A stretch of DNA of 64,000 nucleotides, from the IMG/VR virus record IMGVR_UViG_3300012122_000001, positions 1-64,000 of that record, one strand, 5' to 3'. Below, piece by piece: positions 1 through 64,000 of the stretch. The notes under the pieces were generated by a model. It saw nothing but the letters and a program-made list of their open reading frames with translations, searched no databases and was not told where the DNA came from. How positions within the stretch are numbered: the first letter of the stretch is position 1; every line of letters begins with the position of its first letter. The position numbers were made by a program, and so were the translations under genes. Origin of the DNA: a virus (lineage: Duplodnaviria > Caudoviricetes).

Positions 1-370
1 AGACGTCGTTCCGCTCCATCCAGCGGTTGAGCACTCGACTGGATGCCGGGGTCCTCCTGAAGAGAACCGAATCCAAAGACACCCACCCGATTCCGTTGAA
101 CGGTCCCGCGACGGCAGGCTTTGCGCCGATGCGATCGACGAACGCCGCGACGTCCCAGGACGTGTCCTGCATGACCGGATAGACGCGGGCGGAGTTCACC
201 CGGCCTCCTGGAGCGACGAAGAGAAACCCCTCCTTCTCCCCCTCGAAGCTGTTCATCGCCCGGAAGATCGCCCTGGCGACCGACGTCCGGCGCGTGTCCT
301 GGAAGAGGGTGAAGCCCTTCACGTTTCCGATGAGCGGCGACTTCTTTCCCTTGAACGAGACGATGATCAT
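1..370 (-). CDS. hypothetical protein, partial (runs off left edge)
   Basis: Manual translation MIIVSFKGKKSPLIG... is open to position 1; ATG overlaps the stop of the upstream gene (ATGA). Confidence 0.6.
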   Translation of the reverse strand, partial: MIIVSFKGKKSPLIGNVKGFTLFQDTRRTSVARAIFRAMNSFEGEKEGFLFVAPGGRVNSARVYPVMQDTSWDVAAFVDRIGAKPAVAGPFNGIGWVSLDSVLFRRTPASSRVLNRWMERNDV

Positions 371-783
371 CTCCGGGCCCTCTTCTTCTTCTTTCCGTTC
401 GACTGGACGTGATGCACCCCGTTCGTCGGCTTCACTTCGGGGACCTCTTTCTTGACGATCACCCGACTCAGTCGGGCGCCCTCGCACTTCGCCTCGTGGA
501 GAACGGAGCAGGCGGGTCCGCCGTCGTGGCCGTAGCTCTGGTGGACCAGGGCGAGGCAGGCCGGGCATCTCGAGATCCCCGGCTTCTGGCACTCGGTGCA
601 GAAGGAGATCCTTGACGGCATGACGCACGGCTCGACCTTGACCTTGACGTCGATGACCGTCGGAGGGTCGATCGTTTTCCCGCGCTTGACGCAGGACTCG
701 TGAGCGAGACACATCTTCTCGTCGGAAACCATCGACTCTCCGGGCTGGATGTCCTGCTCGCAGAGCGAGCACTTGAACGACAT
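367..783 (-). CDS. Cys/His-rich zinc-finger-like protein with basic tail
   Basis: CxxC...HxxC twice, ends KKKKRARR; start moved to MSFKC at 783, coupled to the upstream stop. Confidence 0.65.
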   Translation of the reverse strand: MSFKCSLCEQDIQPGESMVSDEKMCLAHESCVKRGKTIDPPTVIDVKVKVEPCVMPSRISFCTECQKPGISRCPACLALVHQSYGHDGGPACSVLHEAKCEGARLSRVIVKKEVPEVKPTNGVHHVQSNGKKKKRARR

Positions 784-1109
784 TAGGGGCTCCTTCCTTC
801 TTCCATTTCCGAAAGCCGCGCGTCGATGAACGGCAGAAGATCCGAGACCTTCTTGACGCGATCGCCATCGATCCGCTCCTCCACGCCCAACTCCGAGGCG
901 AGGTGCAGAACTTTCCCGGCGATCGGGAACTGCGGGGAGTTCATCGAGTCGTACGGCCACCCGGTCAGGCGACCGTTGAGCTCGAGATCCTCCAGGATCC
1001 ACTTGCAGCAGGGAGCGCACCCAGGGGAGTTTTCGTCGACCGGGATCCGGCCCCTCAGGAACGCCTTGAGAACCTGGGACTGCTCCACCTTCTTCAGAAT
1101 TTCTTCCAT
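783..1109 (-). CDS. hypothetical protein
   Basis: 108-aa ORF with normal composition, co-oriented in operon. Confidence 0.6.
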   Translation of the reverse strand: MEEILKKVEQSQVLKAFLRGRIPVDENSPGCAPCCKWILEDLELNGRLTGWPYDSMNSPQFPIAGKVLHLASELGVEERIDGDRVKKVSDLLPFIDARLSEMEEGRSP

Positions 1110-1149
1110 GTCTCTCTCCGTAAATTTTCCAACGTGTACACGATCACTT

Positions 1150-1386
1150 TTACAGATCGCATTCTACGTCGTACTGATTGCACATCCTCCTGACGATTTC
1201 GATCTGGCCCTGGGAGAGCGCGCGCTTCTCCTGGCGTAGCTGATTCATCACGCCCTGAAGGAAGTCTGCTTCCCAGGGCGTCACGTCGACGTCCATGTCG
1301 TCGAGCTCCTTGATCGTCTCGAGCTGGCTCTCGATGATCTTCTCGACGGCCTTCTCGACGTCGTCGAAGTCGCTGTACTCGGTCAC
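1150..1386 (-). CDS. hypothetical acidic protein
   Basis: 78-aa ORF overlapping upstream stop. Confidence 0.6.
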   Translation of the reverse strand: MTEYSDFDDVEKAVEKIIESQLETIKELDDMDVDVTPWEADFLQGVMNQLRQEKRALSQGQIEIVRRMCNQYDVECDL

Positions 1387-1607
1387 TTGGGTTCAGCCTT
1401 TCTTCTCTCGAGCTCTTCGACCATCAGTCGCACATCTTCCTTGTTTGACCGGACCGCCTCTCGGAGCTCGACGTGCTTGTCCGACGGAACTCCTCGGAGC
1501 AGTTGCTCGCTGTCGTGAATCAGCTTGTTCGTCACCCGGATCTCCTCGACGAGCCATTTCATCGAGACGACCTTGAGAACTTCCCTGATGCCGTCGCCGT
1601 AGCTCAT
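1383..1607 (-). CDS. hypothetical coiled-coil protein
   Basis: MSYGDG... start within ORF 1383..1937; ATGA coupling to 1604..2056. Confidence 0.55.
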   Translation of the reverse strand: MSYGDGIREVLKVVSMKWLVEEIRVTNKLIHDSEQLLRGVPSDKHVELREAVRSNKEDVRLMVEELERRKAEPK

Positions 1608-2056
1608 AGTCCGACCTGTTGGATCTTGACGACCGCCGCGACCGCCTCGGCGTGAACGTCGGTCCCTTCGAGCGCCGCGAGGTCGAGGATCGTCTGAAGG
1701 CAGGTCCCGTTCCTGCCGACCCGGATCGGCACCGGGGCCCCAGGCACCGACCTCAGGATCGTCAGCTCGGAGGCGTCGAGCTGGGCCTGATCCATGCACT
1801 CCAGGACCAGGAAGCCCTCGCAGCCGGACAGGTTGTGCGGGTACTTCCCGCCGTAGTACTCCTTCACGAGGCCCAGCCACTTCTTCTTCACGAGGCAGAA
1901 GTCGTTCGGCGCCGGGCAAGGGCAGATCCCGGCCCACTGCGAGACGCAGCGGACGTTCTCACGCCAGAGCCGCCCCAGGACCGCGGCGCCCTTGGTAAGG
2001 CGCGGGGGAAGCCCTGCACGCTTCCTGGCGGCGATGGTCTCCTGGATTGAAGCCAT
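1604..2056 (-). CDS. hypothetical protein
   Basis: 150-aa ORF with GGAGACGAGG-type RBS. Confidence 0.6.
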   Translation of the reverse strand: MASIQETIAARKRAGLPPRLTKGAAVLGRLWRENVRCVSQWAGICPCPAPNDFCLVKKKWLGLVKEYYGGKYPHNLSGCEGFLVLECMDQAQLDASELTILRSVPGAPVPIRVGRNGTCLQTILDLAALEGTDVHAEAVAAVVKIQQVGL

Positions 2057-2069
2057 TTTCCTCGTCTCC

Positions 2070-2235
2070 GATTTAAAGGACAGTTAGGACAGTTGGACAG
2101 TTATTTGGTTAAACAGCCCACGCGCGCGCGCGCGCGCGCGTGAAGGTGATGAATCGGGAAATCTGTCCAACTGTCCTAAAAACTGCATTTCCTGCGAAAT
2201 TTTCAAGTTTTGGCATCACAACTGTCCTTTAAATC
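2070..2235. repeat. putative replication origin: nested inverted repeats, GGACAGTT iterons, (CG)10 core
   Basis: 16-bp perfect IR 2070-2085/2220-2235; GGACAGTT x3 (2078, 2087, 2095) with inverted copies at 2169 and 2220; 24-bp palindrome CA(CG)10TG at 2119-2142; directly downstream of primase-helicase. Confidence 0.65.
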
Positions 2236-4522
2236 AGAACTCGTTTTCCCTGGAAAGCTTGACGCTGGACTGCTGGAGGCCGATTCCGAAGCGCCATTTG
2301 TGCCCGCCGGACTTCTCGACCTTGTATCCCAGGTCGGTCAGACGGCGCCCGAACGCCGTCCCGGACATGGGTTCGTCGCTGCCGATCTCCCGTCGATGCC
2401 ACTCGACGTAGGCCTCGTAGAGGTCGGACGCCTTGCACCGGAGCTCGTTCATCAGGACGCAGCAGTCGGAGAAGAAGCGGCCGACGACGTCGGCGTCGGT
2501 CCGGTACTCCGCGGTCGCGGAGAGTACCTCGGTGGGGTCCTGGAGGCCTCCCTCGCGCCAGAGCTTCGCGCCTTCGACGGCCCAGGCCAGGATCCCGGAC
2601 GCCTCGCCCATCAGCTTGTCCATGAGCGTGTGGTCCATCTTGTCGGGGCCGATGACGACGGAGAACGGGATCAGGCGCACGCGGCGCCAGATTCCGAAGT
2701 CCATCCCCTTGATCTCCGGCTTGTTGTTCGTCGCCATGAAGATCTTCCAGGTCGGCTTGAGCGTCCAGAAGTCCTCGCGCATCCTGCGGACCTTGAGCTC
2801 GTCGCCGCCGGTTAACTGCTTGACGAAGTTCTCGGCGAGACGTCGGCCGTCCTCGACCTCGATCGTCGTCACGAACCGCTTTCCGGCGAGATCGGCGCGC
2901 TCAGTCGGGTGGGCCGACTGGGTCCTGGTCATCACAAGGTCCGGAGCGGCTTCTGCGGCATAGTCGGCGCCGATCACGTTCCGGAGCGCACCCAGGAACG
3001 TCGACTTCCCGTTCGCGCCTTTGCCGTAGGCGATCGGTAGGATGTGCTCCCGGACGATGCCGGTCAGAGAGTATCCGGCCAGCCGCTGGAGGTAGCCGAC
3101 CAAGCTTTCGTTGTCGGCCATGATCTCGTGGAGGAACGCCTGCCACCTGGGGGCTTTGGCGTTCGGATCGTACGAGGTGGGACTGAGCTTCGTGTGGAGA
3201 TTCTCGCGACGATGCTCCTCGAAGGATCCATCCTTCAGGTTGATCGTCCCGTTCATGCAGTTGAAGGTCCAGGGATCGCCGTCGAACTGCTCGGGCTCGA
3301 CTGCCCGCATGTGCTGGGCGACCCGGAGTGTGGCGCTGATCCGCTCGGACTTCTGGCGCTTCTCTCCGGCGTTGACGGCGATCTCGACGGACCGGCCGAA
3401 CGCAGAGCCGACGCGGTCGGGAACCCAGCGACGACCGTCCCAGACGATCCACTTCCTCCAAGGCTCGCAGAAGACGAAGTCTTTTCCGAAGTGGGAGACG
3501 AACTGGTTCGCCGCGTCGACGTCGGTGACGGTCGTCGGCTCGTCGCCTTCCTTTTTCTTCTTCAGCTTCTGTCCGAAGCCCTGGTCGAGCAGATCCTTGG
3601 CGGACTTCTTGAAGTCGCCGTTGTACTTCAGGAACGTGATCGCCGCCCACTTCGAGTAGGTCGAGTCCGGCTCGAAGGGCGTGGCGTTCGAGCTGAAGAC
3701 GTGCAGGTTGTCGCCGCAGAAGCCGACGGAGGCGGAGTGGCCCTCGTCGGTCTTCCCAGGCCTTTTCCAATAGACGATCGGGCCGTCGATCTTCGCCTTC
3801 CGCCATCCGTACGGCTCGAGAACCGCCTCCCAGGTGGCGCGGGCGTTGAAGTCGTCGCCTGGGGCGGTCTCGCCCGAGGCGCTCGGGTTTCCTTTTTCGC
3901 CTGGGCCGATGATCTTCTTCGGCGCCTTGTTGAAGGACTTCGCCGTCTCGATCAGCGTCGTCCGCTCGTCGTCGGTGATCGTCGGCACCTCCGTCAGGAG
4001 CGGACCATCGGCGTGGACGTAGGCCTTCTCGAGCGGATGGCATTTCGGATGGCTGGGGGGCGCGAGAACGTAGCCGCCTTCGCCGCGGGTCTCGATCAGG
4101 ACGTGCTTGTCCTCGGCGATCGCGAGCTTTTGATTGTGCTCGATCTTCGGAGCCCTGTAGTAGAAGTGAGCTCCGCCCTTCGGCGTCGCGATGCGCGGCA
4201 GGCGCGCGACGAGATCCGGCCGGACCCCGTTGACCGCCTGGATCCAGGGGTCGATCAGGGAGGGATCGTCGAAGTCGATCATCTCCAGGTTGCCGGAGAC
4301 CGCTCCGCCGATGATGGCGAGGCCGATCGGCTTGTCCGTGGAGAACCACTGGGCGAGCTCGTACGGGATAGCCTTGCGCTTCTCGTACTGCTTCCAGGTG
4401 CAGGCGGGAGCCTTCGAGCCGTCTGCCCGTACAGGAATTACGGACAGACCGGCGGCGACGTAGGCTTGCGCTGCTGCGAGTATGTATTCCGGAGACGCGG
4501 TCTCCGGTGCCTTGTCCGGCAT
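2234..4522 (-). CDS. bifunctional primase-polymerase (Prim-Pol) fused to D5/P4-type SF3 helicase
   Basis: N-terminal LSVIPV..DGSKAP, IDFD, TPKGGAHFYY, ETRGEGGYVLAPPS; D5_N-like WIVWDGRRW; Walker A GKGANGKST; KQLTGGD; MATNNKP; WRRVRLIPF. Confidence 0.92.
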   Translation of the reverse strand: MPDKAPETASPEYILAAAQAYVAAGLSVIPVRADGSKAPACTWKQYEKRKAIPYELAQWFSTDKPIGLAIIGGAVSGNLEMIDFDDPSLIDPWIQAVNGVRPDLVARLPRIATPKGGAHFYYRAPKIEHNQKLAIAEDKHVLIETRGEGGYVLAPPSHPKCHPLEKAYVHADGPLLTEVPTITDDERTTLIETAKSFNKAPKKIIGPGEKGNPSASGETAPGDDFNARATWEAVLEPYGWRKAKIDGPIVYWKRPGKTDEGHSASVGFCGDNLHVFSSNATPFEPDSTYSKWAAITFLKYNGDFKKSAKDLLDQGFGQKLKKKKEGDEPTTVTDVDAANQFVSHFGKDFVFCEPWRKWIVWDGRRWVPDRVGSAFGRSVEIAVNAGEKRQKSERISATLRVAQHMRAVEPEQFDGDPWTFNCMNGTINLKDGSFEEHRRENLHTKLSPTSYDPNAKAPRWQAFLHEIMADNESLVGYLQRLAGYSLTGIVREHILPIAYGKGANGKSTFLGALRNVIGADYAAEAAPDLVMTRTQSAHPTERADLAGKRFVTTIEVEDGRRLAENFVKQLTGGDELKVRRMREDFWTLKPTWKIFMATNNKPEIKGMDFGIWRRVRLIPFSVVIGPDKMDHTLMDKLMGEASGILAWAVEGAKLWREGGLQDPTEVLSATAEYRTDADVVGRFFSDCCVLMNELRCKASDLYEAYVEWHRREIGSDEPMSGTAFGRRLTDLGYKVEKSGGHKWRFGIGLQQSSVKLSRENEF

Positions 4523-4574
4523 TCAGACCCTCTCTCGACCTCTACCCATCCCCAATCCGTGCCCATCTAGTCGG

Positions 4575-4661
4575 TTCTCTCTATCGCTGTCGTCCGGGGG
4601 AGGAAACCCCGAACGACAGCAGAGAGAGAAGAGGGAGGGGCGGTCACACACCCCTGCCCTC
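4575..4661. other. two intergenic stem-loops between SSB-like and primase genes
   Basis: GCTGTCGT/ACGACAGC, CGGGG/CCCCG and TTCTCTCT/AGAGAGAA stems, then GAGGG-AGGGG/CCCCT-GCCCTC; no U-tract. Confidence 0.45.
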
Positions 4662-4672
4662 ATTGGAGGAAC

Positions 4673-5356
4673 TTAGAAGTCGACGTTCTTCCCGGCACCG
4701 GCCGCCGCGCCCTTCGCGGGGGCGCCCTTCGCGGGGGTGGTGCTCTTCTTCGGGTCGACCGGAGGAGTCGTGGCCTTCTTAGTCTCGTCCTTCGAGGACG
4801 CGCCCTTCTTCGGATCCGTCGGGGTGGCGGCGCCGTGCGGGTTCGGAGCGCCCTCTTCGACGGGCGGCGCCCAGGGATTGATGAAGGAGATCCGGCTGTT
4901 CACGCGGCCCTGGTACGTCTCGTCCTTGACCACGCCTTCGAACGTCAGACCGGCCCAGGAGGTCGAGACCAGGAGCTGGCTCAACTTCTCTTCCGGTCCG
5001 ATGTGGCGGCCGAGGATCGTCCCCAGGTCGCGCTTCATGTAGGCGAGGTTGTCCTTCGTGCCCCAGAAGACGCGCTCGAGAACGGCGCCCTTCGTGATGT
5101 GGGGCTCGCCGGTCTTGGGGTTCAGGACGGTCTCGGGCTCCAGGATCTCGCAGAAGAGCTTGAAGCCCTTCGAGCCGGAGTTCGCGACGAAGATCTCGTG
5201 GTCGGCGACGACGGTCTCGACGCCCTTCTTGATCTCCTTCGTCGTGCAGACGAACTTGTAGGTCGACTCCGGGACACGTCCGGGCGTCGGGATGTCGGCC
5301 GCGTCGGCCTTCTGGAAATCCTCGTCGAAGTCGGAAAACGGATTCGGGGTCGTCAT
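4673..5356 (-). CDS. single-stranded DNA-binding-like protein (DUF669-like)
   Basis: Position between Sak4-like ATPase and primase, OB-like core (GTYKF/EIL/ERVFW pattern), low-complexity tail ending in acidic-aromatic NVDF. Confidence 0.6.
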   Translation of the reverse strand: MTTPNPFSDFDEDFQKADAADIPTPGRVPESTYKFVCTTKEIKKGVETVVADHEIFVANSGSKGFKLFCEILEPETVLNPKTGEPHITKGAVLERVFWGTKDNLAYMKRDLGTILGRHIGPEEKLSQLLVSTSWAGLTFEGVVKDETYQGRVNSRISFINPWAPPVEEGAPNPHGAATPTDPKKGASSKDETKKATTPPVDPKKSTTPAKGAPAKGAAAGAGKNVDF

Positions 5357-5451
5357 GGTCTCTCCTTCTTTTCCAAAATAGTCACAGGAAACAAGCACCC
5401 TCTCGATCCAGAGCCATCGTCATCAACTTTTACCCCGGTCGGCGACGCGCT

Positions 5452-6765
5452 CTACTTCGAGTACGCGAGTACGTTTGCTCTCACCTCCTCTTCAGTCACT
5501 CCCACGGGCGTCGCGACGTAGACGGTCCCCTGACCGTCTCGATCCAGGAACGCGCGTCCCGCCAGCACCTTGCTGAACTCCCCATCGAGGAACTCCACCT
5601 GGGGCTTCCGGAGCTCCTTGGTCGATCCGACGTTGTATGTGCATCCGATCAGAGACTTCCCGTCCTTGCCGCTGAAGAACGGGTGGATGTGGCCGTTGGC
5701 AGAACAGTCCTGCTTCCGACACTTCTTCGCGTCGTCGGGCCACCGCATCGCGGTCGCCTTCTCCATCAGGGAGGCGAGCTCTTCCGGCGTGGCCGCGGGC
5801 TGGTCCGGCGTGATCGGGACGACTCCGAAGAACTTCCTGAGGTCTTCGCAGTTCTCCTCCGGCGTCCCAGGCTTGAGGTCGATCGGAGGATCGTCCGGAG
5901 CGCCTGGGGCCGTCGCCAGATCTGCGGCAGCCTGGGCGAGCTCGGCCGCCTTCTCGGCGACCGACTCCACGGTCGGCGGCGCCGCCGGATCCGGCACGTC
6001 CGGGACCACGAGCGGCTCGACCTCCGACGGCGGCGGCGCGTCCGGAGCGTCGAGCATCTGGGTGACGTGCGGCTCGAAGAGCTCCGCGAAGGCGCGCTTG
6101 CCCGTGATGTCGTGGACCGAGTACTTCGGCATCCAGTTGAAGCGCGTCTTGGTGCAGGTCAGAAGGAACTTCGACGACTTGTCCTTCTTGTTCTCCTCGG
6201 TGTGGCAGCGGAAGACGAGGTCGAACAGATACTCCGTCTGCTTGTCCCACTCCGGCAGGTACTCGCCGGTCTTCTTCCGGACTTCCTCGCCGCGTTTGTT
6301 GAGGATCTCCTCGTACTGCTCCTTCTCGCGGAAGGACAGGATGACGTGCATCGGGAGCTCGACGAGCTGATTCAGGAAAGCGGCCCAGCGTCGCTTCTGG
6401 ACGCCCCAGTCGCCGGGCGACATGATCTCGTTGCCGCGCTTGTTCCTGATGTAGTCGACGATGTCCTGGATCAGGTCCAGGTAGAAGATCGTCGTCGAGT
6501 CGATCGCCAGCGTCTCGTACACCCCCGGATGGGCGCGGAGCCAGGACAGCACTCCGTCGAGGTGGCGCCAGCGGTTCAGCGCCTTGGACTTGAAGTCGTA
6601 CTTCCCGCGGTACGGCAGCGTTCCCTTCTCCGTGTCGATGACGCAGACTTTCGGGAACGACAGCAGGACTCTCGTTTTCCCGACGCCGCCTCCGCCGGAC
6701 AGCGCGAGCTTGAGGTACTGCTTCTGGGCTTTGGGATCTTCGAACGGGTCAAATGATGACGCCAC
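5452..6765 (-). CDS. AAA_24 / Sak4-like ssDNA-annealing ATPase
   Basis: LKLALSGGGGVGKT Walker A, VIDTEKG, LAIDSTT, EYLFDLVFR; Pro-rich linker and C-terminal extension. Confidence 0.8.
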   Translation of the reverse strand: MASSFDPFEDPKAQKQYLKLALSGGGGVGKTRVLLSFPKVCVIDTEKGTLPYRGKYDFKSKALNRWRHLDGVLSWLRAHPGVYETLAIDSTTIFYLDLIQDIVDYIRNKRGNEIMSPGDWGVQKRRWAAFLNQLVELPMHVILSFREKEQYEEILNKRGEEVRKKTGEYLPEWDKQTEYLFDLVFRCHTEENKKDKSSKFLLTCTKTRFNWMPKYSVHDITGKRAFAELFEPHVTQMLDAPDAPPPSEVEPLVVPDVPDPAAPPTVESVAEKAAELAQAAADLATAPGAPDDPPIDLKPGTPEENCEDLRKFFGVVPITPDQPAATPEELASLMEKATAMRWPDDAKKCRKQDCSANGHIHPFFSGKDGKSLIGCTYNVGSTKELRKPQVEFLDGEFSKVLAGRAFLDRDGQGTVYVATPVGVTEEEVRANVLAYSK

Positions 6766-6793
6766 TGTTCCTCCTTCTTCTTCTCTACCGACC

Positions 6794-7015
6794 CTACTTC
6801 TCCTCTTGATTCTTCCTCGCTGATGTGTCGGATTCGGTCACACCTCCCTTCGAAATTCCGTCGGAAAATTTCGTCCCGCAGGGAATGCACGTCCCGCCGA
6901 TGACCTCGACAATGACCTTGTGCAGGCCGGGCGCCAGGGCCTCGGCGCCCTGGACGTCGATCGGCCTGGGACTCTTGCACCAGTGGCACAGGACCATGAT
7001 CAAGGTCGTCGTCAC
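6794..7015 (-). CDS. small zinc-ribbon protein
   Basis: CHWC...CIPC; GTG start overlapping upstream TGA. Confidence 0.55.
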   Translation of the reverse strand: MTTTLIMVLCHWCKSPRPIDVQGAEALAPGLHKVIVEVIGGTCIPCGTKFSDGISKGGVTESDTSARKNQEEK

Positions 7016-7311
7016 GCGACCACCTTGTCGAAACCGTGCTCGAGATCCATCTTCTTGGCCTGCTTCGTCGCGATCGCGATCGCCTCGGCGTAGGCAGCGG
7101 CGACCTCGGGAGTGCATTCTCCGATCGAGTACCAGGAGATCGTGGCGCGCCTCCAGTGGTAGTTGTGGTCTTCGAAGGAGAGATCCTGGTCGCAGTACGC
7201 CGTCACCTTCGGTTGAAAGCCGCGCTTCGTGTTCTCCTGGTCGAACACCGGGTCGATGCGGAGGACCCAGTAACGGTCCCTCCGCTCCTCCCGGATCTCG
7301 ATGCGGCTCAT
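7012..7311 (-). CDS. hypothetical protein
   Basis: MSRIEIREE... ATGA coupled to helicase stop. Confidence 0.6.
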   Translation of the reverse strand: MSRIEIREERRDRYWVLRIDPVFDQENTKRGFQPKVTAYCDQDLSFEDHNYHWRRATISWYSIGECTPEVAAAYAEAIAIATKQAKKMDLEHGFDKVVA

Positions 7312-9095
7312 CGCCGCACCTCTTTGGGGGCGCCGGGCTTCAGCGCCTCGTGGAACCAGTCGGGCAGCATCCGGGCCGACTTCCAGACGAACGACTCGAA
7401 CCCGGCGTCGAGGATGTAGGTCGTCGCCCAGTCGTCCTTCGAACGCACCGACCGGCCGTAGGACTGGACGATCTTGAGCGCGCAGAGCCAGGAGTACCAC
7501 GCGGAGTCGCGATCCATGCGCTGCTTGATGACCCGGTCCTGCATGTTGGGCCAGGGCATCTTGGCGATCACCTGGAAGCGGGCGAGGTCGCCCTTGAGGT
7601 CCAGGCCCTCGTGCATGGCGGGCGCGACGATGACCGAGTCCCTCCGACGCGCGTGCTCGGCCAGCATCGCTTCCTTCGAGTCGAAGTGATCCTGGAAGAG
7701 CAGCCGGTCCGCGTGCGGCGGATCGATCTGATTGTAGAGGATCTTCGCGAGAGAGAACGAGTGGCAGTGGATGATCCCGCGCTGGGCGCGGTGGCGCTCC
7801 AGGATCTCGCCGACCTTCTTGACGAACTTCGGCTCGGTGGGATCCTTGGGGTTCTGCTCCTTCGTGAAGTACTTGAAGCCCATGTTGCCCGCGTAGTCCT
7901 TGAAGATGAGCCGGTTCTCGACCGGGAAGTCGCAGGCGGTCTTGACCAGCTCGACCTCTTCGAGGGGCAGCCCCAGGTTGCGCGCCCACACCTCGACGTC
8001 GAGGATGGTCGCGGACATGAACACGATGCGGTCCGCGTGCTTGAAGAGGAGGTCGTGGGCGAAGTCTTTCGCGTAGAGGGGGCGGGCGACGATCTTCTTC
8101 CGCTCCTCGCCGTTGCGCTTGTCGTTGTACTTCACGACCTCCAGGATCCACTCCGTCTTCTCCAGGAAGGCCATGAAGTTCGCCAGCTTGCCCTCCAGCT
8201 CCTTGAGCGCGTCGATCTCGGCCGCGGACAGGTCGTCGTCTCCGTCGCCGCCCTCGTCGCCTTCCAGATCCTTCAGCTTCCGCTGGACGATCTGGATGAG
8301 GTCGGTCTCCTCCAGCCACTGGAGGAACTCCTGCTTCGAGCGGATGTCGCGATCGATCCGGACGTCGACCAGGGCCAGCGTCCACTCCGAGAGCTCCAGC
8401 GTGACGTAGTTCATGAGCTGGGTCTCGCAGTTGTGCGCCTCGTCGATGATCATGAGCGAGCGGTGGCCGAAGCGGCCGATGCGCTGCTGGAAGAGGAAGC
8501 TCGAGAAGTTGAAGAGCGAGATCGAGGCGTCGTGGACCTTCTGAAGCTGCGCCCAGTACGGGCAGTGGTGGCAGCCGGAGGGGAGCGCGAGGCCGACCGC
8601 GGCCTGGAGGACCGAGATGCCCTGGGCGTTCGCGATGGGCTTCGCCTGGAAGTCGTCGACGCACTCGGAGAGGATGCCCTTGGACTTCCGGCGGCAGACG
8701 CCGTCGCCCGCGTCCTGCCCTTCCTCGGCGTCCGCGTGCGTGCAGGCGTAGTTCGACCGGCCCTTCAGCGTCTCGATGTCCGGCGCCGGGTAGTCGGTCG
8801 CGTACTGGTCCTGGAGGATCTTCTGCGAGGTCAGCATGAAGGTCGACTCGCCGACCGTCCGGAGCGCGTTCGCGACCGTCTTGCAGGCGTCGGTCTTGCC
8901 CGCGCCCGTGGGGAGCTCGCCGACCACGAACCGCTTCCCGGCGGCGAACGCGGCGGCGGCTTTCTCCAGGAAGTGGGTCTGCTGGGGGCGGGGGGTTTTG
9001 CCTGGGGTGAAGTGCGTGAGAAGCTGATCGCCCGTGAAGGCCCAAGGCTTCACATTTTTCTGGGGCACCGGGGGGACGACGTTCCTCGTGACCAC
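7308..9095 (-). CDS. DinG/Rad3/XPD-like SF2 helicase with Fe-S cysteines
   Basis: ELPTGAGKT, KGRSNYAC..C..C..CPY, IIDEAH, MSAT, GLDLKGD, QSYGRSVRSKDDWATTYILD; GTG start after AAGGAGG. Confidence 0.9.
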   Translation of the reverse strand: MVTRNVVPPVPQKNVKPWAFTGDQLLTHFTPGKTPRPQQTHFLEKAAAAFAAGKRFVVGELPTGAGKTDACKTVANALRTVGESTFMLTSQKILQDQYATDYPAPDIETLKGRSNYACTHADAEEGQDAGDGVCRRKSKGILSECVDDFQAKPIANAQGISVLQAAVGLALPSGCHHCPYWAQLQKVHDASISLFNFSSFLFQQRIGRFGHRSLMIIDEAHNCETQLMNYVTLELSEWTLALVDVRIDRDIRSKQEFLQWLEETDLIQIVQRKLKDLEGDEGGDGDDDLSAAEIDALKELEGKLANFMAFLEKTEWILEVVKYNDKRNGEERKKIVARPLYAKDFAHDLLFKHADRIVFMSATILDVEVWARNLGLPLEEVELVKTACDFPVENRLIFKDYAGNMGFKYFTKEQNPKDPTEPKFVKKVGEILERHRAQRGIIHCHSFSLAKILYNQIDPPHADRLLFQDHFDSKEAMLAEHARRRDSVIVAPAMHEGLDLKGDLARFQVIAKMPWPNMQDRVIKQRMDRDSAWYSWLCALKIVQSYGRSVRSKDDWATTYILDAGFESFVWKSARMLPDWFHEALKPGAPKEVRR

Positions 9096-9304
9096 GGGTT
9101 CCTCCTTCTTCTTCCTACCCGACCGCGCGGTTCCTCCGCCTCGCGGCCGGGCTGTCCCTAGAGTCGCTGGATCTGGACCGCCGTACGTCCGAGTACAGAC
9201 TGCGGCGACGTGAGCTTGTGAGGACCCCGGCCGCAAACGGAGCGGCGGCGGTCCATATCCAGAGACTCGGGTTCACTGCGCGCCGGGGTGGTCCTCACGC
9301 CTGT

Positions 9305-9332
9305 AGTATAGCCGGAGATAGAACGGATACAA
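9305..9332 (-). promoter_or_regulatory. sigma70-like promoter of replication operon
   Basis: TTGTAT-N16-TATACT on minus strand in AT-rich divergent intergenic region. Confidence 0.45.
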
Positions 9333-9367
9333 GGAAAAAGTGACGAAAAAAATAACGCCGATTTGCG

Positions 9368-9396
9368 TTGACCCAGGGGAGCCGCCTATCTATAAA
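9368..9396 (+). promoter_or_regulatory. sigma70-like promoter, probably leaderless transcript
   Basis: TTGACC-N17-TATAAA; ATG at 9403 lies 7 nt after -10, no SD. Confidence 0.55.
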
Positions 9397-9402
9397 TAGG
9401 GC

Positions 9403-9663
9403 ATGGCGAAGCCCGACCGGGTGATGTTGCCCCAGGTTAAGGCGGTTTGCCCTGTCTCAGGTCTGATGATCGGGACAAAAAGGATCGACACACACTACTG
9501 TAGAGCCAGCCTTTGCGCCAACGGATCCGTTCACGTCTACTGCGTTCTCCACATGTTCAAGGGTTTCATTAGTCATCCCCAGATTCTGGAGGCTTGGAAT
9601 GTCGCCGAAGGCCACCTCAAAGCGCAAACCCCAGGAGTCCGCCCCGTCGTCCCCGGCAGATGA
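9403..9663 (+). CDS. small Cys/His-rich protein
   Basis: 86 aa, first gene after promoter. Confidence 0.5.
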   Translation: MAKPDRVMLPQVKAVCPVSGLMIGTKRIDTHYCRASLCANGSVHVYCVLHMFKGFISHPQILEAWNVAEGHLKAQTPGVRPVVPGR

Positions 9664-11617
9664 CCACGAACCCTTGGCACCGCCACCCGAAGCAGGGAAC
9701 GGACACTCCGGCGAAGAGGAGACCGAGACACCTCAGCCGGAAGAAGAGCCCGCGCAGGTCCAGGTCGTCATGAAGGGTTCCGACAGAGCGGTCCGCGCGG
9801 CGGCGGGTCGGCTGTCCGGCAGGTCGGCGAAGCCCGCACCCGTCGTGACCCCGGCGAATGAGCCCGAACCTCCCGACATCGATCCGAACGCGGACCTTCT
9901 CTCGGACGGGAAGAACATGGTGATCGTCACGCGGCAGTATCCGCGCGTGCTTCACACCCACCAGGGGAAAATTCCGACGAACACTCGCGTCGGCGGGAAG
10001 TACGGATGCCCGACGTCGATCTCCGAAATCGAGGCCGACGTCTTCGCGCGCTTCGGCGGCCGGAAGTACAAGTGCTCGATCCACCCCGACACGTCGAACT
10101 GGGAAAACACGATCCTGGGATCCTTCACGATCGAGCATCCGGATCCGGATTCGGAGCCGTACATCGAAGGGATCACCGACGTCGAGCCTCCCCGCGATGA
10201 GCCGGAGATTCCGTCCGGCACCGATCCGACTCTTCACGAGACGGATCAGCTCGTCAAGCTTCGCCAGGACGCGGAGCGCCGCATCGAGCGCGCCCGCCTT
10301 CGGAAAGAGGCGATGACGATGGAGCGCGAGGCGAAGCGCCTGGAGGCAGAGCTCGACGAGGACACGAACGGCAAGCCCGCGCCCCAGGTCCCGGTCGGCG
10401 AGTCGGAGGAAGTGAAGAAGCTCCGCGCGGATCTCGCCGCGACCCAGGCGGCGCTCGCAGAAAAGAAAGTCAACGATCGCTTCGACAAGCTGGAGGACTC
10501 GATCACGAAGCTCGCGACGGCGATCGCGACGAGCGCGACGGCGAAGCCCGCGGTGTCCAGCGACGAATCCTTCGCGATGCAGATGGTCAAACAGAGCCAG
10601 CAGCATTCGAAGGATATGATGGAGTTCATGAAGAGCGCCGCCAAGCCTCCCGCGGCGCCGGAGACCCTTGATGCGATGCTGGAGCGCCAGATCAAACTGA
10701 ACTCCGCCTTCGGAAAGAAGGAGGACTCCAGGATGACGCAGTTCCAGGAGCGTCTGATCGAGGACGCCCTGGACAGACTGACGAACGGCAGCGGCGACGA
10801 GCGCGGAGGCGAGCCCGACGAGGAGCAGGACGTCATCAAGTACGGCATCAAGCAGCTCACGCCGGTCCTCAAGACCTACGTCGAGAAGGTCATGGAGAAG
10901 GAAGCCGCGGGCGGCGCCGCCGTCACGCCGGAGCGCGTGAAGGAGATCTACGCCGAACAGGCTGCGAAGGTCGCACGAGAGCTCGAAGCGAAGATGCGCG
11001 CGGACGGAATGCGGATCGCCGTCGGTCCGGACGGGAAGACGATGGCGCTTCCGGCGCCCAGGGGCAAGGGAGCCGTCGTTCCTCCGCGTCACGCGGGGAC
11101 GAAAGTCGTCTCGCAGCACCGGACGTCGGAGGGCGTGGTCAAGACCGTCCACGTCACTCCGGAGAACATGAAGAAGAAGGAAGAAGAACCGAAGCTGGAG
11201 GGAGACGACGTGGTCAAGTTTGCCGAGTTCCCTGGGATCGGAGACAACGGCGGCACGCTGAAGATCCCGATTCCTCCGCCCCCAGGCGATCTGAAGTACG
11301 ATCGCAAGGGCGTCGTCAACTTCATCCTCGACTCGATCCGGTCCGAGATCCGTCAGCAGATCCCGCAGAACACTCCGAACGATTCGTTCGTGCCGGGTGA
11401 TGCGCTCGAACTGCTCGACGCCGAGATCCTGGACCGCATCGCGAAGGTCGACTCCGGCGAACAGGTCGAGAAGATCCTCGCCGAGTGGGGCGATCAGAAG
11501 AAGATCGACGAGATCAAGGCGGCGGGCAACGACGAAGCCGTCAAGTCCTGGCTCCGGCGCCTCGTCATCACGATCGGAGACGCTTACCGGAGCGCGGTGC
11601 AGGGGAAGGGCGCGTAA
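9599..11617 (+). CDS. large hypothetical protein with disordered N-terminus and coiled coil
   Basis: 672-aa ORF with typical codon usage; Pro/Glu-rich start, heptad region; no Walker motif. Confidence 0.8.
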   Translation: MSPKATSKRKPQESAPSSPADDHEPLAPPPEAGNGHSGEEETETPQPEEEPAQVQVVMKGSDRAVRAAAGRLSGRSAKPAPVVTPANEPEPPDIDPNADLLSDGKNMVIVTRQYPRVLHTHQGKIPTNTRVGGKYGCPTSISEIEADVFARFGGRKYKCSIHPDTSNWENTILGSFTIEHPDPDSEPYIEGITDVEPPRDEPEIPSGTDPTLHETDQLVKLRQDAERRIERARLRKEAMTMEREAKRLEAELDEDTNGKPAPQVPVGESEEVKKLRADLAATQAALAEKKVNDRFDKLEDSITKLATAIATSATAKPAVSSDESFAMQMVKQSQQHSKDMMEFMKSAAKPPAAPETLDAMLERQIKLNSAFGKKEDSRMTQFQERLIEDALDRLTNGSGDERGGEPDEEQDVIKYGIKQLTPVLKTYVEKVMEKEAAGGAAVTPERVKEIYAEQAAKVARELEAKMRADGMRIAVGPDGKTMALPAPRGKGAVVPPRHAGTKVVSQHRTSEGVVKTVHVTPENMKKKEEEPKLEGDDVVKFAEFPGIGDNGGTLKIPIPPPPGDLKYDRKGVVNFILDSIRSEIRQQIPQNTPNDSFVPGDALELLDAEILDRIAKVDSGEQVEKILAEWGDQKKIDEIKAAGNDEAVKSWLRRLVITIGDAYRSAVQGKGA

Positions 11618-11620
11618 CGA

Positions 11621-11914
11621 ATGGCGGCGGACGACGTCGATCCGCAGATCAAGGCGCAGCGAGACCGGATCATCAAGGCGTTCGAGACGATCGGGTTATC
11701 GACGGCGAAGCTTCATGCGGCGACGGACCAGCAGGTCCAGGCAATCGGAGCACTTTTCGAAGCGATCGCAAAGGACAAGGACGGTCTGATCTGCGCGATC
11801 GACGATTTGATCGTCGAGATCCAGGGACTTCGGCAGGACGTGCGCGCGATCGCCAAGGCGACCGGCATCCAGGCGGGGCTCGCCTCGCTGTTCGGAGCCG
11901 CGAGGAGACGCTGA
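11621..11914 (+). CDS. small coiled-coil protein
   Basis: 97 aa, heptads, hydrophobic/basic C-terminus. Confidence 0.65.
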   Translation: MAADDVDPQIKAQRDRIIKAFETIGLSTAKLHAATDQQVQAIGALFEAIAKDKDGLICAIDDLIVEIQGLRQDVRAIAKATGIQAGLASLFGAARRR

Positions 11915-11929
11915 GGTTTCGTTTATCAC

Positions 11930-11958
11930 TTGACATAGGATTCACAGTAGAGCAAAAT
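11930..11958 (+). promoter_or_regulatory. sigma70-like promoter
   Basis: Perfect TTGACA, 17-nt spacer, CAAAAT. Confidence 0.5.
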
Positions 11959-11960
11959 GT

Positions 11961-12028
11961 TATTCGTAGATCGGCAGAGAAGCTCGTAGGAGCAGAATAG
12001 GCCGCGGCGAAAGTCGCGGCTTTTTTTT
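11961..12028 (+). ncRNA. candidate small RNA or attenuator leader
   Basis: About 65 nt between promoter and intrinsic terminator; TATTC/GAATA encloses a GCTC-GTAG-GAGC hairpin. Confidence 0.35.
12001..12028 (+). terminator. intrinsic terminator
   Basis: GCCGCGGC-GAAA-GTCGCGGC followed by T8. Confidence 0.85.
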
Positions 12029-12049
12029 ATGGGCCGAGATGGGGAAGAG

Positions 12050-12220
12050 ATGACGACGGTGATCTGCCCGAAGTGCGGACGTTTCGCACTGAAGGGTAGG
12101 TTCCAGATCGTCGAGACCATCTGCAACGACCGCGATTGTCGCGCGAACTTCGTTGTAGAGGTGCTCGCGGACGGATCGACCGCGATCCGGACTCTTCCCC
12201 GACAGAAGGTTAAGGCGTAG
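12050..12220 (+). CDS. Mu Com-like zinc-ribbon regulator
   Basis: VICPKCGRFALKG...VETICNDRDC resembles Com pattern (I.C..C.+.L.+....iEi.C..C). Confidence 0.5.
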   Translation: MTTVICPKCGRFALKGRFQIVETICNDRDCRANFVVEVLADGSTAIRTLPRQKVKA

Positions 12221-12234
12221 GGTCCACCAGGGCA

Positions 12235-12364
12235 GACGGACCGAGGCCGCGCAACGCGGAGTTGACCTCGAAATGGTCCGTTCGTCTCACAACGGCGCCG
12301 CGCTCCGCGCATCTCATTCCTTCGTTCCTTCTTCTTCCTTGGGGCCCCGCGTCTCCGCGCGGGG
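12235..12364 (+). other. structured leader upstream of protease gene
   Basis: Nested stems ACGGACC/GGTCCGT, CGAGG/CCTCG, CCGCG-CAA-CGCGG; second hairpin CCCCGCG/CGCGGGG; pyrimidine-rich, no SD before ATG 12392. Confidence 0.4.
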
Positions 12365-12391
12365 TTCCTTCAATTTTCTTCCGGTGCCTCG

Positions 12392-13933
12392 ATGAGCTCG
12401 ACCGTCGAAGGGCTCGAGCGCGGAGTCATCGGCACGGACAAAACCATCCAGAGAATGCACCGTCTGGTCGCGCTGGGAAAGCTCGACCCGACGATCCAGA
12501 AGATCGCGACCTGGATCCGCCTGGGCGTGCCCAAGGACGTGCGCGCCTCGACGAAGCTCGCGGCCGACGCGATCTTCAACTGGGTTCAGAAGCACGGTCT
12601 CTTCCAGCGCGACCCGTTCCAGATCGAGAAGATCGAGCATCCTATCGAAGCGATGCGGCCGATCATCGAGGCGCGCAAGGCCGGGACGTACACCGGACCG
12701 GCGCTCTTCGTCGGCGACTGCGACACGATGGCGGGCGTGTACACGGCGAGTTTGCTCGGCGTGCTCGGCTTCCAGTATTCCTTCGAAACCGCCAAGGTCG
12801 ATCCGGATCGCCCCGACGAGTTCTCTCACGTCTGGGTCTCCGCGCGGATCGGGAACGAGTGGTACCCGCTCGACCCGTCGACGCGCGGGGCATATCCCGG
12901 CTGGCGTCCTCCGGTCAAGCCGGAGCAGTTCAAACGCTGGCCGGAGGGACCGATCGAAGACGTCGTGAAAGGGTCCGACATGAGCGCATTCAACAGCGGC
13001 ATGGGGGATAACGGAGAAGACGAAGGCGGCGACGAGCCCGTCATCGAGAACAACGATTCCCCCCTCACCGGAGTCGACGCCGAGTACGCCCAGGACTACA
13101 TCGGATACGGGATCCCCAGGGACTTCGGCAGCGGCCCAGGCGTGATCCCGCCCGGCAACTTCGAGAGCCTCCAGCTCCTTCCGCCGCACGACACGCAGAT
13201 CCCGGCGGCCGACCTGGAGCGGGACATGCATCTGCTCAAGGCGGCGCCGCGCCTGGACCCGTCCGAACGGATCCAGAGCCTCGCCGGTCAGCCGAACGAC
13301 CACGGCAACCCCTACTATCGCGGGGGTGGTCGCCAGCCCTACATCAAGGTCGAGCGCAAGATGTACCCGCCCGGCTCGCGCTGGAACGAGCCGTACGGCA
13401 AGGACACCATCCGCTACCAGAAAACCGACAAGTACATTTCCGTCAAGAGTCCCGAAACACCCGAAAGACGAGTGGAGGTCAAGATGGACCAGCCGATGCT
13501 GATCCGCAGGAGAAACGTCATGACGCCCCCTCAGCGGATCCCGTTCGGCGCAATGGACGGCATGGGCGACATCGATCCCAATACCGGGATCATGACCTTC
13601 GGCTCGACGCCCGCGCCCACGGCGACGCAGACGGCAGCGGCGACCGCCGGAACGTCCGTCTGGGATTCGATCCTGGGCGCATTCTCGTCCGTCGCGAAGG
13701 CCGCCGGAACGATCGTTCCGTCGGTGCTCCAGTCGAAGACCGCGCAGGCCGTCGCGAGCGCGACGAACCGTCTCGCGGGCTCGAACGTGCTGACGGCCGG
13801 GCAGCTCACCAACCCGACGCCCTGGTACAAGAACCCCGTCACGATCGGCCTGGGGCTCGCCACGCTCGGCGGCCTGGGCTACGTCGTCATCAAGATGCGC
13901 CCCGGCATGGGCGGCCGGAGGCGTCGCCGGTAG
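12392..13933 (+). CDS. transglutaminase-like (papain-fold) cysteine protease with C-terminal membrane anchor; candidate virion maturation protease
   Basis: Cys-His-Asp triad in GDCDTMA, FSHVW, WYPLDPS; C-terminal TM (VTIGLGLATLGGLGYVVI) plus RRRRR. Confidence 0.8.
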   Translation: MSSTVEGLERGVIGTDKTIQRMHRLVALGKLDPTIQKIATWIRLGVPKDVRASTKLAADAIFNWVQKHGLFQRDPFQIEKIEHPIEAMRPIIEARKAGTYTGPALFVGDCDTMAGVYTASLLGVLGFQYSFETAKVDPDRPDEFSHVWVSARIGNEWYPLDPSTRGAYPGWRPPVKPEQFKRWPEGPIEDVVKGSDMSAFNSGMGDNGEDEGGDEPVIENNDSPLTGVDAEYAQDYIGYGIPRDFGSGPGVIPPGNFESLQLLPPHDTQIPAADLERDMHLLKAAPRLDPSERIQSLAGQPNDHGNPYYRGGGRQPYIKVERKMYPPGSRWNEPYGKDTIRYQKTDKYISVKSPETPERRVEVKMDQPMLIRRRNVMTPPQRIPFGAMDGMGDIDPNTGIMTFGSTPAPTATQTAAATAGTSVWDSILGAFSSVAKAAGTIVPSVLQSKTAQAVASATNRLAGSNVLTAGQLTNPTPWYKNPVTIGLGLATLGGLGYVVIKMRPGMGGRRRRR

Positions 13934-13938
13934 GTTCG

Positions 13939-14220
13939 ATGCGCTACATCCGCTACGTCAAGAGACCCGGCATCGGAGATTCCGTCACCGACGGACTCAC
14001 GACCGGCTTCACCGCTTCGGTCGCCGAGGCCCTGGAGCCGAAGATCCGGACCATCCTGAAGGAGGACATCCTTCCCATGGTGATGGTGGGTCTCGTCGCG
14101 GGCGCCGTAGCGGCGTCGGTCATCGGATCCTGGTTCGCTTCGCGCCCCTCGCGGTCCGGAGTCCGGTCGAACCCGGTCTCCAGGATCCACATCCCTCTGC
14201 GTCGCCGGAGGACCGCATGA
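13939..14220 (+). CDS. small virion membrane protein
   Basis: One TM, GIGD and RSNP motifs, basic tail; ATGA coupling. Confidence 0.7.
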   Translation: MRYIRYVKRPGIGDSVTDGLTTGFTASVAEALEPKIRTILKEDILPMVMVGLVAGAVAASVIGSWFASRPSRSGVRSNPVSRIHIPLRRRRTA

Positions 14221-17200
14221 GCTACCAGGATCTCAAGTCCAGGATGGTCGCGCACCTCAAGAAGTGGGCGCGTGGAATGGTTGATTCCGGCGAGGGCATG
14301 AACTTCAGCATCGAGTCGGCGATTTACTGGTTCGCGAACGACTACCACAACGGCGGCGGAAGCGAGCTCTACCAGATCCTCTCGACCTCGAAATTTCGTC
14401 CCGGTCCGTCTCATCGGTCGGTCGACGATGAAGGCGACGAGATCGACAAAATGATGTACGAGGAGCTGGAGCGGTACTTCATCCCAAAAGGAAGAGCGAG
14501 GAACAACGGTCACACGGGCGTTCGAAAGAACCCTCCGTCCTTCATCCTGATCGACAAAGAGACCGGACTCGTCGTGTACACGAAGCGGGCGACCGGCGTC
14601 GGCAGCGCAGCGATCTCGGCTTGCGTGAAGCGTGGTCACGAGCTCGCGGACCAGCACAACCGCGTCTACACCGTCTTCCTGGACATCCGCGGCCTCTCTC
14701 GTGGCATGAAGGTCCATGTCCCGGCGATCTATGCGCTCGGGATCACCGAAGAGATCCATCCGGGCGGTCAGTCCGTCCGTCCGAATTCTCGCGGCGCCGT
14801 ACGGAAGAACATCTTCACCTTCAACAATCCGAAGCTGAAGTTCAGCGATCTCTCGGTCGGCGAGACGTTCGTGTTCGCCTCCCAGGACGATCCCAAGTTC
14901 CTGACCAGCGGAATGGCGCGCGGTCCGTGGATCAAGCGCAGCGCCAGGACGTACGAACACGTCGACGACGTCGGCAAGCAGATCTCGGAGCGGAGGTACG
15001 GCGGCGGCCATATCGCCGTCGGAAGCGCCTCCGTCGGAGTGAAGCGCATGAGCCTCGGACGGGAACTGCCGAAGCTCTGCCCTCACTGCGACGCCTCGTA
15101 TATCGGCACGCCCCAGATGCACAAGTTCGAGTGCGCTCCCCAGGGCGGAGCGAACCTGTACCAGGAGAACCCGCGCCGCAGATCCGCTCGTCGGAACCCC
15201 ACGATGGGATCCTACGAGGTCTTCGTCGGGAACATCGGGCAGGTCTACGACGGGAACGATCGGGCGAAGGCGCAGCACTCCTTCGACTACTACGTCGCCA
15301 TGTCGAAGCGTACCAGCGGTCGCGCGAGCGGCGAGGATGTCGCCCTCCTCTGTGAAGGCGAACTCAGCCAGGAGTACATCGGAAGCAAGGGACGCGAGCG
15401 CGGAGATCATCGGCGCGGCGTCCGCCGGAACATCTTCACCTTCAACAATCCTCCGTCCGGCCCGGCAGATCCGGCCGCGGCGCGCGAGCTCGAGGTCTAC
15501 ATCGAGAACGACGCCGACCTCTACCGGCAGCAGTTCGTCCCGATCGTGAAGAATCTGATGCTGAAGCGCCGGAAGGGCGTCTACAACCGCGAGCTGGCGG
15601 TCAAGCTCTTCATGTACCTGATGGACGCGGGCGCGAAGAAGTACGTCGCCGAGTACGTCCGCTCGTCGTCGCCCGGCGCGCCGATGCCGAAGATCGACGG
15701 CACCTTCAACAAGAACACGCGCCTGATGGCCGCGCGGTCCTTCCTGGAGTCCTTCGAAGGCGAGGCGGAGCTCGGGAACTACGACCGGATGATCGGTCCG
15801 GTCTCGAACCCTCGGGGGGCAAACGTGCGGAAGAATATCTTCACCTTCAACAACCCGAAGCAGCGTCCTCTGAACGAGATGGAGAACGCTGCCAGTCTGG
15901 TCGGCCTGACCGTCACGACCTGGGCGCCGGGCGACGGCGTGACGCGCTACCGCTTCTTCAAGGCAGGCGGAAGTCGGTACGCCGACTATCACCAGGGCGG
16001 CGCTCTCTACACGGCGCTCGGCCGGAAGGAAGCGATCGCGTTCATCAAGTCGTACGGCGTCGGCCGTAGCCGGATGAATCCGCTGAACCAGAAAGAAATC
16101 GAGCAGATGCGCGATCGCGAGAGGTTCTACGTCGGTCGCTCTCAGAAGTACGGTTCCGAGGGGAAGGAAGCGGATGCCGCTCACTTCCGAGGCGCCGCGC
16201 AGGAGAGTCGGAACATTCGCGAGCGTCACCATGCCAAGGGCACGGATTGGTGGCCGAATCCCCCTGTCTGCTCGAACCCGCTCGTCCGCGGCGACAAGCT
16301 TCCTCACAACCTCCGGATGGAAGTGCGGAATCGGTTCATCTACCGCTGGACGTCCGACAACGATCGTCGCGCCGAAGTCTACGGCCTCTGCCCGCACTGC
16401 AAGACGCGGGGCGGGAAGCCCTCCGAGACCAACATCGCTTGCCGTCAGGTCCACCCGACGATCCCGCTTCAGACGGACGAGCAGTGGCTCAAGACGCACG
16501 CCTTCCACGTCACGAAGGCGGGTCGTCTCAGCGAGCGGCATAACCATGCGGAGCCGGGCTACATGGCCGACGACGAGACCAGGAAGAATCCGATGTCGCG
16601 CCGCGAAGCCGCAGGAGAGATCCGGGAGATCCGCGGCGCGAGAAGCAAGATGCGCTACTTCCATCGGCTCGGCCGTCCGGAAGCTGCCGAGTTCCAGGAC
16701 GGATACGCTCACGGAGTCGCAGGAGCGGTTTACCGCCGCGGTCCGAAGTCCGCGCGTCGTGTCGTCGATCGCGCGGTCCGCTCGAATCCGCTCCTCCAGA
16801 CCGTGATGCTGGCGAATCCTGGATCGGTGAAGACTTTCAGCGAGATGCAGGACGTGGGCAAGGCGAAGTACGTTGTGAACTATCACGACGGAGTGAAGGT
16901 GCATCGCGACGGTAGCCCGTTTTTCGACATCGCCATTTTCAGCAATCGGGCTAAGAAAGATCAGTTCGTCAGGAAGTTGGAGAGCCTTGGATTTACTCGG
17001 GGCGCCCTTCGGAACCCGCCGATCTCCACGCAGTGGGATCGGATGACGCGCCGCCAGCGCGAGGCGCTCCTGGAGATCGTCGGCTACGATCGTGACTTCT
17101 CCGGCGGCATGACGCTGTCCACCTGGGGCGCGCTCTCTCCCGCCGCGAAGCGGAAGCTCGAGGCTCAGTGGCTCGACACGACGTCAAGCGGCGGAACGAC

Positions 17201-17858
17201 GCGCCGTCGGCGCCGCTCGCCGGTCGCGGTGAATCCGCTGACCAGGAAAGAAGCCGCGTCGACGGTCAGAAGCGCAAAGTTCGACCTTCGATACGGGTCG
17301 GCGTTCGCGCCCGGACACACGCGATCCGGCTCGGCCGGTCGCGCGTTCGGGAAGGCAACGGTCGTTCGTGACTTCGGCCCCAGGTCAGCCGGTCGGGCCG
17401 CGAGCAAGATCATGAAGCGTTCCGTCGACCTGACGCACGCCGTTCGTACGAACCCCGGCATCAAGTACCCGAAACCCGGCACGAAGATGACCGTCGCCCA
17501 GGCGATGGACCTCGCGCGCCGGATCGGCAACAAGGATCTGATCAAGCAGTGCGAGGAAGCCGCGAAGCTCCAGAAGGTCGCGAACCGCGGCGCGAAGGTC
17601 GTCATCTGGAAGGAGCTGCCGATCGGCTCGCCGAACAAGATCGACATGGTGACGGCCTTCGCCCATTACGGCGACTCTCCGGAGACGATGTACCGGCCGC
17701 CGAAGGGCTCGAAGAAGGGCCCGCATATGTACCGCCACAAATGGGGCGAGGGAACCGGCAAGAAGAAGTCCGTGCCGATCCTGGCGGCGCCCGGCGGCAA
17801 AGCACTCATCACGCTGATGGGCAGCGACCAGAAGACCGGCGATTGGATGAGAGGCTAG
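14217..17858 (+). CDS. modular polyvalent protein, about 13 small domains separated by Asn-Pro linkers
   Basis: 1213 aa; 16 NP dipeptides counted, mostly R-x-N-P or hydrophobic-(A/N)-N-P, spaced about 60-110 aa. Confidence 0.85.
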   Translation: MSYQDLKSRMVAHLKKWARGMVDSGEGMNFSIESAIYWFANDYHNGGGSELYQILSTSKFRPGPSHRSVDDEGDEIDKMMYEELERYFIPKGRARNNGHTGVRKNPPSFILIDKETGLVVYTKRATGVGSAAISACVKRGHELADQHNRVYTVFLDIRGLSRGMKVHVPAIYALGITEEIHPGGQSVRPNSRGAVRKNIFTFNNPKLKFSDLSVGETFVFASQDDPKFLTSGMARGPWIKRSARTYEHVDDVGKQISERRYGGGHIAVGSASVGVKRMSLGRELPKLCPHCDASYIGTPQMHKFECAPQGGANLYQENPRRRSARRNPTMGSYEVFVGNIGQVYDGNDRAKAQHSFDYYVAMSKRTSGRASGEDVALLCEGELSQEYIGSKGRERGDHRRGVRRNIFTFNNPPSGPADPAAARELEVYIENDADLYRQQFVPIVKNLMLKRRKGVYNRELAVKLFMYLMDAGAKKYVAEYVRSSSPGAPMPKIDGTFNKNTRLMAARSFLESFEGEAELGNYDRMIGPVSNPRGANVRKNIFTFNNPKQRPLNEMENAASLVGLTVTTWAPGDGVTRYRFFKAGGSRYADYHQGGALYTALGRKEAIAFIKSYGVGRSRMNPLNQKEIEQMRDRERFYVGRSQKYGSEGKEADAAHFRGAAQESRNIRERHHAKGTDWWPNPPVCSNPLVRGDKLPHNLRMEVRNRFIYRWTSDNDRRAEVYGLCPHCKTRGGKPSETNIACRQVHPTIPLQTDEQWLKTHAFHVTKAGRLSERHNHAEPGYMADDETRKNPMSRREAAGEIREIRGARSKMRYFHRLGRPEAAEFQDGYAHGVAGAVYRRGPKSARRVVDRAVRSNPLLQTVMLANPGSVKTFSEMQDVGKAKYVVNYHDGVKVHRDGSPFFDIAIFSNRAKKDQFVRKLESLGFTRGALRNPPISTQWDRMTRRQREALLEIVGYDRDFSGGMTLSTWGALSPAAKRKLEAQWLDTTSSGGTTRRRRRSPVAVNPLTRKEAASTVRSAKFDLRYGSAFAPGHTRSGSAGRAFGKATVVRDFGPRSAGRAASKIMKRSVDLTHAVRTNPGIKYPKPGTKMTVAQAMDLARRIGNKDLIKQCEEAAKLQKVANRGAKVVIWKELPIGSPNKIDMVTAFAHYGDSPETMYRPPKGSKKGPHMYRHKWGEGTGKKKSVPILAAPGGKALITLMGSDQKTGDWMRG
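14802..14831 (+). repeat. in-frame linker repeat RKNIFTFNNP, copy 1
   Basis: cgg aag aac atc ttc acc ttc aac aat ccg. Confidence 0.9.
15423..15452 (+). repeat. in-frame linker repeat RRNIFTFNNP, copy 2
   Basis: cgc cgg aac atc ttc acc ttc aac aat cct. Confidence 0.9.
15828..15857 (+). repeat. in-frame linker repeat RKNIFTFNNP, copy 3
   Basis: cgg aag aat atc ttc acc ttc aac aac ccg. Confidence 0.9.
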
Positions 17859-17868
17859 GAGAATTCAC

Positions 17869-18987
17869 ATGATCGGAGCACTTGTATTTGCGAACCCCGG
17901 ACGGCCTGTAGCCGCTCGGAGGAGACGTTCGCGTTCCCGTACCGCCCGCACGACGGGCAGGAGAGTCAAGATGGCACGCACCCGTTCGCGCCGTCGCACC
18001 GGGCGGCGCATCCGGCGGAATGCCAAGGGGCATTTCGTCACCCGGCGCCGGTCGACCCGGCGTCGGCGTCGGAATCCCAGCGGCTTCATCAAGGTCGGCC
18101 GCCGCTGGAAGAAGATCACGAAGTACGCCCGTCGGCGCCGTCGGGGCAGCCGGAAGGGCCAGATCCGGGCCTTCAAGTTCCCGAAGCGGTATCGGCGGAG
18201 CCGCCGGGTTCGTCGGAACCCCGTGGTCGTCGCCAACCCGCGTCGGAGCCGTAGCCGTCGGGCGCGGCGCAACCCGTATCGGCGTCATCGCCGGTACGTC
18301 CGTCGGAATCCCAGCGTCGCGTATCGGCTGACGTCGGATCCGGTCGCGGCGATCAAGTCGGCGATCATGTCCGCGTTCTCGATGGACACCGTCGAGACGC
18401 TGTTCCACATGGGCCTGGGCTTCGGCTCGTCCATCGTGGTCAGCCGGACGCTGATCAAGCAGTGGCTGCCGGTCCTCGGCGAGACCGCTCTCGGCCGGGT
18501 CGGCGGCACGTTCGGGACCGGCGTGGTCCTGACGGCGCTGTCGAGCTTCCTCAAGAACTCGAGCCTCACGGCCCGGTTCCTGACCGGCTCGCTGTTCGCC
18601 ACCTTCTGGCAGGGCCTGTCCGAAGTCGTGTCGGCCTACCAGCCTCAGCTCAAGGAGTTCATCCCGACGCTGTCGGGCGCTCCGGAGACCGAGGAGTTCC
18701 GTCGCGCGATCGAGCGGGAAGTTCTCCGCGAGCTCAAGGGCGGCGTGAACGAATACCTGCCCGCGGCGGGCGCCGAGGGGTACTCGACGTACCTCCGCCC
18801 GGCCGGGATCGAGTACCTCCGTCCCGCCGGGACGGAAGCGTACCTCACCGAAGTGGGCGCGGAGCGCGCCCAGGGAGGCATGGGCGCCTTCCTGACCGAC
18901 CGCGAGGTCAGTCGCGTCGAAGCCCGGCCCAGCGGGGTCGGCGAGGACGAGTTCGGCAGGGGCGACACCCTGCCGGAGCGGTTCTAG
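17869..18987 (+). CDS. Arg-rich (protamine-like) core/membrane protein
   Basis: About 56 Arg and no Asp/Glu in first ~150 aa, six NP motifs, central hydrophobic helices, C-terminal YLxPAG repeats; strong AGGAGA RBS. Confidence 0.8.
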   Translation: MIGALVFANPGRPVAARRRRSRSRTARTTGRRVKMARTRSRRRTGRRIRRNAKGHFVTRRRSTRRRRRNPSGFIKVGRRWKKITKYARRRRRGSRKGQIRAFKFPKRYRRSRRVRRNPVVVANPRRSRSRRARRNPYRRHRRYVRRNPSVAYRLTSDPVAAIKSAIMSAFSMDTVETLFHMGLGFGSSIVVSRTLIKQWLPVLGETALGRVGGTFGTGVVLTALSSFLKNSSLTARFLTGSLFATFWQGLSEVVSAYQPQLKEFIPTLSGAPETEEFRRAIEREVLRELKGGVNEYLPAAGAEGYSTYLRPAGIEYLRPAGTEAYLTEVGAERAQGGMGAFLTDREVSRVEARPSGVGEDEFGRGDTLPERF

Positions 18988-19002
18988 GCATCAATCAAGG
19001 AA

Positions 19003-19146
19003 GCCCTGGGAGGGAAACCTCCCAGGGCCTCCCCCAGGGCGGCCCAGTGCGGGCCTTCCTGGGGGAGTCGGGCAGGTAAGCACCAGCCCGTCCCGGTGGG
19101 ATGTAGCAGCAGGCCGAGAGGCCGCTTGAGGTCATTGTGACCTCAA
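19003..19146 (+). other. multi-hairpin structured RNA leader of capsid gene
   Basis: 11-bp stem with GAAA loop (19003-19028); 10-bp stem 19029-19038/19058-19067 with inner GGCCC/GGGCC; GGCC-GAGA-GGCC; 9-bp TTGAGGTCA/TGACCTCAA. Confidence 0.6.
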
Positions 19147-19182
19147 CCCGCAGAATGGTGCTTGATCAAGGAGATCGAGAGT

Positions 19183-19821
19183 ATGCCTCCTCCCATGGAT
19201 GCGGGCGCGCCGATCCAGGTCGTGCAGCCCTACTACAAGATCGTGCAGGGCGTTCCTGCGGCGATCGTCCGGTCGTACAAGCAGCCCCTGTACGACTCGG
19301 AAGTGATCCTCTCCGCGTCCCCGACGCGGGAGTTCACGCTGTACTCGAAGCCCGTCGGCCAGATGCTGAACGACGCGGCGACGACCAAGACGTTCGTCCA
19401 CTCGAACCAGACGCAGGCCGGGTCGCTCGGCACGCCTCTGAGCTTCGACGTGTACGGCTTCAACAAGCGCGTCTGGGGCGGCGTCGCGACCAAGGTCATC
19501 ACCATCGGCAACTCGACCCTGGTCGAGGCCGCGGGCGTGGCCGAGGTCATCTTCGGTCAGGACACGAAGTTCCTGACGATCCCGATCGAAGACGTGCCGT
19601 CCGGCGTGGACTACGAGGGCATGGGCGCGACCGATGCGCCGCACATCGGCCTCGGGCAGTCCGACAACCTGTACCGCTTCGACGTGGGCGGTCGGGCGCT
19701 GCACATCAACTCGACGGAGCCGTATCAGGTCAAGATCTCCTGGCCGTCGAGCCTCTCCGGCATCACCGGCAACCTGCTGTTCCGGTGGTTCATGCGCGGA
19801 ATCCTTTACAAGGGCGTCTAG
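19183..19821 (+). CDS. probable single jelly-roll major capsid protein
   Basis: 212 aa, beta-strand alternation throughout (KQPLYDS, FTLYSKP, SFDVYGF, YQVKISW, FRWFMRG); AAGGAGA RBS; flanked by hairpins; follows core protein. Confidence 0.55.
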   Translation: MPPPMDAGAPIQVVQPYYKIVQGVPAAIVRSYKQPLYDSEVILSASPTREFTLYSKPVGQMLNDAATTKTFVHSNQTQAGSLGTPLSFDVYGFNKRVWGGVATKVITIGNSTLVEAAGVAEVIFGQDTKFLTIPIEDVPSGVDYEGMGATDAPHIGLGQSDNLYRFDVGGRALHINSTEPYQVKISWPSSLSGITGNLLFRWFMRGILYKGV

Positions 19822-19854
19822 AAAAAACGTCCTTGTGCCTTCAGGCGCAACTTC

Positions 19855-19879
19855 GGGTGGCCCCTTCGGGGGCCATCCC
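19855..19879 (+). other. GC-rich UUCG hairpin after capsid gene (no U-tract)
   Basis: GGGTGGCCCC-TTCG-GGGGCCATCCC. Confidence 0.6.
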
Positions 19880-19963
19880 TTGATGAGCCCGACGAAGAGT
19901 CAGTAGCGTCCCGCACTGTTCGCGGTCCGCTTCCCTGCTGAGTTAGCTCGGAAGGAGACGACG

Positions 19964-20917
19964 ATGAGCTGGTCCCAGGTTCCGACATTCCTCCGCATCT
20001 CGGACAAGGATCCCGATCCCAAGAAGCGCGGGATCATCTACATGAACCCGGCGAAGGACTGGGTTCAGCCGTTCGAGCTGACGGTTTCGAAGCCGAACCA
20101 AGTCATCCGTCTCGCCGCGGGCGAGCAGCGCGGGCCCTTCCCGCTGACGGCGCAGTACGACGGCCCGATCGAGGTCTTCTACGTCAAGGCCAACGTCTAC
20201 GAGGACGACGACGGGGAGCCCGGCGCCCTGGTGAACTCGTACGACATCGACGTGCTCCTGGAGCATCCGGGCAAGCGGATCCAGTTCATGAACCGCTTCG
20301 TCCCGCTCGACGCGATGTCCGGAAACGCCGGGCTGCCGTACGTCCTGCCGGAGACGATCTTCATCCCGCCGGTCCAGTCGCTCAACCTGACGCTCGTCAA
20401 CAACGATCTCGCCAACGCGCGGCACGTCGAGTTCGTCCTGGGCGGCATCAAGTTCTACCCGAACATGGCGCCGTCCGAGATCCGCGGCGAGACCTGGAAG
20501 TACGTCGACCGCCGCGAGCGGACCTACGCCTACCTCATGACCACCGACGAGGAAGCCGTCGTCGCCGCCTCGGCCACCACGCCCTTCTTCATGACGATCC
20601 CCGACAACGCGGATCTCGAGGTCTTCAAGCTGACGGCCAAGGCGACCGCCGCCTTCCGCTGCCGCGTGCGCGACGGTCAGAACGACCGCGCCCTCACCGG
20701 AGACCTCGTCCACTCGGCGCTGCTCTTCGGCGGCCACCAGCCGCTCTCGGGCAACGCTGCGGTCACCGGATCCGGCGGTCTCTTCCCGGCACGCTGGGCG
20801 ACCTCGTGGCTCATCCGGCGGTCGACGAAGGTCCAGCTCGATCTCCAGGACATCAGCGCCGCGGAGAACGAGATCAAGGTCATCTTCGGAGGCAGAAAGA
20901 TCAGCTATGTCAGCTAA
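19964..20917 (+). CDS. probable double jelly-roll-like capsid protein (internal tandem duplication)
   Basis: Two ~150-aa beta-rich halves align by eye: IEVFYVKA/LEVFKLTA, GLPYVLP..IFIP/GLFPARW..WLIR, LNLTLVN/VQLDLQD, VEFVLGGIK/IKVIFGGRK. Confidence 0.6.
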   Translation: MSWSQVPTFLRISDKDPDPKKRGIIYMNPAKDWVQPFELTVSKPNQVIRLAAGEQRGPFPLTAQYDGPIEVFYVKANVYEDDDGEPGALVNSYDIDVLLEHPGKRIQFMNRFVPLDAMSGNAGLPYVLPETIFIPPVQSLNLTLVNNDLANARHVEFVLGGIKFYPNMAPSEIRGETWKYVDRRERTYAYLMTTDEEAVVAASATTPFFMTIPDNADLEVFKLTAKATAAFRCRVRDGQNDRALTGDLVHSALLFGGHQPLSGNAAVTGSGGLFPARWATSWLIRRSTKVQLDLQDISAAENEIKVIFGGRKISYVS

Positions 20918-21617
20918 AAATCCGCCTCGCCCTCCTCGGCGCCCCAGGCGCGGAGGAATGGGCGATGACCAGTACTTCTACGAGGGATGGCGCGACGCAG
21001 GCCAGGGGGAACCCAGGCCGATGGACGTCGTGTCCGATCCCAACTGCCCGCCGCCCAAGGAAGCGCAGCAGTGCGGGAAGGTCAAGCTCAACTGGGTGAA
21101 GTTCCCGGCCTTCAACCAGCCGCCGTTCTTCGCCAAGCCGCTCATCAAGGCCCGGTCGTCGCTCGTGATCCCGGCCGGGGACATCGCGCTCATCTTCGAC
21201 CGCGAGATCGCCGATCGCCAGCGTGCGATCGTCTCTCTCGTCGGGATCGACGTCGCGCCGATCGCGCCGCTCCTGAACTCGCAGCTTGAGTTCTGGTTCC
21301 AACTCGGCCGCCAGGGCGTTCCCGAAGTTTCGAAGAACGTCATTCCGGTCTGGGACGACCAGAATCCGACCGGCTACGGCGGGTCGACCCCGATCCAGTC
21401 CGGCCGGACGACCGTGTGGCCCGGTGTCGCGACCCCGGAGGAGTTCTTCAAGAACGGCCTCCAGTTCGGCGTACGCGGCCGGGGCCAGCTCCAGGGACTC
21501 ATCGAGAACAAGTCCGCCGTCGACGTCACGGTCCGCGGGATCCTGGGTTACTACTACTACTGGTCCAGCGGCCCTGGTGGTGCCTCGGAGTTCGAGGCCG
21601 GAGATTTCCAGGCGTAG
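20907..21617 (+). CDS. probable minor/penton-like jelly-roll capsid protein with basic propeptide
   Basis: MSAKNPPRPPRRPRRG-GMGD N-terminus, then beta-rich domain ending VTVRGILGYYY. Confidence 0.45.
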   Translation: MSAKNPPRPPRRPRRGGMGDDQYFYEGWRDAGQGEPRPMDVVSDPNCPPPKEAQQCGKVKLNWVKFPAFNQPPFFAKPLIKARSSLVIPAGDIALIFDREIADRQRAIVSLVGIDVAPIAPLLNSQLEFWFQLGRQGVPEVSKNVIPVWDDQNPTGYGGSTPIQSGRTTVWPGVATPEEFFKNGLQFGVRGRGQLQGLIENKSAVDVTVRGILGYYYYWSSGPGGASEFEAGDFQA

Positions 21618-21626
21618 GGAGAATCG

Positions 21627-22106
21627 ATGCCCGCACCACTGAACCCTAACCTCTGGCCGTCGGTCCTCCACGATGAGGACGGCAACCCGATCTCGGCAAC
21701 GAATCCCCTGCCCGTAACGGGGCCGGGTGGCGGTCCGGTCGAGAACGTCCTCACCCAGGTCCGGCAGGTCCAGAACGAAGAGACCACCACGCCCCTGGGG
21801 GCCGGTGCGACCTTCAACGGCGCCGATCGGGACTGCGAGAATTACGAGAGCTTCGGAATCTCCGTGTTCCTCGATCCCGACGCCGGGCAGGCACTGAACT
21901 GTTCGGTCCTGGTCGAGAACAGCATCGACGGCGTGACCTGGAGGACGGTCGACACGGTCTCCGTCGCGGGCGCCGCTGATGCGTCATCGACCCTGAACCG
22001 CGTCTACTCGGTCACGCGCCGGTTCTACCGGGTCAGCGTGATCAACAACGACGGATCGAACGGACTCGACGCGACCGAAGTCATTTCGATGATGAAGCCC
22101 ATCTAA
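21627..22106 (+). CDS. vertex/spike-associated beta-sandwich protein A
   Basis: NPLPV anchor segment, TTTPLGAGATFNG..SIDGVTW..YRV pattern typical of virion beta-sandwich proteins. Confidence 0.55.
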   Translation: MPAPLNPNLWPSVLHDEDGNPISATNPLPVTGPGGGPVENVLTQVRQVQNEETTTPLGAGATFNGADRDCENYESFGISVFLDPDAGQALNCSVLVENSIDGVTWRTVDTVSVAGAADASSTLNRVYSVTRRFYRVSVINNDGSNGLDATEVISMMKPI

Positions 22107-22370
22107 ATGGAGAAGCTCTGCAAGGATCCGTCCTGTATGGTCGAGGTCCGCGACGGTGAGGCGGCGTCTGAGAAGCTCTTCCTTGATCAGACAAACGGTC
22201 GCGTGATCTCCCTGGTGCGCCACGAGGTCTGCGCGGAGAAGTACACGACGCCGGGATCAAGGTTCCGGCGGATCTCCCAGGACGAGAAGAAGGCGCTGCT
22301 GTCCCCCGCGTCGGCTCTCAAGAACGAGCTCGCTGCGAGGCAGCGCATGAAAGTCCAGGTGGTCAAGTGA
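22107..22370 (+). CDS. small zinc-binding protein B
   Basis: CxxxxC...HEVCAEKY. Confidence 0.6.
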   Translation: MEKLCKDPSCMVEVRDGEAASEKLFLDQTNGRVISLVRHEVCAEKYTTPGSRFRRISQDEKKALLSPASALKNELAARQRMKVQVVK

Positions 22371-23584
22371 GCAGGCAGAGAAGCTCGATTGAATGGCAGG
22401 ATATCGTCGCGGCGACATTTGTCGTCGGGAAGGATCTCGTCGAGTGCGACTACCTGACCCACCAGGAGGCGATCGACAATCTCCCGGTATCGGGCGGCGG
22501 CGTCTACACACTGCCTGGGACATACTCCCAGGCGGTCACGATCACGATGCCTGACAAGGACGTCACGTTCGAGTTTGCGTCGGGCGTGACCATGTCGATC
22601 GGCTCGACCGTCATCGCGCTCTTCACGGTTCCGGACGGCCTCACGGATAGGCGTACCTACTGCTTCTATGGTCTTACGGCCACCGCTGGAGATGTTGCCG
22701 ATCAGACCTTCATGGAGCTGGCGGAGACGAACGCGCAGGGCATCGTGAAGTTCTACAACTGCACGATGACCGGCTGGAACGTCATCTTCGACGTCTCCGC
22801 TTCCGATCTCGACTACATCTTCCCGGTCGATATGTACCTCTACGGGTGCCGTCTCGAGGCTGCGGTCGGCCTGGGCGACAACACCATCGTCAAGACTGTG
22901 GCGGCAGCGGGAGCCTTTACGAGCGGCGTCGTGCTGTGGGCGCAGGACACGATGCTCAACACGGAGCAGGCCAGCGTTGCTGTCTGGAGCAGCTTCAATT
23001 ACGGCTTCGACCTGATTTCTGACGGAACCGTCTATGCTCTTTTCCAGGGCCCGTGCAAGCTCGACGGCCTTCAGGGGCCGCTCCTCCTGTACGGCTCCGG
23101 CGTCTTCGGGATGTGGGCACTCGAAATATTCGGGGGAAACTACTGGGCGCGATCTGAGTGGATTGGCGGCGCGCTTTCTTATGGTGCGCTCACCATTTCG
23201 ACCTCGATCTATCAGTTTGACAACAACCTTCAGCAGGCTGGCACCATTATCGTCAATGCCCCCTACTGCAAAATCAACGTCAGGTACTCGGACCTTGGAG
23301 GCTCACCTCCTGCGGTCGAGGTCGACCTTCTTTCCACCGCGCATCGTTGTGTGATTTCTGGAAACTTCGGAGATAACACTACCGCTGCGGTCCGCGTTGC
23401 CAGCGTCTACAACAGGTTCATCGGATGTCTCTTCGAGTCGTCGGGCGCCCACGGGACGATCGTGGAGACCGGTGCCGCCGACAACAACATCGGCGTCGGC
23501 TGCGCGGGACTCTCCAGTGGCGGCGGGATGACGATCATCGGCGCCGGTTCGGTGTTCGACCTGACCCTTGCTAACCTTCCGTAG
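22367..23584 (+). CDS. spike/receptor-binding protein, pectin-lyase-like beta-helix
   Basis: THQEAIDNLPVSGGGVYTLPGTY start of right-handed beta-helix; Asn/Gly ladder C-terminus; GTG start. Confidence 0.65.
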   Translation: MSRQRSSIEWQDIVAATFVVGKDLVECDYLTHQEAIDNLPVSGGGVYTLPGTYSQAVTITMPDKDVTFEFASGVTMSIGSTVIALFTVPDGLTDRRTYCFYGLTATAGDVADQTFMELAETNAQGIVKFYNCTMTGWNVIFDVSASDLDYIFPVDMYLYGCRLEAAVGLGDNTIVKTVAAAGAFTSGVVLWAQDTMLNTEQASVAVWSSFNYGFDLISDGTVYALFQGPCKLDGLQGPLLLYGSGVFGMWALEIFGGNYWARSEWIGGALSYGALTISTSIYQFDNNLQQAGTIIVNAPYCKINVRYSDLGGSPPAVEVDLLSTAHRCVISGNFGDNTTAAVRVASVYNRFIGCLFESSGAHGTIVETGAADNNIGVGCAGLSSGGGMTIIGAGSVFDLTLANLP

Positions 23585-23592
23585 GAGGAGCT

Positions 23593-23901
23593 GTGGCTGA
23601 GATCATCTGCAACGTCTGCCAGCTCCCGATCAAAGACCCGGCGGAGCAGATCGACCGCCTCTACGTCATCACCGCGAACAAGATGAGGCCTCTCCCGGCG
23701 CAGAAGAAGCACGACGCCTGCGCGGAGGTGTACGAGCGCAAGCGTGGACTCCAGCGTCGGTACCTCAAGACCGGTGAGTCGAAGCTCCCGGAGCTTGTCA
23801 AGACGCCTCCGGTGAGGCGCACGCCGCAGGAGAAGACCGCTGATGCTGCCGCCCTGGAGGCGGTCATCGCGCAGCAGCAGGCCGCCGCGAAACTGAGGTA
23901 G
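23593..23901 (+). CDS. small zinc-binding protein B-prime (paralog of 22107)
   Basis: CNVC...HDACAEVY; AGGAGGAG RBS, GTG start. Confidence 0.6.
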   Translation: MAEIICNVCQLPIKDPAEQIDRLYVITANKMRPLPAQKKHDACAEVYERKRGLQRRYLKTGESKLPELVKTPPVRRTPQEKTADAAALEAVIAQQQAAAKLR

Positions 23902-23904
23902 AGA

Positions 23905-24348
23905 ATGCCCGCACCACTTAATCCAAATCTCTGGCCGTCGGTCCTGCATGACGAGGAAGGGAACGTCATCAACGGGACAAATCCGCTGCCGGTCACGGGA
24001 CCAAGCGGCCCAGGCAGCGCCATTTCCGTCAAGGGATCTCCTGGGGCCACGATCACGACTGACCCGGATGTCGCGGTGCCCGGAACGGGCGGCACGGTTC
24101 CCCTGGGCCCGATTCCCGCGGGAACCCGCCGGATGTACGTCCAGAATGCCGGACCGGCCGGAACCTGGGTTCGCGTCCGTGAGGTCGGCGGGACGGCAGG
24201 ATCCGGCAGGCTTCTCCCGCGCCTGGGCGAAGCCATCTACGGCGGCGCCGACGGCGCCCTGGCCCAACTTGAGGTCCAAGACGTCTCCCTGGCGGTCGGG
24301 TTATCCGCGGTCGCGACAGTCATCGCGGTTCAGTACGAGGGAGACTAA
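23905..24348 (+). CDS. vertex/spike-associated protein A-prime (shares N-terminus with 21627)
   Basis: MPAPLNPNLWPSVLHD.EGN....TNPLPVTGP; different small beta-sandwich C-terminus. Confidence 0.6.
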   Translation: MPAPLNPNLWPSVLHDEEGNVINGTNPLPVTGPSGPGSAISVKGSPGATITTDPDVAVPGTGGTVPLGPIPAGTRRMYVQNAGPAGTWVRVREVGGTAGSGRLLPRLGEAIYGGADGALAQLEVQDVSLAVGLSAVATVIAVQYEGD

Positions 24349-24354
24349 CCTCTA

Positions 24355-25059
24355 ATGCCTGCTCCCACGTTCCTGGAACTGGCAAGGTCGATCGACCGGC
24401 AGCTCGCCGGAAACATCAACTTCCCATTTCGGACCCTCCCGGACGGCGCCTCAGCCATCACGGACAACGACTTCTATCTGGCGATCGACGCCGCCCTGGG
24501 GAACGCCGTAATCACCCTTCCAAGTGCCGTGACGGTGAAGAGCGGCCTCGGCTACCGCGTCATCCGGGTCGACAGCGTGCTCACGAACACCGTCGTGATC
24601 GGCACGACGGGCGGACAGACCATCAACGGCGGATCATCGGTGGCGATCACGCTCCAGTACTCCGTGCTCGATATCGTTTCCGACGGAACCAACTGGCTCC
24701 TCTTCGCGAGCCCGTCGGCTTACGCCTCAGCGACCGACGTCCTGTGGACGTTCCCTGGGACGGTTTCCGACGACCAGGACAACAACCTCTACACGCTCCT
24801 GGCTCCGAGGGCCATGAGCTTCGTCGGCTTCGACGTCAACCTCAACCTCGCCCCGGAGGGAGCGGATCTCATCGTCGGCTGGCTCGTCAACGGAATCGAT
24901 GAGCCGAGTGCCCAGGTGACGGTACCGGCCGGAGATACGGACGCCACCGTCGCGTTCCCGATCTCGCTCGCGCAGGGTGACACGCTTCAGCCTTACGTTG
25001 CCCAGGTCGGCGTACAGACGCCGGGATTGACGATGGTCATCAGAGCGAGGGGGACTTAA
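24355..25059 (+). CDS. fibre/spike-related two-domain beta protein
   Basis: ITLPSA...GYRVIRVD...QTING...VSDGTNW motif common in phage fibre proteins; beta-sandwich C-domain. Confidence 0.55.
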   Translation: MPAPTFLELARSIDRQLAGNINFPFRTLPDGASAITDNDFYLAIDAALGNAVITLPSAVTVKSGLGYRVIRVDSVLTNTVVIGTTGGQTINGGSSVAITLQYSVLDIVSDGTNWLLFASPSAYASATDVLWTFPGTVSDDQDNNLYTLLAPRAMSFVGFDVNLNLAPEGADLIVGWLVNGIDEPSAQVTVPAGDTDATVAFPISLAQGDTLQPYVAQVGVQTPGLTMVIRARGT

Positions 25060-25060
25060 C

Positions 25061-25867
25061 GTGGCCGCACCGACCTACCTTGCGAACAACTACAACTTCC
25101 TGGAGACGGCCGGGCAGACCGACGTCGCCAATACGATCACCAGGATCATCGCGCAGGCCCTGGCGATGGGATGGACGAATCCGAGTGGCAACATCGTCAA
25201 GTCGCCGCCGAACGCCGTCGGCCAGTTCATCCAACTGACCTTTGCCCGAATCGGCGCGACGAACCTCGAGATGGTGCTCCTCGACTCGCTCTCCCGCACG
25301 TTCACCAGGAGAGCGCAGCCCGCCGCAACCTTTGTCGAGCGGCTCTATGTGAACACCCAGGGGATGATGATCGACTTCGACAACGGAGAGGGCCTCTGGG
25401 CCTCGATCCTCGATCTCTCCCCGGAGCTCCAGGACGCGCACGACCAGTTTGCCATCGGCAACGGCGCCAGGACGGTGGCCAACACGCTCGACTCCTTCTA
25501 TCAGGTGGCCGGATCGGAGCAGCTTTCCTCGGCCACCCCGCGCGTCTACACAATCATCCAGTTCGCGGGGCTGTTCGTCCCCCGTGGCGATCTCCTGTCG
25601 GCGGCCAGCCCCCAGGGGATCCAGAGCCTCAGTCAGCCTGGGTCGCGACTCTGGTATCCGTGGATCTTCTGCGGCCCGGTGGTCGGCACCACCAACCGAA
25701 TCCGCGGTCGCGTGTTCCAGGCTCTGATCACGGACCCCACCCTTCCGGCGCAGACCGAGGTGGTTGTGCCGATCGACGGAGCGAACACCGCGACATTCAA
25801 GGTGACGGCCATGCCGACCGGCCTTGCCGGAACCTTCAACGGCAAAGTCGCCTGGAGAAAGGCATAA
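25061..25867 (+). CDS. virion surface protein, distant paralog 1
   Basis: Starts MAAPTY, LTFARIGATNLEM and ends GKVAWRKA, matching the next two genes; GTG start. Confidence 0.6.
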   Translation: MAAPTYLANNYNFLETAGQTDVANTITRIIAQALAMGWTNPSGNIVKSPPNAVGQFIQLTFARIGATNLEMVLLDSLSRTFTRRAQPAATFVERLYVNTQGMMIDFDNGEGLWASILDLSPELQDAHDQFAIGNGARTVANTLDSFYQVAGSEQLSSATPRVYTIIQFAGLFVPRGDLLSAASPQGIQSLSQPGSRLWYPWIFCGPVVGTTNRIRGRVFQALITDPTLPAQTEVVVPIDGANTATFKVTAMPTGLAGTFNGKVAWRKA

Positions 25868-25871
25868 GAAG

Positions 25872-26699
25872 ATGGCCGCCCCGAGCTACTGGAACACCGT
25901 ATTCAGAAAGAGCGTCTCAGCGGCGTTCACGGACGTCGCGGACTGGCTGACCGCCATCCGGACGATGCTCACCTCGACTCTTCCGGTCGGTTCGCGCTGG
26001 ACGGAAGGGGCAACGAACGTCTACACCTCACCGGCAGACCCGGTGTCGGGATACACCATCGTGCTCACCCTGGCCCGCACTTCGGCCGTGCGTATGTTCA
26101 TGAGCTGCACTCAGACCGTCAACGGCGTCGGTTACGGAGTCCTCCAGGGGGAATGCGACATCTCCGGCAGCGTTCAGGCAAATATATTTGCTGGTCCAAC
26201 GCATTTCTGGACCGAGATTCCCGGCGGAGACTTTGGTGGCTGTGTGGGAGTAGATACGACGCCGGAGCCCCCTGGTCAGATTACGAGCTACGTCTTTTCG
26301 AAGATGTCTCGCAACATCGTTCAGGCCGCATTCAACCTTCAGGCAGACATGTGGCACGCCCAGGACGCGAACGTGGATGCCGGAGCACCCGTGCGTGCCA
26401 GATGTCAAGGCCCGTATTTCGTTGCCAACGCCACAGGCTATGAGTTCAAGACTGCCGCCGGGAGCTTCATCTACTTCCCTGCGGTCGGCGTTACCTATCC
26501 CACGCAAGGTCTCAATACGAACCAGAAGTTCTGCGGAATCTTCCCACAGTTCGTCTGGGTCGATCCGTCGTGGATCGGTGGGAACCTCGTTCCTGTTCCC
26601 GTCGACTTCGGCGTGATCGGCGTCTTCCAAGTGGTGAGCTCGCTCATGACCGCCGCCAACAACACCAACGGTGCGAAGCTTGCTATAAGGGTGGCGTAG
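25872..26699 (+). CDS. virion surface protein, paralog 2
   Basis: Near-colinear with 26704..27561; ends GAKLAIRVA. Confidence 0.75.
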   Translation: MAAPSYWNTVFRKSVSAAFTDVADWLTAIRTMLTSTLPVGSRWTEGATNVYTSPADPVSGYTIVLTLARTSAVRMFMSCTQTVNGVGYGVLQGECDISGSVQANIFAGPTHFWTEIPGGDFGGCVGVDTTPEPPGQITSYVFSKMSRNIVQAAFNLQADMWHAQDANVDAGAPVRARCQGPYFVANATGYEFKTAAGSFIYFPAVGVTYPTQGLNTNQKFCGIFPQFVWVDPSWIGGNLVPVPVDFGVIGVFQVVSSLMTAANNTNGAKLAIRVA

Positions 26700-26703
26700 C
26701 GAT

Positions 26704-27561
26704 ATGACCGTCCCCGCCTACTGGAGCACCGAATTCCGGAAGTCCATAACGGCACCGTTCACGGATGTCGCGAGCTGGCTGACTGCGATTCGGACGATGC
26801 TGACCGTGACGCTGCCGGTCGGTTCGCGCTGGACGGAGAGTAATCCAGGCGTCTCGAACAGCTACACGTCTCCGGCAGATCCGGTAAACGGGAACGTGAT
26901 CGGGATGAATTTCACCCGTACTTCAGCCGTGCGCCTGTATATGCTTTCCTTCTACCAAGTCCCGCCAGCCGCCGGTGCCGGTATCCTCCAGGGAGAGTGT
27001 GACATCTCCGGCACCGTCCAGGCGAACATCTTTGCGGGCCCGTTTCACTTCTGGACAGAAGTCGTAAACGGCGGCCTCCCCAACGGCGACTTCATGGGTG
27101 TCGTTGGGGTTGCTACGGTGCCGGAACCGGAAAATCAAATCACGAACTTCGGATTCGGAAAGCACTCCCGCAACGTCGCCCAGAACCCCTTCAATCTTCA
27201 GGCCGACATGTGGATGACCCTCGACGCAAACGTAGACGGCGGATTCCCGGTTCGCGCGCGCTGTCAGGGGCCATACTTCGTCGCTAACGCTGCGGGCTAC
27301 GATTTATTTACAGCCGCAGGAAGCCCCGTATACTATCCTGCTGTCGGAGTCACCTATCCGACGCTTGGATCAAACGCGAACACACGGTTCTGCGGAACTT
27401 TCCCGCAGTTTGTCTGGGTCGACAAATCGTGGCTGGCGGGTCAGTTTGTTCCGGTTCCCATCGACGTCGGAGTGACCGGCATCTTCCAGGTCGTGAGTTC
27501 GCTCATGACCCCGAGCAACGGCGGTTCCAACGGCGCGAAGCTCGCGATAAGGGTGGCGTAG
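26704..27561 (+). CDS. virion surface protein, paralog 3
   Basis: Shared blocks WLTAIRTMLT..LPVGSRWTE, LQGECDISG.VQANIFAGP, FNLQADMW, RARCQGPYFVANA. Confidence 0.75.
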   Translation: MTVPAYWSTEFRKSITAPFTDVASWLTAIRTMLTVTLPVGSRWTESNPGVSNSYTSPADPVNGNVIGMNFTRTSAVRLYMLSFYQVPPAAGAGILQGECDISGTVQANIFAGPFHFWTEVVNGGLPNGDFMGVVGVATVPEPENQITNFGFGKHSRNVAQNPFNLQADMWMTLDANVDGGFPVRARCQGPYFVANAAGYDLFTAAGSPVYYPAVGVTYPTLGSNANTRFCGTFPQFVWVDKSWLAGQFVPVPIDVGVTGIFQVVSSLMTPSNGGSNGAKLAIRVA

Positions 27562-29625
27562 ATGGGACTCTTCGCTGGTCCTGGTCCGATCCAGGTAAAG
27601 TCCTTCATAACCAATCCCCCGACCTACGGTATCGCGCAGATCGGCGTTGCCAAAAACTTTGCCGGATTTATTGCCGTCAACAGTCACTCGAGCTACTTGG
27701 TCGATCCCGACAGTCAGGCAACCTACGGGTTCGAGCCCATGACCACCGGCTCGATGGTCATCACGTTCTTCCGGATGTACGGGTCCGCGGGGCAGATCAC
27801 GCTGACGTACTCGACGTCGCCCGGACCCGCGACGCCTCTGGGCGCGAATCCGGGCGTCGACTATACCGCCGTCTCCGGAACGCTGGTCTGGACCGATGGG
27901 GACATCGCTCCGAAGACCGTATCGATTCCCCTGCTTCCGACTGCCTACACCATCGGGTTCCCGAACAACTTCTTCTACTTCAACATCGACAGCGTCGTGG
28001 TCGCCGCTCCGAACCCGACCGTCTACGTCTACATGGGCGGAAACGACTTCAACGGCGGGAATCTGGAACCGTTCCCGAGCGGACTCTACGCCACGAGTTA
28101 CACGTTCCCGGCCCTCATCATCAAGCGGACGGTCGGGAGCGCCTACTTCGTTGGATCTCCGTATTCCGTCCAGCGTCCAGGCGGGACGACGACCGTGACG
28201 CTCCAGGTCGTTCGGGCCGACAACGCCGGAGGGTTCAAGGGGGCGGTTCAGGTCAGCTACCACACCACGGACGGGACCGCCATCGCCGGTGTCGCCTATA
28301 CCACAAAGACAGGGACGATCTCCTGGGCCGACGGCGTCGGTGGCGCACAACCGATCACGATCACGATCCTGAACGGCGGAGCCGGAACGCAGAGCTTCAC
28401 CGTCACGATCGACAACCCCACGAACGGCCTCACGATCATCGTCACCCCGACGGCCACCGTGAACATCACGGCCGGTGCGCCTCCGGCGAACCCGACCTCG
28501 TCCGGAGCTATCCCCAATCAGGTGGTGGATCTCGAGACGTTTGCCGACCCAAATGGACACACGCAGACCGTCCCTAACCCAATCCTCGTCCAAGACTCCT
28601 TGAGCTACTACAACCGCAACTTCCTGATCAACTCCTACGCGACGACCGGGATCCGACCGGACCTCAACGCCGTCTTCTTCATCAGCACGACGGTCGGATG
28701 GTTCGTCGGGGATGGCGGCATGATCTTCAAGACCACCGATGCCGGTGTCACCTGGGTGCAGCAGACGAGCACGGTAGTCGTGGAGCTCGAGGACGTCTTC
28801 TTCGCCGATGCGAACAACGGATGGGCGGTCGGCGCCGACGGGACGATCCTCGTCACGACGAACGGCGGAACGGTCTGGACGGCTCAGACGAGCGGCGTCG
28901 CCACGAGGCTGAACGCCGTCGGCTTCATCAGCAGTACGAACGGCTGGGCCGTCGGGGACGGCGGCGTGATCCGCGTCACCACGAACGGCGGCGGAACGTG
29001 GTCCCTCCAGGCAAGCGGCGTCGTCACGGACCTGAACGACGTCTACTTCGTGGATGGCACCCACGGCTGGGCCGTCGGGGACGGCGGCGTGATCCTCTTC
29101 TACAACGGCACGACCTGGGCGGCTCAGACGAGCGGAACGCTGGTCAACCTGAACGGCGTGACCTTTACGAGTGCGACCAGCGGATGGGCCGTCGGAGACG
29201 ACGGGGTCATCCTCTTCTGGAACGGCACGATTTGGGCGGCCCAGGTGAGCGGAGTCTCGACACAGATCGATCTCCGTGAGGTCGATTTTGCCAGCGCGAC
29301 CGTCGGATGGGCCGTTGGGACGAACGGCACGATTCTCGCTACCACGAACGGCGGGTCCACCTGGACTCCGCAGACCAGCGGAACGACGAACGACCTCAAC
29401 GGTCTCGCCGCGGCCAGCACCTCGATCGCCTGGGCGGTCGGTGACAACGGCACCATCCTCACAACGGCGAATGGCGGGACGACCTGGACTCCACAGGCAG
29501 CGCCGCTCCCCATTGGATCGAGCGGCGGAAACGGTGGAAGCTTCGGCGGCGGCGACGACTTCGCCAACTACGACCAGGGATTCTCGCAGAGCGGATTCCT
29601 GAAGTTCCAGGGAGCTATTTACTAA
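27562..29625 (+). CDS. adhesin: two Calx-beta domains plus 7-bladed YCF48/BNR-like beta-propeller
   Basis: GVDYTAVSGTLVWTDG and TAIAGVAYTTKTGTISWADG (Calx-beta); seven repeats of LxxVxF....GWAVGDxG.I..T.NGG.TW..QTSG. Confidence 0.8.
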   Translation: MGLFAGPGPIQVKSFITNPPTYGIAQIGVAKNFAGFIAVNSHSSYLVDPDSQATYGFEPMTTGSMVITFFRMYGSAGQITLTYSTSPGPATPLGANPGVDYTAVSGTLVWTDGDIAPKTVSIPLLPTAYTIGFPNNFFYFNIDSVVVAAPNPTVYVYMGGNDFNGGNLEPFPSGLYATSYTFPALIIKRTVGSAYFVGSPYSVQRPGGTTTVTLQVVRADNAGGFKGAVQVSYHTTDGTAIAGVAYTTKTGTISWADGVGGAQPITITILNGGAGTQSFTVTIDNPTNGLTIIVTPTATVNITAGAPPANPTSSGAIPNQVVDLETFADPNGHTQTVPNPILVQDSLSYYNRNFLINSYATTGIRPDLNAVFFISTTVGWFVGDGGMIFKTTDAGVTWVQQTSTVVVELEDVFFADANNGWAVGADGTILVTTNGGTVWTAQTSGVATRLNAVGFISSTNGWAVGDGGVIRVTTNGGGTWSLQASGVVTDLNDVYFVDGTHGWAVGDGGVILFYNGTTWAAQTSGTLVNLNGVTFTSATSGWAVGDDGVILFWNGTIWAAQVSGVSTQIDLREVDFASATVGWAVGTNGTILATTNGGSTWTPQTSGTTNDLNGLAAASTSIAWAVGDNGTILTTANGGTTWTPQAAPLPIGSSGGNGGSFGGGDDFANYDQGFSQSGFLKFQGAIY

Positions 29626-29696
29626 AGATTGAACGATTCAGACGTGCATTACGGTAAAATTAGCTATGCGACCGGGGACAGGAAAGGATTGGTAGG

Positions 29697-29975
29697 GTGA
29701 TGCTGCTTTCTCTGTCCTTCGTGATGGATGCGGTGACGGTGGATCCTCCGACCGGCGGAATCAGTGCGCTGGCGTGGATCATCATCGTCACTCTGGCTGG
29801 GGTATGTGGTGTGGCGATCCCCGCTCTCTGGTATCGCGGGAACAAGATCCAGGACCGGATGTACGCGGACCTGAAGACCTGCAACGAGAGACGGGTTCAG
29901 TCCGAGGAAGAGCAGCTCGACCTGCTCAAGCTCGTTCGGCTCCAGATGGAGCAGTCGAAGGGAGGCAAGCGGTGA
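29697..29975 (+). CDS. membrane protein with coiled coil (holin-like)
   Basis: TM ALAWIIIVTLAGVCGVAIPALW followed by heptads. Confidence 0.55.
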   Translation: MMLLSLSFVMDAVTVDPPTGGISALAWIIIVTLAGVCGVAIPALWYRGNKIQDRMYADLKTCNERRVQSEEEQLDLLKLVRLQMEQSKGGKR

Positions 29976-30202
29976 GCTCGAGATCAAAGAGCACGGTCAA
30001 GATGTTGTGCGTCGCGTCGAACGCGATCATGCGGAAGGAGCTTCCTGAGGAGGCCCAGAGGCTTCTCGAGGTCTACAACGATCCGGCCGTCGCCCCGGAG
30101 CAGAAGGCGATCGCCAAGTCGCAGTTGGACGACATGATCAAGGATCTCGAGTCCAGGGTCACGACCAGGAGACTGAACGAAGCTCGCGAGAAATCCATAT
30201 AA
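29972..30202 (+). CDS. hypothetical protein
   Basis: GTG overlapping upstream TGA, GGAGG RBS. Confidence 0.55.
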   Translation: MSSRSKSTVKMLCVASNAIMRKELPEEAQRLLEVYNDPAVAPEQKAIAKSQLDDMIKDLESRVTTRRLNEAREKSI

Positions 30203-30207
30203 GGAGC

Positions 30208-30243
30208 GTTGTAACCGCCCGTCCTTAACCGGGCGGTTGTAAC
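30208..30243. other. intergenic inverted repeat
   Basis: AACCGCCCG/CGGGCGGTT stem with flanking TTGTAA. Confidence 0.45.
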
Positions 30244-30250
30244 TCGGTGA

Positions 30251-30523
30251 ATGGTGAGTACCTATTCGAAAGCCAGGGGGCGGGCGGGAAAATTGGCGTT
30301 GGTCGCAGCCCTGGTGGTCTCCACCATGGGCTGCGCCATCGCGGATCGGTCGGATAAGTTCGGTGCAGAATTAGACCTGGGGCTCGGCGGGATCCTCAGC
30401 TCGATGATCGATGTCCGCCTGTATGCGTCGGTGGGATTCTCGAAGACCTGTAAGGATGGGGTGAACGGTGAGAAAGAAGCTGATCTGGATGGCGATCCTC
30501 TTGGCCTTCGGGGGTTTCTTTAG
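30251..30523 (+). CDS. putative lipoprotein
   Basis: Basic N-terminus, hydrophobic stretch, lipobox TMGC. Confidence 0.5.
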   Translation: MVSTYSKARGRAGKLALVAALVVSTMGCAIADRSDKFGAELDLGLGGILSSMIDVRLYASVGFSKTCKDGVNGEKEADLDGDPLGLRGFL

Positions 30524-31037
30524 CGGCTGCACCGTAGCGCAGCGAAAAGAGATTCTGGAAGAAGCGAAGCTCTACGCCTTCGAGCAGGGGAAGATCCTTC
30601 TCGAGCAGGCGAAGGAGCAGGGTAAGGTGATCGCCATCCAGGCGGTCGAGAAGATCCAGAAGAAGGCCGACGAGGAGGAGGCGAAGCAGTTCGCTGCTCT
30701 AGATCAGCAGCTCACGGCCTTCAAGGTTGTCGACCAGGAGACCCAGATCGAAATCTCGAAGACCTGGAGAGACTTCGACGCCGATAAGAGCGGACACCTG
30801 GAGCCGATCGAGCTCGGCAAGGTTACCGCCTACATCACCACTCAGACCGCGAAGAAGATCGCGACCGGCGAGATCGACAAGAATACGGCCGGACAGACCG
30901 GGAAGAGTACAGGCGCGACGATCTCGGTGCTCCTGGCCCTCTACCTCGCGCGCCGCGGCGCGGGAGCTCTGACGTCGAAATTCAAGCCTGCGGTGACCCC
31001 TACAACTCCTAGAGCCGGAGGGGCGCCGCCTTCATAA
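30468..31037 (+). CDS. putative lipoprotein with EF-hand loop and C-terminal TM
   Basis: MRKKLIWMAILLAFGGFFSGC lipobox; DADKSGHLEPIE canonical 12-residue EF loop; ISVLLALYLA TM. Confidence 0.65.
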   Translation: MRKKLIWMAILLAFGGFFSGCTVAQRKEILEEAKLYAFEQGKILLEQAKEQGKVIAIQAVEKIQKKADEEEAKQFAALDQQLTAFKVVDQETQIEISKTWRDFDADKSGHLEPIELGKVTAYITTQTAKKIATGEIDKNTAGQTGKSTGATISVLLALYLARRGAGALTSKFKPAVTPTTPRAGGAPPS

Positions 31038-31038
31038 G

Positions 31039-31332
31039 ATGGACGAGATCCTTGGAGCTCTTGACCCTTCAACGCTTGGCATGGGCGTCGACGCTTCGGC
31101 TGTTGTCGCAGTGTCGGAAGCGACGAATTTGATCAAAGGAGACATGCGGAAGTGGGGTCTCGATGCCGTCGTGGGGAGGTTCTATCCGGCAATCCCGTTT
31201 TTGATTGCTTTTGGCCTGGGTCTGTTGTACGGGAATGCACTCTGGTCCGACGCTTTATGGTATTCTGGGAAGATAGGGCTGCTATCCAGCTTTGCTTGGC
31301 AAGGCTATAGGGTATCGGTGAAGGGCAAATGA
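31039..31332 (+). CDS. holin-like small membrane protein
   Basis: 97 aa, 2-3 hydrophobic helices, basic tail; lower GC. Confidence 0.5.
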   Translation: MDEILGALDPSTLGMGVDASAVVAVSEATNLIKGDMRKWGLDAVVGRFYPAIPFLIAFGLGLLYGNALWSDALWYSGKIGLLSSFAWQGYRVSVKGK

Positions 31333-32672
31333 GAATTTATGTGCCGATGGAATCGGGGCTGAACCCCCGAGAGATCGCCGCCATGCGGCGCCTCTCGAGG
31401 AGTTCGCTCGCGATCATTGCCGACGAGCTTCACGAGCCGACCTCCAGGAGCACCGTGAAGAGGGTTCTCTCCTCCCGCGATCCGGAGCGGGAAGTGATCA
31501 GGCAGGTCGCCGAAGAGGTCCAGCGCGCCGTCTGGGCCATCAGCACCGTCCGTCACGCCGGACTCGGGGACCACGAGTACGACGACATGGAGCTCATGCC
31601 CGACATCGGCTTCGGAAGCTTCTTCAAGAAGGTCGCCAAGAAGATCAAGGGCGTCGCCAAGAAGGTCGTCGACATCCACAAGAAGGTCTTCGACAAGACC
31701 GTCAAGCCCGTCATCAAAGCGACCGTGAAGGTCGCGAAGAAGTCCGTCGAGATCACCAAGAAGACCGTGAAAAAGGTGATCGAGACGCAGAAGAAGGTCA
31801 TCAAGAAGATCGGGAAGGCGATCAAACCGTACATCCCGATCATCCTAACGGTCGTGGGCGCGGTGCTGGCGCCGTTCACCGGAGGCGCCTCCCTGGCGGT
31901 CGCCGCTGCCCTGAACGCGGGCTACATGCTCGCCATGAAGGCGAAGGCAGCGAGAGCCGCGAAGAAGGAAGGCCGCGCAGCAGCCGCCCAGATGCAGGCC
32001 GAGGTGAGCGCGCAGACGGCCGACCTGAACCGCCAGCTCGACCAGCTCTTCACGGAGAACCAGGGGGTCTTTGCCGCCGCAGGTATCTCCCAGGCGGCCT
32101 GGAACGCGATGAGCCTCGAGCAGCGCCTCGCGGTCGTCGAGCGGATCAACTCCGGCAACATGCCGTCGTCGCAGTCGAATGCCGACGCCGCCACGGAGGC
32201 CCAGGGGAATCCTCCGACGACCCAGACGCAGACGTGGCGGGATGCGATCAATTCCTCGCCGGTCATGCAGCAGTGGCGTGACGAGGCCGGAGACTCCGAC
32301 ACCGCGACCGCCGGAGTCCAGACCCCGACCGGGACGTACGACGTCTACGTCGAAGGCCGGAAGGTCGGGACCGCCCAGACGCTCGACGAGGCGTCCTCGA
32401 TCATGGCGAACAACTCGAAGGCCGGGGACCGGGTCGAGATCGTGCTCAACGGTCGCTCCCTGGGCCTCAAGATCGTGACGGGCGGCGGCGGGGTCATCTC
32501 GATCCCCGCCGGTCAGGCCGATGCGGTCCGCGCGATGTCGAGGTCCGAAGTCGACGCGATGCTCTCCAGGGCTGGTCAGACAACGACCGCTTCGAGCGGA
32601 TCCTCCGGCGGGCTCGTGCTTGCCCTCGCCGTCCCGGCGGCGATCCTCTTTGCCATGCATTCGAAGGGTTAG
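31329..32672 (+). CDS. internal virion protein with Lys-rich amphipathic segment (candidate membrane penetration / DNA delivery protein)
   Basis: GLGD..GFG followed by SFFKKVAKKIKGVAKK (~25 Lys in ~75 aa), hydrophobic hairpin, coiled coil, C-terminal TM. Confidence 0.7.
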   Translation: MRIYVPMESGLNPREIAAMRRLSRSSLAIIADELHEPTSRSTVKRVLSSRDPEREVIRQVAEEVQRAVWAISTVRHAGLGDHEYDDMELMPDIGFGSFFKKVAKKIKGVAKKVVDIHKKVFDKTVKPVIKATVKVAKKSVEITKKTVKKVIETQKKVIKKIGKAIKPYIPIILTVVGAVLAPFTGGASLAVAAALNAGYMLAMKAKAARAAKKEGRAAAAQMQAEVSAQTADLNRQLDQLFTENQGVFAAAGISQAAWNAMSLEQRLAVVERINSGNMPSSQSNADAATEAQGNPPTTQTQTWRDAINSSPVMQQWRDEAGDSDTATAGVQTPTGTYDVYVEGRKVGTAQTLDEASSIMANNSKAGDRVEIVLNGRSLGLKIVTGGGGVISIPAGQADAVRAMSRSEVDAMLSRAGQTTTASSGSSGGLVLALAVPAAILFAMHSKG

Positions 32673-32675
32673 GCG

Positions 32676-33347
32676 ATGGAAAACAATCTTCCCGCGGCTG
32701 CACATGCCTTCGCGACGGCCTTCGTCGCCGACATGGAGGCCGCCCGGCCGCTCCGTGCCGCGCTCATCCGGAAGCAGATCAACCGGGAAGGCATCACGCG
32801 CATCGTCACCAGGGACCTGGATGCAGCGCGCCTGGGGAGGCGCGGCCCCGCGCTCTTCCCGAACCTCCGCGCCGTCGCGAAGGAGTTCCTGGACCAGGAG
32901 AAGCGGCGCGCGCCGTACACCGGGATCTCCCAGTTCCACAACCGCGCGGCCGGGTACATGCAGGTCGCTCCGGCGTACGAGCGCGAGGTCTACGGCCTGG
33001 GGCAGTGGGACGCGATCATCGGCGCGATCGGCGCTGCGGCAGGAGCGGCTTCGAGCATCTACGGCGCCAAGATCACCGCCGACGCCCAGAAGCAGCTTCT
33101 CAACCTCGAGCAGCAGAAGGTCAACGCCCAGATCCAGATCGCCGAGATGCAAGCGAAAGCCGCCCAGGTCCAGCTCGCCGCGGCGAACGCTGCTGCATCC
33201 GGGACTCCGGTGAAGATCGGTCCGGACGGCCTGCCGGTTCCTTACACCGAGGCTTTCGGTCCAGAGATCGGCGGAGTTCCCGTCATCCCGGCCGTCGCCG
33301 CCGCGTTCGCGCTCGCCATCGCCGGATACTTCGCCTTCAAGAAATAG
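32676..33347 (+). CDS. virion membrane protein
   Basis: Basic N-region, GLGQ motif, Ala/Gln coiled coil, C-terminal TM + KK. Confidence 0.7.
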   Translation: MENNLPAAAHAFATAFVADMEAARPLRAALIRKQINREGITRIVTRDLDAARLGRRGPALFPNLRAVAKEFLDQEKRRAPYTGISQFHNRAAGYMQVAPAYEREVYGLGQWDAIIGAIGAAAGAASSIYGAKITADAQKQLLNLEQQKVNAQIQIAEMQAKAAQVQLAAANAAASGTPVKIGPDGLPVPYTEAFGPEIGGVPVIPAVAAAFALAIAGYFAFKK

Positions 33348-33360
33348 AAAGGGATTTTCC

Positions 33361-34107
33361 ATGCCTGCTTTGAAGATGAACCAGATCGCAGGTCGGATGA
33401 AGGTCATCCGCGCGCCCCAGGTGATGTATGTCCAGGAGGCGACGTTCATCCCGTCCGGAATGCATGGGATCTCCAGTTCCGCCAGGGAGGCCGTCGTCTC
33501 GTCGCTCTCGAAGGAGATGGCCGCGCGCGGAATTCCGCCGGGCCGGGCCCGCCACGTCGTCAAGATGGCCTCGATGCGGATCCACTCGCGCTGGAACCGC
33601 GGGCGCCACCTCGGCTGGGGCAAAGGCCTGGGCGACGACGAAACGTACGGCCCTCCGCTGCCGAACGACATGGTCGCGGCGAACAAGCTCGCCCTGGTCC
33701 AGACCAAGGGCACCGAGTACCAGAGGCAGCACGCGGCCTTCATCAATCAGCTCCCGTCCTCGGGGGCGAGCGACAGCGACAAGCTCAAGGTCCGCAACGG
33801 CATCGAGAACCTCTACAACGAGTGGACCGCGTTCGCCGTCGACCTGAAGGGCGGCCTGCCGCCGTTCGAGTGGAACCGGACGGATCCCGTCGACGCGATC
33901 CTGATCGCCGTCCGGGACGATCTCCGCGACACAGTGAACCTGATCGACGCGAACAAAGCCCAGGCCGTTCTCGCCAAGCAGATCAAGGAGCTCGTGAAGC
34001 CGGGCTCGCTGCCCGGACTGCCGAACCTCCCGAAGATGGACCTTCCCTGGTACGTCTGGGTCGGGGGAGCCATCGCCGCGGCTGTCGCGGCAAAGTACGC
34101 GCTCTAA
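33361..34107 (+). CDS. virion membrane protein
   Basis: Basic N-region, GLGDD motif, C-terminal PWYVWVGGAIAAAVAAKY TM. Confidence 0.7.
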   Translation: MPALKMNQIAGRMKVIRAPQVMYVQEATFIPSGMHGISSSAREAVVSSLSKEMAARGIPPGRARHVVKMASMRIHSRWNRGRHLGWGKGLGDDETYGPPLPNDMVAANKLALVQTKGTEYQRQHAAFINQLPSSGASDSDKLKVRNGIENLYNEWTAFAVDLKGGLPPFEWNRTDPVDAILIAVRDDLRDTVNLIDANKAQAVLAKQIKELVKPGSLPGLPNLPKMDLPWYVWVGGAIAAAVAAKYAL

Positions 34108-34124
34108 AATAGGAAGGGGTCTTT

Positions 34125-34373
34125 ATGAATCCGCTGTTTCTCCTCGGCGCCGCGGCGGTCGCCACCGCCGTCATGAAGGGTAAGAAGAACGGCCCGCCGG
34201 AAGTCCCGCCGGAGCTCGTCGGCGCCGCCGCGGGAATCGCCCGGAGCCAGATCGCCCAGGGCGCCACTCCGGAGGAGGCCGCCGCGTACGCCGCGGACAA
34301 GATCGCCGAGACCGGAGGAGGCTTCTGGAAGGAAGGAAGCCGGAAGTCCGGCGGCTCCATGGTGAGGTTCTAG
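34125..34373 (+). CDS. small membrane-anchored protein
   Basis: MNPLFLLGAAAVATAVMKGKK N-terminal anchor. Confidence 0.6.
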   Translation: MNPLFLLGAAAVATAVMKGKKNGPPEVPPELVGAAAGIARSQIAQGATPEEAAAYAADKIAETGGGFWKEGSRKSGGSMVRF

Positions 34374-34388
34374 CTCTCTTTGTAGTGC

Positions 34389-34417
34389 ATGACAATTTGA
34401 CCTCCGGTCAGTAGAAT
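34389..34417 (+). promoter_or_regulatory. sigma70-like promoter
   Basis: ATGACA-N17-TAGAAT upstream of glycosyltransferase. Confidence 0.55.
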
Positions 34418-34470
34418 CATGCAGGCGCCCGGTAGAGTGCCGGGCGAAGGAAGAAGAAGGAGAGAGCGGT

Positions 34471-35811
34471 ATGAATCTTAAACCCCAGCTCATCGACATG
34501 ATCCGGACGGTTCCGGAGGTTGCCGTACGTCTCTGGTGCGGCGGGAAGGTCTTTCCGCACGACGCGGGCGTTCGGATCGAGTACGAAGGGGTCATGACCC
34601 AGGTGTCCGTCGAAGCCTACACGGCGGCGGATGAGGTCTCGAAGATCCTTGGGATCCGCTGGGGCGGCCGGATGCTTCGGTCGGTCCAGGACGTCCTGGA
34701 GCTCCGCCACGCCGCCGAAGATGCCTACCTCGAGAACCTTTTCCATCAGACCGACGTCCCGAAGGCGCTCTTCGTGCCCGCGGGCGTGACGGCCTCCGGC
34801 TACTACAGAGCGATGATCCCGTCGGACCTCGCGTACGAAGGCGGGAAGGTCATCAGTCACTGGACCTCGTCGGTCGATCTTTCGAAGGTGATGCGTTACG
34901 ACATCCTCTGGGTTCAGCTCATCACGTCGGCCGTCCTGATCGCCATCATCAAGATGGCGAAGACCCAGGGCGTCAAGATCGTGTTCGACATCGATGATCG
35001 TCTCGACTCGATTCCAGCCGAGAATCAGGCGTCGGCCGTCTACGGAGAAGCTGGGAAGCAGGCAGAGCTTCGGGAGATGATCAAGCTCGCCGACCTCGTG
35101 ACGGTCTCGACAGAACCCCTGGGGAAGTACATCCTCGAGAACATGGGCGCGAAGCGGGTCAAGGTGCTCCCGAACCAGCTCACCGCGAACGTCGCCCCCA
35201 GGAGACACCCGCCGAACTCGGCGTATACACGGATCCTTTGGGCCGGATCCCCGACCCACAAGCGAGACCTCGCGATCGTGGCGCCCGCGATCCGGAACCT
35301 GCTCAAGAAGTACAACGGGAAGCTCCGGTTCACATGTTTCGGCGAGCGCCTGCCGGAGGCCCTGGCGGACTGCTACAACTGGATCGACCTGAAGGACCCG
35401 GTCGACTTCGACCAGTACCACGACGCGATCGCGACGATCGCCGCAGACTTCGGGATCGCGCCGCTTGAGGCGAATCCGTTCAACGAGTCGAAGTCGGCGA
35501 TCAAGGCCCTGGAGTATGCCTCGGCCGGATATCCGATGCTGCTCTCCCCGGTCGGAGAGTACCCCGTCATCTGCAAGGCAGGATTTCCGGCAGAGCTCGT
35601 CGAAAACGACGGCTGGGAAGCCGCGATCGATCGGATGATCGGGATGTCCAGGGAACAGCGCGACGATCTGGGCAAGCGCGGCATGAAGTGGGTCCTCGAG
35701 AACCGCTGCATCGGCACCTCGAAGGCCTCCCAGTGGGCCGATACGATCACCGAGGTCGCGGCCTATCCGCGTGAAGAGGTGGAAGAGTCGAGGCTGAAGC
35801 TGGTGACATGA
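34471..35811 (+). CDS. GT-B (GT4-like) glycosyltransferase
   Basis: GYYRAMIP, KIVFDIDD, LADLVTVST, ILWAGSPTH, DFGIAPLEANPFNESKSAIKALEY. Confidence 0.85.
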   Translation: MNLKPQLIDMIRTVPEVAVRLWCGGKVFPHDAGVRIEYEGVMTQVSVEAYTAADEVSKILGIRWGGRMLRSVQDVLELRHAAEDAYLENLFHQTDVPKALFVPAGVTASGYYRAMIPSDLAYEGGKVISHWTSSVDLSKVMRYDILWVQLITSAVLIAIIKMAKTQGVKIVFDIDDRLDSIPAENQASAVYGEAGKQAELREMIKLADLVTVSTEPLGKYILENMGAKRVKVLPNQLTANVAPRRHPPNSAYTRILWAGSPTHKRDLAIVAPAIRNLLKKYNGKLRFTCFGERLPEALADCYNWIDLKDPVDFDQYHDAIATIAADFGIAPLEANPFNESKSAIKALEYASAGYPMLLSPVGEYPVICKAGFPAELVENDGWEAAIDRMIGMSREQRDDLGKRGMKWVLENRCIGTSKASQWADTITEVAAYPREEVEESRLKLVT

Positions 35812-36086
35812 TGAAGAACCTCAGCACGGCGATCGAAGTCGCGGCGGACTACGCCCTGCACCTCCACAAGCAGGACGGCGTTCCGAAGCAGAAGGCGATT
35901 GCCGCCGGGGCCGCCTCGGTCGTCCGTGCAGTCAGAGCCACCCGCGTCAACGACGCGAACGGCTTCATCGTGCCGCCCAGGAAGTACGTCAAGGATGCGG
36001 GCGTCGGATTCTCCGGCGACGCGATCATGGGAGCGGGATCGCTCCTGTCTGCGTTCGGTTGGATCAAGAATCTCGTGGGAGGGTAG
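35808..36086 (+). CDS. hypothetical protein
   Basis: 92 aa, ATGA coupling. Confidence 0.55.
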   Translation: MMKNLSTAIEVAADYALHLHKQDGVPKQKAIAAGAASVVRAVRATRVNDANGFIVPPRKYVKDAGVGFSGDAIMGAGSLLSAFGWIKNLVGG

Positions 36087-36087
36087 G

Positions 36088-36588
36088 GTGAGCGAAGCGG
36101 AAGAAAACGGCGAAGCGGACTTCCCGTCCGAAAAGGAAATCAAGGAAGCCTTCCCGAAGCTCGACTCCAGTAAAGTGAGCGAGCTCTTCAACATCCTCAA
36201 GAACGCCACGAGCCCCGACGCCCACGACGACGATCCGGACGACGCGATGGAGAAGGCCAACGCGATCCTCGACGGCCACGGGGTCGAAGGGATCAAGGCC
36301 GAAGACGGATATCAGGTCGACCGCTTCTGGCGCGACACGATTCTCATCTACGTCAACCAGGGCGACACCTACGAAACGACGATCTGCTACGACACCGAAG
36401 AGGGCGCCTTCTTCGTCGGCTCCTGGGGCGACTTCGTGGAGGAATGGGAGAAGGGCGGCGAGGAGGACGAGGACGAAGAAGAGGGCGAGGACGAAGAAGA
36501 GGAAGAGGAGTCCGAGGACGAAGAGGACGAGGAAGAGGATGACGACGACGAGACCTCAACCCTCGACGAAGAGGTCAAGGAGAACTAG
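36088..36588 (+). CDS. hypothetical phage protein with long acidic tail
   Basis: GHGVEGI..YVNQGDTYETTI..VGSWGD domain, then ~30-residue D/E run; GTG start. Confidence 0.7.
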   Translation: MSEAEENGEADFPSEKEIKEAFPKLDSSKVSELFNILKNATSPDAHDDDPDDAMEKANAILDGHGVEGIKAEDGYQVDRFWRDTILIYVNQGDTYETTICYDTEEGAFFVGSWGDFVEEWEKGGEEDEDEEEGEDEEEEEESEDEEDEEEDDDDETSTLDEEVKEN

Positions 36589-37266
36589 ATGTCTCTGACC
36601 GCAGAACAGTACCGGGCCCAGCTCGAAGCCCAGCGCGCGCTGGTCTACCGCGGCGTCCACCCGTCGGTCGCCGGTCAGCTTGTCCGGAGGGCCGCCCAGC
36701 GCGTCGCCCAGCGTGGCGGCATGGGCTGCAACGGGGACGACTGCTGCGGATCCTGTCGTGAAAACGGCCTGGGCCGGATCCAGATGCGGAGTCTCCGTCG
36801 GGACCTCGACCCGACGATCAAGCCTCGGCCGGTCATGGCCGGAGAGCAGTGCGTCCGGATCCAGGAGGTCCCTGGGGACGAGACGCGCCTCTACCGGCAG
36901 CTCGACGACTACCGCAGTCGCGGCTGGAACGTCATGGAGATCCAGAAGACCAAAGGCTTCCCGTCGGTCGCCGTCTACTGGGCCTGCCCGCCCGGCCGGG
37001 TGCCGATGGAGTCCCAGGGGCAGATCCTCCAGTCGCAGGCCTGGGGCGCCCCGCTCTACGTCGCAGGCGTCGGTGAAGGCGCCACCCCCGACGTTCTCGC
37101 CCAGATGCGCGCGTACGGTGACCTGGAATCCGTCAAGGCCGTCCGCGAGGCGATCACGCCCTGGCTCTGGGTCACGAGTCTGATCGGCTTCGGTATGGGC
37201 CTCATGAACACCCGCCGGATCGCGATCATGTTCCGGAAGCACCTGGGCGGAAGGAAGCGCGCGTGA
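36589..37266 (+). CDS. virion membrane protein
   Basis: GMGC, GLGR, GVGE motifs; C-terminal TM + basic tail. Confidence 0.7.
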   Translation: MSLTAEQYRAQLEAQRALVYRGVHPSVAGQLVRRAAQRVAQRGGMGCNGDDCCGSCRENGLGRIQMRSLRRDLDPTIKPRPVMAGEQCVRIQEVPGDETRLYRQLDDYRSRGWNVMEIQKTKGFPSVAVYWACPPGRVPMESQGQILQSQAWGAPLYVAGVGEGATPDVLAQMRAYGDLESVKAVREAITPWLWVTSLIGFGMGLMNTRRIAIMFRKHLGGRKRA

Positions 37267-37559
37267 GCATCGTCATTACGATCGGAGTCACGCTCCTCAT
37301 CGCGACGGTCCTCGTAATGATTTTCGGCCGCTTCCTATTCAGGAACAGCAGTGGACCGTTTCCGTGCTACCGGTGCGCGGCGGTCGCGACGACGGACTAC
37401 ATGGGGCTCCACTACTGCTTCATGTGCCGGACCGTCATCATGAAGACGATGCCTATGGTGCGGCACGATCCGCCGTACGGCTTCCCTGGATCCAGCGGAT
37501 ACCTGGAGTTTCCCGTTGAAGGTGGCGTGACTGAAGCGCCTAAGAAGAAGGAGGATTGA
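37263..37559 (+). CDS. membrane-anchored zinc-ribbon protein
   Basis: N-terminal TM, CYRC...CFMC. Confidence 0.55.
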   Translation: MSIVITIGVTLLIATVLVMIFGRFLFRNSSGPFPCYRCAAVATTDYMGLHYCFMCRTVIMKTMPMVRHDPPYGFPGSSGYLEFPVEGGVTEAPKKKED

Positions 37560-37560
37560 G

Positions 37561-37872
37561 ATGGGTGACGCGCCGTACATCATCATCAAGAACCGACCGG
37601 GCCTGACGCACGACAAGCTGATCCGGATCGCCAGGGTCTGGAGGAACAAGGAGACCGGCAACGTCGTCGAGGTCCGCGCGGTTCAGAAGGTCGTCCCGGA
37701 CAATTATCTGCGGATCGTCTTCTTCGACCCGAACGTCAAGATCGAGCTCTCCATGCCGCTCAAGACCAGGGAGAACCCGTTCCAGCCTCCCGGCCGGGCG
37801 ACTCCGCTCATGGAGCCCGGCTTCGAGGACCAGTACGAGGTCTACCAGGACCAGCGGTCGACGCGGGTATAG
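37561..37872 (+). CDS. hypothetical protein
   Basis: 103 aa, normal codon usage. Confidence 0.6.
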   Translation: MGDAPYIIIKNRPGLTHDKLIRIARVWRNKETGNVVEVRAVQKVVPDNYLRIVFFDPNVKIELSMPLKTRENPFQPPGRATPLMEPGFEDQYEVYQDQRSTRV

Positions 37873-37874
37873 AC

Positions 37875-38291
37875 GTGGACGAGCTCAACAGACCCCACAT
37901 GATCCCGACCGCCTTCGAGGACATCCCGACCCCTGATGAGCACGCCAGGGAGGTCCGCAAGATCTTCGCGATCTGCGGATTCTCGTCCGCGACGATCGTC
38001 TTCGTGGCGCTCGTCACAATCACCATCTGCCTGCTCAGAGGCGTCGCCCCGGCCGCGGTCGCGGTCTTCACGATGCTGACGATGAACGTCGCCGTCATCG
38101 CCTTCGGCGTGGGCTACGGGATCCCGGTCGGCCTCGTGTCGCTCAAGCGCCTCGAGATCGCCTACAAGATGGGCTACTTCGGACTCAACCAGAGCCGCGA
38201 GGTCGCGGCGTCGATGAAGTCGATCGCCACTCGAGTCCAGCGCGAAACGGATCCGATTCCGGTCCGTCAGCGGCCGACGACGGAGGGATGA
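37875..38291 (+). CDS. multi-pass membrane protein
   Basis: Two to three long hydrophobic stretches; GTG start. Confidence 0.6.
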   Translation: MDELNRPHMIPTAFEDIPTPDEHAREVRKIFAICGFSSATIVFVALVTITICLLRGVAPAAVAVFTMLTMNVAVIAFGVGYGIPVGLVSLKRLEIAYKMGYFGLNQSREVAASMKSIATRVQRETDPIPVRQRPTTEG

Positions 38292-38692
38292 ACGTGACCC
38301 GCGTTGAGACTCTCTTCCGGATCGCGCTCAACCACGCCGCTCTCCGTTTCCCCTGGATGCGGTCGGTGAAGTTCGCCTTCTGCCCGCTGGCCGATCGTCA
38401 CCACGGCAAGAAGTGGCGGCAGTTCGCCCATACCGATCATCGCGTGTACACGGTCTGTTTCGCGAAGGCCTCGGAGACGGACCTCACCGACGAGGAGATC
38501 CTGGGGCTGTCGGCGCACGAGCTTGGGCACATCGTCGGGAAGCGGCTCCGGTACCCGGAGCACAGCAGGGCGATCACCACAGCCAGAACCCCGAAGGCCG
38601 TCCAGGACGAGGCCGACCGGATCGCCAGAGAAGTTCTCGGATTCGAAGGCCTTCGGTACAATAAGAGGACCATCCAGGAACTTCGGCGATAG
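38288..38692 (+). CDS. zincin-like metallopeptidase domain protein
   Basis: SAHELGHIVG HExxH plus downstream EADRIA. Confidence 0.6.
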   Translation: MNVTRVETLFRIALNHAALRFPWMRSVKFAFCPLADRHHGKKWRQFAHTDHRVYTVCFAKASETDLTDEEILGLSAHELGHIVGKRLRYPEHSRAITTARTPKAVQDEADRIAREVLGFEGLRYNKRTIQELRR

Positions 38693-38700
38693 GAGATCTC

Positions 38701-39804
38701 ATGGAGCAGAGCGAGCTGATCACGGAGTTGGACGGGGACGGAGTCCGCTTCGTCGGATTCGAGAACCCGTCGCCGTTCCTGGCCCGGACCGTCATCAACC
38801 GGAACGAAGCCTACCTGATGCTCCAGGGCCACACGATCGACGTCGAGATGAAGGCCGGGAAGGATCCCGTGCTGCGGCTGTCGCCGGATCTCCGCTTCCA
38901 GTACATGACCGAGGCGGACATCGACCCCAAGACGAAGATGCCGCGGGTCATCAGGAAGAAGGGCGGCGAGGTCAAGATCCACCACTCGCACATGGACGAG
39001 TTCGTCCTGACGGCGCCGTCGCTCTTCACCAAGACCTCGAAGATGTCGGCCGCCTCATGGTCGATCCCCGCCGGTCCCCCGTCCGTCGGCGGCGCCTGCG
39101 CCTCCGCGGAGCTCTTCAAGAGCGCGGGCGCCTACAACGTGGCGCTCCGCCAGGGCGAGGTCGAGCAGCGCCCCGTCTCGAAGCCGGACTGGATCTGCCA
39201 GTACTGCTACGCCGGGAAGTCCAACTACATGCACCGGACCTCCCAGTACTCCCAGACCGCACGCTGGATCTGGATCTCCGGCATGGTCCAGCACCTGGGC
39301 CTGGAGGGCGCCGTCGAGAAGATGACGGAAGCCCTCAAGTTCCACCAGGGCAACGTGAAGAACCGGCAGCGCGCCGGAGAGAACCCGAACTTCTTCCGGA
39401 TCCACGACAGCGGTGATTTTACGCTGTCCCCCAACACCTACCTGCTCTGGTCGATGGTCGCCAGGGAGATGCCGGACGTCAACTTCTGGGCGCCGACCCG
39501 CATGTGGACCTTCCCGAAGTTCAACGAGATGGTCCGGTCGAATCCCGCGCCCGAAAACATGTCGATCCGGCCGTCGGCCCTCCACTTCGAGGACGCGGCG
39601 CCGGGCATCGACGGCTTCGACGAGGGGTCCTCGGCCCACCACATCGAGACGGATCCGGTCAAGGAAGGGATCGCCCAGTGGATCTGCCCGGCGTACCAGC
39701 ACGACGGCCACACCTGTGCGGGCGCGGGCGGGCCCAAGGGCGAGAAGGACTGCCGGGTCTGCTGGGTCCACACCGACATGTCCGTGTCCTACAGGAGCCA
39801 CTGA
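38701..39804 (+). CDS. GP88-like Cys-rich protein
   Basis: SWSIPAG..C..CQYCYAGKSNY, FFRIHDSGDF, FWAPTR, CPAY..C..C..CW. Confidence 0.6.
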   Translation: MEQSELITELDGDGVRFVGFENPSPFLARTVINRNEAYLMLQGHTIDVEMKAGKDPVLRLSPDLRFQYMTEADIDPKTKMPRVIRKKGGEVKIHHSHMDEFVLTAPSLFTKTSKMSAASWSIPAGPPSVGGACASAELFKSAGAYNVALRQGEVEQRPVSKPDWICQYCYAGKSNYMHRTSQYSQTARWIWISGMVQHLGLEGAVEKMTEALKFHQGNVKNRQRAGENPNFFRIHDSGDFTLSPNTYLLWSMVAREMPDVNFWAPTRMWTFPKFNEMVRSNPAPENMSIRPSALHFEDAAPGIDGFDEGSSAHHIETDPVKEGIAQWICPAYQHDGHTCAGAGGPKGEKDCRVCWVHTDMSVSYRSH

Positions 39805-40073
39805 TGAAGAACGAACTGCTGCTGGAGCTCGACCGCTTCATGGGGGGCGCTCGATCGAACCCTCCCCAGGCGAAGCTGTACGAGTTCCTGAAGGTGCTCT
39901 CGGCCGACGGCGGGCTCCTGGACTACTCGGAGCAGGACTGGGTCGAAGCCGGACGCAAGTACGGCCTGACGGACGACGAGATCGCCGCTTGGGTCGAGAC
40001 CGCGGCGTCCTGGATCGACGACACGACCGACGAGGGACGGTTCGAGCCGGAACCGTCTTTCTGGGGAGATTGA
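39804..40073 (+). CDS. hypothetical protein with RSNP motif
   Basis: TGATG coupling; MKNELLLELDRFMGGARSNPP. Confidence 0.6.
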   Translation: MKNELLLELDRFMGGARSNPPQAKLYEFLKVLSADGGLLDYSEQDWVEAGRKYGLTDDEIAAWVETAASWIDDTTDEGRFEPEPSFWGD

Positions 40074-40285
40074 TGCCGACCCCGTTCGAGATCGCCATGA
40101 AGGCGTTCCCCAGGTGCATCGTCGGAGGTCTCGACCCCCTGGGGCACAAGACCGTCTCCGACCTCGTCTATCAGGCGCTCCACGAGCTCGACATGTTCAA
40201 CGAAGGCCAGGACGGCGCGATCTCCTCGCGCGAGGCCGCGATCGTCAAGAAGTTCGTCCAGAAATTCAGAACGACCGAGGGCTAG
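40073..40285 (+). CDS. hypothetical protein
   Basis: TGATG coupling. Confidence 0.55.
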   Translation: MPTPFEIAMKAFPRCIVGGLDPLGHKTVSDLVYQALHELDMFNEGQDGAISSREAAIVKKFVQKFRTTEG

Positions 40286-40288
40286 ACC

Positions 40289-41623
40289 ATGTCCCGCATT
40301 CTCTACGAGCGCAGGATCGAAGGCGGCACGCTGAGTCTGGTGGAGTCGAATCCCCCAGGCGAGACGGAGATCGTCGTCCGCTTCGACGATCCGGACGGCG
40401 GGCCCGCCTTCAAGGCGCTCGCGAAGTTCCCGCCGGAGGCCAGGGAGATCGCGAAGTTCAAGCTGAAGCACGCCCGCGGCCGACTCGACGTCGAGGATCT
40501 CCTGCGTGAGTGGAGCGACCACGAGACCTGGGCGCTCTGGCAGGAGTGGTGGGCGGGCCTCAAGGCGCCTGTCAAGACCCGCCTCCTGGGCGAAGGGAAG
40601 GTCGAGCGCAAGGAGAACACGAGCGAGCTCCTGCCGTTCGACGAGTACGACGCGATCGTCGTCAGCTTCTCCGGCGGCAAGGACTCCATGGCCTGCCTGC
40701 TCGACCTGATCGAGAGAGGCGCCCCCAGGGACAAGATCGAGCTCTGGCACCAGTCGGTCGACGGCAGACCCGGCGTCGACGGCCGGTTCTTCGACTGGCC
40801 CTGCACGGAGAGCTACTGCAAGGCGATCGCCAAGGCTCTTGGCGTCCCGATCTACTTCCAGTGGCGTGAGGAAGGCTTCGAAGGCGAGATCACGAAGGTG
40901 AACCGGACCACGCTGCCGGTCGGCTTCGAGCTCGAACCGGGCGGCCTCGAGCACGGCGCCGTCGGGAAGGCCGGAGGCGGCGGCACGGTCGGGACTCGCC
41001 TGAAGTTCCCGAACCCCGTCGCCAACCTGATGACCCGCTGGTGCTCCAGCCTCCTCAAGATCGACGTCGCAAACCTCGCGCTCAACAACACGGAACGCTT
41101 CAAGTCCGGCAAGTTCCTCTTCGTGACCGGCGAACGGCGCGAGGAGAGCTCGAACCGGGCCGGATACGCGGAGATCCTCGAGCACCGGTCGACTTCGAAG
41201 AAGCGCCGCGTTGACCACTGGCGCTCGATCCTGGACTGGATGGAGCCGGACGTCTGGGGGATCATCAAGCGGTTCAGAATCCGACCGCATCCGGCCTACT
41301 ACCTGGGCTGGGGCCGCGTGAGCTGCTTCCCCTGCATCTTCGGATCCCCGAACCAGTGGGCCAGCGTCAAGGCCGTCGATCCGAAGCAGTTCAAGGCGAT
41401 CCTGGGCTACGAGCACCAGTTCGGCTACACGGTCCAGGCCGGTGGCGACATTGCCTTCCAGGCCAACCGCGGGAAGAGCTTCGTGCCGAACGATCCGGAG
41501 AATCTCGCGCTCGCCATGAGCGAAGAGTTTCCGGAGCCCCTGGCGCTCGTCCCTGCCGGTCAGTGGAAGCTGCCCCAGGGGGCCATGGGGAAGATCGCAG
41601 GATCCGGCGGCGGGCCGCTGTAG
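40289..41623 (+). CDS. PAPS-reductase-family (PP-loop) protein
   Basis: VVSFSGGKDSMAC, RWCSSLLKID, TGERREESSNRA, HPAYYLGWGRVSCFPCIF. Confidence 0.85.
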   Translation: MSRILYERRIEGGTLSLVESNPPGETEIVVRFDDPDGGPAFKALAKFPPEAREIAKFKLKHARGRLDVEDLLREWSDHETWALWQEWWAGLKAPVKTRLLGEGKVERKENTSELLPFDEYDAIVVSFSGGKDSMACLLDLIERGAPRDKIELWHQSVDGRPGVDGRFFDWPCTESYCKAIAKALGVPIYFQWREEGFEGEITKVNRTTLPVGFELEPGGLEHGAVGKAGGGGTVGTRLKFPNPVANLMTRWCSSLLKIDVANLALNNTERFKSGKFLFVTGERREESSNRAGYAEILEHRSTSKKRRVDHWRSILDWMEPDVWGIIKRFRIRPHPAYYLGWGRVSCFPCIFGSPNQWASVKAVDPKQFKAILGYEHQFGYTVQAGGDIAFQANRGKSFVPNDPENLALAMSEEFPEPLALVPAGQWKLPQGAMGKIAGSGGGPL

Positions 41624-41633
41624 AGGAGAAGCC

Positions 41634-41879
41634 ATGCAGATCACGTTCATCACCAAGGCCGGGAAGATCCCGAAGAACAAATGGATCGTGTACACGGGCG
41701 ACGGCACCAAGTATATTGCCCAGGTCCGGTACAAGAGTTCGGCGATCGACCGCGCGCTCACCGAGAACCGCAGGACCGGGAGGTCCATGGTCATCGGCGA
41801 GCTCTCGGCCGATCATCTAGGCCGGGTCTCCATCTACGATGCGATGATCGTCAACAGGGACGGGATCCGGAGGGTCTAA
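41634..41879 (+). CDS. hypothetical protein
   Basis: 81 aa, AGGAGA RBS. Confidence 0.55.
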   Translation: MQITFITKAGKIPKNKWIVYTGDGTKYIAQVRYKSSAIDRALTENRRTGRSMVIGELSADHLGRVSIYDAMIVNRDGIRRV

Positions 41880-42049
41880 TGATCAGGGTCGACCTTTATT
41901 CGAAGGACGGGGAGCACGTCGCCAACGTCCCCTTCCTGCCGTACGCGACCCCTCCGGACGCGATCATGTGGAGCAACCGCTTCTTCTTCCACCGGACAGA
42001 CGGGAAGTACTACGAGGGGTTCGTCCACTTCATAGTTCCGACGCCGTAG
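41879..42049 (+). CDS. small hypothetical protein
   Basis: TAATG coupling; last gene of plus-strand block. Confidence 0.5.
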   Translation: MIRVDLYSKDGEHVANVPFLPYATPPDAIMWSNRFFFHRTDGKYYEGFVHFIVPTP

Positions 42050-43228
42050 CTACCGCCTCGCCCTCGACATCCTCCTGGGGTTCGCCTTTGGCGCCAGCTT
42101 GTGCTTGTAGTACCTTGCTTCCGTCACGAAGGCCCTGGTCGCGTGCGCGCCCTCCGGGAGATCCTTGAAGTCCCAGTCCTTCCTGGCGTCCAGGCGGGTC
42201 ATCTGTCCGCACTTCTCGCAGGCGATTTTCGGATCCGAGTATCCGCCGACCGGCCCGATCTTCGCGATCGTGTCGGCCGAGACCTTCTCGCGGCTCATCG
42301 CGCAGTAGCCCGCGGTCTCGAGCTTCTGCGCCGCTCCGGCACGTTCGGCGCCCGGCGTCTTGTGGCTCCGGAACTTCCAGCTCTGCTTGTTCACGCTCGA
42401 GACCGCCTTGCATGATGGGCATGTAACGTAGACGGACATCCTGTTGTAGAGGCCTTTGAGCAGCGCCTGCGGAACGTACTGCCCGCTCATCGGACAGACC
42501 CCCGCTTCGACAGCGGCTTCCCGCTTCTCCTCCGCGGCGCTCTTCGTTGCTCCCAGGAGAACGCGCAACTCGTCCTCACTCGGACCGTTATAGTGCTTTC
42601 CGCTTACCTCGGCCTCGACGAACAGAAGCGGGTACTGGAAGTACGGCGTGACTCGCGGGATCGTGCGGATGACGTACTTGATGTCGACGTCGCCGCGGAA
42701 GTAGGCGCCCTCCAGGTAGACCTGCATGTTCCCCCTGAAGTAGCCTCCCCTCCAGTCGAACTTGATCACGGCGCTCTTGAGATCTGAGCGGCTCCCGAGA
42801 ACGTTCCTGATCTTGTCGAGATTCTTGTGGACAAACGAGTCGCGCGCCCGCTCGTACGCTTCATCGGCATCCTGGTCGGCGTACTTGTAGGTGCGCGTGA
42901 ACAGGTGAGCAACGGACTTGTAGTCCTCCCAGGTCCTGATGCTGAAGGTCCTGATGTTGGGCGGCGCCTTCTCTCGATCGAGCTCCGCGTAGCGATGCCA
43001 TCCAGAGTACTCCTCGCGTCTGGTCCGGTGATCCCTCTTGAGCTCGCCGGTCCTGGTCTTGATCGCCTTCATGAAGGAGAGGAACGCTTCGGCCGCGTAG
43101 TGCCGGTAGGCGTCCCTGAGTTCCTTCCGGATCTTCTCGCCGATCTCGTTGAACGCATTGACGAGCATGTCGGCGATCCGCTTGACCGCTGGATTTTTCT
43201 CCTCGTGAAGCTTGATCGCACGAGCCAT
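42050..43228 (-). CDS. hypothetical protein with two Cys clusters and C-terminal KANPRR
   Basis: 392 aa; CPMSG..CPSC and CAMS..CEKC repeats. Confidence 0.75.
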   Translation of the reverse strand: MARAIKLHEEKNPAVKRIADMLVNAFNEIGEKIRKELRDAYRHYAAEAFLSFMKAIKTRTGELKRDHRTRREEYSGWHRYAELDREKAPPNIRTFSIRTWEDYKSVAHLFTRTYKYADQDADEAYERARDSFVHKNLDKIRNVLGSRSDLKSAVIKFDWRGGYFRGNMQVYLEGAYFRGDVDIKYVIRTIPRVTPYFQYPLLFVEAEVSGKHYNGPSEDELRVLLGATKSAAEEKREAAVEAGVCPMSGQYVPQALLKGLYNRMSVYVTCPSCKAVSSVNKQSWKFRSHKTPGAERAGAAQKLETAGYCAMSREKVSADTIAKIGPVGGYSDPKIACEKCGQMTRLDARKDWDFKDLPEGAHATRAFVTEARYYKHKLAPKANPRRMSRARR

Positions 43229-43573
43229 CTATTCCTCCTCACCTTTCCCTGGATTCGCCGCAACCCGAAGTACGGGCCTCAGCTTCATCTTCAGCTTCGC
43301 CTTGATCCACGCGACCCGGCGAACGCCGCCGTCGGTCAGCGAGTAGAGGTACGGCTTCGGCTCCTCACGCCGGTTCGACCGGACGAGGCCGTTCCGGATC
43401 GCGCGCTCCAGGACCACCCAGGCCGCTCCCGGCGTGATCGTCTTGTCCCGCGGCCCCAGGCGCTCCAGGACCGCCTCGATCGTCGCCGGACCGCGCTCCA
43501 AGGTGAGCAGGATCGATCTGGACAGGCCGGTCCGATGCCATTCCTTTTTTCTCTTCTGCATGGAGTTCTCCAA
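43229..43573 (-). CDS. winged-HTH (PadR/BlaI-like) regulator
   Basis: ILLTLERGPATIEAV..ITPGAAWVVLERAIRNGLVRS..YLYSLTDGG. Confidence 0.65.
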   Translation of the reverse strand: MENSMQKRKKEWHRTGLSRSILLTLERGPATIEAVLERLGPRDKTITPGAAWVVLERAIRNGLVRSNRREEPKPYLYSLTDGGVRRVAWIKAKLKMKLRPVLRVAANPGKGEEE

Positions 43574-43928
43574 TTGTACCGTTTCGCTTCTGGTGAATCG
43601 ATCTTCCCTTCGACAGCATATCCTTCACATTCTGCGCCTGGGTCCCAGGGCGAATGTGCTCCAGGACGTTGACGCAGCGCCGGTTGTCACAGCCGTGCAG
43701 CAGCACCTTCCCGCGGGGGACCGTGCCGAACAGGATCCGGTAGGCGATCTTGTGGGCCCGGTGAACGAGCCCGCGCATCCAGAAGGCGCCGAAGCCGCCG
43801 TCCCAGGGCTCCGCCTTCCAGGTGCGGACCGAGGCTGTCCAGACCCAGCAGCCGGTCTTGAAGCCGGGCGGCGCCGTGGATTCGACCCGGACCTTCGACC
43901 AGAAGCGGGTCTTCTCGCGCTTCGTCAT
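43365..43928 (-). CDS. HNH homing-type endonuclease
   Basis: RFWSKV..CWVWT..RAHKIAY..LHGCDNRRCVN..H..GTQAQNVKDM. Confidence 0.85.
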   Translation of the reverse strand: MTKREKTRFWSKVRVESTAPPGFKTGCWVWTASVRTWKAEPWDGGFGAFWMRGLVHRAHKIAYRILFGTVPRGKVLLHGCDNRRCVNVLEHIRPGTQAQNVKDMLSKGRSIHQKRNGTIGELHAEEKKGMASDRPVQIDPAHLGARSGDDRGGPGAPGAAGQDDHAGSGLGGPGARDPERPRPVEPA

Positions 43929-44007
43929 TTCACCGTCTCTCCACCGTTTTTCAACACCAAAAAACCCTCAATTACCCCTGGTTACCGGAGCAAAACAGGG
44001 GCTTACT

Positions 44008-45939
44008 TTAGCCCTTCTTTGGCCTTTTCTTGAACGTGAACTTCCCGGTCTCCTTGTTGATGTTCCCGGCGTGCCATTCCTCGGCCGACAGCAGCAGAGG
44101 AGCCCACTGGAGGTACTTCGCCCTCGATCGAGGGTCCTGGTAGAACTGCTTGAAGTCTCCAGGCGTGTAGCCGTTCACGTTGAAGAGGAGATCTCCGTCA
44201 ACCTGCATCGAGGTCGGGATCGGATCGCCGTATCTCTTGCCGCTGTAGTAGTCGCTCGTCTGCCGCTCGCGGGTCCACCGGAAGGTTGCCTTCCTCGTCT
44301 TGGTCCACTCGACGATCTCCGCAACGAATCCAGGCCCGTCGTTACCCGAAGGAGTGTACCTCTCCGGATGGTAGTTGCTGCTCCTCCAGCCGTACCTTTC
44401 GTTGTACTTCTTCGCTTCCCGGATCTCGAAGGCTTCCTGCTGGCCGATCGTCATCGATCCATTGCCCATCGTCAGGTTCACCTTCTTCCGGTACTCTTCG
44501 AAGTCTGGGGGATCCTGGTAATGGATCGATCCGGCGCCGTCGTAGACGAGCTCGACGACTTCCTCCATGCCGCCGGGAGACCAGAGCCGGGCAGGCTTGT
44601 GCGGATGCAGAACCTCGGAGCGATCGAAGAGCCCCTGGACGATCAGGGCGATCCGGTTGTAGTACTTGAGCTGGGTCTCGACCTTCTTCTCCATGTCGTC
44701 GTAGTACACGCTCGACTTGTTGAACGGCTGGTAGTCTCTCGTCGGATCGTCGAAGCTGGAGATCCAGTGGGGGTTGCTCTTCGACGGATGGTGTCCCTCG
44801 TTTTCCTTCTCCCAGGCGTCGTGCAGCCTCTTCTTCTCGTTCCACTTCCGGCAGAGATCTTCCCAGTGACGCTTCGTGATGAGATCCTCCACGCTGTCGC
44901 AACGCTCCTTCGCCATCATCGGTTCGGTGAAGTCGACCTGACTCGGACTCGGGAAGACGTGGTCGTCGAACTCGAAGTCGCAGGTCATCCGGTAGAGCTG
45001 GTCGCCGTTCCGGATGTACATGAAGGTCGTCTTGTCGGCCTGCTCCAGGTTGAAGTTGATCATGGCGCACGAGAGCGTTCCGTCGTAATGACGGTTCTTC
45101 GTGTTCCGGCGGACCCGGAAGGCGACCATGCACCTGGGCCAGGGCAGGATCCTGTCTCGGTTCTCCAACTCCGAGATCCACTTGTCGAAGTCTTCGATGT
45201 CGTTGAACTCCATCCCGCCGTGCCGGTAGTTGACGAGGCACTCCTCGTCCATGAAGCACATGCGCTGGAAGAGCTTGAGCTTCTCTGCCGTGTCGGCGGG
45301 CTTCCCCTTGGAGATCTGCTCGACCTCTTCGGTCAGTCCGGCGTAGAGCGAGACGTTGAAGACGCGGTCGTTGATCTTCTCGATCGCTTCCTCGAGACCG
45401 CTGCACATTGCCTTCATCGGAAGAACCTTTGCGGACATCCAGACGGTGAGCCTCTCGTGCGCTTTCGCAACCTCCTCGAACAGCTTCGGCAGCGTCTTCT
45501 CCTTCGCCTGGATCAGCTCCTTCTTGTACTTCTTCAGGTCCGGCATGGCGTTGAAGGTCGACAGTTCCCTACTCTCGCTCTTCGGCGCAGCCGATGAGTC
45601 GCGAGGCTGGATCCCGAGCTTGGCCGTGAGCTCCTTGATCTGTCCAAGCTTCGCCCGGACGGTTTCCTTGTAGAAGTCGGTCCTTCCGCGGATCACAGCT
45701 TCCGGGTCAGCTTCAAGCTTCGCCTGCTTCTCGAAGTCGTTCTCGTGGATCCTCTCGTAACCGCCGTCCGGAGACTCGACCCGGATGTAGTTCGACCCGA
45801 TCTCGACGACGCAGACGAACCAGTCCATCTTCCCCTTCTCGCCGATCGCCCAGTACCACTGACCGATTTGGATCATCGGCCGACCGTCCCCAGGGATCCG
45901 TTCGGACTCGACCTCGCGCTTCGGCGTCAGCTCGCTCAT
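44008..45939 (-). CDS. large hypothetical phage protein
   Basis: 643 aa from MSELTPKR; coiled coil then globular region (NVSLYAGL, MDEE, FDKWI). Confidence 0.8.
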   Translation of the reverse strand: MSELTPKREVESERIPGDGRPMIQIGQWYWAIGEKGKMDWFVCVVEIGSNYIRVESPDGGYERIHENDFEKQAKLEADPEAVIRGRTDFYKETVRAKLGQIKELTAKLGIQPRDSSAAPKSESRELSTFNAMPDLKKYKKELIQAKEKTLPKLFEEVAKAHERLTVWMSAKVLPMKAMCSGLEEAIEKINDRVFNVSLYAGLTEEVEQISKGKPADTAEKLKLFQRMCFMDEECLVNYRHGGMEFNDIEDFDKWISELENRDRILPWPRCMVAFRVRRNTKNRHYDGTLSCAMINFNLEQADKTTFMYIRNGDQLYRMTCDFEFDDHVFPSPSQVDFTEPMMAKERCDSVEDLITKRHWEDLCRKWNEKKRLHDAWEKENEGHHPSKSNPHWISSFDDPTRDYQPFNKSSVYYDDMEKKVETQLKYYNRIALIVQGLFDRSEVLHPHKPARLWSPGGMEEVVELVYDGAGSIHYQDPPDFEEYRKKVNLTMGNGSMTIGQQEAFEIREAKKYNERYGWRSSNYHPERYTPSGNDGPGFVAEIVEWTKTRKATFRWTRERQTSDYYSGKRYGDPIPTSMQVDGDLLFNVNGYTPGDFKQFYQDPRSRAKYLQWAPLLLSAEEWHAGNINKETGKFTFKKRPKKG

Positions 45940-46280
45940 CGGGACACCTCGAACCCCTCGCGGTACGCCTTCTGGGCGAAGGAGAGTGAGCACCGCAGCG
46001 TGCAGAAGAGCGGCGGGATCCTGTCCGCCGACGATCCGTACCCCTGGTACTCTCCCATCCAGCAGTCGACGAGCTCGAACTTCTCGCGGAGCTCATCGCT
46101 TCCGTAGGCTTCCCGGCGGCCCGTGATCTTGAAGACCTTCCGACCGTTCCAGGCGGCCCAGTCGCGATCGTTCTTGTAGACCAGCGGGACGGTGCCCTTC
46201 TCGACGGTCATCCGCCTCGTATCCAGCCGAAGCGGCTTCTTGCAGCAGACGCAGGTCTCCCTGTATTCCTTCTTCTTCAT
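45936..46280 (-). CDS. Cys-containing hypothetical protein
   Basis: CVCC...FCTLRC; ATGA coupling. Confidence 0.6.
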   Translation of the reverse strand: MKKKEYRETCVCCKKPLRLDTRRMTVEKGTVPLVYKNDRDWAAWNGRKVFKITGRREAYGSDELREKFELVDCWMGEYQGYGSSADRIPPLFCTLRCSLSFAQKAYREGFEVSR

Positions 46281-46291
46281 ATCTTCTCTTT

Positions 46292-47053
46292 CTATTTCAA
46301 AGCAGCCGCCTCGTCGCCGAGCTTCCGGATGAGCTTCGCCATGCACGGGCCGCACCAGGATCCGGGGTTGTCTCGACGAGCCATCTCGCAGTTCCGCTCG
46401 TCGGTGTACCTGGACGGATTCTGGCATCCGCCCTCGACAGCTTGGTCCAGGATCGCCTTGATCTGCTGCGCGTAGCCAGCGGCCGAGACCTTCTTCTCCT
46501 GGTGAGCCTTGTACTTCTCCTGCCACTGCTCCTCGGTCGTGAGGTCGACCGGCTTCTTCTCGAACGGACGCTGCTTCCCGCCGACCGGCCCAGCGTCCTC
46601 CATGACGATGCGCTCTGCGTCGTAACCGAACGGCGCCCGCTGCCCAATGAAACACCAGAGGTGATACTGGTTCGCGGTGTCGACGAGGCGGCTCTCGGCC
46701 GGGTAGAGCTCCATCGCCTCGTGCTCCGGTCCCAGGATCTCGTTCTTGATGCGCTGGAGGTCCCGCCAGTCGTGGATGACGTTCTTGTCGTTGCGCTTGA
46801 TCGACAGGTGGACGAGCTCGCCGACCTCGCTCCGGACGTTCCGCCAGAGGACCGTATAGCGGGAGTTCTTGTAGCACTCGCTGAACCCCTCGCTCGAGAG
46901 GTCCGGGTGGAGCGTTGCCGGACGGAACTCCGTCCAGGGGAAGGCGTCGTTCTCCTTGGCCTGGAGGTGGGCGACGCATTCGTCGCAGACGTGGAACCTG
47001 GACGTGGACATCTTGCAGGCCTTGCGACAGGTGAAGCAGTTGGGCACGGTCAT
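46292..47053 (-). CDS. conserved phage protein (HLSI..WRDLQRIKNE..YP..ANQYHLW family)
   Basis: Motif VHLSIKRND..DWRDLQRIKNEILGPEHEAMELYPAESRLVDTANQYHLW; flanking Cys clusters. Confidence 0.65.
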   Translation of the reverse strand: MTVPNCFTCRKACKMSTSRFHVCDECVAHLQAKENDAFPWTEFRPATLHPDLSSEGFSECYKNSRYTVLWRNVRSEVGELVHLSIKRNDKNVIHDWRDLQRIKNEILGPEHEAMELYPAESRLVDTANQYHLWCFIGQRAPFGYDAERIVMEDAGPVGGKQRPFEKKPVDLTTEEQWQEKYKAHQEKKVSAAGYAQQIKAILDQAVEGGCQNPSRYTDERNCEMARRDNPGSWCGPCMAKLIRKLGDEAAALK

Positions 47054-47370
47054 TTCCTCCTGTTCGTCTTGCCGGTCGTGAGCAACGCGATCGTGCGCTG
47101 CCGGATCTCCCGCTCCTGCTGCTTGCGCTCCTTGATCTCCTCGGCGTGCTCCTCGTTGTGCTTCCGCAGCGTCTCCTTCGTCTCGTCGGACATCGGCGGC
47201 CCCTTCTTGACTCCCAGGATCTTCTTGACCAGACGCTTCGCGGACCCGTCCTTGCCCTCCTTCTTGAGCTTGGCGACGCGATCCCACTCCTCCTGCGCGC
47301 GCTCCTCCTGGTGGAGAAGCTTGGCGTAGAGGACCGGGCACTTCACGGGGTCGACGTCCTTCGATCTCAC
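47050..47370 (-). CDS. basic coiled-coil hypothetical protein
   Basis: 106 aa, GTG start. Confidence 0.55.
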   Translation of the reverse strand: MRSKDVDPVKCPVLYAKLLHQEERAQEEWDRVAKLKKEGKDGSAKRLVKKILGVKKGPPMSDETKETLRKHNEEHAEEIKERKQQEREIRQRTIALLTTGKTNRRK

Positions 47371-47612
47371 AGCGACCTCCCTTCAGCAAAAAGCCACTTG
47401 TCGAATTCATCCTGATCCCAGATCCGAAGCCAGTAGGAGACCTTGCACCCGTGAGCCTCGGCGAACTTCTGCCACTTCCTTCCGATCCAGAGCTGGAACT
47501 CGAGGGTGTGCGTACCGGCCGCGTCGACGGCGCTCTGCTCTTCAGCGGTCCTTCCGTTGGCCTTCGCGAAGGCCACATAGCGCGGGTTCCATTTGATCTT
47601 CGTCTCGCTCAT
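47367..47612 (-). CDS. hypothetical protein
   Basis: WNPRYVAFAKANG..FQLWI. Confidence 0.6.
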   Translation of the reverse strand: MSETKIKWNPRYVAFAKANGRTAEEQSAVDAAGTHTLEFQLWIGRKWQKFAEAHGCKVSYWLRIWDQDEFDKWLFAEGRSL

Positions 47613-47616
47613 CCGG

Positions 47617-47940
47617 TTACCCTACCTTCGTGAACGTGAAGACCAGGATCCCGGTGCTCGTGACGGACAGCAGCCACGCGCGGCGCCGGTTGATGATCAG
47701 CTTCGCGATCCGGCGCGCGTCCTTGTTGCCGAAGAGCGTCGTCTGGAACGGCTGGAGGCAGGTCTGCTCCTTGGCGGTCAGGTTGATCTGCCGCTCCCGG
47801 CCGCCCAGGTTGCGGATCCGCGCGGGGTCGACGACCAGCCGGACGACGATCGTGGTGGTCGCGGATCCCGTCTTCATGCCGCGGAGTCGCGGGGGCTGGC
47901 GATCGGCGATCGCGCGACGGACGACTGGCGGAAAGGCCAT
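47617..47940 (-). CDS. basic hypothetical protein
   Basis: 107 aa, AGGAGG RBS. Confidence 0.5.
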   Translation of the reverse strand: MAFPPVVRRAIADRQPPRLRGMKTGSATTTIVVRLVVDPARIRNLGGRERQINLTAKEQTCLQPFQTTLFGNKDARRIAKLIINRRRAWLLSVTSTGILVFTFTKVG

Positions 47941-47949
47941 GGCTTCCTC

Positions 47950-48156
47950 CTACTTGCTCACGGGATCGAGGGACGGAACGACGCGGTACTTGCGGACGGC
48001 GGTCCACCTGGAGTAGAGATCCATGACGTAGGCCTTGGCCTCCGCCGCGGTGGCGAAGCGCAGGCCGTTCGAGACCCACTTGCCGGAGTCGTCGGCGATC
48101 ACCTCGGCCGCGTAGCTCTGGTGACCAGGAAGCGCGAGGCAGGTAGCGCAGAACAT
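47950..48156 (-). CDS. small phage protein
   Basis: EVIADDSGKWVSNGLRFAT..EA..Y..DL..RW..V pattern. Confidence 0.6.
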   Translation of the reverse strand: MFCATCLALPGHQSYAAEVIADDSGKWVSNGLRFATAAEAKAYVMDLYSRWTAVRKYRVVPSLDPVSK

Positions 48157-48167
48157 GGTTCCTCCTT

Positions 48168-48440
48168 CTACAGGGGTTTCAGTTGGAAGGTCTTGACGGC
48201 GTCGTCCGACAACTTCTGCGGATATCCGATCACACCGAACGGGTACTCCGAGAGCGGCAGGTCGGTCCGGCGGTCGAAGCCGCAGTGCTGGCGCGGACGC
48301 TCGACCAGCGTCCAGTCCGCCGGGACGGTCGCGAAGCTGGGCGGCCGATACAGCGGGACGTACTTGAACGCGATCGCCGGGCAGTCCTCATCGGCCTGCC
48401 TGGAGGCCTCGAAGCCACAGTACTTGCACGCCTTCTTCAT
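48168..48440 (-). CDS. DarA C-terminal-like domain protein (putative anti-restriction)
   Basis: YVPLYRPPSFATVP...FGVIGYPQKLSDDAVKTFQLKP resembles Y..RP....P...G.i.Y...L.....yeL. Confidence 0.45.
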   Translation of the reverse strand: MKKACKYCGFEASRQADEDCPAIAFKYVPLYRPPSFATVPADWTLVERPRQHCGFDRRTDLPLSEYPFGVIGYPQKLSDDAVKTFQLKPL

Positions 48441-48441
48441 C

Positions 48442-48918
48442 TTAGAACCCTCCCTCGGACAGCTCCGCGCAGATGGGACCGATGCCGTTGCGGATCGACG
48501 CGGGCGTCGTGAGCGGCCGGTTGCACCGGCAGCAGGCGCCCTCCATGAGGATCGTGAACCCCTTGTCGGACCAGGGCGAGAAGGCGCCGTCCAGGGCGAG
48601 CGACCAGAGCAGGTCGGCGAACTGGATCCAGCGGTGGCCGTCGGAGCCGGGTCGGGCGCCGGGCATGGCCTTCGACGCCCAGACGCGGATCCCGCCGTTG
48701 TCGACGAAGGCGAAGCCGGTGTAGCAGGACGGATCGTCGTTCTGGGAGCCGGTGAGCAGGTAGACCACCCGCTTGCCGGGGGCGAACTCTGCGTCCTGGG
48801 GCTGGGTCCGGACCCAGAAGGTCCGGTGCTCGCCGGTCTGCTTGGACTCGATCGTGTAGCGCCCGTTGAAGAGCTTCACGGTCGGGGCGGGGCGCGCGTC
48901 GGGTTCGGTCGCCATCAT
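48442..48918 (-). CDS. DUF6011-like protein
   Basis: C-terminal CCRCNRPLTTPASIRNGIGPICA. Confidence 0.7.
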   Translation of the reverse strand: MMATEPDARPAPTVKLFNGRYTIESKQTGEHRTFWVRTQPQDAEFAPGKRVVYLLTGSQNDDPSCYTGFAFVDNGGIRVWASKAMPGARPGSDGHRWIQFADLLWSLALDGAFSPWSDKGFTILMEGACCRCNRPLTTPASIRNGIGPICAELSEGGF

Positions 48919-48953
48919 CGTATCCTCCTTCCTCGAAGTCGTCGTATACACGT

Positions 48954-49559
48954 TCACTTCGCCAGCTCGAAGTCTGCCTCGCAGAGGCCGCAGGAGATCG
49001 GGCCCTGCTCGAAGAGCTTCGCGGATCCGCGGATGATCCTGGGGGTCTCGCACTCGCAGACCGCCTTGAGCTGCCGGTTCTTCTGCGTGTGCAGGATGAC
49101 GAGGTGGCCGCCGGGCCACTTCGGGAGCCGCTTGAGCCAGCCCGTGATCTTCTTCTTGAGCTCTTCGCCCGCGGTGGTCGCGGTCCAGGGCTTCTCCAGG
49201 CCGACGCGCTTCGCGAGCTGGGAGAACTTCGCCCGGTGTCCGCACCCCATCGGGAGGGCCGCGTGGACCATCTCGTGGACCAGCACCTCGACGAGGTCGA
49301 ACGGCTCGCGGAGCGTGGGCGAGATCAGGATGACGCGGTCGCCCTCGACCTTGACGGCCGACCCGCCCTTGTAGTGGCACTCCCCGATCGTCCGGCGGCT
49401 GGACTTCGTGCCGCCCTTCGAGGGGAAGCTCCAGGAGATCGCCACGGTCGCGGGCGCCTGGGGGAGCAGTTCCTTCCGGATCAGGGCGTAGGCGGCCCGC
49501 AGCCACGCCTCCCGGTTGACCTTGGTGACCGGCTTCATAGGGGGTTTCTCCTTCTTCAT
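48954..49559 (-). CDS. SprT-like zinc metalloprotease
   Basis: REAWL..IGECH..VLVHEMVHA..GH..F; C-terminal CEC..CGLC. Confidence 0.75.
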   Translation of the reverse strand: MKKEKPPMKPVTKVNREAWLRAAYALIRKELLPQAPATVAISWSFPSKGGTKSSRRTIGECHYKGGSAVKVEGDRVILISPTLREPFDLVEVLVHEMVHAALPMGCGHRAKFSQLAKRVGLEKPWTATTAGEELKKKITGWLKRLPKWPGGHLVILHTQKNRQLKAVCECETPRIIRGSAKLFEQGPISCGLCEADFELAK

Positions 49560-49565
49560 GATCAG

Positions 49566-49595
49566 AATATAGCATACCAACAGTACCGTTGTCAA
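49566..49595 (-). promoter_or_regulatory. sigma70-like promoter, probably leaderless
   Basis: TTGACA-N18-TATATT; ATG at 49559 is 7 nt downstream. Confidence 0.6.
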
Positions 49596-49603
49596 CCACA
49601 TTT

Positions 49604-49627
49604 GGCATAAAATAACAGAAGAGTGCC
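49604..49627. promoter_or_regulatory. operator-like site GGCA-N16-TGCC, copy 1
   Basis: ggca taaaataacagaagag tgcc, adjacent to -35. Confidence 0.4.
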
Positions 49628-49954
49628 TAGTACGGGAGGATATCCGGACCTGGGATGGCCCTGGGGGCCGCCCGGCGGCCGACTCCCGCCCCAGGGGAGG
49701 ATCCCCCGGCGCCTGGGGCCTCCCTGGGGAGCAGAACCCCGCGGATGGCCCTTTTACCCCTCCAGACCTGGGGTCTGACGGGCGCCGGAGGGGTCCGAGG
49801 GGTACAGCCCTCGGTCCCCCCGGCTATGGGAGGGGTTCCGGCGCCCCGACCGGGCTGGTACGAGGCGCCAGGGAAACAGATCTTGTCCCGCCTCCAAGTT
49901 CCCGGAGCTCCAGGGTCTTTGCTTCCCCGGAGCTCCAGGCCTGGAATGAGGGGT

Positions 49955-50305
49955 TCAGAGCTTGGCGAGGTCGGCGCCGGAGATCTCTCGGATGGTCTTC
50001 GTCTCCTGGACCTTCACCGACAGCACCTCGATGTTCTCGTACTCGTCGAAGTGGGCTTTGACCGAGCGGAGCAGCGCCTCCGGCGACCCGGCCTCGAGCG
50101 GGTTGCCGTTCTCGTCGGTCACCGGGTCGACCGTGGTCTCGGTCGAGATCTCCTCGATCTTCTGGGTGCCGGTGCCGATGTAGGCGCCCAGGTCATCCTT
50201 GGGTAGTTCCTTCCCCGACGGATCCACCAGGAGCGGCTTCGCCGACGTGTTGAGCGCCGGGGTCCGCGACACCACCTTCTGCCTTACGATCGCCGTGTAC
50301 TTCAT
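49955..50305 (-). CDS. hypothetical protein
   Basis: MKYTAIVRQK start. Confidence 0.6.
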   Translation of the reverse strand: MKYTAIVRQKVVSRTPALNTSAKPLLVDPSGKELPKDDLGAYIGTGTQKIEEISTETTVDPVTDENGNPLEAGSPEALLRSVKAHFDEYENIEVLSVKVQETKTIREISGADLAKL

Positions 50306-50582
50306 CTGCCTTCTCCTCCTGCTTCTTCTTCTCAACGGCGTTGACCTTGTGCTTGAGCGCGATCGCCTCGCCGTTGAAGCTGGCGACCGGCTTCCTGGAA
50401 ATCACCATGGTCTCGACGACCCCTGCTCCGTGGGACTTCGACTCCGCGAGCAGCAACGCCCGGTTGCGGCTCTGGATGACGGGATCGCCGCGCTCCTGGA
50501 CCTGCTTCCAGCCGTCGGCCGCGTACAGGATCCAGACTTCGTACTGCTCCGGCTCGTCTAGGTTTTTGTTCTTCTTCCCCAT
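50193..50582 (-). CDS. hypothetical protein
   Basis: MGKKNKN start; 3' end overlaps next gene. Confidence 0.5.
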   Translation of the reverse strand: MGKKNKNLDEPEQYEVWILYAADGWKQVQERGDPVIQSRNRALLLAESKSHGAGVVETMVISRKPVASFNGEAIALKHKVNAVEKKKQEEKADEVHGDRKAEGGVADPGAQHVGEAAPGGSVGEGTTQG

Positions 50583-50584
50583 GG

Positions 50585-50923
50585 TTAGAGCCCCGGACGC
50601 TTGCGGAGCCCGCGCTGGCCGCCGAAGGGGTTGCCCGGCTTCTCCTTGGTGCCGTCGGCCTGCTCCTCGGCCTCTTCCTCGCCGGTCTCCTCCAGGATCT
50701 CCGGCGGCCGGATCGACTCCGGATCCGGCGAGAACTCGCCGACCGGGATCCAGGTCATGCCCCGGCCGCGGTCGCTTTCCGGGCTCTCCGTCTCCCACGA
50801 GGCGAAGAGGATCTCGTCACCGCTCTTGCGGAGCGCGATCATCGAGCCGTCCTCGGAGTCCTTGCCTTCGACCAGCCGGATTCCGGGGATCGGCGAGACC
50901 AACATCGTGATCTCGTGCTGCAT
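50585..50923 (-). CDS. acidic hypothetical protein
   Basis: 112 aa, GAGGA RBS. Confidence 0.55.
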   Translation of the reverse strand: MQHEITMLVSPIPGIRLVEGKDSEDGSMIALRKSGDEILFASWETESPESDRGRGMTWIPVGEFSPDPESIRPPEILEETGEEEAEEQADGTKEKPGNPFGGQRGLRKRPGL

Positions 50924-50948
50924 GTTTCCTCCTCAAAAAGAGTTGGGG

Positions 50949-51359
50949 TTATAGATTCGTTTCCAGGAACTTCATGAGCGACTGCTTCGACTCGAACACC
51001 AGGGTCTCGTGCCGCGGCAGGTTCGCCAGCGGGTTGTGCGCGACGCGCTGCGCCTGCTGGGCGAGCTGCGGGAAGAAGATCTTGACGGCCTCCCGGATCC
51101 TGCCCTTGTCGCCGTCCTCCTTCCAGTCCTCTCCGGCGCCCTTGTCGTTGATCGACCGGATGAACGCGCCCATCCCATCAACCATGCGGTCGATGATCTC
51201 GTCCGGACCCATGCTTTCGGCCGCACTCGGCACCGGAGCGATCGCCTGGGGGTGCCTGGGACTCGACGCGAGCTCCAGGTTGTAGCCGTTGTCGACCTTC
51301 AGGACCGTGATCCGGAGCGTGGGGCCCTCGGCCCCAGGAATGTAGGAACCGTCGTACAT
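50949..51359 (-). CDS. hypothetical protein
   Basis: 136 aa, GGGAGAGG RBS. Confidence 0.6.
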   Translation of the reverse strand: MYDGSYIPGAEGPTLRITVLKVDNGYNLELASSPRHPQAIAPVPSAAESMGPDEIIDRMVDGMGAFIRSINDKGAGEDWKEDGDKGRIREAVKIFFPQLAQQAQRVAHNPLANLPRHETLVFESKQSLMKFLETNL

Positions 51360-51380
51360 GATCGCCTCTCCCTTCTTCTT

Positions 51381-51417
51381 TGCACAGAATTCTACTAGAG
51401 TGCCAACAGTTCTTCAA
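51381..51417 (-). promoter_or_regulatory. promoter TTGAAG-N17-TAGAAT overlapped by operator-like site copy 2 (51381-51404)
   Basis: tgca cagaattctactagag tgcc overlaps spacer and -10. Confidence 0.5.
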
Positions 51418-51429
51418 CTCCAAGAACGA

Positions 51430-51690
51430 TTACGCGCAGTGCATGTCCGTACACCTCTCCGTCGGCTCCACCGGCTTCATGTGACCGCAGGGGTAGCGCG
51501 GCTCCTTCATCGGCCTGGGCCGCGGCCGGTTTCCCCTGGTCCACCGGAAGTACAGGTGGATCACCCAGGTCAGCCACCACTTGATCGGGTTCGAAGTCAT
51601 CGTGTACACGCCCAATTTTAACCGGGGCCCGGCACGGAACCGGGCCCCTACTAAATACCACCAGCCCACCCCGCGGTGGCCGGTCAGCAT
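51430..51690 (-). CDS. small hypothetical protein (start uncertain)
   Basis: Trp-rich, CGH..C; TTG start doubtful. Confidence 0.35.
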   Translation of the reverse strand: MLTGHRGVGWWYLVGARFRAGPRLKLGVYTMTSNPIKWWLTWVIHLYFRWTRGNRPRPRPMKEPRYPCGHMKPVEPTERCTDMHCA

Positions 51691-51695
51691 AACTG

Positions 51696-51956
51696 TCAGA
51701 ACGGAACGTCCTCATCCCCGTGGAGCTCTTCGGTCGTGTAGACGGTCTCGCGCTTCGCGACCACGCCCCACACCCGGTATCCGGTCCACTTTTTCCTGAA
51801 GACCTCGTACACCTCGGCCGTCATCTTGCAGAAGTCGAACGTGGCCGCCACTTGATTCCAGCGCGAGTAGATCTCGACGCCCATCTCCTGGAGCGCGCCT
51901 GCATCGGTCTCCTTTGCTCCGATCCACCCGCTGTACATCAGGACTTCTTTCGGCAC
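51696..51956 (-). CDS. hypothetical protein
   Basis: 86 aa, GTG start abutting upstream stop. Confidence 0.5.
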   Translation of the reverse strand: MPKEVLMYSGWIGAKETDAGALQEMGVEIYSRWNQVAATFDFCKMTAEVYEVFRKKWTGYRVWGVVAKRETVYTTEELHGDEDVPF

Positions 51957-52490
51957 CTATCTACGGAAGATGTCCGTCCTCCAGATGCCGTTGCTGGTCC
52001 GCTTCACGAACCAGTCCGACAGGAACTTGTGAGCTGGCTCGTAGATCATGCGTTCGGCGTTGTCCAGGACGATCATGCCGTCCGGCGCCACGAACTCGGC
52101 GATCGCCTTGACGCACTTGACCCGGCGCCGCCCGTCGACGATGACGACGTCGAAGCCGCGGTTCTTCAGGCCCAGGGTCCTGCCCATCTGGACGTAGTGC
52201 TGGTAGTCGTCGGCGCACGAGACGTGGTGGAGGCGGGCATTCGTGATATTCCCCTCCCGGATGGCGGTAGAGACCTGACCGAACCACCCATGGTCGTGCT
52301 CGATCGAGTCGACCATCAAGGCGCGCTTCGCGAACCAGATCGTCGAGGCGCCGCATCCATACTCCAGGATCCGCTGTCCGCCGTTGAGCTTCTGATCAAG
52401 GAAAATGATCGCGTCCCTGGTGAGCCACGGCTCGTCCGGCTTCCCGGTCTTGTCGAAGGTGTGGTAGTTGGGGCGAGGAGGCCAGTTCAT
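51957..52490 (-). CDS. class I SAM-dependent methyltransferase (glycan-type)
   Basis: ILEYGCGASTIWF, SIEHD..W, FDVVIVDGR, GMIVLDN. Confidence 0.8.
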   Translation of the reverse strand: MNWPPRPNYHTFDKTGKPDEPWLTRDAIIFLDQKLNGGQRILEYGCGASTIWFAKRALMVDSIEHDHGWFGQVSTAIREGNITNARLHHVSCADDYQHYVQMGRTLGLKNRGFDVVIVDGRRRVKCVKAIAEFVAPDGMIVLDNAERMIYEPAHKFLSDWFVKRTSNGIWRTDIFRR

Positions 52491-52831
52491 CGCTTCTTCC
52501 TCCTCAAGGACTTCGCGCGCCTCTCGGCCGCCTTCGCGGTGTACGGCCCCGTGATCTCGACGGGCTCCAGGTTCCTGTTGAGCACGAGCACGTTGAAGTA
52601 GCAGGCGGTCGACATCCCGAACTTGCACTTGCCGTGCTTCTGGTCCTCGTGAGGGCAGACGGTCGGGACCACCGCGACGACGGTCCTGGCGATCGCCGCG
52701 GACATCAGCAGATCTCGGCGCTTCGTCTTCTTGTAGCAGTTCTTGCAGACCGGTCCGAAGTTGTCGCCCTCGGACAGGATCCTGCTTTCGCAGGAGAAGC
52801 AGTACGTCTCGGGCATCGGTTTCTTCGGCAT
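52487..52831 (-). CDS. Cys-rich hypothetical protein
   Basis: CFSC..CKNC..CPH..C..C. Confidence 0.55.
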   Translation of the reverse strand: MPKKPMPETYCFSCESRILSEGDNFGPVCKNCYKKTKRRDLLMSAAIARTVVAVVPTVCPHEDQKHGKCKFGMSTACYFNVLVLNRNLEPVEITGPYTAKAAERRAKSLRRKKR

Positions 52832-52833
52832 CT

Positions 52834-54654
52834 CTACACCCCCACCGAAAGAGCATCCAGGATCTCGTCGGACGGGCGCATCCGCTCCGTGTTCTTGCCG
52901 ACCAGGACACCCGCGGTCCGGAGCGTCGAGAGGATGTTCCGGAAGCCGCCGGAGACTTCGTAGCCGGATGCCGTGGCGAGCTCGTTGATCGTCAGCCCGT
53001 TTCCGCCCGGCTTCTCGATCTCGATCAGCGCCTTGAGGGTCCGCTGCTCGCCGGTCCCGAAGGACTTGTGGTTGAGCCAGTAGTCGACGAACTCCTGACC
53101 CGTGAGGCGCTCCGAGACCGGCGCGACCGCGCGACCGGCGTCCGTCAGCTTCATGATCCCCGTGTTCAGCCCTTCCATGTATCCCGCCGTCCTGGCGGTC
53201 GCGAGCGTGTTCCGGAAGCCACCGGAGATCCGGTAGCCCGACAGCAGCGCCAGCTTGACGATGTCGCAGCCGTCCGGGTAGTCCACCAGGACCCCCAGGA
53301 CCGCCTTGACCGGCTTGTCGATGACCATGTCGCTCGAGGTCGGCGTGTTGAAGGCGAAAGCGTCCTTGTACTGAACCGGCTTCGTCACTGGAGCCTTCTT
53401 CTGAATCGGCGCCGGAGGCGGCGGCGCCTTCTGGGTCAGCTTCGACGTGTCGAGCTTCGCCGCCACGGCCTTGAGATCTCCGATCCATCGATCGACGTTG
53501 ATCATCCCGGAGAACTTCGTGATCGCTTCGACGGCCGACAGAGCCTTCTCCGCGGCCTTCGCGATCGCGCGGGCCTGCCGCTTCCCGACCACCGGAACCT
53601 CGACGATCTTGTCGACCGAGACCGTCTTCATGTCCGTCACGACTACCTGCTTCGTCTTCTCCAGGGTGGAGATCTTCCTCTGGAGCTCCTGGATCTCCGC
53701 GCGGAGCTGCTTCTCGTTCTTCGCCCTGGTGTCGACCTCCTTTGGGAGGTCCGCGAGCTTCGGCAGCAGCGTCTTGATGACCTCCGGCACGGGCGGCGCC
53801 TTGGCGCTGTAGCCCTTCGACCCGGCCTCCTGGTGCTTGGTCGAGACCGCGTCGACCTTGAAGAGGGTCCGCTCGTTCGCGACGGCGCGGCCGAAGGCGA
53901 TGAAGTCTCCGGGCTCGAGGTTCCGGAGCGTCTTCCGGAACTCCGGCTTGTCCTCGCGCGAGACCGACATGAGGTCGGTCGCGCGATCGACGTCGACGTC
54001 CTCGACCGTCATTCCGACGAGGCGGTTGAACAGCTCCGCAGAGGCGTCCTTGTCGAGCTTCGCGAGGCGCTGCGTGGCCCAGACGGCACAGAGACCGCGC
54101 TTCCGGCCGACGGTCGCCAGGGCGATCATCGCTTCCTTGCAGCGGGAGATGATCTCGCGCTCGACCATGCTGGCGGCCTTCGGCGACTCCTGGGGGCAGA
54201 ACTGGTGCGCCTCGTCGACGATGACGATGCAGTCGTGCCAGAGGTGCTTCGGCGCGTCGATCAGGCCCTCCAGGAAGGCCGCGACCCAGGCCCGTCGCCC
54301 GGACGGATTCGTCCGGAACGCCTCGTAGAGATCGCAGATCGTCGACGTGCCGAGCTCCAGGAGCTTCTCGGCGAGCAGCCGGGCCGACCGGACGTCTGCT
54401 TGGATGTCGGCGCCCTGGTCGACCTGCCCGACGTGCAGGAACCCGTACTTCGGCCGGAGGCTGGCGAACTCGCCCTCGCGGTCGATGATGATGATCTGGA
54501 CCTTCCCGAAGATCAGCTCCGCCAGCAACCTGATCAACCAGGACTTTCCGCCACCGGAGTTCGCCTGGATGAGCAGGCGCGTCCGGAGCAGCACCTCCAG
54601 GTGAAACTGGATTAGCTTGACACCGTGCCTTCCGATGACGATCCCTTTTGACAT
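52834..54654 (-). CDS. HerA/FtsK-superfamily (DUF87-like) ATPase with coiled coil and tandem C-terminal winged-helix repeats
   Basis: LLIQANSGGGKS, IIIIDREGEF, IVIVDEAH, GRKRG..WATQR; duplicated SGY..SGGFRN.L.TxRTAG. Confidence 0.85.
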   Translation of the reverse strand: MSKGIVIGRHGVKLIQFHLEVLLRTRLLIQANSGGGKSWLIRLLAELIFGKVQIIIIDREGEFASLRPKYGFLHVGQVDQGADIQADVRSARLLAEKLLELGTSTICDLYEAFRTNPSGRRAWVAAFLEGLIDAPKHLWHDCIVIVDEAHQFCPQESPKAASMVEREIISRCKEAMIALATVGRKRGLCAVWATQRLAKLDKDASAELFNRLVGMTVEDVDVDRATDLMSVSREDKPEFRKTLRNLEPGDFIAFGRAVANERTLFKVDAVSTKHQEAGSKGYSAKAPPVPEVIKTLLPKLADLPKEVDTRAKNEKQLRAEIQELQRKISTLEKTKQVVVTDMKTVSVDKIVEVPVVGKRQARAIAKAAEKALSAVEAITKFSGMINVDRWIGDLKAVAAKLDTSKLTQKAPPPPAPIQKKAPVTKPVQYKDAFAFNTPTSSDMVIDKPVKAVLGVLVDYPDGCDIVKLALLSGYRISGGFRNTLATARTAGYMEGLNTGIMKLTDAGRAVAPVSERLTGQEFVDYWLNHKSFGTGEQRTLKALIEIEKPGGNGLTINELATASGYEVSGGFRNILSTLRTAGVLVGKNTERMRPSDEILDALSVGV

Positions 54655-54680
54655 CCCCGTCTCCTTCTTCTTCCTTCTTC

Positions 54681-55472
54681 CTACCGGATCTTTCCAAACG
54701 CCGCGGATACCTCGTCCTCCGTTGTGTGGCTGTACACCTTCAAGAGCTCGATCGACGCCCACCGCATCTCCTGGCGGATCGTGTTGGGGTCCAGGCCGGA
54801 CCGAACGAGCCTACTCGCGCGGGTATGCCTCAAGATGTGAACAAGGCTCGCCCGATCCGGTTTGATCTTGTCGAGGATCCGCTCGAACGTCCTCTGGAAC
54901 GTCCTCTTCGCCATCGGGAAGAGGAGGTCGTCCGGCTTCATCTTCTTCGACCAGAGCTGGAGCTCGACGACGAACTTGCCTTTGTTGTCGAGGTGGACCG
55001 GCAGCAGAGGATGCCCGGCCTTCTTGAGCGTCGGGATCCGGACGATCGACAGCGGGCCGTCCTTGAACTCCAGGTGCCTCTTGCGGACCAGGAGCGTCTC
55101 CCCGCAGCGGCATCCGGTCTCGAGCGTGAAGCGCAGGCCGACTCCGAACGGCTTCTCGAGCTTGAAGGATGCGGCCAGGACTTTCGAGAACTCCGCGTCG
55201 TTCAGGAACTTCCTCGAGTCGAGCGAGGTCGACGTCGCGCTCGAAGCGGTCCCCTTGTAGTACTTCGACCGGCAGCAGCCCGCCACGCAAGTGATGATCT
55301 TGTCCTTCCGGCCGGAGACCTTCAGAGTCTTCTTCTCGCAGACGTGATCCTTGGCAGTGCAGGTCTTCGCGCGCCCCACCATGTTGAACCGGGCCATGAA
55401 CTCCCGGTTGCAGACGTGGCAGACCGCGGGAACGTTGTACTCCTTGTCGACTTTGTCGATCTTCTTCTTCAC
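54681..55472 (-). CDS. tyrosine recombinase with N-terminal Cys/His cluster
   Basis: ETGCRCGE (R), TLKK (K), HILRHT (HxxR), MRW (W in place of second H), KVYSH (Y); GTG overlapping upstream TGA. Confidence 0.85.
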   Translation of the reverse strand: MKKKIDKVDKEYNVPAVCHVCNREFMARFNMVGRAKTCTAKDHVCEKKTLKVSGRKDKIITCVAGCCRSKYYKGTASSATSTSLDSRKFLNDAEFSKVLAASFKLEKPFGVGLRFTLETGCRCGETLLVRKRHLEFKDGPLSIVRIPTLKKAGHPLLPVHLDNKGKFVVELQLWSKKMKPDDLLFPMAKRTFQRTFERILDKIKPDRASLVHILRHTRASRLVRSGLDPNTIRQEMRWASIELLKVYSHTTEDEVSAAFGKIR

Positions 55473-56707
55473 TTCGGTCCAAAGGGGTTGATTGCCTGGA
55501 GGCTCTCGATGGGCAACAGCGGCGCTCCCGCGATCTTCCTGGCCTTCAGAAACACCCCAGGGAAGGTCGGGATGTCCGACTCCAGGGTCACGATCTCCAT
55601 GTCCGCGAAGATCTTCTTGAACTGGTCGATCGTGAAGCGCCAGTGATCCTCGGGATACGGGTGGTACGGGAAGCCGGGCGACCGGGTGGTGATGACCAGG
55701 AGGCCGCCGGGCTTCGTCACGGCCTTCAGTTGCATGACGGCCTTGCGCCACTCCTTGACGTGCTCCATCATCTCTGTCGAGATCACCACGTCGAAGCGGT
55801 CCTCGCCGAACTCCTTCACGAGGTCGTTGACGCTGACGACGCGATCGACGCATGGGCCGGTCTGAGAGTCGACGCCCAGGTACGACTTCGGGCCGAGCTT
55901 GTCGACGACCGTCCGCGGCGTCCCGTTCACGTTGTAGCTCCCGACTTCGAGCACGGTCTTCTTCGTGACCTCGAACTCGGTCAGAGCCCTACGCAGAAAG
56001 TCCATGGCCGATGGGTGCATGTCATCCCTCCAGTATTTTTTCCACTCGGAAATCTTCGCGTCCGTTACGCTGCCGTTGTTGTAGAGCCACTGCGGGCCCA
56101 CGTTGTCCTGGGTCAGCCTCCCCATCTCCCCCCATCGGAAGTGCATTCCCGGATATCCCTCGACGCCGTAGAGGCTCTTCTCGATCCGGCGCCAATTCCG
56201 CATGAAGAGGTCGCGGTGCTTCAGCCAGAAGAACGTTCCGGCGTAGCACCAGGAGGATCCTCCGTGCTTGATCGCGTGCCGGAAGCATCCGATCGCCGGG
56301 TACTTCTGGAGCAGCCGCTCGATCGACGGGATGGACTCGAGGTTGAGGATGTACATCGCGCGGCACCAGTCGCGGATCGCGTCGACCTGCTTCCCGGTCC
56401 TGGTGACCCCCTTCGCGTGCGCGTAGAAGGTCGCCTCGTCCGGATCTCTCGACTCGAGGCGCCCCAGGGTCTCGATGAAGAGCCTCGTCTCCCCGAGCTC
56501 CCGATCGTTTCGCTCGAAGGAGACCTCGGCGTCGAGCCGCTCCAGGGCCTCGGTCACGACTGCCTTGGACTCCGTCTCCTTGTCCATCACGACGGTGATG
56601 ATCCGGCGCCCGTTCCAGGCGCTCCGGTATTCCAGGAGTCGGTCGACGTGCCATCTCCAGATCGATTCCTTCTTCGGGTACAGGTGAAACAGAAGGTTCC
56701 TTTTCAT
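55469..56707 (-). CDS. fusion of glycosyltransferase-like domain and SAM methyltransferase
   Basis: FYAHAKGVT..YAGTFFW N-domain; VLEVGSYNVNG, YLGVD, FDVVISTEMMEHV, KPGG C-domain. Confidence 0.75.
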   Translation of the reverse strand: MKRNLLFHLYPKKESIWRWHVDRLLEYRSAWNGRRIITVVMDKETESKAVVTEALERLDAEVSFERNDRELGETRLFIETLGRLESRDPDEATFYAHAKGVTRTGKQVDAIRDWCRAMYILNLESIPSIERLLQKYPAIGCFRHAIKHGGSSWCYAGTFFWLKHRDLFMRNWRRIEKSLYGVEGYPGMHFRWGEMGRLTQDNVGPQWLYNNGSVTDAKISEWKKYWRDDMHPSAMDFLRRALTEFEVTKKTVLEVGSYNVNGTPRTVVDKLGPKSYLGVDSQTGPCVDRVVSVNDLVKEFGEDRFDVVISTEMMEHVKEWRKAVMQLKAVTKPGGLLVITTRSPGFPYHPYPEDHWRFTIDQFKKIFADMEIVTLESDIPTFPGVFLKARKIAGAPLLPIESLQAINPFGPK

Positions 56708-56973
56708 CGCGGATACTCACGGGATCCTTCCAGCTCCAGGAGCCCGGCTCTGACGGCCTGGACGAGCGTGCTGACCTCCTCGGAATACCACCAGGACCCG
56801 GAGTTCCAGTTCCAGATCGCGACCATGCCGTGATGGACCATCAGTCCGGCGTGGAAGTATCGGTCCTCTTTGTCGAAGCTCCAGTAGAGGTCCGAGAAGT
56901 CCTCGTACGAAACCGCTAGAGCAGGGCAATAGAAATCGATCGGCTTGCTTGGTGTTACTGCTTCGGATCCCAT
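56704..56973 (-). CDS. hypothetical aromatic-rich protein
   Basis: MGSEAV start after GAAGAGAG; ATGA coupling. Confidence 0.5.
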   Translation of the reverse strand: MGSEAVTPSKPIDFYCPALAVSYEDFSDLYWSFDKEDRYFHAGLMVHHGMVAIWNWNSGSWWYSEEVSTLVQAVRAGLLELEGSREYPR

Positions 56974-57108
56974 CTCTCTTCTTCCATGCTCCAGAATCGC
57001 TGGCCCCTCTGCGATGCGCGAGTTACAGTCTGCGTCGTACAATGGCCGCTTCGTCAAGCAGCCGCACCCGCGGGTTTCCTCGCGCACCGCAAAGGAGCCA
57101 GTCCGAGG

Positions 57109-57144
57109 AGTGTACCATACGGCACTCTTGTCTGCTAGAGTGCC
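57109..57144 (-). promoter_or_regulatory. extended -10 promoter (TG-N-TACACT) with palindromic operator copy 3 (57121-57144)
   Basis: GGCACTCT-N8-AGAGTGCC perfect 8-bp inverted repeat. Confidence 0.5.
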
Positions 57145-57154
57145 ATGAAATTTC

Positions 57155-57412
57155 CTATGCTTTCGGAACTCTCCACCGCGGCAGCGGGCATCCACCGAAA
57201 CTATCTTCCGGGTGCCCGCAGTTCAGCTCTTCTCCGTGCATCGGGCACGCCCTGTAGATCAGGGTGTGGAAGCACGTTCCACAGTTCGAGCAGCGCCTCC
57301 ATTGGTAATCAACAAATCCGACGGCGTCGCTGATGAAGACGCGCTTGTGGTGGCCTCTCTTGAGCAGGCGATGGAAGAACCTTTTGATCGAGAACCACGA
57401 AACGTAGGACAT
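57155..57412 (-). CDS. small Cys-rich protein
   Basis: CSNC..CPMH..CGH..C. Confidence 0.5.
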   Translation of the reverse strand: MSYVSWFSIKRFFHRLLKRGHHKRVFISDAVGFVDYQWRRCSNCGTCFHTLIYRACPMHGEELNCGHPEDSFGGCPLPRWRVPKA

Positions 57413-57690
57413 CAATCCCCTCCCACGAACTTCAGATTCTTCTCCGAGACGGCGATCGCGTATTTCAGGTAGCAGTTGTCGATCGTGTCGAACCGCTTCC
57501 AGAGCGGCCGGTGGTCGTGGATCCACCACTCCGCCAGGGCGCCGAAGGATCCGGACAGCGGGCCGGTGTCCTTGGTCTTGACCCACTTGGCGAACCCCTT
57601 CCGGGCCTTCGTCAGGTCTTCCCAGGTCACCGGCAGGATCACTGCGGTGAACTGGCGCTCTTTTTCTCCGCGCAGCAGGATCGTAATCAT
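57412..57690 (-). CDS. hypothetical protein
   Basis: MITILLRG start, TGATG coupling. Confidence 0.5.
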   Translation of the reverse strand: MITILLRGEKERQFTAVILPVTWEDLTKARKGFAKWVKTKDTGPLSGSFGALAEWWIHDHRPLWKRFDTIDNCYLKYAIAVSEKNLKFVGGD

Positions 57691-57754
57691 AGGGGCATCA
57701 AAGCAAATCCTATGCCGACCGATGCTCCTGGGGAGCGCATCAAGGAGGTGAACG

Positions 57755-57958
57755 CTATCGTTCATTGTGGTGAACGCTTCCGTGTATCGGGCCCCACTGG
57801 AGATGCCACCGCAGGCCGCACTTGCAGACCGCGGCGCCGTCCTTCGTCCTGACGTAGTCGGGCGACTTCACGCGGCGCCTGGACGGCGTCGCGATCGTGA
57901 ACCGGCACCCGCAGGGGAACTTCTCAGGCGCCAGGAAGAACGCGGCGACGGCGGGCAT
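57755..57958 (-). CDS. small zinc-ribbon protein
   Basis: CGC...CKC. Confidence 0.45.
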   Translation of the reverse strand: MPAVAAFFLAPEKFPCGCRFTIATPSRRRVKSPDYVRTKDGAAVCKCGLRWHLQWGPIHGSVHHNER

Positions 57959-57960
57959 CC

Positions 57961-58350
57961 TTACCTTTTCTGTGCCAGCTTGACTTCGAACTTCATCTGG
58001 CTCCAGCGCACCGGGAACCGCTTCTTCGACAGCTCGACCATCTCCTCGAACGTGAACGTGCCCTGGGCGAAGTAGTTGCTGTTCGATCCAGGTCGCGTGT
58101 CGATCGTGCGGTCCCAGAACGAGAGCGCCGTCCATCCATCTTTGTGATGAAGCAGAGCTTCTCCGACAACTTCAGGGCAGCTTCTAGAATAGCCATCCCC
58201 AGGAACGCTGCCCTGGCAGAGGCCCCCGTCCACCTCTTTCCACGGAACATCGGGATGAGGGTAGTCGTAGATCCGGCCGCCCTCCTCCGAGTAGAAGTAG
58301 TGCCCGACATCTCCGAGGGGACCGAAGTACAGCATTTTCGGCTCTGACAT
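57961..58350 (-). CDS. hypothetical phage protein
   Basis: YFG..GHY..GWTALSFWDRTIDTRPGSNS. Confidence 0.6.
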   Translation of the reverse strand: MSEPKMLYFGPLGDVGHYFYSEEGGRIYDYPHPDVPWKEVDGGLCQGSVPGDGYSRSCPEVVGEALLHHKDGWTALSFWDRTIDTRPGSNSNYFAQGTFTFEEMVELSKKRFPVRWSQMKFEVKLAQKR

Positions 58351-58353
58351 TCT

Positions 58354-58560
58354 TCACCTTTTCTGTGCCAACAAGACCTTGAGCCGCTTCCAGCACGGGT
58401 CGCACAAGGCGACGAAGTGCTGGCAAAGATGTCCCAGGTGGATCAGGTGGCGAGGGCGGTCGATCTTCCCGCAGGAATGGCATTCGGCATCGTCCTCGGT
58501 GAATCGTTCGAGGCGGATCCCTTCGGAAGCGTATGTGCGGTCTGGAGCAGTCTTCGGCAT
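58354..58560 (-). CDS. small zinc-finger protein
   Basis: CHSC...CDPC. Confidence 0.55.
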   Translation of the reverse strand: MPKTAPDRTYASEGIRLERFTEDDAECHSCGKIDRPRHLIHLGHLCQHFVALCDPCWKRLKVLLAQKR

Positions 58561-58569
58561 TCTTTACCT

Positions 58570-58857
58570 CTACCGTGCCAACTCGAAACACTTCTCAAAG
58601 TCTTCATTGGAGTACGGGCAGCGACTCCCATCCTCAAGGGTCACGACCCATTCTCCAGGGCGGATCTGAATTTTCCCGCTCCCCGTATCGACGAAGTAGC
58701 TGTAGATCGGTCCGTACTTGTGCCTGAAGAAGCTCTGGTCGCTCGAATCTCCACCATAGCGAGCCTCTGGGCCACGCTCGACTCCGGCAGGAAGCGGATC
58801 GTCGGAGTTCACGAACTGGACCGCGTCGACCTCGATCCGCTTCGTCGTATATTTCAT
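58570..58857 (-). CDS. conserved small phage protein
   Basis: KRIEVDAVQF...PGEWVV...PY..EDFEKCFE pattern. Confidence 0.6.
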   Translation of the reverse strand: MKYTTKRIEVDAVQFVNSDDPLPAGVERGPEARYGGDSSDQSFFRHKYGPIYSYFVDTGSGKIQIRPGEWVVTLEDGSRCPYSNEDFEKCFELAR

Positions 58858-58867
58858 CGCTTCGCCT

Positions 58868-59032
58868 TCACCCAGAAATAGAAACAGGCGCCATGCTAAA
58901 CCGAACGAACACCGGCCGATTCTTGTGCTTCTTGCACGTCAGGGAGATTCCGTGGCCGCGGCACTCGTAGCCACCGTTGCACGCTTTGCAGACGTACTTC
59001 CTGACTGGGCGACGGCAGTGGAAGCACTTCAA
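58868..59032 (-). CDS. small Cys-rich protein
   Basis: TTG start overlapping upstream TGA; CFHC..CKAC..C..H. Confidence 0.4.
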   Translation of the reverse strand: MKCFHCRRPVRKYVCKACNGGYECRGHGISLTCKKHKNRPVFVRFSMAPVSISG

Positions 59033-59181
59033 TGGCTCCTCTTCCCCTTGCACTCGCCACAGCAGCGGCGATTCTTCCTGGTCTTGTTCGGACCCTGGCA
59101 TCGCTTCAGCGGCTTCGCGCAGTAGAAGCAGGGCCAGCCCATCGCCTGCCTGGGGCTCTCCACGATCGTGATCTTCGGCAT
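59029..59181 (-). CDS. small Cys-rich protein
   Basis: CFYC...CCGEC; TGATG coupling. Confidence 0.45.
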   Translation of the reverse strand: MPKITIVESPRQAMGWPCFYCAKPLKRCQGPNKTRKNRRCCGECKGKRSH

Positions 59182-59783
59182 CAGACCTCCACCTGGGTCT
59201 TGAAGTAGTGGAGCACTCTGTTGACGAACTCGATGTACTTCTCCATGTAGGTGCTGGTGCGGTCCGCCTTCTCCCGGACTCCGATGACCGCATTGGAGAG
59301 GCTCTGGCCGACTCCGATCCCGTGGTTTCCCTCGGCCTGATACAGCTTGTCGCTGCGTTCCCAGACCTTCATCTTGAACTCGGGGTGTGACCGGAAGGTC
59401 CAGGTGTTCCAGCCATCCTTGGACGTCTTCAGGGTCACCCGAAGCTTCGGGACGCGCTTCCTGGTGCCGACAGGCGCCGGATCCCCGCCGCCGAAGTACT
59501 GCTTCCAGTTCGCGGAGACGTCGATGTACGGGCGAGCCAGGAGGGCCGCCTGGGACTCTTCCATCGTCCGGCCGGTCGCCGAGGCGTAGCTCTCGATGAT
59601 CTTCCAGAAGCGGTTGTCCAGCCACTCGTCCAGGTGGAGGCTGTTGTCGATCTCGTTCCGGTCCCGGAACATTTGGATCCCGGCCTCGTTCAGGCGTCCG
59701 CGGACGGTGTCCTTCCAGGAGACGTAGTAGTCCCACTCCTTCAGGAGCTCCAGGACTTCTTCCTCGCTGTACTTTCTCGGCAT
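59181..59783 (-). CDS. hypothetical protein
   Basis: 200 aa, normal codon usage. Confidence 0.65.
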   Translation of the reverse strand: MPRKYSEEEVLELLKEWDYYVSWKDTVRGRLNEAGIQMFRDRNEIDNSLHLDEWLDNRFWKIIESYASATGRTMEESQAALLARPYIDVSANWKQYFGGGDPAPVGTRKRVPKLRVTLKTSKDGWNTWTFRSHPEFKMKVWERSDKLYQAEGNHGIGVGQSLSNAVIGVREKADRTSTYMEKYIEFVNRVLHYFKTQVEV

Positions 59784-59796
59784 AACCGATCTCCCT

Positions 59797-59982
59797 CTAG
59801 GCCTTCTTGGTGACGCACTTTAGAACGTCGCCGAATGCCATCCCCCATAGTACTCCGGTTATGGCTACCGAGGCTATCTTCATCCAGTGGAACTCACCCC
59901 ACCAGAGCGCAGACGAAATGGTGCCCGAGAAGCAGAAGGTGTGGCAGCCCACCAGGATGAGTTTCCTCCGGGCGGTCGTCAC
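59797..59982 (-). CDS. small membrane protein
   Basis: Two hydrophobic stretches. Confidence 0.45.
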   Translation of the reverse strand: MTTARRKLILVGCHTFCFSGTISSALWWGEFHWMKIASVAITGVLWGMAFGDVLKCVTKKA

Positions 59983-59983
59983 G

Positions 59984-60331
59984 TTAGATGAACTCCTTGT
60001 CCGCCTTGTCGGCCTCCAGCCACCGGACCGGCTTCCCGGTCTTGACGGCGTGGCGGATCTCGCCGCGCGTCGAATCGCCGATGTAGCCGCCGACGTTCAG
60101 CACCAGGATCTCGTCGGAGATGTCGATCTTCTGTTTGTGGAGGACGTCCAGGGCCTCCTTCTGCTGGGGCGTGATGCCCACGCCCTCGCCATGGACCTGG
60201 GCGTTGTGGGGATAGAATCCGACCGAGAGGACGATCCGCCCCTCCATCGTCTCCCGGAAATTGGCCTCCTGGAAGGCCGGATAGAACCTCGTCGACCCGC
60301 ACAGAGTCACGACCCTCGGCTTGCTCATCAC
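59984..60331 (-). CDS. nucleoside 2-deoxyribosyltransferase-like protein
   Basis: VTLCGSTRF..HKQKIDISDEILVLNVGGYIGDSTRGEI..A..GKPV. Confidence 0.65.
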   Translation of the reverse strand: MMSKPRVVTLCGSTRFYPAFQEANFRETMEGRIVLSVGFYPHNAQVHGEGVGITPQQKEALDVLHKQKIDISDEILVLNVGGYIGDSTRGEIRHAVKTGKPVRWLEADKADKEFI

Positions 60332-60337
60332 CCCTCC

Positions 60338-60706
60338 TTAGAAGTTCACGATCGCCACGCAGTCCAGACACGGGCACTTGCAGTCGTCGGTTTTCACGCA
60401 GATCAGACCGTAGCAGTGGACGGCTTTGACCTTCCCATCCTTCAGCGTTCCGACCTTCCTGGAGTACTCCAGGTACTTCTCGACTCGCGCGCGCTTCGCC
60501 GCTTTGTCCTCATCGCGCACGTCGAGACCGAGCATCTCGATCATCGCCACCACGTCGGCCGCCTCGCGCTCCAGGCGCCGCTTGTTGTCCTCGCCCTGCC
60601 CCTCCTGGACGTCGGCGAGTCCGAACCGGAGCACCTTGCACACTCGCTGCGTGACCTCGCCGCATTCCTCAGCCAGGATGGTCAACAGGTGTTCGGTTCT
60701 GTTCAT
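60338..60706 (-). CDS. MazG-like nucleotide pyrophosphohydrolase
   Basis: LAEECGEVTQ..KVLRFG..LEREAADV. Confidence 0.7.
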   Translation of the reverse strand: MNRTEHLLTILAEECGEVTQRVCKVLRFGLADVQEGQGEDNKRRLEREAADVVAMIEMLGLDVRDEDKAAKRARVEKYLEYSRKVGTLKDGKVKAVHCYGLICVKTDDCKCPCLDCVAIVNF

Positions 60707-60924
60707 AGATCACTCGGAAGGCGGACGATCCGGACGTCCCGCTTGATGCTCTTCTTCGCGGCCTGGAGACCGTGATGCTGCCAGCAGTAGTTCCTGAGGC
60801 CTGGACCCATGACCTTCTTCGGATGGACCGGGTGACAGGCGCGCGACCACTCGTCGATGACTTCCAGGCACTCCTTCTTCGCCTTCTCGAATCCCCTGAC
60901 GAACGCCTCTTGCTCTGCTGACAC
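60703..60924 (-). CDS. hypothetical protein
   Basis: 73 aa, GTG start. Confidence 0.45.
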   Translation of the reverse strand: MSAEQEAFVRGFEKAKKECLEVIDEWSRACHPVHPKKVMGPGLRNYCWQHHGLQAAKKSIKRDVRIVRLPSDL

Positions 60925-60925
60925 G

Positions 60926-61180
60926 TTACGCTCCTTTCACTCCGGACCACGGCCAATCCCGACGAAATAGGTGCGGATGCGACACCCTCAACTGCTCCAG
61001 AGCGTCTCGATGCGCCTTGCACATTCCCCCCTGGGGATGCAGCGTCTTCATGCACTCCGGACCGCAGTACCACCAGTCGCCTTCCCATTCTCCGCACGGC
61101 ATCTTCGGCTTGTCCTTCTTGCAGGTCATGCAGACGACGTGCGGGATGTAGCAGGCCGGGCACGCGGGAACCTCGTACAT
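60926..61180 (-). CDS. small Cys-rich protein
   Basis: CPAC..CMTC..CGPEC..C..H. Confidence 0.5.
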   Translation of the reverse strand: MYEVPACPACYIPHVVCMTCKKDKPKMPCGEWEGDWWYCGPECMKTLHPQGGMCKAHRDALEQLRVSHPHLFRRDWPWSGVKGA

Positions 61181-61182
61181 TT

Positions 61183-61533
61183 TTACCACCTCATCCACTC
61201 CTTCTCGTCCGGGACGATCTTGCCGCTCTGGATCGTCCAGGCGCCCTTGGATGCCTCGCCGATGCAGTAGAACCCCATGCTCTTGCAGTTCTGGCGATCG
61301 CAGATCCACTTCGTCACATAGCAGACCCTGTCGTGATGGAGATTGTGCCAGCCGTTGGGACAGTTGCCGAACGGCACCATCCAGACCCTCTTGTCGATCG
61401 ACAGGTGCCGCTTCCTGCAAGGAAGAAGCAGGCACGGGAAGGCCTTGAAGAGCTTGTGGACGAGATTGACGACGATCAGGATCGCAAGGACGCTGGCGAA
61501 TACGATTAGAAACGCAAGGTCACCCGTTGTCAT
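61183..61533 (-). CDS. membrane-anchored Cys-rich protein
   Basis: N-terminal TM, several Cys/His. Confidence 0.5.
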   Translation of the reverse strand: MTTGDLAFLIVFASVLAILIVVNLVHKLFKAFPCLLLPCRKRHLSIDKRVWMVPFGNCPNGWHNLHHDRVCYVTKWICDRQNCKSMGFYCIGEASKGAWTIQSGKIVPDEKEWMRW

Positions 61534-61637
61534 TTGCCCCTCTTCTTCCTGTCCCTGGCGCAAAGGATCGCCCAGACCAGCACTCCGAAGCCGAGCCCGA
61601 GCGCCATCGGGACGAACGGCGACAGCTCCGGCACGAG

Positions 61638-61841
61638 CTACTCCTTCCCGCCCATGAACGCTTTGATGCCCTTGACGATGATCCCGGAGATCTTGTTCTG
61701 GTCCTTGCCCTCGCCCATGTCGATCGCCTTCTGGACGATCTCCATGAGGTCGTTCCTCATCCCCTTCTTGCTGGGGTCGTCCTTGCTGTACCGCTCCAGG
61801 AACGTGTCGACCTGCTTCATCAGATCCGTCAGCATCTTCAT
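61638..61841 (-). CDS. small helical protein
   Basis: AAGGAG RBS. Confidence 0.55.
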   Translation of the reverse strand: MKMLTDLMKQVDTFLERYSKDDPSKKGMRNDLMEIVQKAIDMGEGKDQNKISGIIVKGIKAFMGGKE

Positions 61842-61925
61842 ATCTCCTTTTTGTGATATAATCCGTTCAACACCCGCCCCACACGGAGGGGGTTGCGTTC
61901 CGGCTGTACCGGCCGTGGCCCCCTC

Positions 61926-62933
61926 CTACCCTAACGAGATCTCCTCCCAGTCCTTCATCACCCGATCGAGAACCACGTCGGATCGGAACCTTGCCGCGCT
62001 CCGGACCGCGGCAGTGCTGACTTCCTCGAACCCCTGGTCCGAAAGGTCGATCGCCATGCGGATCAGCGACTCGGCGTGCTCGACCGAGGTGTAGGTGCTC
62101 CCGGCGCCGCCCAGGTAATCCAGCACCTCCGGCCCCTGGTTCCTGGCGAGGACGTAGGCGCCGGTCGCCATCGCCTCGGCGATCGACACCGGCATCCCGA
62201 ATGGGTGGGAGGTCGGATCCGACGTGCTCATGTAGATCCCGGCCATGCGGACGAGGTCCGCGGCGTCCTTCCTGCTGATGTTTGTCTGGATCTGGACGCG
62301 ACCACCGAGCTTCCTGTTGAGCGCGTTCATCTTGTCGACGACCTCGGACTCCTTCCCGATCACGGTGTTGATGCCCAGGACGAACTTGGCATCCTCGACC
62401 TTGTTTCCGGCGATGATGAAGTGGTCCAAGGACTTCGTGGGGAGACCAGCCGTCAGCCGCAGCACGGAGCGCCGGATCTTCCAGCTCTGGTAGTACAGGG
62501 TCGGGTCGTACGCCACCGGGAGCGGAACAATCTTGTCGTAGAGCTCCTGGGACTTTAGAAACAGGCAGCTCAACCGCTTCGCGAAGTGCGGGAATGCGTA
62601 CAGCTTCCTGACTGCCGGATTTGAGAGGACGTTGGTCGCGCGCCCTTCGCTCCAGTCGAACGAGTGAGCCCTGACGGTCACCTTCCTGGGAAGGCTTTTG
62701 ATGTAGTACTCCGCCGTCGTCATGTGGTGGACGTGGATGACGTTCGGGTTGAAGCCGGAGATCGCCTCCTGGAGGGTTTTCCGGTGGACCTTGACCGGCA
62801 GCTTGTCCCCGTATCCGGACTGCGGCGACCAGATCTCGATCTGGACCCCGCGGCTGAGGAAGTACGAGATCTCCGCCTCGACGTAGGACTCGGATCCCTG
62901 GGGGTAGTGCGCCAGGATGTAGAGAGTCTTCAT
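61926..62933 (-). CDS. GT-B (GT4-like) glycosyltransferase
   Basis: YP..SESYVEAEI, IHVHH, GMPVSIAEAMATGAYVLA. Confidence 0.8.
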   Translation of the reverse strand: MKTLYILAHYPQGSESYVEAEISYFLSRGVQIEIWSPQSGYGDKLPVKVHRKTLQEAISGFNPNVIHVHHMTTAEYYIKSLPRKVTVRAHSFDWSEGRATNVLSNPAVRKLYAFPHFAKRLSCLFLKSQELYDKIVPLPVAYDPTLYYQSWKIRRSVLRLTAGLPTKSLDHFIIAGNKVEDAKFVLGINTVIGKESEVVDKMNALNRKLGGRVQIQTNISRKDAADLVRMAGIYMSTSDPTSHPFGMPVSIAEAMATGAYVLARNQGPEVLDYLGGAGSTYTSVEHAESLIRMAIDLSDQGFEEVSTAAVRSAARFRSDVVLDRVMKDWEEISLG

Positions 62934-63535
62934 ATTCCGTGCTTCGTAAAAAGCGCCGACAACGCATCGGTCGCGCAAACTCCGGACGTGATACCGACGT
63001 CGATCTGGTGGAGCGTGAAGAGATTCCTGTTGATGTAAGATCCACGGAGGCCCTTCGAGAAGGCCATGGTCAGCCAAAGGTCCCAGTCCTGGAACCTCTT
63101 CAGCTTCGGATCGAACCCAGGGAACGCGGAGGTTCGAATTAAGCTCGTCGTATTGATGTAGTTTGATTTCAGAAGACGATCTGGATTGAACGCTCCAGGA
63201 TACATGTCTCCGGATGCTTGGTCCCACTCCAGGCCGTCCGCGACTTTGATCGTGTAGTCGGAGTAGACGAACGAAACGCCGTCGTCCTTCTCGATCTCCT
63301 CGACCATCGCCCGGAGACACTCCGGACGGATCTCGCAGTCGTCGTCGACGAACAGGATGAACTTCTGATTCGCCGCCTTGGCGCCGGAGTTCCGCTTCTC
63401 GTTCCCGTTCCCAGGCCCAAAGACGACGATGGTCTGAGCAGGATCCGCGGCCCTGACGGAGGGCAGGCACCGCTCCGTCAGGAACTTGTACCGCGAGTCG
63501 ATCGTCGGGATCACGACGGTGACTGGATAGGTCAT
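62930..63535 (-). CDS. GT-A (GT2) glycosyltransferase
   Basis: VTVVIPT, KRNSGAKAA..FILFVDDD, FQDWDLWL. Confidence 0.85.
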   Translation of the reverse strand: MTYPVTVVIPTIDSRYKFLTERCLPSVRAADPAQTIVVFGPGNGNEKRNSGAKAANQKFILFVDDDCEIRPECLRAMVEEIEKDDGVSFVYSDYTIKVADGLEWDQASGDMYPGAFNPDRLLKSNYINTTSLIRTSAFPGFDPKLKRFQDWDLWLTMAFSKGLRGSYINRNLFTLHQIDVGITSGVCATDALSALFTKHGI

Positions 63536-63669
63536 TTCTTCTGGTCTTCCTTGCTGATAACGATCAGTGGCCCAAAGCTCTCCGCCGACCAGCTCACCGT
63601 GACGCAAATGATGAAGAGGTACAGCAGCGTCCACCAGGGATGAGCGTCGATGTACTGAATAAGCGTCAT
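63532..63669 (-). CDS. small membrane protein
   Basis: PWWTLLYLFIICVTV TM. Confidence 0.45.
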   Translation of the reverse strand: MTLIQYIDAHPWWTLLYLFIICVTVSWSAESFGPLIVISKEDQKK

Positions 63670-63671
63670 AG

Positions 63672-63866
63672 TCAAGCCCTCGCCTTCCTCTCTTTTGGCC
63701 TGATGTCCATCGACCGCTCGATGGCAGGAGACCGGTAATATACCGTCCGCCTCTTGCACTTCGGGCATGGCGGTCGCTCGATCGGCTCCCCGCGCATCTC
63801 GGTTCGGTAGCGACGACCCTTCCAGGCGCAAACGCCGCAGTGAACCGCGACCGTTTTCGTCTCCAT
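63672..63866 (-). CDS. zinc-ribbon protein
   Basis: CGVC...CPKC; TAATG coupling. Confidence 0.55.
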   Translation of the reverse strand: METKTVAVHCGVCAWKGRRYRTEMRGEPIERPPCPKCKRRTVYYRSPAIERSMDIRPKERKARA

Positions 63867-64000
63867 TAGAGCTGGGCCCCATACCAAGTCATCAGGGCGA
63901 AGTTTGCAACGTCGACCGCCTCCTTCTTGATCTTCTCGCGCTCCGCAGGCTTGGTGATGATGCTGATGTGTCCCCAGGCGACGCGGTCGAGCTCCCGGAC
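63866..64000 (-). CDS. MazG/dNTP-pyrophosphohydrolase-like protein, partial (C-terminus)
   Basis: Manual translation ...EKIKKEAVDVANFALMTW. Confidence 0.5.
   Translation of the reverse strand, partial: VRELDRVAWGHISIITKPAEREKIKKEAVDVANFALMTWYGAQL

Follow-up and report, generated by a model that had tools for sequence, protein, structure and literature searches.

Late gene block and motif-carrying proteins

The window, i.e., the whole stretch of 64,000 nucleotides that was analysed, belongs to a complete viral genome of 72.7 kb. The clade of this virus is large and uncultured; it consists of bacterial viruses with genomes of ~65–75 kb, and their capsid proteins appear to be of the double jelly-roll type. 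The predicted model of the capsid-protein candidate p317 (pLDDT 73) contained two beta-sandwich halves and resembled double jelly-roll capsid proteins; its Foldseek matches were the capsid proteins of PBCV-1 (Vp54), an iridovirus, FLiP, phiCjT23, and STIV, with modest TM scores of 0.33–0.43 and an E-value of 1e-4. The HerA central domain (PF01935, Pfam) was matched in a 642-aa protein (52834–54762), and no terminase or portal match was found among the proteins scanned. The proteins that carried the motif described here are presumed to be virion proteins from the position of their genes, which adjoin the capsid gene. None of these carriers received an informative match when the late proteins were scanned with PHROG and Pfam, and tblastn of p513, p317, and a 1213-aa protein against GenBank phages found no real relatives. 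The glycosyltransferase gene (34471–35811), used as a query for related loci, gave no match, and the homologues of the distal genes were taken from whole related records instead. The coordinates of the features are given in Table 1.

Table 1. Genes and motif sites of the late block, with positions in the window
Feature	Position	Strand	Description
672-aa protein, site	11234..11245	+	within well-aligned segment
p513	12392..13933	+	candidate maturation protease; 113 homologues; model pLDDT 88
p513 site 1, GMGD (residues 203–206)	12998..13009	+	directly after catalytic domain
p513 site 2, GMGD (residues 390–393)	13559..13570	+	in linker, before TM anchor
p93	13939..14220	+	small TM protein; 10-residue basic leader, motif at leader end
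p93 motif, GIGD	13969..13980	+	leader end
p372	17869..18987	+	Arg-rich N-terminal ~160 aa, hydrophobic core, C-terminal tandem units
p372 motif, GMGA	18877..18888	+	ends tandem repeat units
p372 final motif, GVGE	18934..18945	+	before short acidic tail with conserved C-terminus
p317	19964..20917	+	capsid-protein candidate; motif absent; defines character of gene block
p236	20907..21617	+	Pro/Arg-rich leader of variable length, motif, conserved body
p236 motif, GMGD	20955..20966	+	leader end
405-aa protein, site	22868..22879	+	absent in sole homologue found
p447	31329..32672	+	two TM segments; two motifs flank acidic spacer
p447 motifs, GLGD and GFGS	31560..31571, 31608..31619	+	just before Lys-rich amphipathic stretch
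p223	32676..33347	+	one motif, C-terminal TM
p223 motif, GLGQ	32994..33005	+	fourth residue Q
p248	33361..34107	+	motif between N-terminal helical module and C-terminal anchored domain
p248 motif, GLGD	33625..33636	+	basic linker
p225	36589..37266	+	motifs flank Cys cluster
p225 conserved motifs, GMGC and GLGR	36718..36729, 36766..36777	+	6-homologue alignment
p225 third site, GVGE	37066..37077		not conserved (6 homologues)

In the preliminary description of this DNA, a G-[LMIV]-G-[DE] motif shared by at least seven virion proteins was put forward as a candidate code for maturation cleavage. The 13 coordinates quoted there were all found to translate as described, in the frames of long + strand ORFs, and two further D/E-form sites, in the 672-aa and 405-aa proteins, had been overlooked. 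The basic segment said to precede the motif and the C-terminal TM said to follow it were present in most of the carriers. The motif was also present within the folded, jelly-roll-like p219 and within TM segments, and it is therefore insufficient alone.

Frequency and conservation of the motif

The 36 late (+ strand) genes (10,006 aa) contained 10 copies of G-[LMIV]-G-[DE] against 1.82–1.9 expected from per-protein shuffles, and 10 copies were reached in none of the 5,000 shuffles. The D/E form, which had not been noticed earlier in the replication proteins, was absent from the early genes of the window. The early genes of the whole genome contained one copy against 1.55 expected, and this sole copy (G-L-G-D, in 70427–71254) was outside the window. 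Considered as a junction, it was rejected: it sits at a conserved enzyme N-terminus in four genomes and looks fold-internal. The excess in the late genes would not by itself survive a look-elsewhere correction. When 40,000 comparable patterns were ranked, this one came 4th (P = 2.5e-5), below acidic and basic runs, and its neighbours in the ranking looked like chance. Because of this rank, the enrichment within the window is only suggestive and not decisive. Four related genomes were taken whole, five with the window virus. In the relatives, the excess of the four-residue form was weaker or absent, with 6 copies against 1.9 expected in one of them (G001) and 2–3 against ~1.2 in the other three. 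G-[LM]-G reached about twice its expected frequency in the genes on the capsid strand in each of the five genomes, with no such excess in their other genes. Strand is only a rough guide to late and early genes in the relatives, because the strand layout differs between genomes.

The position of the motif in homologues, which had been suggested as a check, was decisive. The core G-[LMV]-G was conserved at 12998, 13559, 13969, 18877, 18934, 20955, 32994, 33625, 36718, and 36766, and it was held in place inside indel-rich segments that otherwise lacked conservation, among more than 100 relatives with 34–85% identity. The families that carried the core (p248, p236, p372, p93, p225, and p513) had no other mutual similarity. 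These alignments support the view that selection acts on the motif in several late proteins that are unrelated, and that the motif is placed where a leader meets the body or at the junction of a spacer or tail. What had been described as a shared G-[LMIV]-G-[DE] thus stood in its three-residue core, whereas the D/E was outside the conserved part and, as judged from the alignments, is a preference and not a rule. The sites at 37066 and 22868, which have the D/E form, were not conserved, whereas several of the supposed variants were. The 22868 site is probably a chance match. At 11234, only [IL]-G-[DE] was kept and the first Gly was M, L, or F in the relatives; this site is probably of another kind.

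The motif could also lack a specific function: flexible Gly-rich hinges are found repeatedly among membrane-associated proteins, and this pattern was chosen post hoc. The 4th rank in the window, the lack of conservation at 2 of the 10 D/E-form sites, and the frequency of G-x-G in TM and Gly-rich segments fit this explanation. However, generic hinges would not hold exact residues, and here the Gly, Leu/Met, and Gly were each kept at 79–100%, with gaps or random residues in the adjacent columns. The explanation runs counter to the alignments; it is already disfavoured, and we consider it very unlikely.

The fourth residue was variable in p372, where G-Phi-G (Phi, the hydrophobic middle residue) was present in 13 of 13 close relatives and in ~27 of the 32 tail-bearing representatives (38 representatives were compared). 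In the 21 homologues of p248, the first Gly was kept in 21, the L/M in 21, the second Gly in 17 (Ser in the other 4), and the D in 19; the linker itself was basic, indel-rich, and unalignable apart from the motif. The p223 motif was kept in 3 of 5 homologues, namely those having the region. One relative (L004) contained a p223-like N-terminal part fused, at the motif, to a p248-like C-terminal part. The same relative had the only close homologue of the N-terminal part of p447, with G-L-S-D and G-M-G-K in place of the two motifs, and other relatives had there a short leader that was rich in Arg and ended in G-L-G; conservation at 31560 and 31608 was weak (few homologues).

The leader and motif of p93 were kept in 9 of 12 homologues, and the other 3 were leaderless and started at about the motif end. 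The leader, Met-Arg-Tyr-Val/Ile-Arg-Arg-Pro followed by the motif, was near-identical in the 93-aa family and an unrelated ~430-aa family. Leaders were also found in p236, as well as in a family of ~300 aa among the relatives. Among the 24 leader-bearing homologues of p236, G17 was kept in 23 and G19 in 24, Phi was M in 14, L in 8, V in 1, and I in 1, and the fourth residue was D in 8, N in 6, and G in 5.

Gene callers placed the start of p236 and of most of its homologues at the motif Met, and ATG, TTG/CTG, and GTG encode Met, Leu, and Val. The motif could accordingly be an artefact of ORF calling, in which translation would really begin at its Met/Leu/Val and the leaders would not be translated. 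Most of the sites, however, were deep within proteins, and the Phi codon was ATC, GTC, CTG, CTC, or TTC at 8 of the 13 window sites. The p236 leader kept its frame through many indels while its third codon positions varied, and Phi was encoded by CTC or GTG-CTC in some relatives; because of this synonymous variation and these Phi codons, the leader appears to be translated. A start-codon artefact is highly improbable and is ruled out for all carriers, with the possible exception of p236, where part of the signal could be an alternative start because so many gene calls begin at the motif Met.

The candidate protease p513

In p513, the N-terminal domain (residues ~1–190) was separated by a long variable linker from a C-terminal TM helix (residues 482–500), which had a poly-Arg end. 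The predicted N-terminal domain has a transglutaminase-like fold, with the core fold as in solved members. The triad Cys110-His146-Asp161 was invariant in 113/113 and 67/67 homologues, and its order (Cys, His, Asp) is that of the transglutaminase-like/papain-like superfamily. The VIA-align comparisons included the putative protease 3kd4 (Z 13.8, rmsd 3.0, 140 aligned), factor XIII (Z 10.4), 3isr (9.6), LapG (9.2), and CPR-C4 (7.8). Foldseek gave a probability of 1.0 to transglutaminase-like proteases, with a TM score of ~0.42. PF01841 (Pfam) was not matched by the window protein at E ≤ 0.01, and a precomputed match was present in two distant homologues. When PDB sequences were searched with a p513 profile, only noise was returned.

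Two of the best-kept copies of the motif were in the p513 linker. In the alignment of 113 homologues (34–69% identity), G-Phi-G was aligned in 89 at site 1 and in 96 at site 2; the fourth residue was D in 46, E in 19, and N in 13 at site 1, and D in 42, Q in 29, A in 15, and E in 8 at site 2. The mean conservation was 0.82 and 0.88 at sites 1 and 2, respectively, against 0.07–0.46 in the flanks, and the ten columns after site 1 were nearly all gaps. Among the 3-residue windows of p513 residues 191–513, site 1 ranked 4th and site 2 ranked 1st.

The transglutaminase-like fold includes non-proteases, and p513 could for this reason act in entry or lysis, or as a cross-linker. Its structural neighbours in VIA-align also included transglutaminases, PNGase, and acetyltransferases, as well as PeiW/PeiP (Z 8.7–9.2), the phage-type cell-wall endoisopeptidases that act on pseudomurein and belong to archaeal viruses. 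The sites might then be cleaved by another enzyme, either of the host or an unrecognised viral one, with p513 as a virion-associated cell-wall endopeptidase or transglutaminase. The pseudomurein endoisopeptidases and true transglutaminases among its neighbours agree with such a role, and membrane-containing phages are known to carry lytic enzymes in the virion. However, no further protease-like domain was found in the 40 proteins scanned with Pfam, except for an early-strand SprT-like protein, and the two strongly conserved motifs in the p513 linker would then be hard to explain; we regard cleavage by another enzyme as unlikely.

Proposed processing and comparison with known systems

The motif most likely marks cleavage sites, because its core stays in place across more than 100 relatives. 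Our main proposal, to which we give about an even chance, is that G-[Leu/Met/Val]-G is the recognition and cleavage site of a virus-encoded maturation protease, with p513 as the best candidate. The motif would be a short linear signal in at least seven unrelated late proteins, placed where a variable leader, spacer, or tail meets a conserved body. The cutter would be p513, a membrane-anchored transglutaminase/papain-like Cys-His-Asp enzyme whose gene heads the late operon; this enzyme would cut its own two sites and so release itself. A cut after the second Gly would make the hydrophobic residue P2 and the Asp, Glu, Asn, Gln, or Ala P1', and it would fit the class of p513 because papain-like enzymes prefer a hydrophobic P2. 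A cut after the fourth residue (Asp) is unlikely, as this position tolerates D/E/N/Q/A/G/H. Three other kinds of signal were also rejected: a prepilin-type leader (Gly|Phe and a hydrophobic stretch), since there was no hydrophobic stretch after the motif; a Tat signal, since there was no h-region; and a signal of the GlyGly-CTERM kind, since the conserved motifs did not adjoin TM helices.

Conservation at the exposed linkers of several unrelated proteins fits a binding motif equally well. The motif could be a docking or assembly signal that is bound by a common partner (the capsid inner face, a scaffold, or a membrane insertion factor) and stays uncleaved in the mature protein; peptides that load cargo into protein shells are likewise short and rich in Gly. 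Three residues with two Gly, however, give little binding energy, and the two best-kept copies sit in the protease candidate itself. The orthologues that lack a leader and begin at the motif, and the tandem units that end in it, fit removal better than retention. A docking signal seems to us unlikely.

Under cleavage, the programme most likely resembles those of T4/phiKZ and adenovirus in function and not by homology. In the prohead-protease maturation of T4 and phiKZ-like giant phages (gp21, gp175, and SPN3US gp245), which involves capsid targeting sequences, a 3-residue motif is reused across many head proteins, short N-terminal propeptides are common to unrelated proteins, in which extra copies of the motif are possible, and the protease self-cleaves at several motif copies in its own C-terminal part (PMC5694885). 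The likeness here lies in the short motif, in the copies carried by p513 itself, and in the shared N-terminal leaders ending at the motif, of which the 93-aa and ~430-aa families are the example. In contrast, the motifs of T4/phiKZ end in Glu ((L/I)-X-E, (S/A/G)-X-E, or A-X-E) and are cut by serine proteases in tailed HK97-fold phages. In the virus of this study, the core is Gly-Phi-Gly with an optional acidic residue, which was present at part of the sites only, the candidate is Cys-His-Asp and transglutaminase-like, and the capsid model is double jelly-roll-like. No assemblin-like serine protease was matched by PHROG or Pfam among the late proteins scanned.

The earlier suggestion of an adenovirus-like, Gly-based processing was apt as a functional analogy, because the p317 model resembles double jelly-roll capsid proteins, but not in the register of the site or the type of enzyme. 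Adenovirus likewise belongs to the double jelly-roll capsid lineage and has a Gly-based hydrophobic motif in several virion precursors; its protease adenain processes pVI, pVII, pre-mu, pVIII, pIIIa, and pTP. As in adenovirus, the carriers here include an Arg-rich, core-type protein and a putative masked, amphipathic membrane-active segment. The adenain consensus is (M/I/L)-X-G-G|X or (M/I/L)-X-G-X|G, in which a Gly stands two places after the hydrophobic residue. In our motif, the conserved Gly residues flank Phi, and if Phi is taken as P4, then P2 falls on the fourth residue (D/E/N/Q/A/G and others) and not on a conserved Gly. Adenain belongs to clan CE, with the order His-Glu/Asp-Cys, whereas p513 has Cys-His-Asp in a transglutaminase-like fold. 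Peptidase_C5/Ulp1 was not matched in the 40 proteins scanned with Pfam (small ORFs left out); Ulp1-type proteases have been described in the eukaryotic branch of the double jelly-roll viruses (PMC11161782).

The LapG-type proteases and CPR-C4 match the p513 model in fold and triad order, with no detectable sequence similarity between p513 and the LapG type. LapG cuts a short small-residue (di-alanine) motif in the linker of a membrane-proximal substrate. It regulates the release of adhesins from the periplasm and is not known to take part in virus assembly.

We suggest, only tentatively, that the clade has evolved an adenovirus-like proteolytic maturation independently of the eukaryotic viruses, with a membrane-anchored transglutaminase-like cysteine protease. 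The shared targeting leaders would then be stripped, p513 self-released, the Arg-rich DNA-condensing core protein trimmed, and the membrane-active amphipathic segment unmasked. To our knowledge, motif-coded proteolytic maturation has been described for tailed phages and eukaryotic double jelly-roll viruses and not for prokaryotic ones; a survey of the prokaryotic members named no protease. If the sites are cut, they would represent convergent evolution of capsid maturation by a non-homologous enzyme with a new site grammar, and they would give a simple rule for predicting the mature virion proteins of hundreds of unannotated soil/sediment viral contigs. The candidate enzyme and its substrates form a testable pair whose expression does not require a culture of the virus. 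Among the prokaryote genomes scanned, there was a single match, a 14-kb MAG contig labelled Thermoanaerobaculia.

Counts and conservation of the motif

The preliminary description had read G-[LMIV]-G-[DE], in at least seven virion proteins, as a candidate maturation cleavage code. All 13 coordinates listed there were found to translate as written, in frames of long plus-strand genes, and two further sites of the D/E form were found at 11234 and 22868. The late proteins (10,006 residues) contained 10 D/E-form sites where per-protein shuffles gave an expectation of 1.82; none of 5,000 shuffles reached 10. Because the pattern had been picked after it was seen, 40,000 similarly shaped patterns were scanned; it ranked only 4th (P=2.5e-5), below acidic and basic runs and beside chance-looking patterns, and therefore the window alone is no proof. 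The D/E form was absent from the early genes of the window, as had been noticed for the replication proteins; the early count was 1 against 1.55 expected, and this single site falls outside the window, in an enzyme where it probably belongs to a nucleotide-sugar-binding fold and does not mark a junction. In the four relatives obtained whole, the four-residue form showed a weaker excess or none (6 against 1.9 in genome G001, 2–3 against about 1.2 in the others). In all five complete genomes, which are related and hence not independent, the capsid-strand genes carried G-[LM]-G at about twice the expected level, and other genes showed no excess.

The position of the motif was then compared among homologues (proteins are named by their length in amino acids; Phi is the hydrophobic residue between the two glycines). 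The core G-[Leu/Met/Val]-G was fixed in place, mostly within stretches otherwise gapped or unalignable; the fourth residue varied and some canonical sites were not conserved. Among 113 sequences of p513 (34–69% identity), G-Phi-G was present at residue 203 (12998) in 89 and at residue 390 (13559) in 96. Mean conservation at these sites was 0.82 and 0.88, respectively, against 0.07–0.46 in the ten residues on each side, and they ranked 4th and 1st among all three-residue windows of residues 191–513. In p248 (21 sequences), the first Gly and the Leu/Met were invariant, the second Gly was found in 17 (Ser in 4) and Asp in 19, within a basic, indel-filled linker. The C-terminus of p372 (13 close relatives and 38 cluster representatives) consisted of tandem units, each ending in G-[MV]-[GSN]; the last G-Phi-G was present in about 27 of 32 tail-bearing sequences, followed by a short, acidic tail whose end is conserved. 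In p225, the sites 36718 and 36766, previously regarded as variants, were conserved (4–5 of 6), whereas the canonical site 37066 was not. The 22868 site was missing from its sole homologue, and at 11234 only [IL]-G-[DE] was retained, inside a well-aligned segment. Asp/Glu as a part of the motif did not hold: at the fourth position, residues were preferred in the order D > E, N, Q, A, G, H, without a fixed rule. The alignments confirm and sharpen the motif: the true signal is G-[LMV]-G at junctions, with an Asp/Glu follower frequent but optional. That it is a hinge without meaning is improbable.

Coordinates of genes and segments (window coordinates unless another locus is named)
Feature	Coordinates	Strand	Remark
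Late block	9599-41879	+	one run of genes
p513	12392-13933	+	candidate enzyme
p93	13939-14220	+
1213-aa protein	14217-17858		Asn-Pro 16 against 2.8 expected
p372	17869-18987	+	Asn-Pro 6 against 0.4 expected
p372, first ~160 residues	17869-18350		~40% Arg
p317	19964-20917	+	capsid-like protein
p236	20907-21617	+
159-aa and 147-aa proteins	21627-22106 / 23905-24348		paralogous; each matches the homologues of the other
Paralogous run	25061-27561		three adjoining proteins of 268-291 aa, all matching one gene of the same relative
p447	31329-32672	+
p223	32676-33347	+
p248	33361-34107	+
p248 N-terminal segment	33361-33640		appears to share module, Arg-rich stretch and motif with p225
p225	36589-37266	+
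p225 N-terminal segment	36589-36730		as for p248
p225 Cys cluster	36715-36780		flanked by two conserved G-Phi-G motifs; kept in six homologues
HerA/FtsK-type ATPase (PF01935)	52834-54762	-	sole packaging-ATPase candidate seen; early strand, 30 kb from capsid gene
Enzyme gene beyond window	70427-71254	-	sole early-strand G-L-G-D, at residue 9; N-terminus conserved in four genomes
Helical-module segment (with p248 and p225), genome G001	39742-40668		some p248 relatives carry two modules in tandem
p223/p248-like 261-aa protein, locus L004	17593-18378
ORF, distant locus L033	10257-11120		faint LAGLIDADG matches

Leaders and module junctions

Short N-terminal leaders were found to end in the motif. 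A nearly identical Arg-rich leader headed the 93-aa protein as well as a family unrelated to it, whose members in four relatives are about 430 aa long. In p93, the ten-residue leader and terminal motif were present in 9 of 12 sequences; the 3 leaderless ones start about where the motif ends. Further leaders were found in p236, in a protein family of about 300 aa in the relatives and in more proteins of distant relatives. The p236 leader was Pro/Arg-rich and very variable in length, and the motif after it (24 leader-bearing sequences) contained Gly in 23, Phi in 24 and Gly in 24. Start codons can stand for Met, Leu or Val, and the p236 gene calls in databases begin at the motif Met, so Phi could be the true start; but the Phi codon was ATC, GTC, CTG, CTC or TTC at 8 of the 13 window sites, and CTC in some p236 relatives. 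Moreover, most sites lie deep within proteins, and the p236 leaders stay in frame across many indels, with variation mainly at third codon positions. Such an artefact is highly improbable and at most blurs the case of p236.

Module boundaries, too, are marked by the motif. It follows a helical module of about 40 aa at the N-terminus of p248 and p225, and some p248 relatives carry two such modules with a motif after each. The two motifs of p447 lie on either side of an acidic spacer, directly before a Lys-rich amphipathic stretch. The 261-aa protein of locus L004 joins a p223-like N-terminal part (82% identity) to a p248-like C-terminal part (41%) exactly at G-L-G-D, which suggests module exchange at motif boundaries. 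Most motif carriers contained a TM segment, usually C-terminal, as had been described; by a simple hydropathy scan, TM segments were present in 13 of 36 late and 5 of 46 early proteins. That the motif is a docking signal, retained in the mature protein, is unlikely.

The Arg-rich part of p372 resembles protamine and adenovirus core proteins in composition only. Some gene calls of its relatives lack this part (180–250 aa, few Arg), and so it may be optional or have a gene of its own. Asn-Pro was a second recurrent motif (53 in late proteins against 23 expected), often within [R/K]-x-N-P; members of the p93 family retain it in their C-terminal tail, and in the family of the 1213-aa protein it adjoins a conserved G-Phi-G.

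p513 and the proposed processing

The residues C110, H146 and D161 of p513, a Cys-His-Asp triad, were invariant in all homologues. Residues 1–203 gave a confident model (pLDDT 88), which VIA-align matched to the putative protease 3kd4 (Z 13.8), factor XIII (10.4), 3isr (9.6) and LapG (9.2); this places the predicted domain in the transglutaminase-like superfamily, and Foldseek agrees. The matches also included pseudomurein endoisopeptidases, PNGase and arylamine acetyltransferases, and because of this mixture the chemistry cannot be read from the fold. It is quite unlikely that p513 is a lysin or cross-linker and a different enzyme cleaves; no other protease-like domain was found by Pfam in 40 proteins scanned, except an early-strand SprT-like protein.

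The best explanation, with about an even chance of being right, is that proteins are processed at the motif by p513; we infer everything here beyond the conserved junction motif. p513 would be held in the viral membrane via its C-terminal helix and would cut after the second Gly, in a putative register that places Phi in the S2 pocket. In papain-like enzymes (clan CA), the S2 pocket governs specificity. A cut at residue 203 would free the catalytic domain of p513. Cutting would also remove the shared leaders, which may serve beforehand as targeting sequences, trim p372 at its tail and repeat units, and split pro-modules from membrane-anchored bodies.

Among bacterial viruses, the nearest working analogue is the prohead-protease system of T4 and phiKZ-like phages, in which three-residue motifs are used, propeptides of 10–20 residues target proteins into the prohead and hold extra motif copies, and the protease cleaves itself at several copies (PMC5694885). 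The present case does not fit that type in that its motif lacks the terminal Glu; no assemblin-like protease was found among the late proteins scanned (PHROG/Pfam). The adenovirus analogy drawn earlier stands as regards the notion of a Gly-based code, and the two systems also share a capsid lineage; however, the site register misfits and the enzyme class differs (His-Asp/Glu-Cys order in the adenovirus protease, Cys-His-Asp in p513). Ulp1-type proteases were described for the eukaryotic branch of double jelly-roll viruses (PMC11161782), and a survey of the prokaryotic ones named no protease (PMC5894146). If the cleavage reading is true, this would be a variant of known maturation systems in a virus clade currently without annotation.

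Genome layout and relatives

The contig of 72,725 bp (GC 63%), of which the window is the first 64 kb, carried a 123-bp direct terminal repeat, and the viral genome is therefore complete. Codon-position GC cleanly split real genes from shadow ORFs. The minus strand encoded, among others, a primase-polymerase/D5 helicase, an AAA_24 protein, a DEAD_2 helicase, a HerA-type ATPase, methyltransferases and the SprT-like protein. The late proteins of 9599-22106 matched no PHROG or Pfam family except for one weak tail-protein match; the remaining late proteins scanned gave a few generic domains (BNR/Calx-beta, glycosyltransferase, GP88, PAPS reductase), none of them in a motif carrier. The predicted model of p317 folds into two beta-sandwiches, and double jelly-roll capsid proteins (PBCV-1, iridovirus, FLiP, phiCjT23 and STIV) were over-represented among its best structural matches, which had modest TM-scores.

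No relative of p317 or p513 was found in the GenBank phage records searched. Metagenomes yielded the 113 p513 homologues, on contigs of up to 75 kb, with gene order conserved around p513. Seven related loci were obtained via the capsid gene and five more distant ones via p513 homologues, and broad homologue sets were built for p513, p236, p248 and p372. The sole match in 185,579 prokaryote species genomes was a 14 kb MAG contig (JBOGJN010000436.1; locus L034), binned with a Thermoanaerobaculia (Acidobacteriota) MAG; a further homologue carries the label Thermoplasmata. In locus L033, the ORF with the faint LAGLIDADG matches was inserted between the homologues of a 219-aa protein and the capsid protein.

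Follow-up and report, generated by a model that had tools for sequence, protein, structure and literature searches.

A modular protein with Asn-Pro seams and a constant basic anchor, encoded among the virion genes of a predicted tailless double-jelly-roll virus

The modular gene and its neighbours

We analysed a window of 64,000 nucleotides (positions 1 to 64,000 of the IMG/VR record IMGVR_UViG_3300012122_000001) from a viral genome of 72.7 kb. The genes on which the analysis bears are the following:

12392..13933, plus strand: transglutaminase-like Cys-His-Asp enzyme (aa 1-200), with a C-terminal transmembrane helix and a poly-Arg tail
13939..14220, plus strand: 93-aa transmembrane protein, with [GA][VI]R-x-NP near its C-terminal end and PG[MLI]GD near its N-terminal end
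14217..17858, plus strand: modular protein with Asn-Pro (NP) seams, 1213 aa, 135.7 kDa, pI 10.0
17869..18987, plus strand: 372-aa core protein, with a protamine-like, Arg-rich N-terminal part of 150 aa followed by transmembrane helices
19964..20917, plus strand: candidate double-jelly-roll major capsid protein, 317 aa
48954..49601, minus strand: SprT-like zincin (PF10263, 31.1 bits; cut-off 25.6)

The modular gene is an uninterrupted reading frame of the length first read from the sequence, and its codon-position GC matches that of the genome (GC3 0.83). Its start overlaps the stop of the gene for the 93-aa protein, and its position amid conserved virion genes is fixed in every relative. Within the 72.7-kb genome, NP enrichment is confined to the modular gene and the two genes that flank it. 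The [GA][VI]R-x-NP of the 93-aa protein is conserved, and the 372-aa protein carries six NP (four RRNP and two ANP) at conserved positions in its Arg-rich N-terminal part.

The predicted structure of the capsid protein candidate (pLDDT 88, pTM 0.84) aligns with the STIV MCP (Z 11.2, 226 aligned residues, rmsd 4.2), PRD1 P3 (Z 9.9, 240 aligned residues, rmsd 4.5-4.6) and PM2 P2 (Z 9.1). On the basis of this modelled fold, the source genome is that of an uncultivated, tailless double-jelly-roll bacterial virus of 72.7 kb and not of a tailed or otherwise typical phage. The sole cultured relative of the transglutaminase-like enzyme is gp34 of SSIP-1, annotated as a structural protein; phmmer and blastp comparisons of the window with SSIP-1 gave no homologies beyond gp34. 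The SSIP-1 proteins, including the 2319-aa structural protein gp43, show no NP enrichment.

Modules joined at Asn-Pro seams

The modular protein holds 16 NP against 2.84 expected from composition. NP is its most enriched dipeptide (5.6x), and none of 20,000 shuffles of the protein reached 16. All of the NP contexts named in the sequence-only reading were found, and their frequency lies far above background. The enrichment extends to the family: the 150 best of 4107 homologs contain 910 NP against 160 expected. Each of the 16 NP falls inside a segment of pLDDT<50 in the AlphaFold2 model or no more than 2 residues from one (p ~8e-7); with the unresolved block 187-411 set aside, the remaining 12 sites give p ~3e-7. 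The seams share one architecture, in which a disordered basic linker leads to NP and a fold starts 2-11 residues further on; in M7, M9, M11 and M12 the first helix follows NP by only 2-4 residues. The seams delimit these modules:

14217..15446, plus strand: variable N-terminal modules M1 (aa 1-104), M2 (106-203), M3 (206-317, CPHC) and M4 (329-410)
15453..15806, plus strand: M5 (aa 413-530), four-helix, the most widespread module
15858..17012, plus strand: M6 (548-620), M7 (623-680), M8 (689-790, CPHC), M9 (793-856) and M10 (869-932)
17019..17450, plus strand: M11 (935-1005) and M12 (1008-1078), conserved, helical and strongly basic, before the anchor
17457..17855, plus strand: M13 (aa 1081-1213), constant C-terminal alpha/beta domain, net charge +14

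Homolog coverage changes stepwise at NP 105, 204, 411, 531, 621, 1006 and 1079, and the hit borders of distant relatives lie at a median of 4-5 aa from an NP, falling within 12 aa in 87% of cases versus 28% for random positions. Together with the model, these steps and borders back the division into about 13 units that had been proposed from the sequence, and no domain spans an NP site. The model leaves M3 and M4 unresolved, so for these two the borders come from homology only. Both CPHC motifs are likewise present, at aa 288-291 and 725-728. The units had also been described as unrelated, which needs correction for one pair: M9 (793-856) and M12 (1008-1078) are paralogs with 30% identity (E 2e-5).

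Module content and order vary among relatives. The module strings of 26 relatives comprise 25 module families and 27 singletons, and the C-terminal three modules stay constant while the strings differ. A cluster that merged M11 with M13 was an artefact of single-linkage clustering. The C-terminal modules have net charges of +6 to +14. M13 is C-terminal in all relatives and forms a separate 133-aa gene in contig L097; alone (133 aa) or with one extra module (197 aa), it keeps its place ahead of the core-protein gene. The last ~150 aa had thus been rightly singled out as the constant part. Stand-alone homologs exist for M4 (in Burkholderia phages BcepSauron and BcepSaruman and Agrobacterium phage JP1), M5 (proteins of 104-160 aa that lack NP, found in numerous phage contigs), M8 (103-107 aa) and M13, and single-module homologs outside the virus group have no NP. 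Because modules are shuffled, several stand alone without NP and M13 is always C-terminal, the protein is an expandable cassette upon a constant anchor. None of the four refuting conditions named in the sequence-only reading applied. Two large phage contigs (L025 and L033) encode M5 in fusion with a prohead protease of the Peptidase_S77 family (T4 gp21-type) and a scaffold-like protein, which implies a head-internal location in another lineage.

No family in Pfam (E<=1) or PHROGs (E<=0.1) matched the modular protein, and none in Pfam (E<=0.001) matched seven long relatives. PDB sequence profiles of M5 and M13 hit designed helical proteins alone, which we treated as noise; Foldseek of the whole model against the PDB returned nothing, and matches in BFVD were unnamed viral proteins of ~100 aa at 30-40% identity, with a Klosneuvirus protein among them. 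The anti-defence or polyvalent domains anticipated from the sequence therefore found no match in Pfam, PHROGs or the PDB.

In the alignment of relatives, NP columns are at least 90% conserved within variable, indel-rich linkers, and the seams are the exact insertion points of whole modules. Seam codons differ (AAC or AAT for Asn; CCG, CCT or CCC for Pro), so selection acts on the peptide and not on the DNA, and a DNA-level recombination seam is ruled out. Only N and P are invariant in the seam consensus; the flanks are weakly constrained, with basic residues favoured upstream of NP and not downstream. A longer seam peptide, [VI]R[KR]N[IV][FY]x[FW]NNP, occurs 38 times in 19 relatives, a hydrophobic, strand-like IFTFN precedes NP at three seams, and NP has been lost at one orthologous seam (NNSP in contig L005). 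An M-x(2-12)-NP start is common in multi-module proteins of NP-using contigs.

Only one of the seams (RKNPM, AGG AAG AAT CCG ATG) resembles a Shine-Dalgarno sequence followed by a start codon, so translated ribosome-binding sites are not a general account. Nor is NP a general N-terminal leader of other virion proteins, as the MSAKNP of a 236-aa protein is not conserved and its relatives have K, H or R at the site. MPAPLNPNLWP and YMNPAKDW, in other virion proteins, are conserved, are not basic and probably belong to folds. No published description of NP seams was found in the searchable literature.

Packaging and the fate of the seams

We favour, at a probability of roughly 0.5, the reading that this is an expandable multi-module protein with the basic anchor M13, packaged as cargo, in which NP serves as a processing signal. 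Its carriers would be uncultivated tailless double-jelly-roll viruses of 65-75 kb, distant kin of SSIP-1. The ancestral unit would be the constant, very basic M13, which probably brings the modular protein, together with the protamine-like core protein, into the particle. From 0 to ~12 small accessory modules, drawn from a pool common to many unrelated phages, stand N-terminal to it. Packaged with the DNA, the protein would deliver pre-made accessory proteins. The NP tag would let the modules separate, either through self-cleavage at Asn-Pro or through cutting by one of the virus's own candidate proteases, the transglutaminase-like enzyme or the SprT-like zincin. The parts of this reading differ in strength: packaging is probable, while the chance that NP is ever cut falls a little short of even. 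Points against the reading are that proteases which cleave ahead of proline are rare, that NP is not enriched in SSIP-1, and that the modules match no known effector or anti-defence family.

The transglutaminase-like protein is a candidate protease, or else a virion lytic enzyme. Its C110, H146 and D161 are invariant across eight transglutaminase-like sequences, including those of the divergent contigs L010 and L094, and it resembles Transglut_core clusters (feature score 0.94, TM 0.81), with no Pfam match at E<=0.01. In four divergent contig groups (the G000 group, L010, L094 and L095), the gene accompanies NP seams, no more than 10 kb upstream; it is present in 8 of 10 NP-rich versus 1 of 24 NP-poor clusters (Fisher p 2e-5, with phylogeny ignored), a co-occurrence that may be due to common descent within one virus lineage. 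Another motif, G[LMIV]G[DE], has 10 copies in nine virion-operon proteins versus 1.8 expected; two are in the transglutaminase-like protein, one of them directly after the catalytic domain, and the modular protein has none. This motif fits processing by the enzyme at least as well as NP does. It may be the enzyme's real site, leaving NP without a cutter, and the transglutaminase-like protein may alternatively serve the virion as a hydrolase of the cell wall. The SprT-like zincin, encoded outside the virion operon, is a second protease candidate.

Alternatively, the seams may stay uncut, a serious if somewhat doubtful reading in which NP would form an Asx-Pro turn or hinge with a docking tag and the 136-kDa protein would act intact as a basic core or scaffold-like component. 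The tag could then isolate adjacent folds, bind DNA, membrane or a capsid receptor, or ease unfolding at delivery. The closeness of NP to the first helix in M7, M9, M11 and M12 agrees with this, as do the Arg-rich linkers and adjoining protamine-like protein, the resemblance of the longer seam peptide to a short docking strand, the NP missing in L005 and the G[LMIV]G[DE] motif as an at least equal fit to the adjacent enzyme. A plain linker, however, has no need of two invariant residues, and no hinge is needed where NP follows very short N-terminal leaders, as it does in both stand-alone and multi-module proteins. The basic residues stand before NP, opposite to SPKK-type DNA-binding turns.

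It is improbable that the seams cut themselves by attack of the Asn side chain on its own peptide bond (the succinimide route), with no protease, slowly or when triggered within the particle or after delivery. FlhB/SctU (NPTH), the anti-sigma factor RsgI, and reovirus mu1 (Asn42-Pro43) and aquareovirus VP5 are each cut at Asn-Pro, at a single site in a folded beta-turn (PMC4620466, PMC10328401, PMC9148132). The invariant dipeptide is the same here, one precedent is a virion protein, and invariance is limited to N and P; the strand-like IFTFN ahead of three seams fits as well, and the contigs L011 and L012, both short, have NP seams without a visible protease. These precedents, however, require a folded turn with adjacent catalytic residues, whereas the 16 sites here lie in indel-rich linkers predicted at low confidence and thus apparently flexible, and none of the 16 is NPTH. 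The analogy to FlhB drawn in the sequence-only reading accordingly fails.

We also think it improbable that the modular protein is not packaged at all, being a cytoplasmic late or early accessory protein of the classical polyvalent kind that merely sits within the virion operon. It has neither a transmembrane segment nor a recognisable capsid-targeting sequence, and stand-alone relatives of its modules sit within stretches of small accessory genes in jumbo phages. Against this, the gene keeps its place between conserved virion genes in all relatives, M13 accompanies the core-protein gene even as a lone gene, the motif is common to two membrane or core proteins, and M5 is joined to a prohead protease in other contigs. 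We reject 2A/StopGo skipping (D(V/I)ExNPGP), a eukaryotic mechanism: NPG occurs at 2 of the 16 seams and NPGP at none.

Relation to known systems and implications

Polyvalent proteins of phages and plasmids join 2-15 distinct domains in one polypeptide, for which co-delivery with DNA and processing into units have been proposed (Iyer et al. 2017, PMC5512222). The modular protein is similar in that homology steps and the model place ~13 modules in one polypeptide, and its domains also occur alone and in combinations shuffled between relatives. Unlike polyvalent proteins, it shows no detectable signature domain (an MPTase inside the protein, ArdC-N, SNF2, helicase, methylases or LPDs), the SprT-like zincin being a separate gene; it has a strict Asn-Pro seam and a C-terminal anchor, and its source appears to be a tailless double-jelly-roll virus. 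In the account by Iyer et al. (2017, PMC5512222) the word 'linker' is absent, and a search by terms brought up no passage on a conserved seam motif.

The locus also resembles the maturation systems of eukaryotic viruses. Double-jelly-roll viruses of eukaryotes pair a maturation protease with core proteins or polyproteins (adenovirus AVP with pVII and pX; ASFV pS273R with pp220 and pp62), and the sites of these proteases have Gly at P1. The likenesses here are a double-jelly-roll capsid, a cysteine enzyme of papain-like fold whose gene lies among those of the virion, and one short repeated motif that a protamine-like core protein and a large multi-unit protein share at unit borders. In contrast, the enzyme is transglutaminase-like and not adenain (clan CE), the seams are NP and not Gly-Gly, with G[LMIV]G[DE] closer to the Gly sites, and cutting is here only hypothetical. 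In tailed phages, T4 gp21 and phiKZ gp175 are serine proteases that cut after Glu and release head-internal packaged proteins at a short repeated motif. M5 is fused to such a Peptidase_S77 protease in L025 and L033, whereas an S77 gene is absent from the genome studied here.

In its most specific form, the proposal is that prokaryotic double-jelly-roll viruses mature their virions by cleavage at a code, basic-x-Asn-Pro. The protease, transglutaminase-like and anchored in the membrane, would cut the co-packaged cargo polyprotein, the protamine-like core protein and the small membrane protein at NP. Such a system would parallel, in a bacterial virus, adenovirus AVP/pVII and ASFV pS273R/pp220, and its open-ended cassette would serve to deliver accessory proteins. 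We consider this form unlikely.

Should the seams prove to be cut, we would have here, to our knowledge, the first system of polyprotein processing and cargo delivery in bacterial double-jelly-roll viruses, with a two-residue code readily spotted in sequence data and a mechanistic tie to the maturation of adenovirus and ASFV. The module pool counts 4107 homologs among phage proteins of unassigned function, and those tested yielded no Pfam family. With cut seams, the pool would amount to a list of proteins that reach the cell ready-made with the virus, a promising source of counter-defence or takeover functions. With uncut seams, too, NP would be of practical use, as it shows where these dark proteins can be divided into domains.

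Asn-Pro seams as domain borders

The complete virus record is 72,725 bp long with direct terminal repeats, and the window covers its first 64 kb. Genome-wide, an Asn-Pro (NP) motif is common to only three genes, the modular gene and its two flanking genes:

13939-14220, plus strand: 93-aa transmembrane (TM) protein, with GVRSNP close to its C-terminus
14217-17858, plus strand: modular protein of 1213 aa (135.7 kDa, pI 10.0), about 13 small modules (M1 to M13)
17869-18987, plus strand: 372-aa Arg-rich protein, with four RRNP and two ANP

The modular protein contains 16 NP against 2.84 expected, a count reached in 0 of 20,000 shuffles, and NP is its most enriched dipeptide. The broader seam pattern approximates [GA]-V-R-[KRST]-N-P, with the longer form VR[KR]NIFTFNNP at three seams; the extended seam peptide occurs 38 times across 19 relatives. 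Five relatives of both flanking proteins keep the NP positions, and the neighbouring residues drift. The codons used differ from seam to seam, which argues for selection on the peptide and not on the DNA. The seam Asn is the rare codon AAT in 7/16 cases, against 6/37 in the rest of the gene and 22/172 in ten other genes.

Homolog alignments and structure prediction both indicate that domain borders do coincide with the NP seams. When 150 homologs are aligned, their coverage rises or falls stepwise at NP sites, and the borders of distant-match alignments lie a median of 4-5 residues from NP, with 87% within 12 residues compared with 28% for random positions. Residues 1-1200 were modelled with AlphaFold2 using a 78-row alignment, giving a pTM of 0.32, a value to be expected of a beads-on-a-string protein. 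Confident modules span residues 106-186, 411-528, 551-616, 622-672, 686-775, 796-829, 932-986, 1006-1075 and 1081-1200; M3 and M4 (aa 187-410) fall outside them. The linkers between these modules have pLDDT<50, all 16 NP lie inside such linkers or at most 2 residues away (p about 8e-7), and the next fold typically starts 2-11 residues after the NP. Across the C-terminal 300 aa of 23 relatives, NP columns are at least 90% conserved amid variable, gapped linkers, and additional modules enter exactly at the seams.

Variable module strings and the C-terminal domain

Using HMMER against 1.84 billion representatives, we found 4107 relatives of the modular protein, the best 150 of which hold 910 NP against 160 expected. 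Cutting 26 close relatives at NP yielded 25 recurrent module families and 27 singletons. The module strings vary and change order among these relatives, with the final three modules constant and M13 (final 133 aa) C-terminal in every case. On contig L097, M13 is a separate 133-aa gene directly upstream of a homolog of the Arg-rich protein, and on L099 a 197-aa form consists of M13 and one more module, joined by NP; family lengths therefore span 133 to 1213 aa. Proteins of NP-using contigs frequently start with M-x(2-12)-NP, and NP is absent from single-module homologs in other viruses.

Comparisons with Pfam, PHROGs, PDB and BFVD gave no known function for any module. The sole functional association is the fusion of M5 (aa 413-530), the most widespread module, to a Peptidase_S77 prohead protease on two phage contigs (116 and 131 kb):

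L025, 8897-11185: 762-aa M5-Peptidase_S77 fusion
L033, 8750-11401: 883-aa M5-Peptidase_S77 fusion

Both carry an N-terminal Peptidase_S77 (T4 gp21-like) followed by an acidic scaffold-like region. Fusion to a prohead protease would place M5 inside the procapsid in another lineage.

Virus type and other genes

Terminase, portal and HK97-type capsid families were looked for in this virus and none was detected. Judged by its predicted fold, the 317-aa protein at 19964-20917 is a double-jelly-roll capsid protein: the model has two jelly rolls (pLDDT 88, pTM 0.84) and can be aligned from end to end with STIV MCP (Z 11.2; rmsd 4.2 over 226 residues), PRD1 P3 (Z 9.9) and PM2 P2 (Z 9.1), as well as with the FLiP and PBCV-1 capsid proteins. 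Its 107 homologs sit on contigs up to 64-75 kb, so large double-jelly-roll viruses of this kind form a populated group, as yet uncultivated. At 72.7 kb, and with terminal repeats, the genome is unusually large among the known prokaryotic double-jelly-roll viruses. One 14.4-kb fragment from this group, syntenic with the present genome (L096, JBOGJN010000436.1), is binned in a Thermoanaerobaculia MAG, a weak host hint. Thermoplasmata archaeon is the label on another homolog of the capsid protein, which disagrees with that bin.

2234-9236 and 52834-54762, both minus strand: replication/packaging candidates (PrimPol-D5 helicase fusion, AAA_24 protein, DEAD_2/Helicase_C_2 helicase, HerA/FtsK-like DUF87 ATPase)
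27562-29625: 687-aa protein with Calx-beta and BNR/YCF48-like beta-propeller repeats
21627-22106 and 23905-24348: paralogous pair

The 687-aa protein is likely a receptor-binding spike. The paralogs have a common N-terminus, MPAPLNPNLWPSVLHDE, and diverge afterwards; this head is retained in all relatives and resembles a shared anchor that could carry different spike or fibre tips.

Candidate processing and the NP signal

12392-13933: transglutaminase-like protein, with an N-terminal transglutaminase-like core, then a TM helix and a poly-Arg tail
48954-49601, minus strand: SprT-like zincin metallopeptidase (PF10263, 31.1 bits), not part of the virion operon

In the transglutaminase-like protein, Cys110, His146 and Asp161 are invariant across eight sequences. 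A comparison with 50,697 phage records gave a single match, SSIP-1 gp34, which carries the annotation structural protein and aligns at the triad; NP enrichment is absent from SSIP-1. In the G000 group, and in the divergent contigs L010, L094 and L095, NP-rich modular proteins have a transglutaminase-like gene at most 10 kb upstream. It occurs in 8/10 NP-rich clusters against 1/24 NP-poor M5-bearing ones (Fisher p 2e-5, phylogeny ignored), and the two NP-rich clusters that lack it are both short contigs.

Another motif, G[LMIV]G[DE], has 10 copies in 9 plus-strand virion-operon proteins (window 9599-37266) against 1.8 expected, a count matched by 0/2000 shuffles. It often sits close to protein N- or C-ends and is kept in relatives (the 93-aa protein has it as PG[MLI]GD and a 236-aa protein as GGMGD). 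The transglutaminase-like protein holds two of the copies, one right behind the catalytic domain, and the modular protein has none. The motif could serve as a second processing code, and it may be the true site of the transglutaminase-like enzyme. An SprT-like zincin is the type of peptidase put forward by Iyer et al. (PMC5512222) to process polyvalent proteins.

For the NP signal itself, either of two readings would fit: it may mark a cutting site, for an enzyme or for self-cleavage at Asn-Pro, which has precedents in RsgI, FlhB and reovirus mu1 (PMC10328401, PMC4620466, PMC9148132), or it may mean 'hinge or dock here'. The best-supported reading is that the modular protein would be a packaged, expandable cargo protein, with M13 as its anchor and the NP tags as a selected peptide signal.

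Follow-up and report, generated by a model that had tools for sequence, protein, structure and literature searches.

The window analysed here, a 64-kb stretch of DNA, is part of a complete, circularly mapped virus genome of 72,725 bp; this replaces the open-ended size of "at least 64 kb" given in an earlier note made from the window. CheckV assigns 100% completeness to the IMG/VR record of the 72.7-kb genome, and assembly overlaps fall at differing map positions among its relatives, which supports a complete circular genome. Within the window, three consecutive genes encode proteins of 212, 317 and 236 aa (Table 1). The earlier note had picked these out as a unit, and they prove to be real genes: all are open reading frames on the + strand, with GC3 values of 0.86-0.93, and their conserved homologues form 81, 107 and 42 clusters at 90% identity, respectively. 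Homologues of the three proteins invariably co-occur on the same contigs, and the module is core and syntenic in six genomes and syntenic also in distant contigs. The ATG of the 212-aa gene at 19183 is preceded by the Shine-Dalgarno sequence AAGGAG and agrees with homologue lengths; an in-frame TTG at 19162 would extend the product to 219 aa. An alternative start at 20958 would give a 219-aa product for the 236-aa gene.

Table 1. Genes and other features discussed in the text, by position in the window.
Feature	Position	Strand	Description
Start of late operon	9599..17858	+	No Pfam, PHROG or NCBIfam matches; conserved and syntenic in relatives
513-aa protein	12392..13933	+	Transglutaminase-like Cys-His-Asp core, C-terminal transmembrane helix, poly-Arg tail
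372-aa protein	17869..18987	+	N-terminal ~150 aa extremely Arg-rich, C-terminal half hydrophobic
Structured leader of 212-aa gene	18988..19161	+	Several long GC hairpins
212-aa gene	19183..19821	+	Putative single jelly-roll-like shell protein, SSIP-1 gp46-like
Intergenic region, 212- to 317-aa genes	19822..19963	+	Hairpin 19833-19850; 10-bp stem with UUCG loop, 19855-19878
317-aa gene	19964..20917	+	Predicted double jelly-roll protein, candidate major capsid protein, SSIP-1 gp47-like
236-aa gene	20907..21617	+	Conserved protein, candidate penton or vertex protein by position
159-aa protein	21627..22106	+	Spike- or fibre-like; conserved 35-aa N-terminal anchor, variable C-terminus
Variable cassette	22107..29625	+	Includes 405-aa protein and 687-aa BNR/Calx-beta protein
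147-aa paralogue of 159-aa protein	23905..24348	+	Only N-terminal anchor in common
HerA/FtsK-superfamily ATPase	52834..54762	-	Two C-terminal winged-helix-like repeats; possible packaging ATPase

The late operon begins with genes for a 672-aa charged coiled-coil-like protein, small proteins, the 513-aa protein, a 93-aa protein with transmembrane and poly-Arg character, and a 1213-aa protein. The 372-aa gene that follows is core, with a product 42-62% identical in five relatives, and its sequence makes this product a candidate DNA-condensing, membrane-associated core protein. A crude hydropathy scan predicts transmembrane segments in at least 10 late-operon proteins, in agreement with the many transmembrane proteins remarked on earlier, and from these the virus probably has an internal membrane.

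The 212-aa gene lies between RNA structures. The leader sequence from 18988 to 19130 has a predicted folding energy of -93.4 kcal/mol (z -7.5; none of 200 shuffles did as well), and its hairpins occur at the same place in three related genomes (G001-G003), where the stem sequences differ. The intergenic region that precedes the 317-aa gene has a minimum free energy of -60.9 kcal/mol (z -3.2); its stem keeps its pairing in the same three genomes and again differs in sequence. A 3' stretch of about 40 nt in this region is nearly identical in four genomes and ends in the Shine-Dalgarno sequence of the 317-aa gene (19950-19957). Hairpins conserved in position flank the 212-aa gene on both sides. 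Neither canonical terminators nor sigma-70 promoters were found at 17.8-22.5 kb, the intergenic region has no canonical T-tract terminator, and the window has no Rfam family at gathering score.

The 236-aa gene, core in the six genomes, sits between the 317-aa gene and the spike-like genes. Homologues of its product are 49-85% identical, and the protein has no PDB, Pfam or PHROG sequence match and nothing in the protein atlas; crude secondary-structure propensities were uninformative. Genes in the equivalent downstream position in distant relatives are not detectably homologous to it. The label "penton-like" used earlier comes from gene position only, and we give the protein slightly less than an even chance of forming the base of the five-fold vertex.

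The N-terminal ~19% of the adjacent 159-aa protein is 66-87% identical in all five relatives, the remainder is not conserved, and the protein has a weak match to a PHROG "tail protein" (E 8e-4). Its first 35 aa are 86% identical to those of the 147-aa paralogue. The latter lies in a cassette with no tblastn match in five related genomes, which also encodes the 687-aa protein with Pfam PSII_BNR (E 8e-24) and Calx-beta (E 1e-14) domains. The cassette is the probable host-recognition module.

Predicted folds of the 317- and 212-aa proteins

AlphaFold2 predicts the 317-aa protein to be a double jelly roll (pLDDT 88.6, pTM 0.83), with a first barrel at about residues 34-164, a linking helix at 171-186 and a second barrel at about 187-313. 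In an exhaustive comparison with 48,161 PDB chains, the model matched 16 with Z of at least 8. Fifteen of the 16 are double-jelly-roll chains, comprising the capsid proteins of STIV, PRD1, PM2 and FLiP and the enzymes GH172, PHM and PNGase F, and the remaining one is a single-barrel chain of HHIV-2 (Z 8.5) that matches one barrel of the model; a chain of HCIV-1 scored 7.9. The earlier note had pointed to comparison with known capsid proteins, and these gave scores of 11.2 for STIV (VIA, 231 residues aligned, rmsd 4.3), 9.6-9.8 for PRD1 P3 and 8.7 for PM2 P2. As modelled, the 317-aa protein folds as a double jelly roll of the kind seen in the capsid proteins of PRD1, STIV and PM2. The nominal best PDB matches are chains of GH172 (Z 11.3-11.5), and since these cellular enzymes score as high as the STIV protein, the predicted fold is by itself no proof of a capsid role.

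At the sequence level, the 317-aa protein has no match in Pfam, PHROG, NCBIfam or the PDB, the known double jelly-roll capsid families (P3, P2) included, and no Pfam DUF2961 match at E <= 0.01. The internal duplication proposed earlier is borne out by profile comparison of residues 28-170 with 183-317 (hhalign probability 91.6%, E 8.1e-7, score 43.5), against a score of 12.0 +/- 2.4 and a maximum of 19.1 in a column-shuffle control (n=30). BLASTP between the halves was not significant (E 0.35), and the duplication is visible by profile comparison only. The GG[IR]K endings of the two halves also hold: the first ends in a conserved GGIK with K163 invariant and the second in GGRK with G310, R311 and K312 invariant, in each case on the last strand of the barrel. 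By this comparison, the two barrels are a still recognisable duplication, and since the halves can still be aligned, the transition from single to double jelly rolls is open to study by sequence and not by folds only.

For the 212-aa protein, AlphaFold2 predicts a single jelly-roll-like beta sandwich (pLDDT 75, residues 33-212 ordered). Structural matches to this model are all weak (Z <= 6.2) and level with those to GOLD domains; they include the HHIV-2 chain and the SPV1 capsid protein (both VIA Z 6.0), enterovirus VP1 (5.9) and the HCIV-1 chain (5.3). The profile of the family has no match among PDB sequences, and a protein-atlas search gave PM2 P2 and PRD1 P3 clusters as weak leads (score 0.75-0.77). 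We take the protein, on its model, to be a single beta-sandwich of jelly-roll type. Comparison of the 212-, 317- and 236-aa families with each other by hhalign found nothing (probability <= 1.2%), and the 212-aa protein is thus not detectably an unduplicated form of the 317-aa protein. The gene pair stays together even in distant relatives, where genes for homologues of the 212-aa protein (hhalign 99.9% and 99.7%) precede those for the divergent double-jelly-roll proteins. In one relative, the gene for the 212-aa homologue carries eight putative group I-like introns.

Packaging genes and relation to SSIP-1

Terminase, portal and HK97 capsid genes, which the earlier note had not recognised in 33 kb of morphogenesis genes, were found nowhere in the 72.7-kb genome by Pfam, PHROGs and NCBIfam searches of large ORFs or by six-frame Pfam scans, an absence by HMM that is compatible with extreme divergence. 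These scans thus leave the genome without the Caudoviricetes hallmarks of HK97-fold capsid protein, portal and large terminase. The sole signal for them is a sub-threshold match of 11.9 bits in a low-complexity tail. A TerL-like P-loop is not conserved among the six genomes, and the P-loop proteins that are core to them are all replication proteins.

Known double jelly-roll viruses keep an FtsK/HerA packaging ATPase. The HerA/FtsK-like ATPase encoded here matches Pfam DUF87 (E 3e-10) and phrog_2666, "terminase large subunit" (E 5e-13). It was considered as the packaging ATPase of the group and demoted, as no more than three of six related genomes (G000, G001 and G002) proved to have it when scanned with jackhmmer, Pfam DUF87 and for Walker-A motifs; one of the three genomes without it is 100% complete. 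No ATPase gene lies within the capsid gene module. As judged by these scans, an FtsK/HerA packaging ATPase is not a core gene of the group. Such an ATPase is a hallmark of Varidnaviria, so simple membership of that realm is not established. With no packaging ATPase conserved across the group, DNA entry into the particle is left without an assigned motor; the group can dispense with the canonical ATPase, which prompts one to ask how 70 kb of DNA come to be encapsidated.

A point of comparison is provided by SSIP-1, an unclassified Salisaeta phage from a salt lake with a 43.8-kb genome and a tailless icosahedral T=49 virion enclosing an internal lipid membrane, whose capsid proteins are given in reviews as "two MCP types" and "(single jelly roll?)" (PMC6260650, PMC6356626, PMC4958249). 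This phage had been overlooked when characterised prokaryotic members were put at about 10-31 kb. The best BFVD match of the 317-aa model is I1ZBI0 (256 aa, TM 0.56/0.68), and the 212-aa model finds I1ZBH9 (211 aa) at rank 2 with the highest TM (0.43/0.43). The two are consecutive UniProt accessions with lengths equal to those of the adjacent SSIP-1 proteins gp46 (I1ZBH9) and gp47 (I1ZBI0), and we infer their identity with these from the lengths, the accessions and an independent hhalign ranking. In the latter, against all 57 SSIP-1 proteins, the 212-, 317- and 236-aa families have as best matches the collinear gp46, gp47 and gp48, all at low probabilities (1.1% for gp48, and 14% and 2.8% for the other two). 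In addition, gp34, a virion protein of SSIP-1, is found by the HMM of the 513-aa family (E 3.8e-7), in an alignment that spans the Cys-His-Asp core and takes in GDCD/ADCD, SHVW/DHVY and LDPS/LDPT.

The two genomes are alike in layout. In SSIP-1, as here, a gene for about 211 aa adjoins a double jelly-roll-like gene, the pair is followed by a gene for a small protein (gp48) and preceded by one for a giant structural protein, the late operon is transmembrane-rich, the genome map is circular and a transglutaminase-like virion protein is present. In contrast, the genome described here is 1.7 times larger, its double jelly-roll protein has 317 rather than 256 aa, and the capsid proteins have so diverged in sequence that their similarity can barely be detected (hhalign <= 14%). 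SSIP-1 is most likely the closest known relative, and the only cultured one, albeit distant. A double jelly roll in this lineage differs from the published description: SSIP-1, a possible single-barrel virus in the reviews, may itself encode one, which would make it a tractable laboratory model for the group.

Shell composition and alternative readings

Taken together, the data suggest that the three genes encode the shell-protein core of a tailless icosahedral dsDNA virus of 72.7 kb, probably with an internal membrane and distantly related to SSIP-1, a reading to which we give a probability of roughly 0.72. Both the assignment to a virus and the form of the particle rest on prediction from genes. 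The models and the pattern of conservation thus support what had been proposed from the window, a large tailless jelly-roll virus of a poorly described lineage in which single and double jelly rolls occur together. Trimers of the 317-aa protein would form pseudo-hexameric capsomers, and the 236-aa protein, as vertex base, would dock the two spike-like proteins through their common 35-residue N-terminus. The shell could then assemble over a vesicle studded with the many transmembrane proteins of the late operon, and the Arg-rich 372-aa protein may condense the DNA. By analogy with the two MCP types reported for SSIP-1, the 212-aa protein might be a second abundant shell protein, which we consider an even bet.

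In double jelly-roll viruses, the gene for the major capsid protein typically has a single jelly-roll penton gene as its neighbour. With one barrel modelled for the 212-aa protein, a PRD1-type arrangement could be read from the gene pair, with the 317-aa protein as the sole lattice protein, the 212-aa protein as a pentameric penton base and the 236-aa protein as a spike adaptor or other vertex or minor protein. We think this unlikely, though worth serious consideration. The 212-aa protein is 63-79% identical in five relatives, as compared with 55-75% for the double jelly-roll protein (tblastn), and conserved stabilising hairpins bracket its gene. Its best matches among solved viral structures, all weak, are the lattice single-barrel proteins of HHIV-2, HCIV-1 and SPV1 and not pentons, and the spike-like genes come after the 236-aa gene rather than after the 212-aa gene. 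The two MCP types of SSIP-1 also speak against this arrangement.

It is very improbable that the 317-aa protein is instead a double jelly-roll enzyme or lectin (GH172- or PNGase-like) or part of a turret, with the true capsid and packaging genes being of a diverged HK97 type. The GH172/DUF2961 chains at the head of the PDB matches and the many core ORFs that lack annotation, among them those of 672, 1213, 661 and 392 aa, would fit such a reading. However, the DUF2961 search described above was negative, the closest viral neighbour (I1ZBI0) carries the annotation of an SSIP-1 structural protein, the large unannotated late proteins resemble coiled-coil, membrane or Arg-rich proteins and not portal or terminase, and neither the P-loop survey nor the six-frame scans gave a sign of TerL, portal or HK97 genes. 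Least probable of all is that the element is not viral but some other mobile DNA, such as a plasmid or an island related to secretion or vesicles, in which jelly-roll proteins happen to be encoded: it is known from genes alone and has no conserved packaging ATPase, but it is a 100% complete IMG/VR record with a phage-type replication module (PrimPol-D5, AAA_24 and DEAD_2 helicase by Pfam), its complete relatives are steady in size at 67-75 kb, homology and synteny link it to SSIP-1, a phage that has been isolated, and a search of 185,579 species genomes gave a single match, to a binned contig of 14 kb, so that a chromosomal island is not the explanation. That contig was binned into a Thermoanaerobaculia MAG, and the "Thermoplasmata" bin label of another contig is as unreliable. 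The genome has no tRNA genes.

Comparison with known jelly-roll systems

The tailless virus favoured here is most likely one of a large uncultured clade whose complete genomes measure 67-75 kb and whose capsid-protein family is much wider still: at 50% identity the 317-aa family comprises 489 representative clusters, with no Pfam model, named relative or GenBank phage match. Genomes of this size exceed the 7-18 kb of published prokaryotic double jelly-roll genomes (PMC5894146) and the limit of 50 kb below which the phylum Preplasmiviricota is placed (PMC11071308).

The cellular double jelly-roll enzymes (GH172/DUF2961, PHM and PNGase F) match the fold of the 317-aa protein as strongly as the capsid proteins do (Z 8.7-11.5), but the protein bears no DUF2961 signature and its context is a viral late operon. 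With the double jelly-roll viruses STIV, PRD1 and PM2 it has in common a fold of two barrels, with about 215-242 residues aligned (Z 8.2-11.2), and the tailless architecture with internal membrane of those viruses is expected here too. Unlike their capsid proteins, it has no sequence or Pfam relationship to the known families, and its two barrels retain detectable sequence similarity. Of the features that define Bamfordvirae and Preplasmiviricota, the double jelly-roll fold is thus present, whereas a conserved packaging ATPase and sequence membership of a known family were not found.

A bolder reading, which we regard as speculative and somewhat less probable than the PRD1-type arrangement, is that the group and SSIP-1 form a distinct, deep lineage in which single- and double-barrel proteins make up one shell, the double barrel is a comparatively recent duplication with its symmetry still visible in sequence, and a large capsid is filled with no FtsK/HerA motor. 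If true, the lineage would be a living intermediate between viruses with single-barrel capsids and those with double-barrel ones, and would package its DNA by a means of its own.

The Halopanivirales (P23-77, HHIV-2, HCIV-1 and SH1) resemble the present virus in that the gene for a single-barrel protein adjoins that for a larger capsid protein. Their pattern, in which both capsid proteins are vertical single barrels and a conserved ATPase is encoded next to them, is not seen here: no conserved ATPase adjoins the capsid genes, and in the larger partner one chain forms two jelly rolls side by side and, as modelled, matches PRD1 and STIV along the whole of its length. With its lasting gene pair for a single and a double jelly-roll protein, this group should be useful for open questions of capsid evolution.

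The probable capsid trio and its double jelly-roll member

The three genes singled out in the earlier note are consecutive plus-strand open reading frames with conserved homologues, and AlphaFold2 models the 212-aa and 317-aa products as beta sandwiches, as had been proposed. None of the three proteins has a match in Pfam, PHROG, NCBIfam or PDB sequences. Each has dozens of metagenome homologue clusters, carried on the same contigs, many of them 64-75 kb long. For the 212-aa gene, the start at 19183 is preferred on account of its AAGGAG Shine-Dalgarno sequence and the lengths of the homologues.

The 317-aa protein was modelled from a 36-sequence alignment (pLDDT 88.6, pTM 0.83) as two sandwiches of at least eight strands, at residues ~34-164 and ~187-313, with a helix between them. 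Foldseek followed by re-alignment matched the model to the STIV major capsid protein (Z 11.2, 231 residues, rmsd 4.3), PRD1 P3 (9.8), PM2 P2 (8.7) and phiCjT23 (8.4); the first three, proposed as comparators in the earlier note, are thus all matched at Z 8.7-11.2. Cellular double jelly-roll enzymes gave scores similar to those of the viral capsid proteins (GH172/DUF2961 11.0-11.5; PHM and PNGase F 8.7-10.7). As a second check, independent of Foldseek, the model was aligned exhaustively to 48,161 PDB representatives. Sixteen chains reached Z >=8, namely 15 double jelly rolls and one single-barrel chain of HHIV-2, a membrane-containing archaeal virus. Because this comparison returned the Foldseek set again, the double jelly-roll assignment of the modelled protein is considered secure.

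The internal duplication proposed earlier is real. Profile-to-profile alignment of the two barrel halves covered 108 columns (91.6% probability, E 8.1e-7) with a score of 43.5, compared with 12.0 +/- 2.4 for thirty column shuffles and 15.3 for a reversed half. The shared GG[IR]K ending also holds up: GGIK and GGRK lie on the last strand of their respective barrels and are invariant or nearly so.

The 212-aa and 236-aa proteins and their surroundings

The 212-aa model is a single beta sandwich (pLDDT 75), ordered over residues 33-212 and disordered in its N-terminal 32. Matches to solved structures are weak throughout (Z <=6.2). The viral matches are all capsid jelly rolls (HHIV-2 chain 6.0, SPV1 capsid protein 6.0, enterovirus VP1 5.9, HCIV-1 chain 5.3), the single barrels of PRD1 P3 and PBCV-1 are matched as well, and GOLD domains and similar sandwiches tie with the viral capsid matches. 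The model can be called jelly-roll-like, no more.

Strong hairpins flank the 212-aa gene on both sides (18988-19161 and 19822-19963), including an upstream fold of -93.4 kcal/mol (z -7.5) at 18988-19130 and a downstream 10-bp stem with a UUCG loop at 19855-19878. They occupy the same places in relatives with different stem sequences, and are thus conserved by covariation. The ~40 nt before the 317-aa start codon are near-invariant in four genomes whose proteins are only ~72-75% identical, and the MFE fold, unlike the centroid, has a hairpin (19934-19955) that overlaps the Shine-Dalgarno of the 317-aa gene. The flanking hairpins suggest that the 212-aa message is controlled or stabilised separately, which would fit an abundant product but is no proof of one.

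Two relatives carry additional sequence at this gene. One genome (IMGVR_UViG_3300050821_005575, ~12057-14516) has ~0.9 kb extra on each side of the 212-aa homologue. On a 28.6-kb contig (JGI 3300045738), whose homologue of the 317-aa protein is the most distant of the close ones, the 212-aa homologue gene (7486-9902, plus strand) lies in nine collinear exon-like pieces, split by eight related intervening sequences of ~210-260 nt each. These share a multi-helix structure of 57 predicted pairs, 29 with compensatory double changes, and two score as group I introns (27.9 and 22.4 bits), below the Rfam gathering threshold. For a phage gene of ~640 nt, eight introns would, if true, be exceptional; no such putative group I-like sequences occur in the window's own genome.

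The 236-aa gene is a core gene among the compared genomes, and several homologues share its Pro/Arg-rich N-terminal extension. The 159-aa and 147-aa spike-like proteins encoded downstream resemble each other only in their first 35 residues (86% identity). Across all five relatives, the N-terminus of the 159-aa protein keeps 66-87% identity and the remainder is not conserved. A conserved anchor with a variable remainder is what exchangeable spikes that dock on a conserved vertex protein would show, and it is for this reason alone that the 236-aa protein is a penton candidate.

The late operon, HerA/FtsK-like ATPase and genome form

Features of the genome and their coordinates
Feature	Position	Strand	Characteristics
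Late operon	~9.6-41.9 kb	+	starts with charged 672-aa protein, then membrane-anchored 513-aa, 93-aa, 1213-aa and 372-aa proteins
513-aa protein	12392-13933	+	Cys-His-Asp core (GDCD / SHVW / LDPS), C-terminal transmembrane helix, poly-Arg tail
93-aa protein	13939-14220	+	transmembrane helix, poly-Arg tail; protamine-like
1213-aa protein	14217-17858	+	motif VR[KR]NIFTFNNP, three copies
372-aa protein	17869-18987	+	~150 extremely Arg-rich N-terminal residues, hydrophobic C-terminal half; protamine-like
212-aa gene	19183-19821 (alternative start 19162)	+	strong third-position GC bias
317-aa gene	19964-20917	+	strong third-position GC bias
236-aa gene	20907-21617	+	strong third-position GC bias
159-aa spike-like protein	directly downstream of 236-aa gene		
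147-aa paralogue of 159-aa protein	2 kb further on		
447-aa membrane protein	31329-32672	+	weak NCBIfam matches MakE (E 3.5e-4), MakA (E 5.4e-4), alpha-pore-forming
PAPS-reductase-domain protein	40289-41623		
Glycosyltransferases (GT1/GT4 type), methyltransferases, ThyX, PRA-PH-like pyrophosphohydrolase	34471-35811, 55469-56707; L002 (rest of the genome):1926-3470, 5857-6633, 7554-8144, 11251-12684 (genome 61926-72684)		
642-aa HerA/FtsK-superfamily ATPase	52834-54762	-	coiled-coil linker, two C-terminal winged-helix-like repeats
Replication genes		-	PrimPol-D5, AAA_24, DEAD_2 helicase

Transmembrane proteins are predicted in the late operon, in line with the earlier description. From their sequences, the 513-aa protein is possibly a maturation protease or lytic enzyme, the 372-aa and 93-aa proteins are candidate DNA-membrane links, and the 447-aa protein is a possible membrane-active entry or lysis factor. 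Relatives of the 1213-aa protein range from 834 to 1213 aa and are just 23-39% alignable; one orthologue contains Pfam PF23790 (Kyano_Gp96). A 7.5-kb cassette after the capsid trio, which includes a BNR/Calx-beta protein, is missing in relatives, and beyond it lie a glycosyltransferase gene and conserved genes for small proteins and membrane proteins. The modification gene set is unusually rich for a phage of such size. Terminase, portal and HK97 capsid gave no signal in large-ORF and six-frame scans, so the tailed-phage genes that would have spoken against a tailless virus were not found elsewhere in the genome.

The C-terminal repeats of the ATPase (motif ...SGYxxSGGFRNxLxTxRTAG...) look like DNA-binding winged helices. 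In two relatives with 73-79% identity in their capsid proteins, the ATPase reaches only 27-31%; it diverges far more quickly than the capsid genes do. Three other relatives, one of them 100% complete, lack it, leaving three of the six genomes with it, and the only P-loop proteins present in all six are replication proteins. A packaging ATPase is a hallmark of double jelly-roll viruses, but for these reasons it is not a core gene in this group.

The 72,725-bp record, of which the window is bases 1-64000, has a CheckV completeness of 100% and an exact 123-bp repeat at both ends. End overlaps of 127, 124 and 27 bp occur in three complete genomes of relatives; because these fall at different map positions, the repeats are overlaps left by the assembly of circular or circularly permuted genomes and do not mark fixed ends. 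The large size proposed earlier ("at least 64 kb") therefore stands, and its open end is closed at 72,725 bp.

Relation to SSIP-1 and to described viruses

The 317-aa model finds its top BFVD match in I1ZBI0 (256 aa, TM 0.56/0.68, E 1e-8), and for the 212-aa model the highest TM belongs to I1ZBH9 (211 aa, TM 0.43/0.43, probability 0.99). The two accessions are consecutive, and the adjacent gp46 and gp47 of Salisaeta icosahedral phage 1 (JN880423, hereafter SSIP-1), both annotated as structural, are 211 and 256 aa. Independently of this, when the 317-, 212- and 236-aa family alignments were compared by hhalign with all 57 SSIP-1 proteins, the first-ranked were gp47 (14%), gp46 (2.8%) and gp48 (1.1%), respectively. 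Each match alone is weak, and a coincidental triple top rank on collinear genes would be very unlikely, at roughly (1/57)^3. The family HMM of the 513-aa protein matches SSIP-1 virion protein gp34 (E 3.8e-7) across a transglutaminase-like Cys-His-Asp core. In SSIP-1, gp46 and gp47 are preceded by the giant 2319-aa structural protein gp43, then gp44 and gp45, and the 1213-aa gene occupies the position of gp43.

Searching 1.84 billion representatives with a profile returned 489 clusters at E <=1e-3 and 224 at <=1e-10. The 317-aa protein matched no GenBank phage record, and 185,579 species genomes gave a single match, on a binned 14-kb contig. Upstream of their double jelly-roll gene, two distant members carry a clear 212-aa homologue (hhalign 99.9% and 99.7%), and the gene that follows it downstream has no detectable relation to the 236-aa protein. 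A search of the available literature found no paper describing this group. The poorly described lineage of large tailless viruses proposed earlier is supported; the virus is of an SSIP-1-like type, known but barely described.

In such a virion, double jelly-roll trimers would make up pseudo-hexameric capsomers covering a vesicle studded with proteins, with the 212-aa protein as a second shell protein or penton. The 236-aa protein would bear exchangeable spikes, and the Arg-rich 372-aa protein may condense DNA. Scaling by volume from SSIP-1 (44 kb, ~100 nm, T=49) gives, as a rough estimate, a shell of ~120 nm with T ~65-75 for a genome of 73 kb.

The group is notable for its genome size, its single-plus-double barrel pair, a duplication that is still visible and the missing core ATPase. 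Reviews present SSIP-1 as an unclassified virus with a circular genome of 44 kb, a T=49 particle of ~100 nm, an internal membrane and "two MCP types", and one review table labels it "(single jelly roll?)" (PMC6260650, PMC6356626, PMC4958249). Published genomes of prokaryotic double jelly-roll viruses are 7-18 kb (PMC5894146), and those of Preplasmiviricota are given as <50 kb (PMC11071308). At 44 kb, SSIP-1 itself exceeds the 10-31 kb range previously assumed for characterised members.
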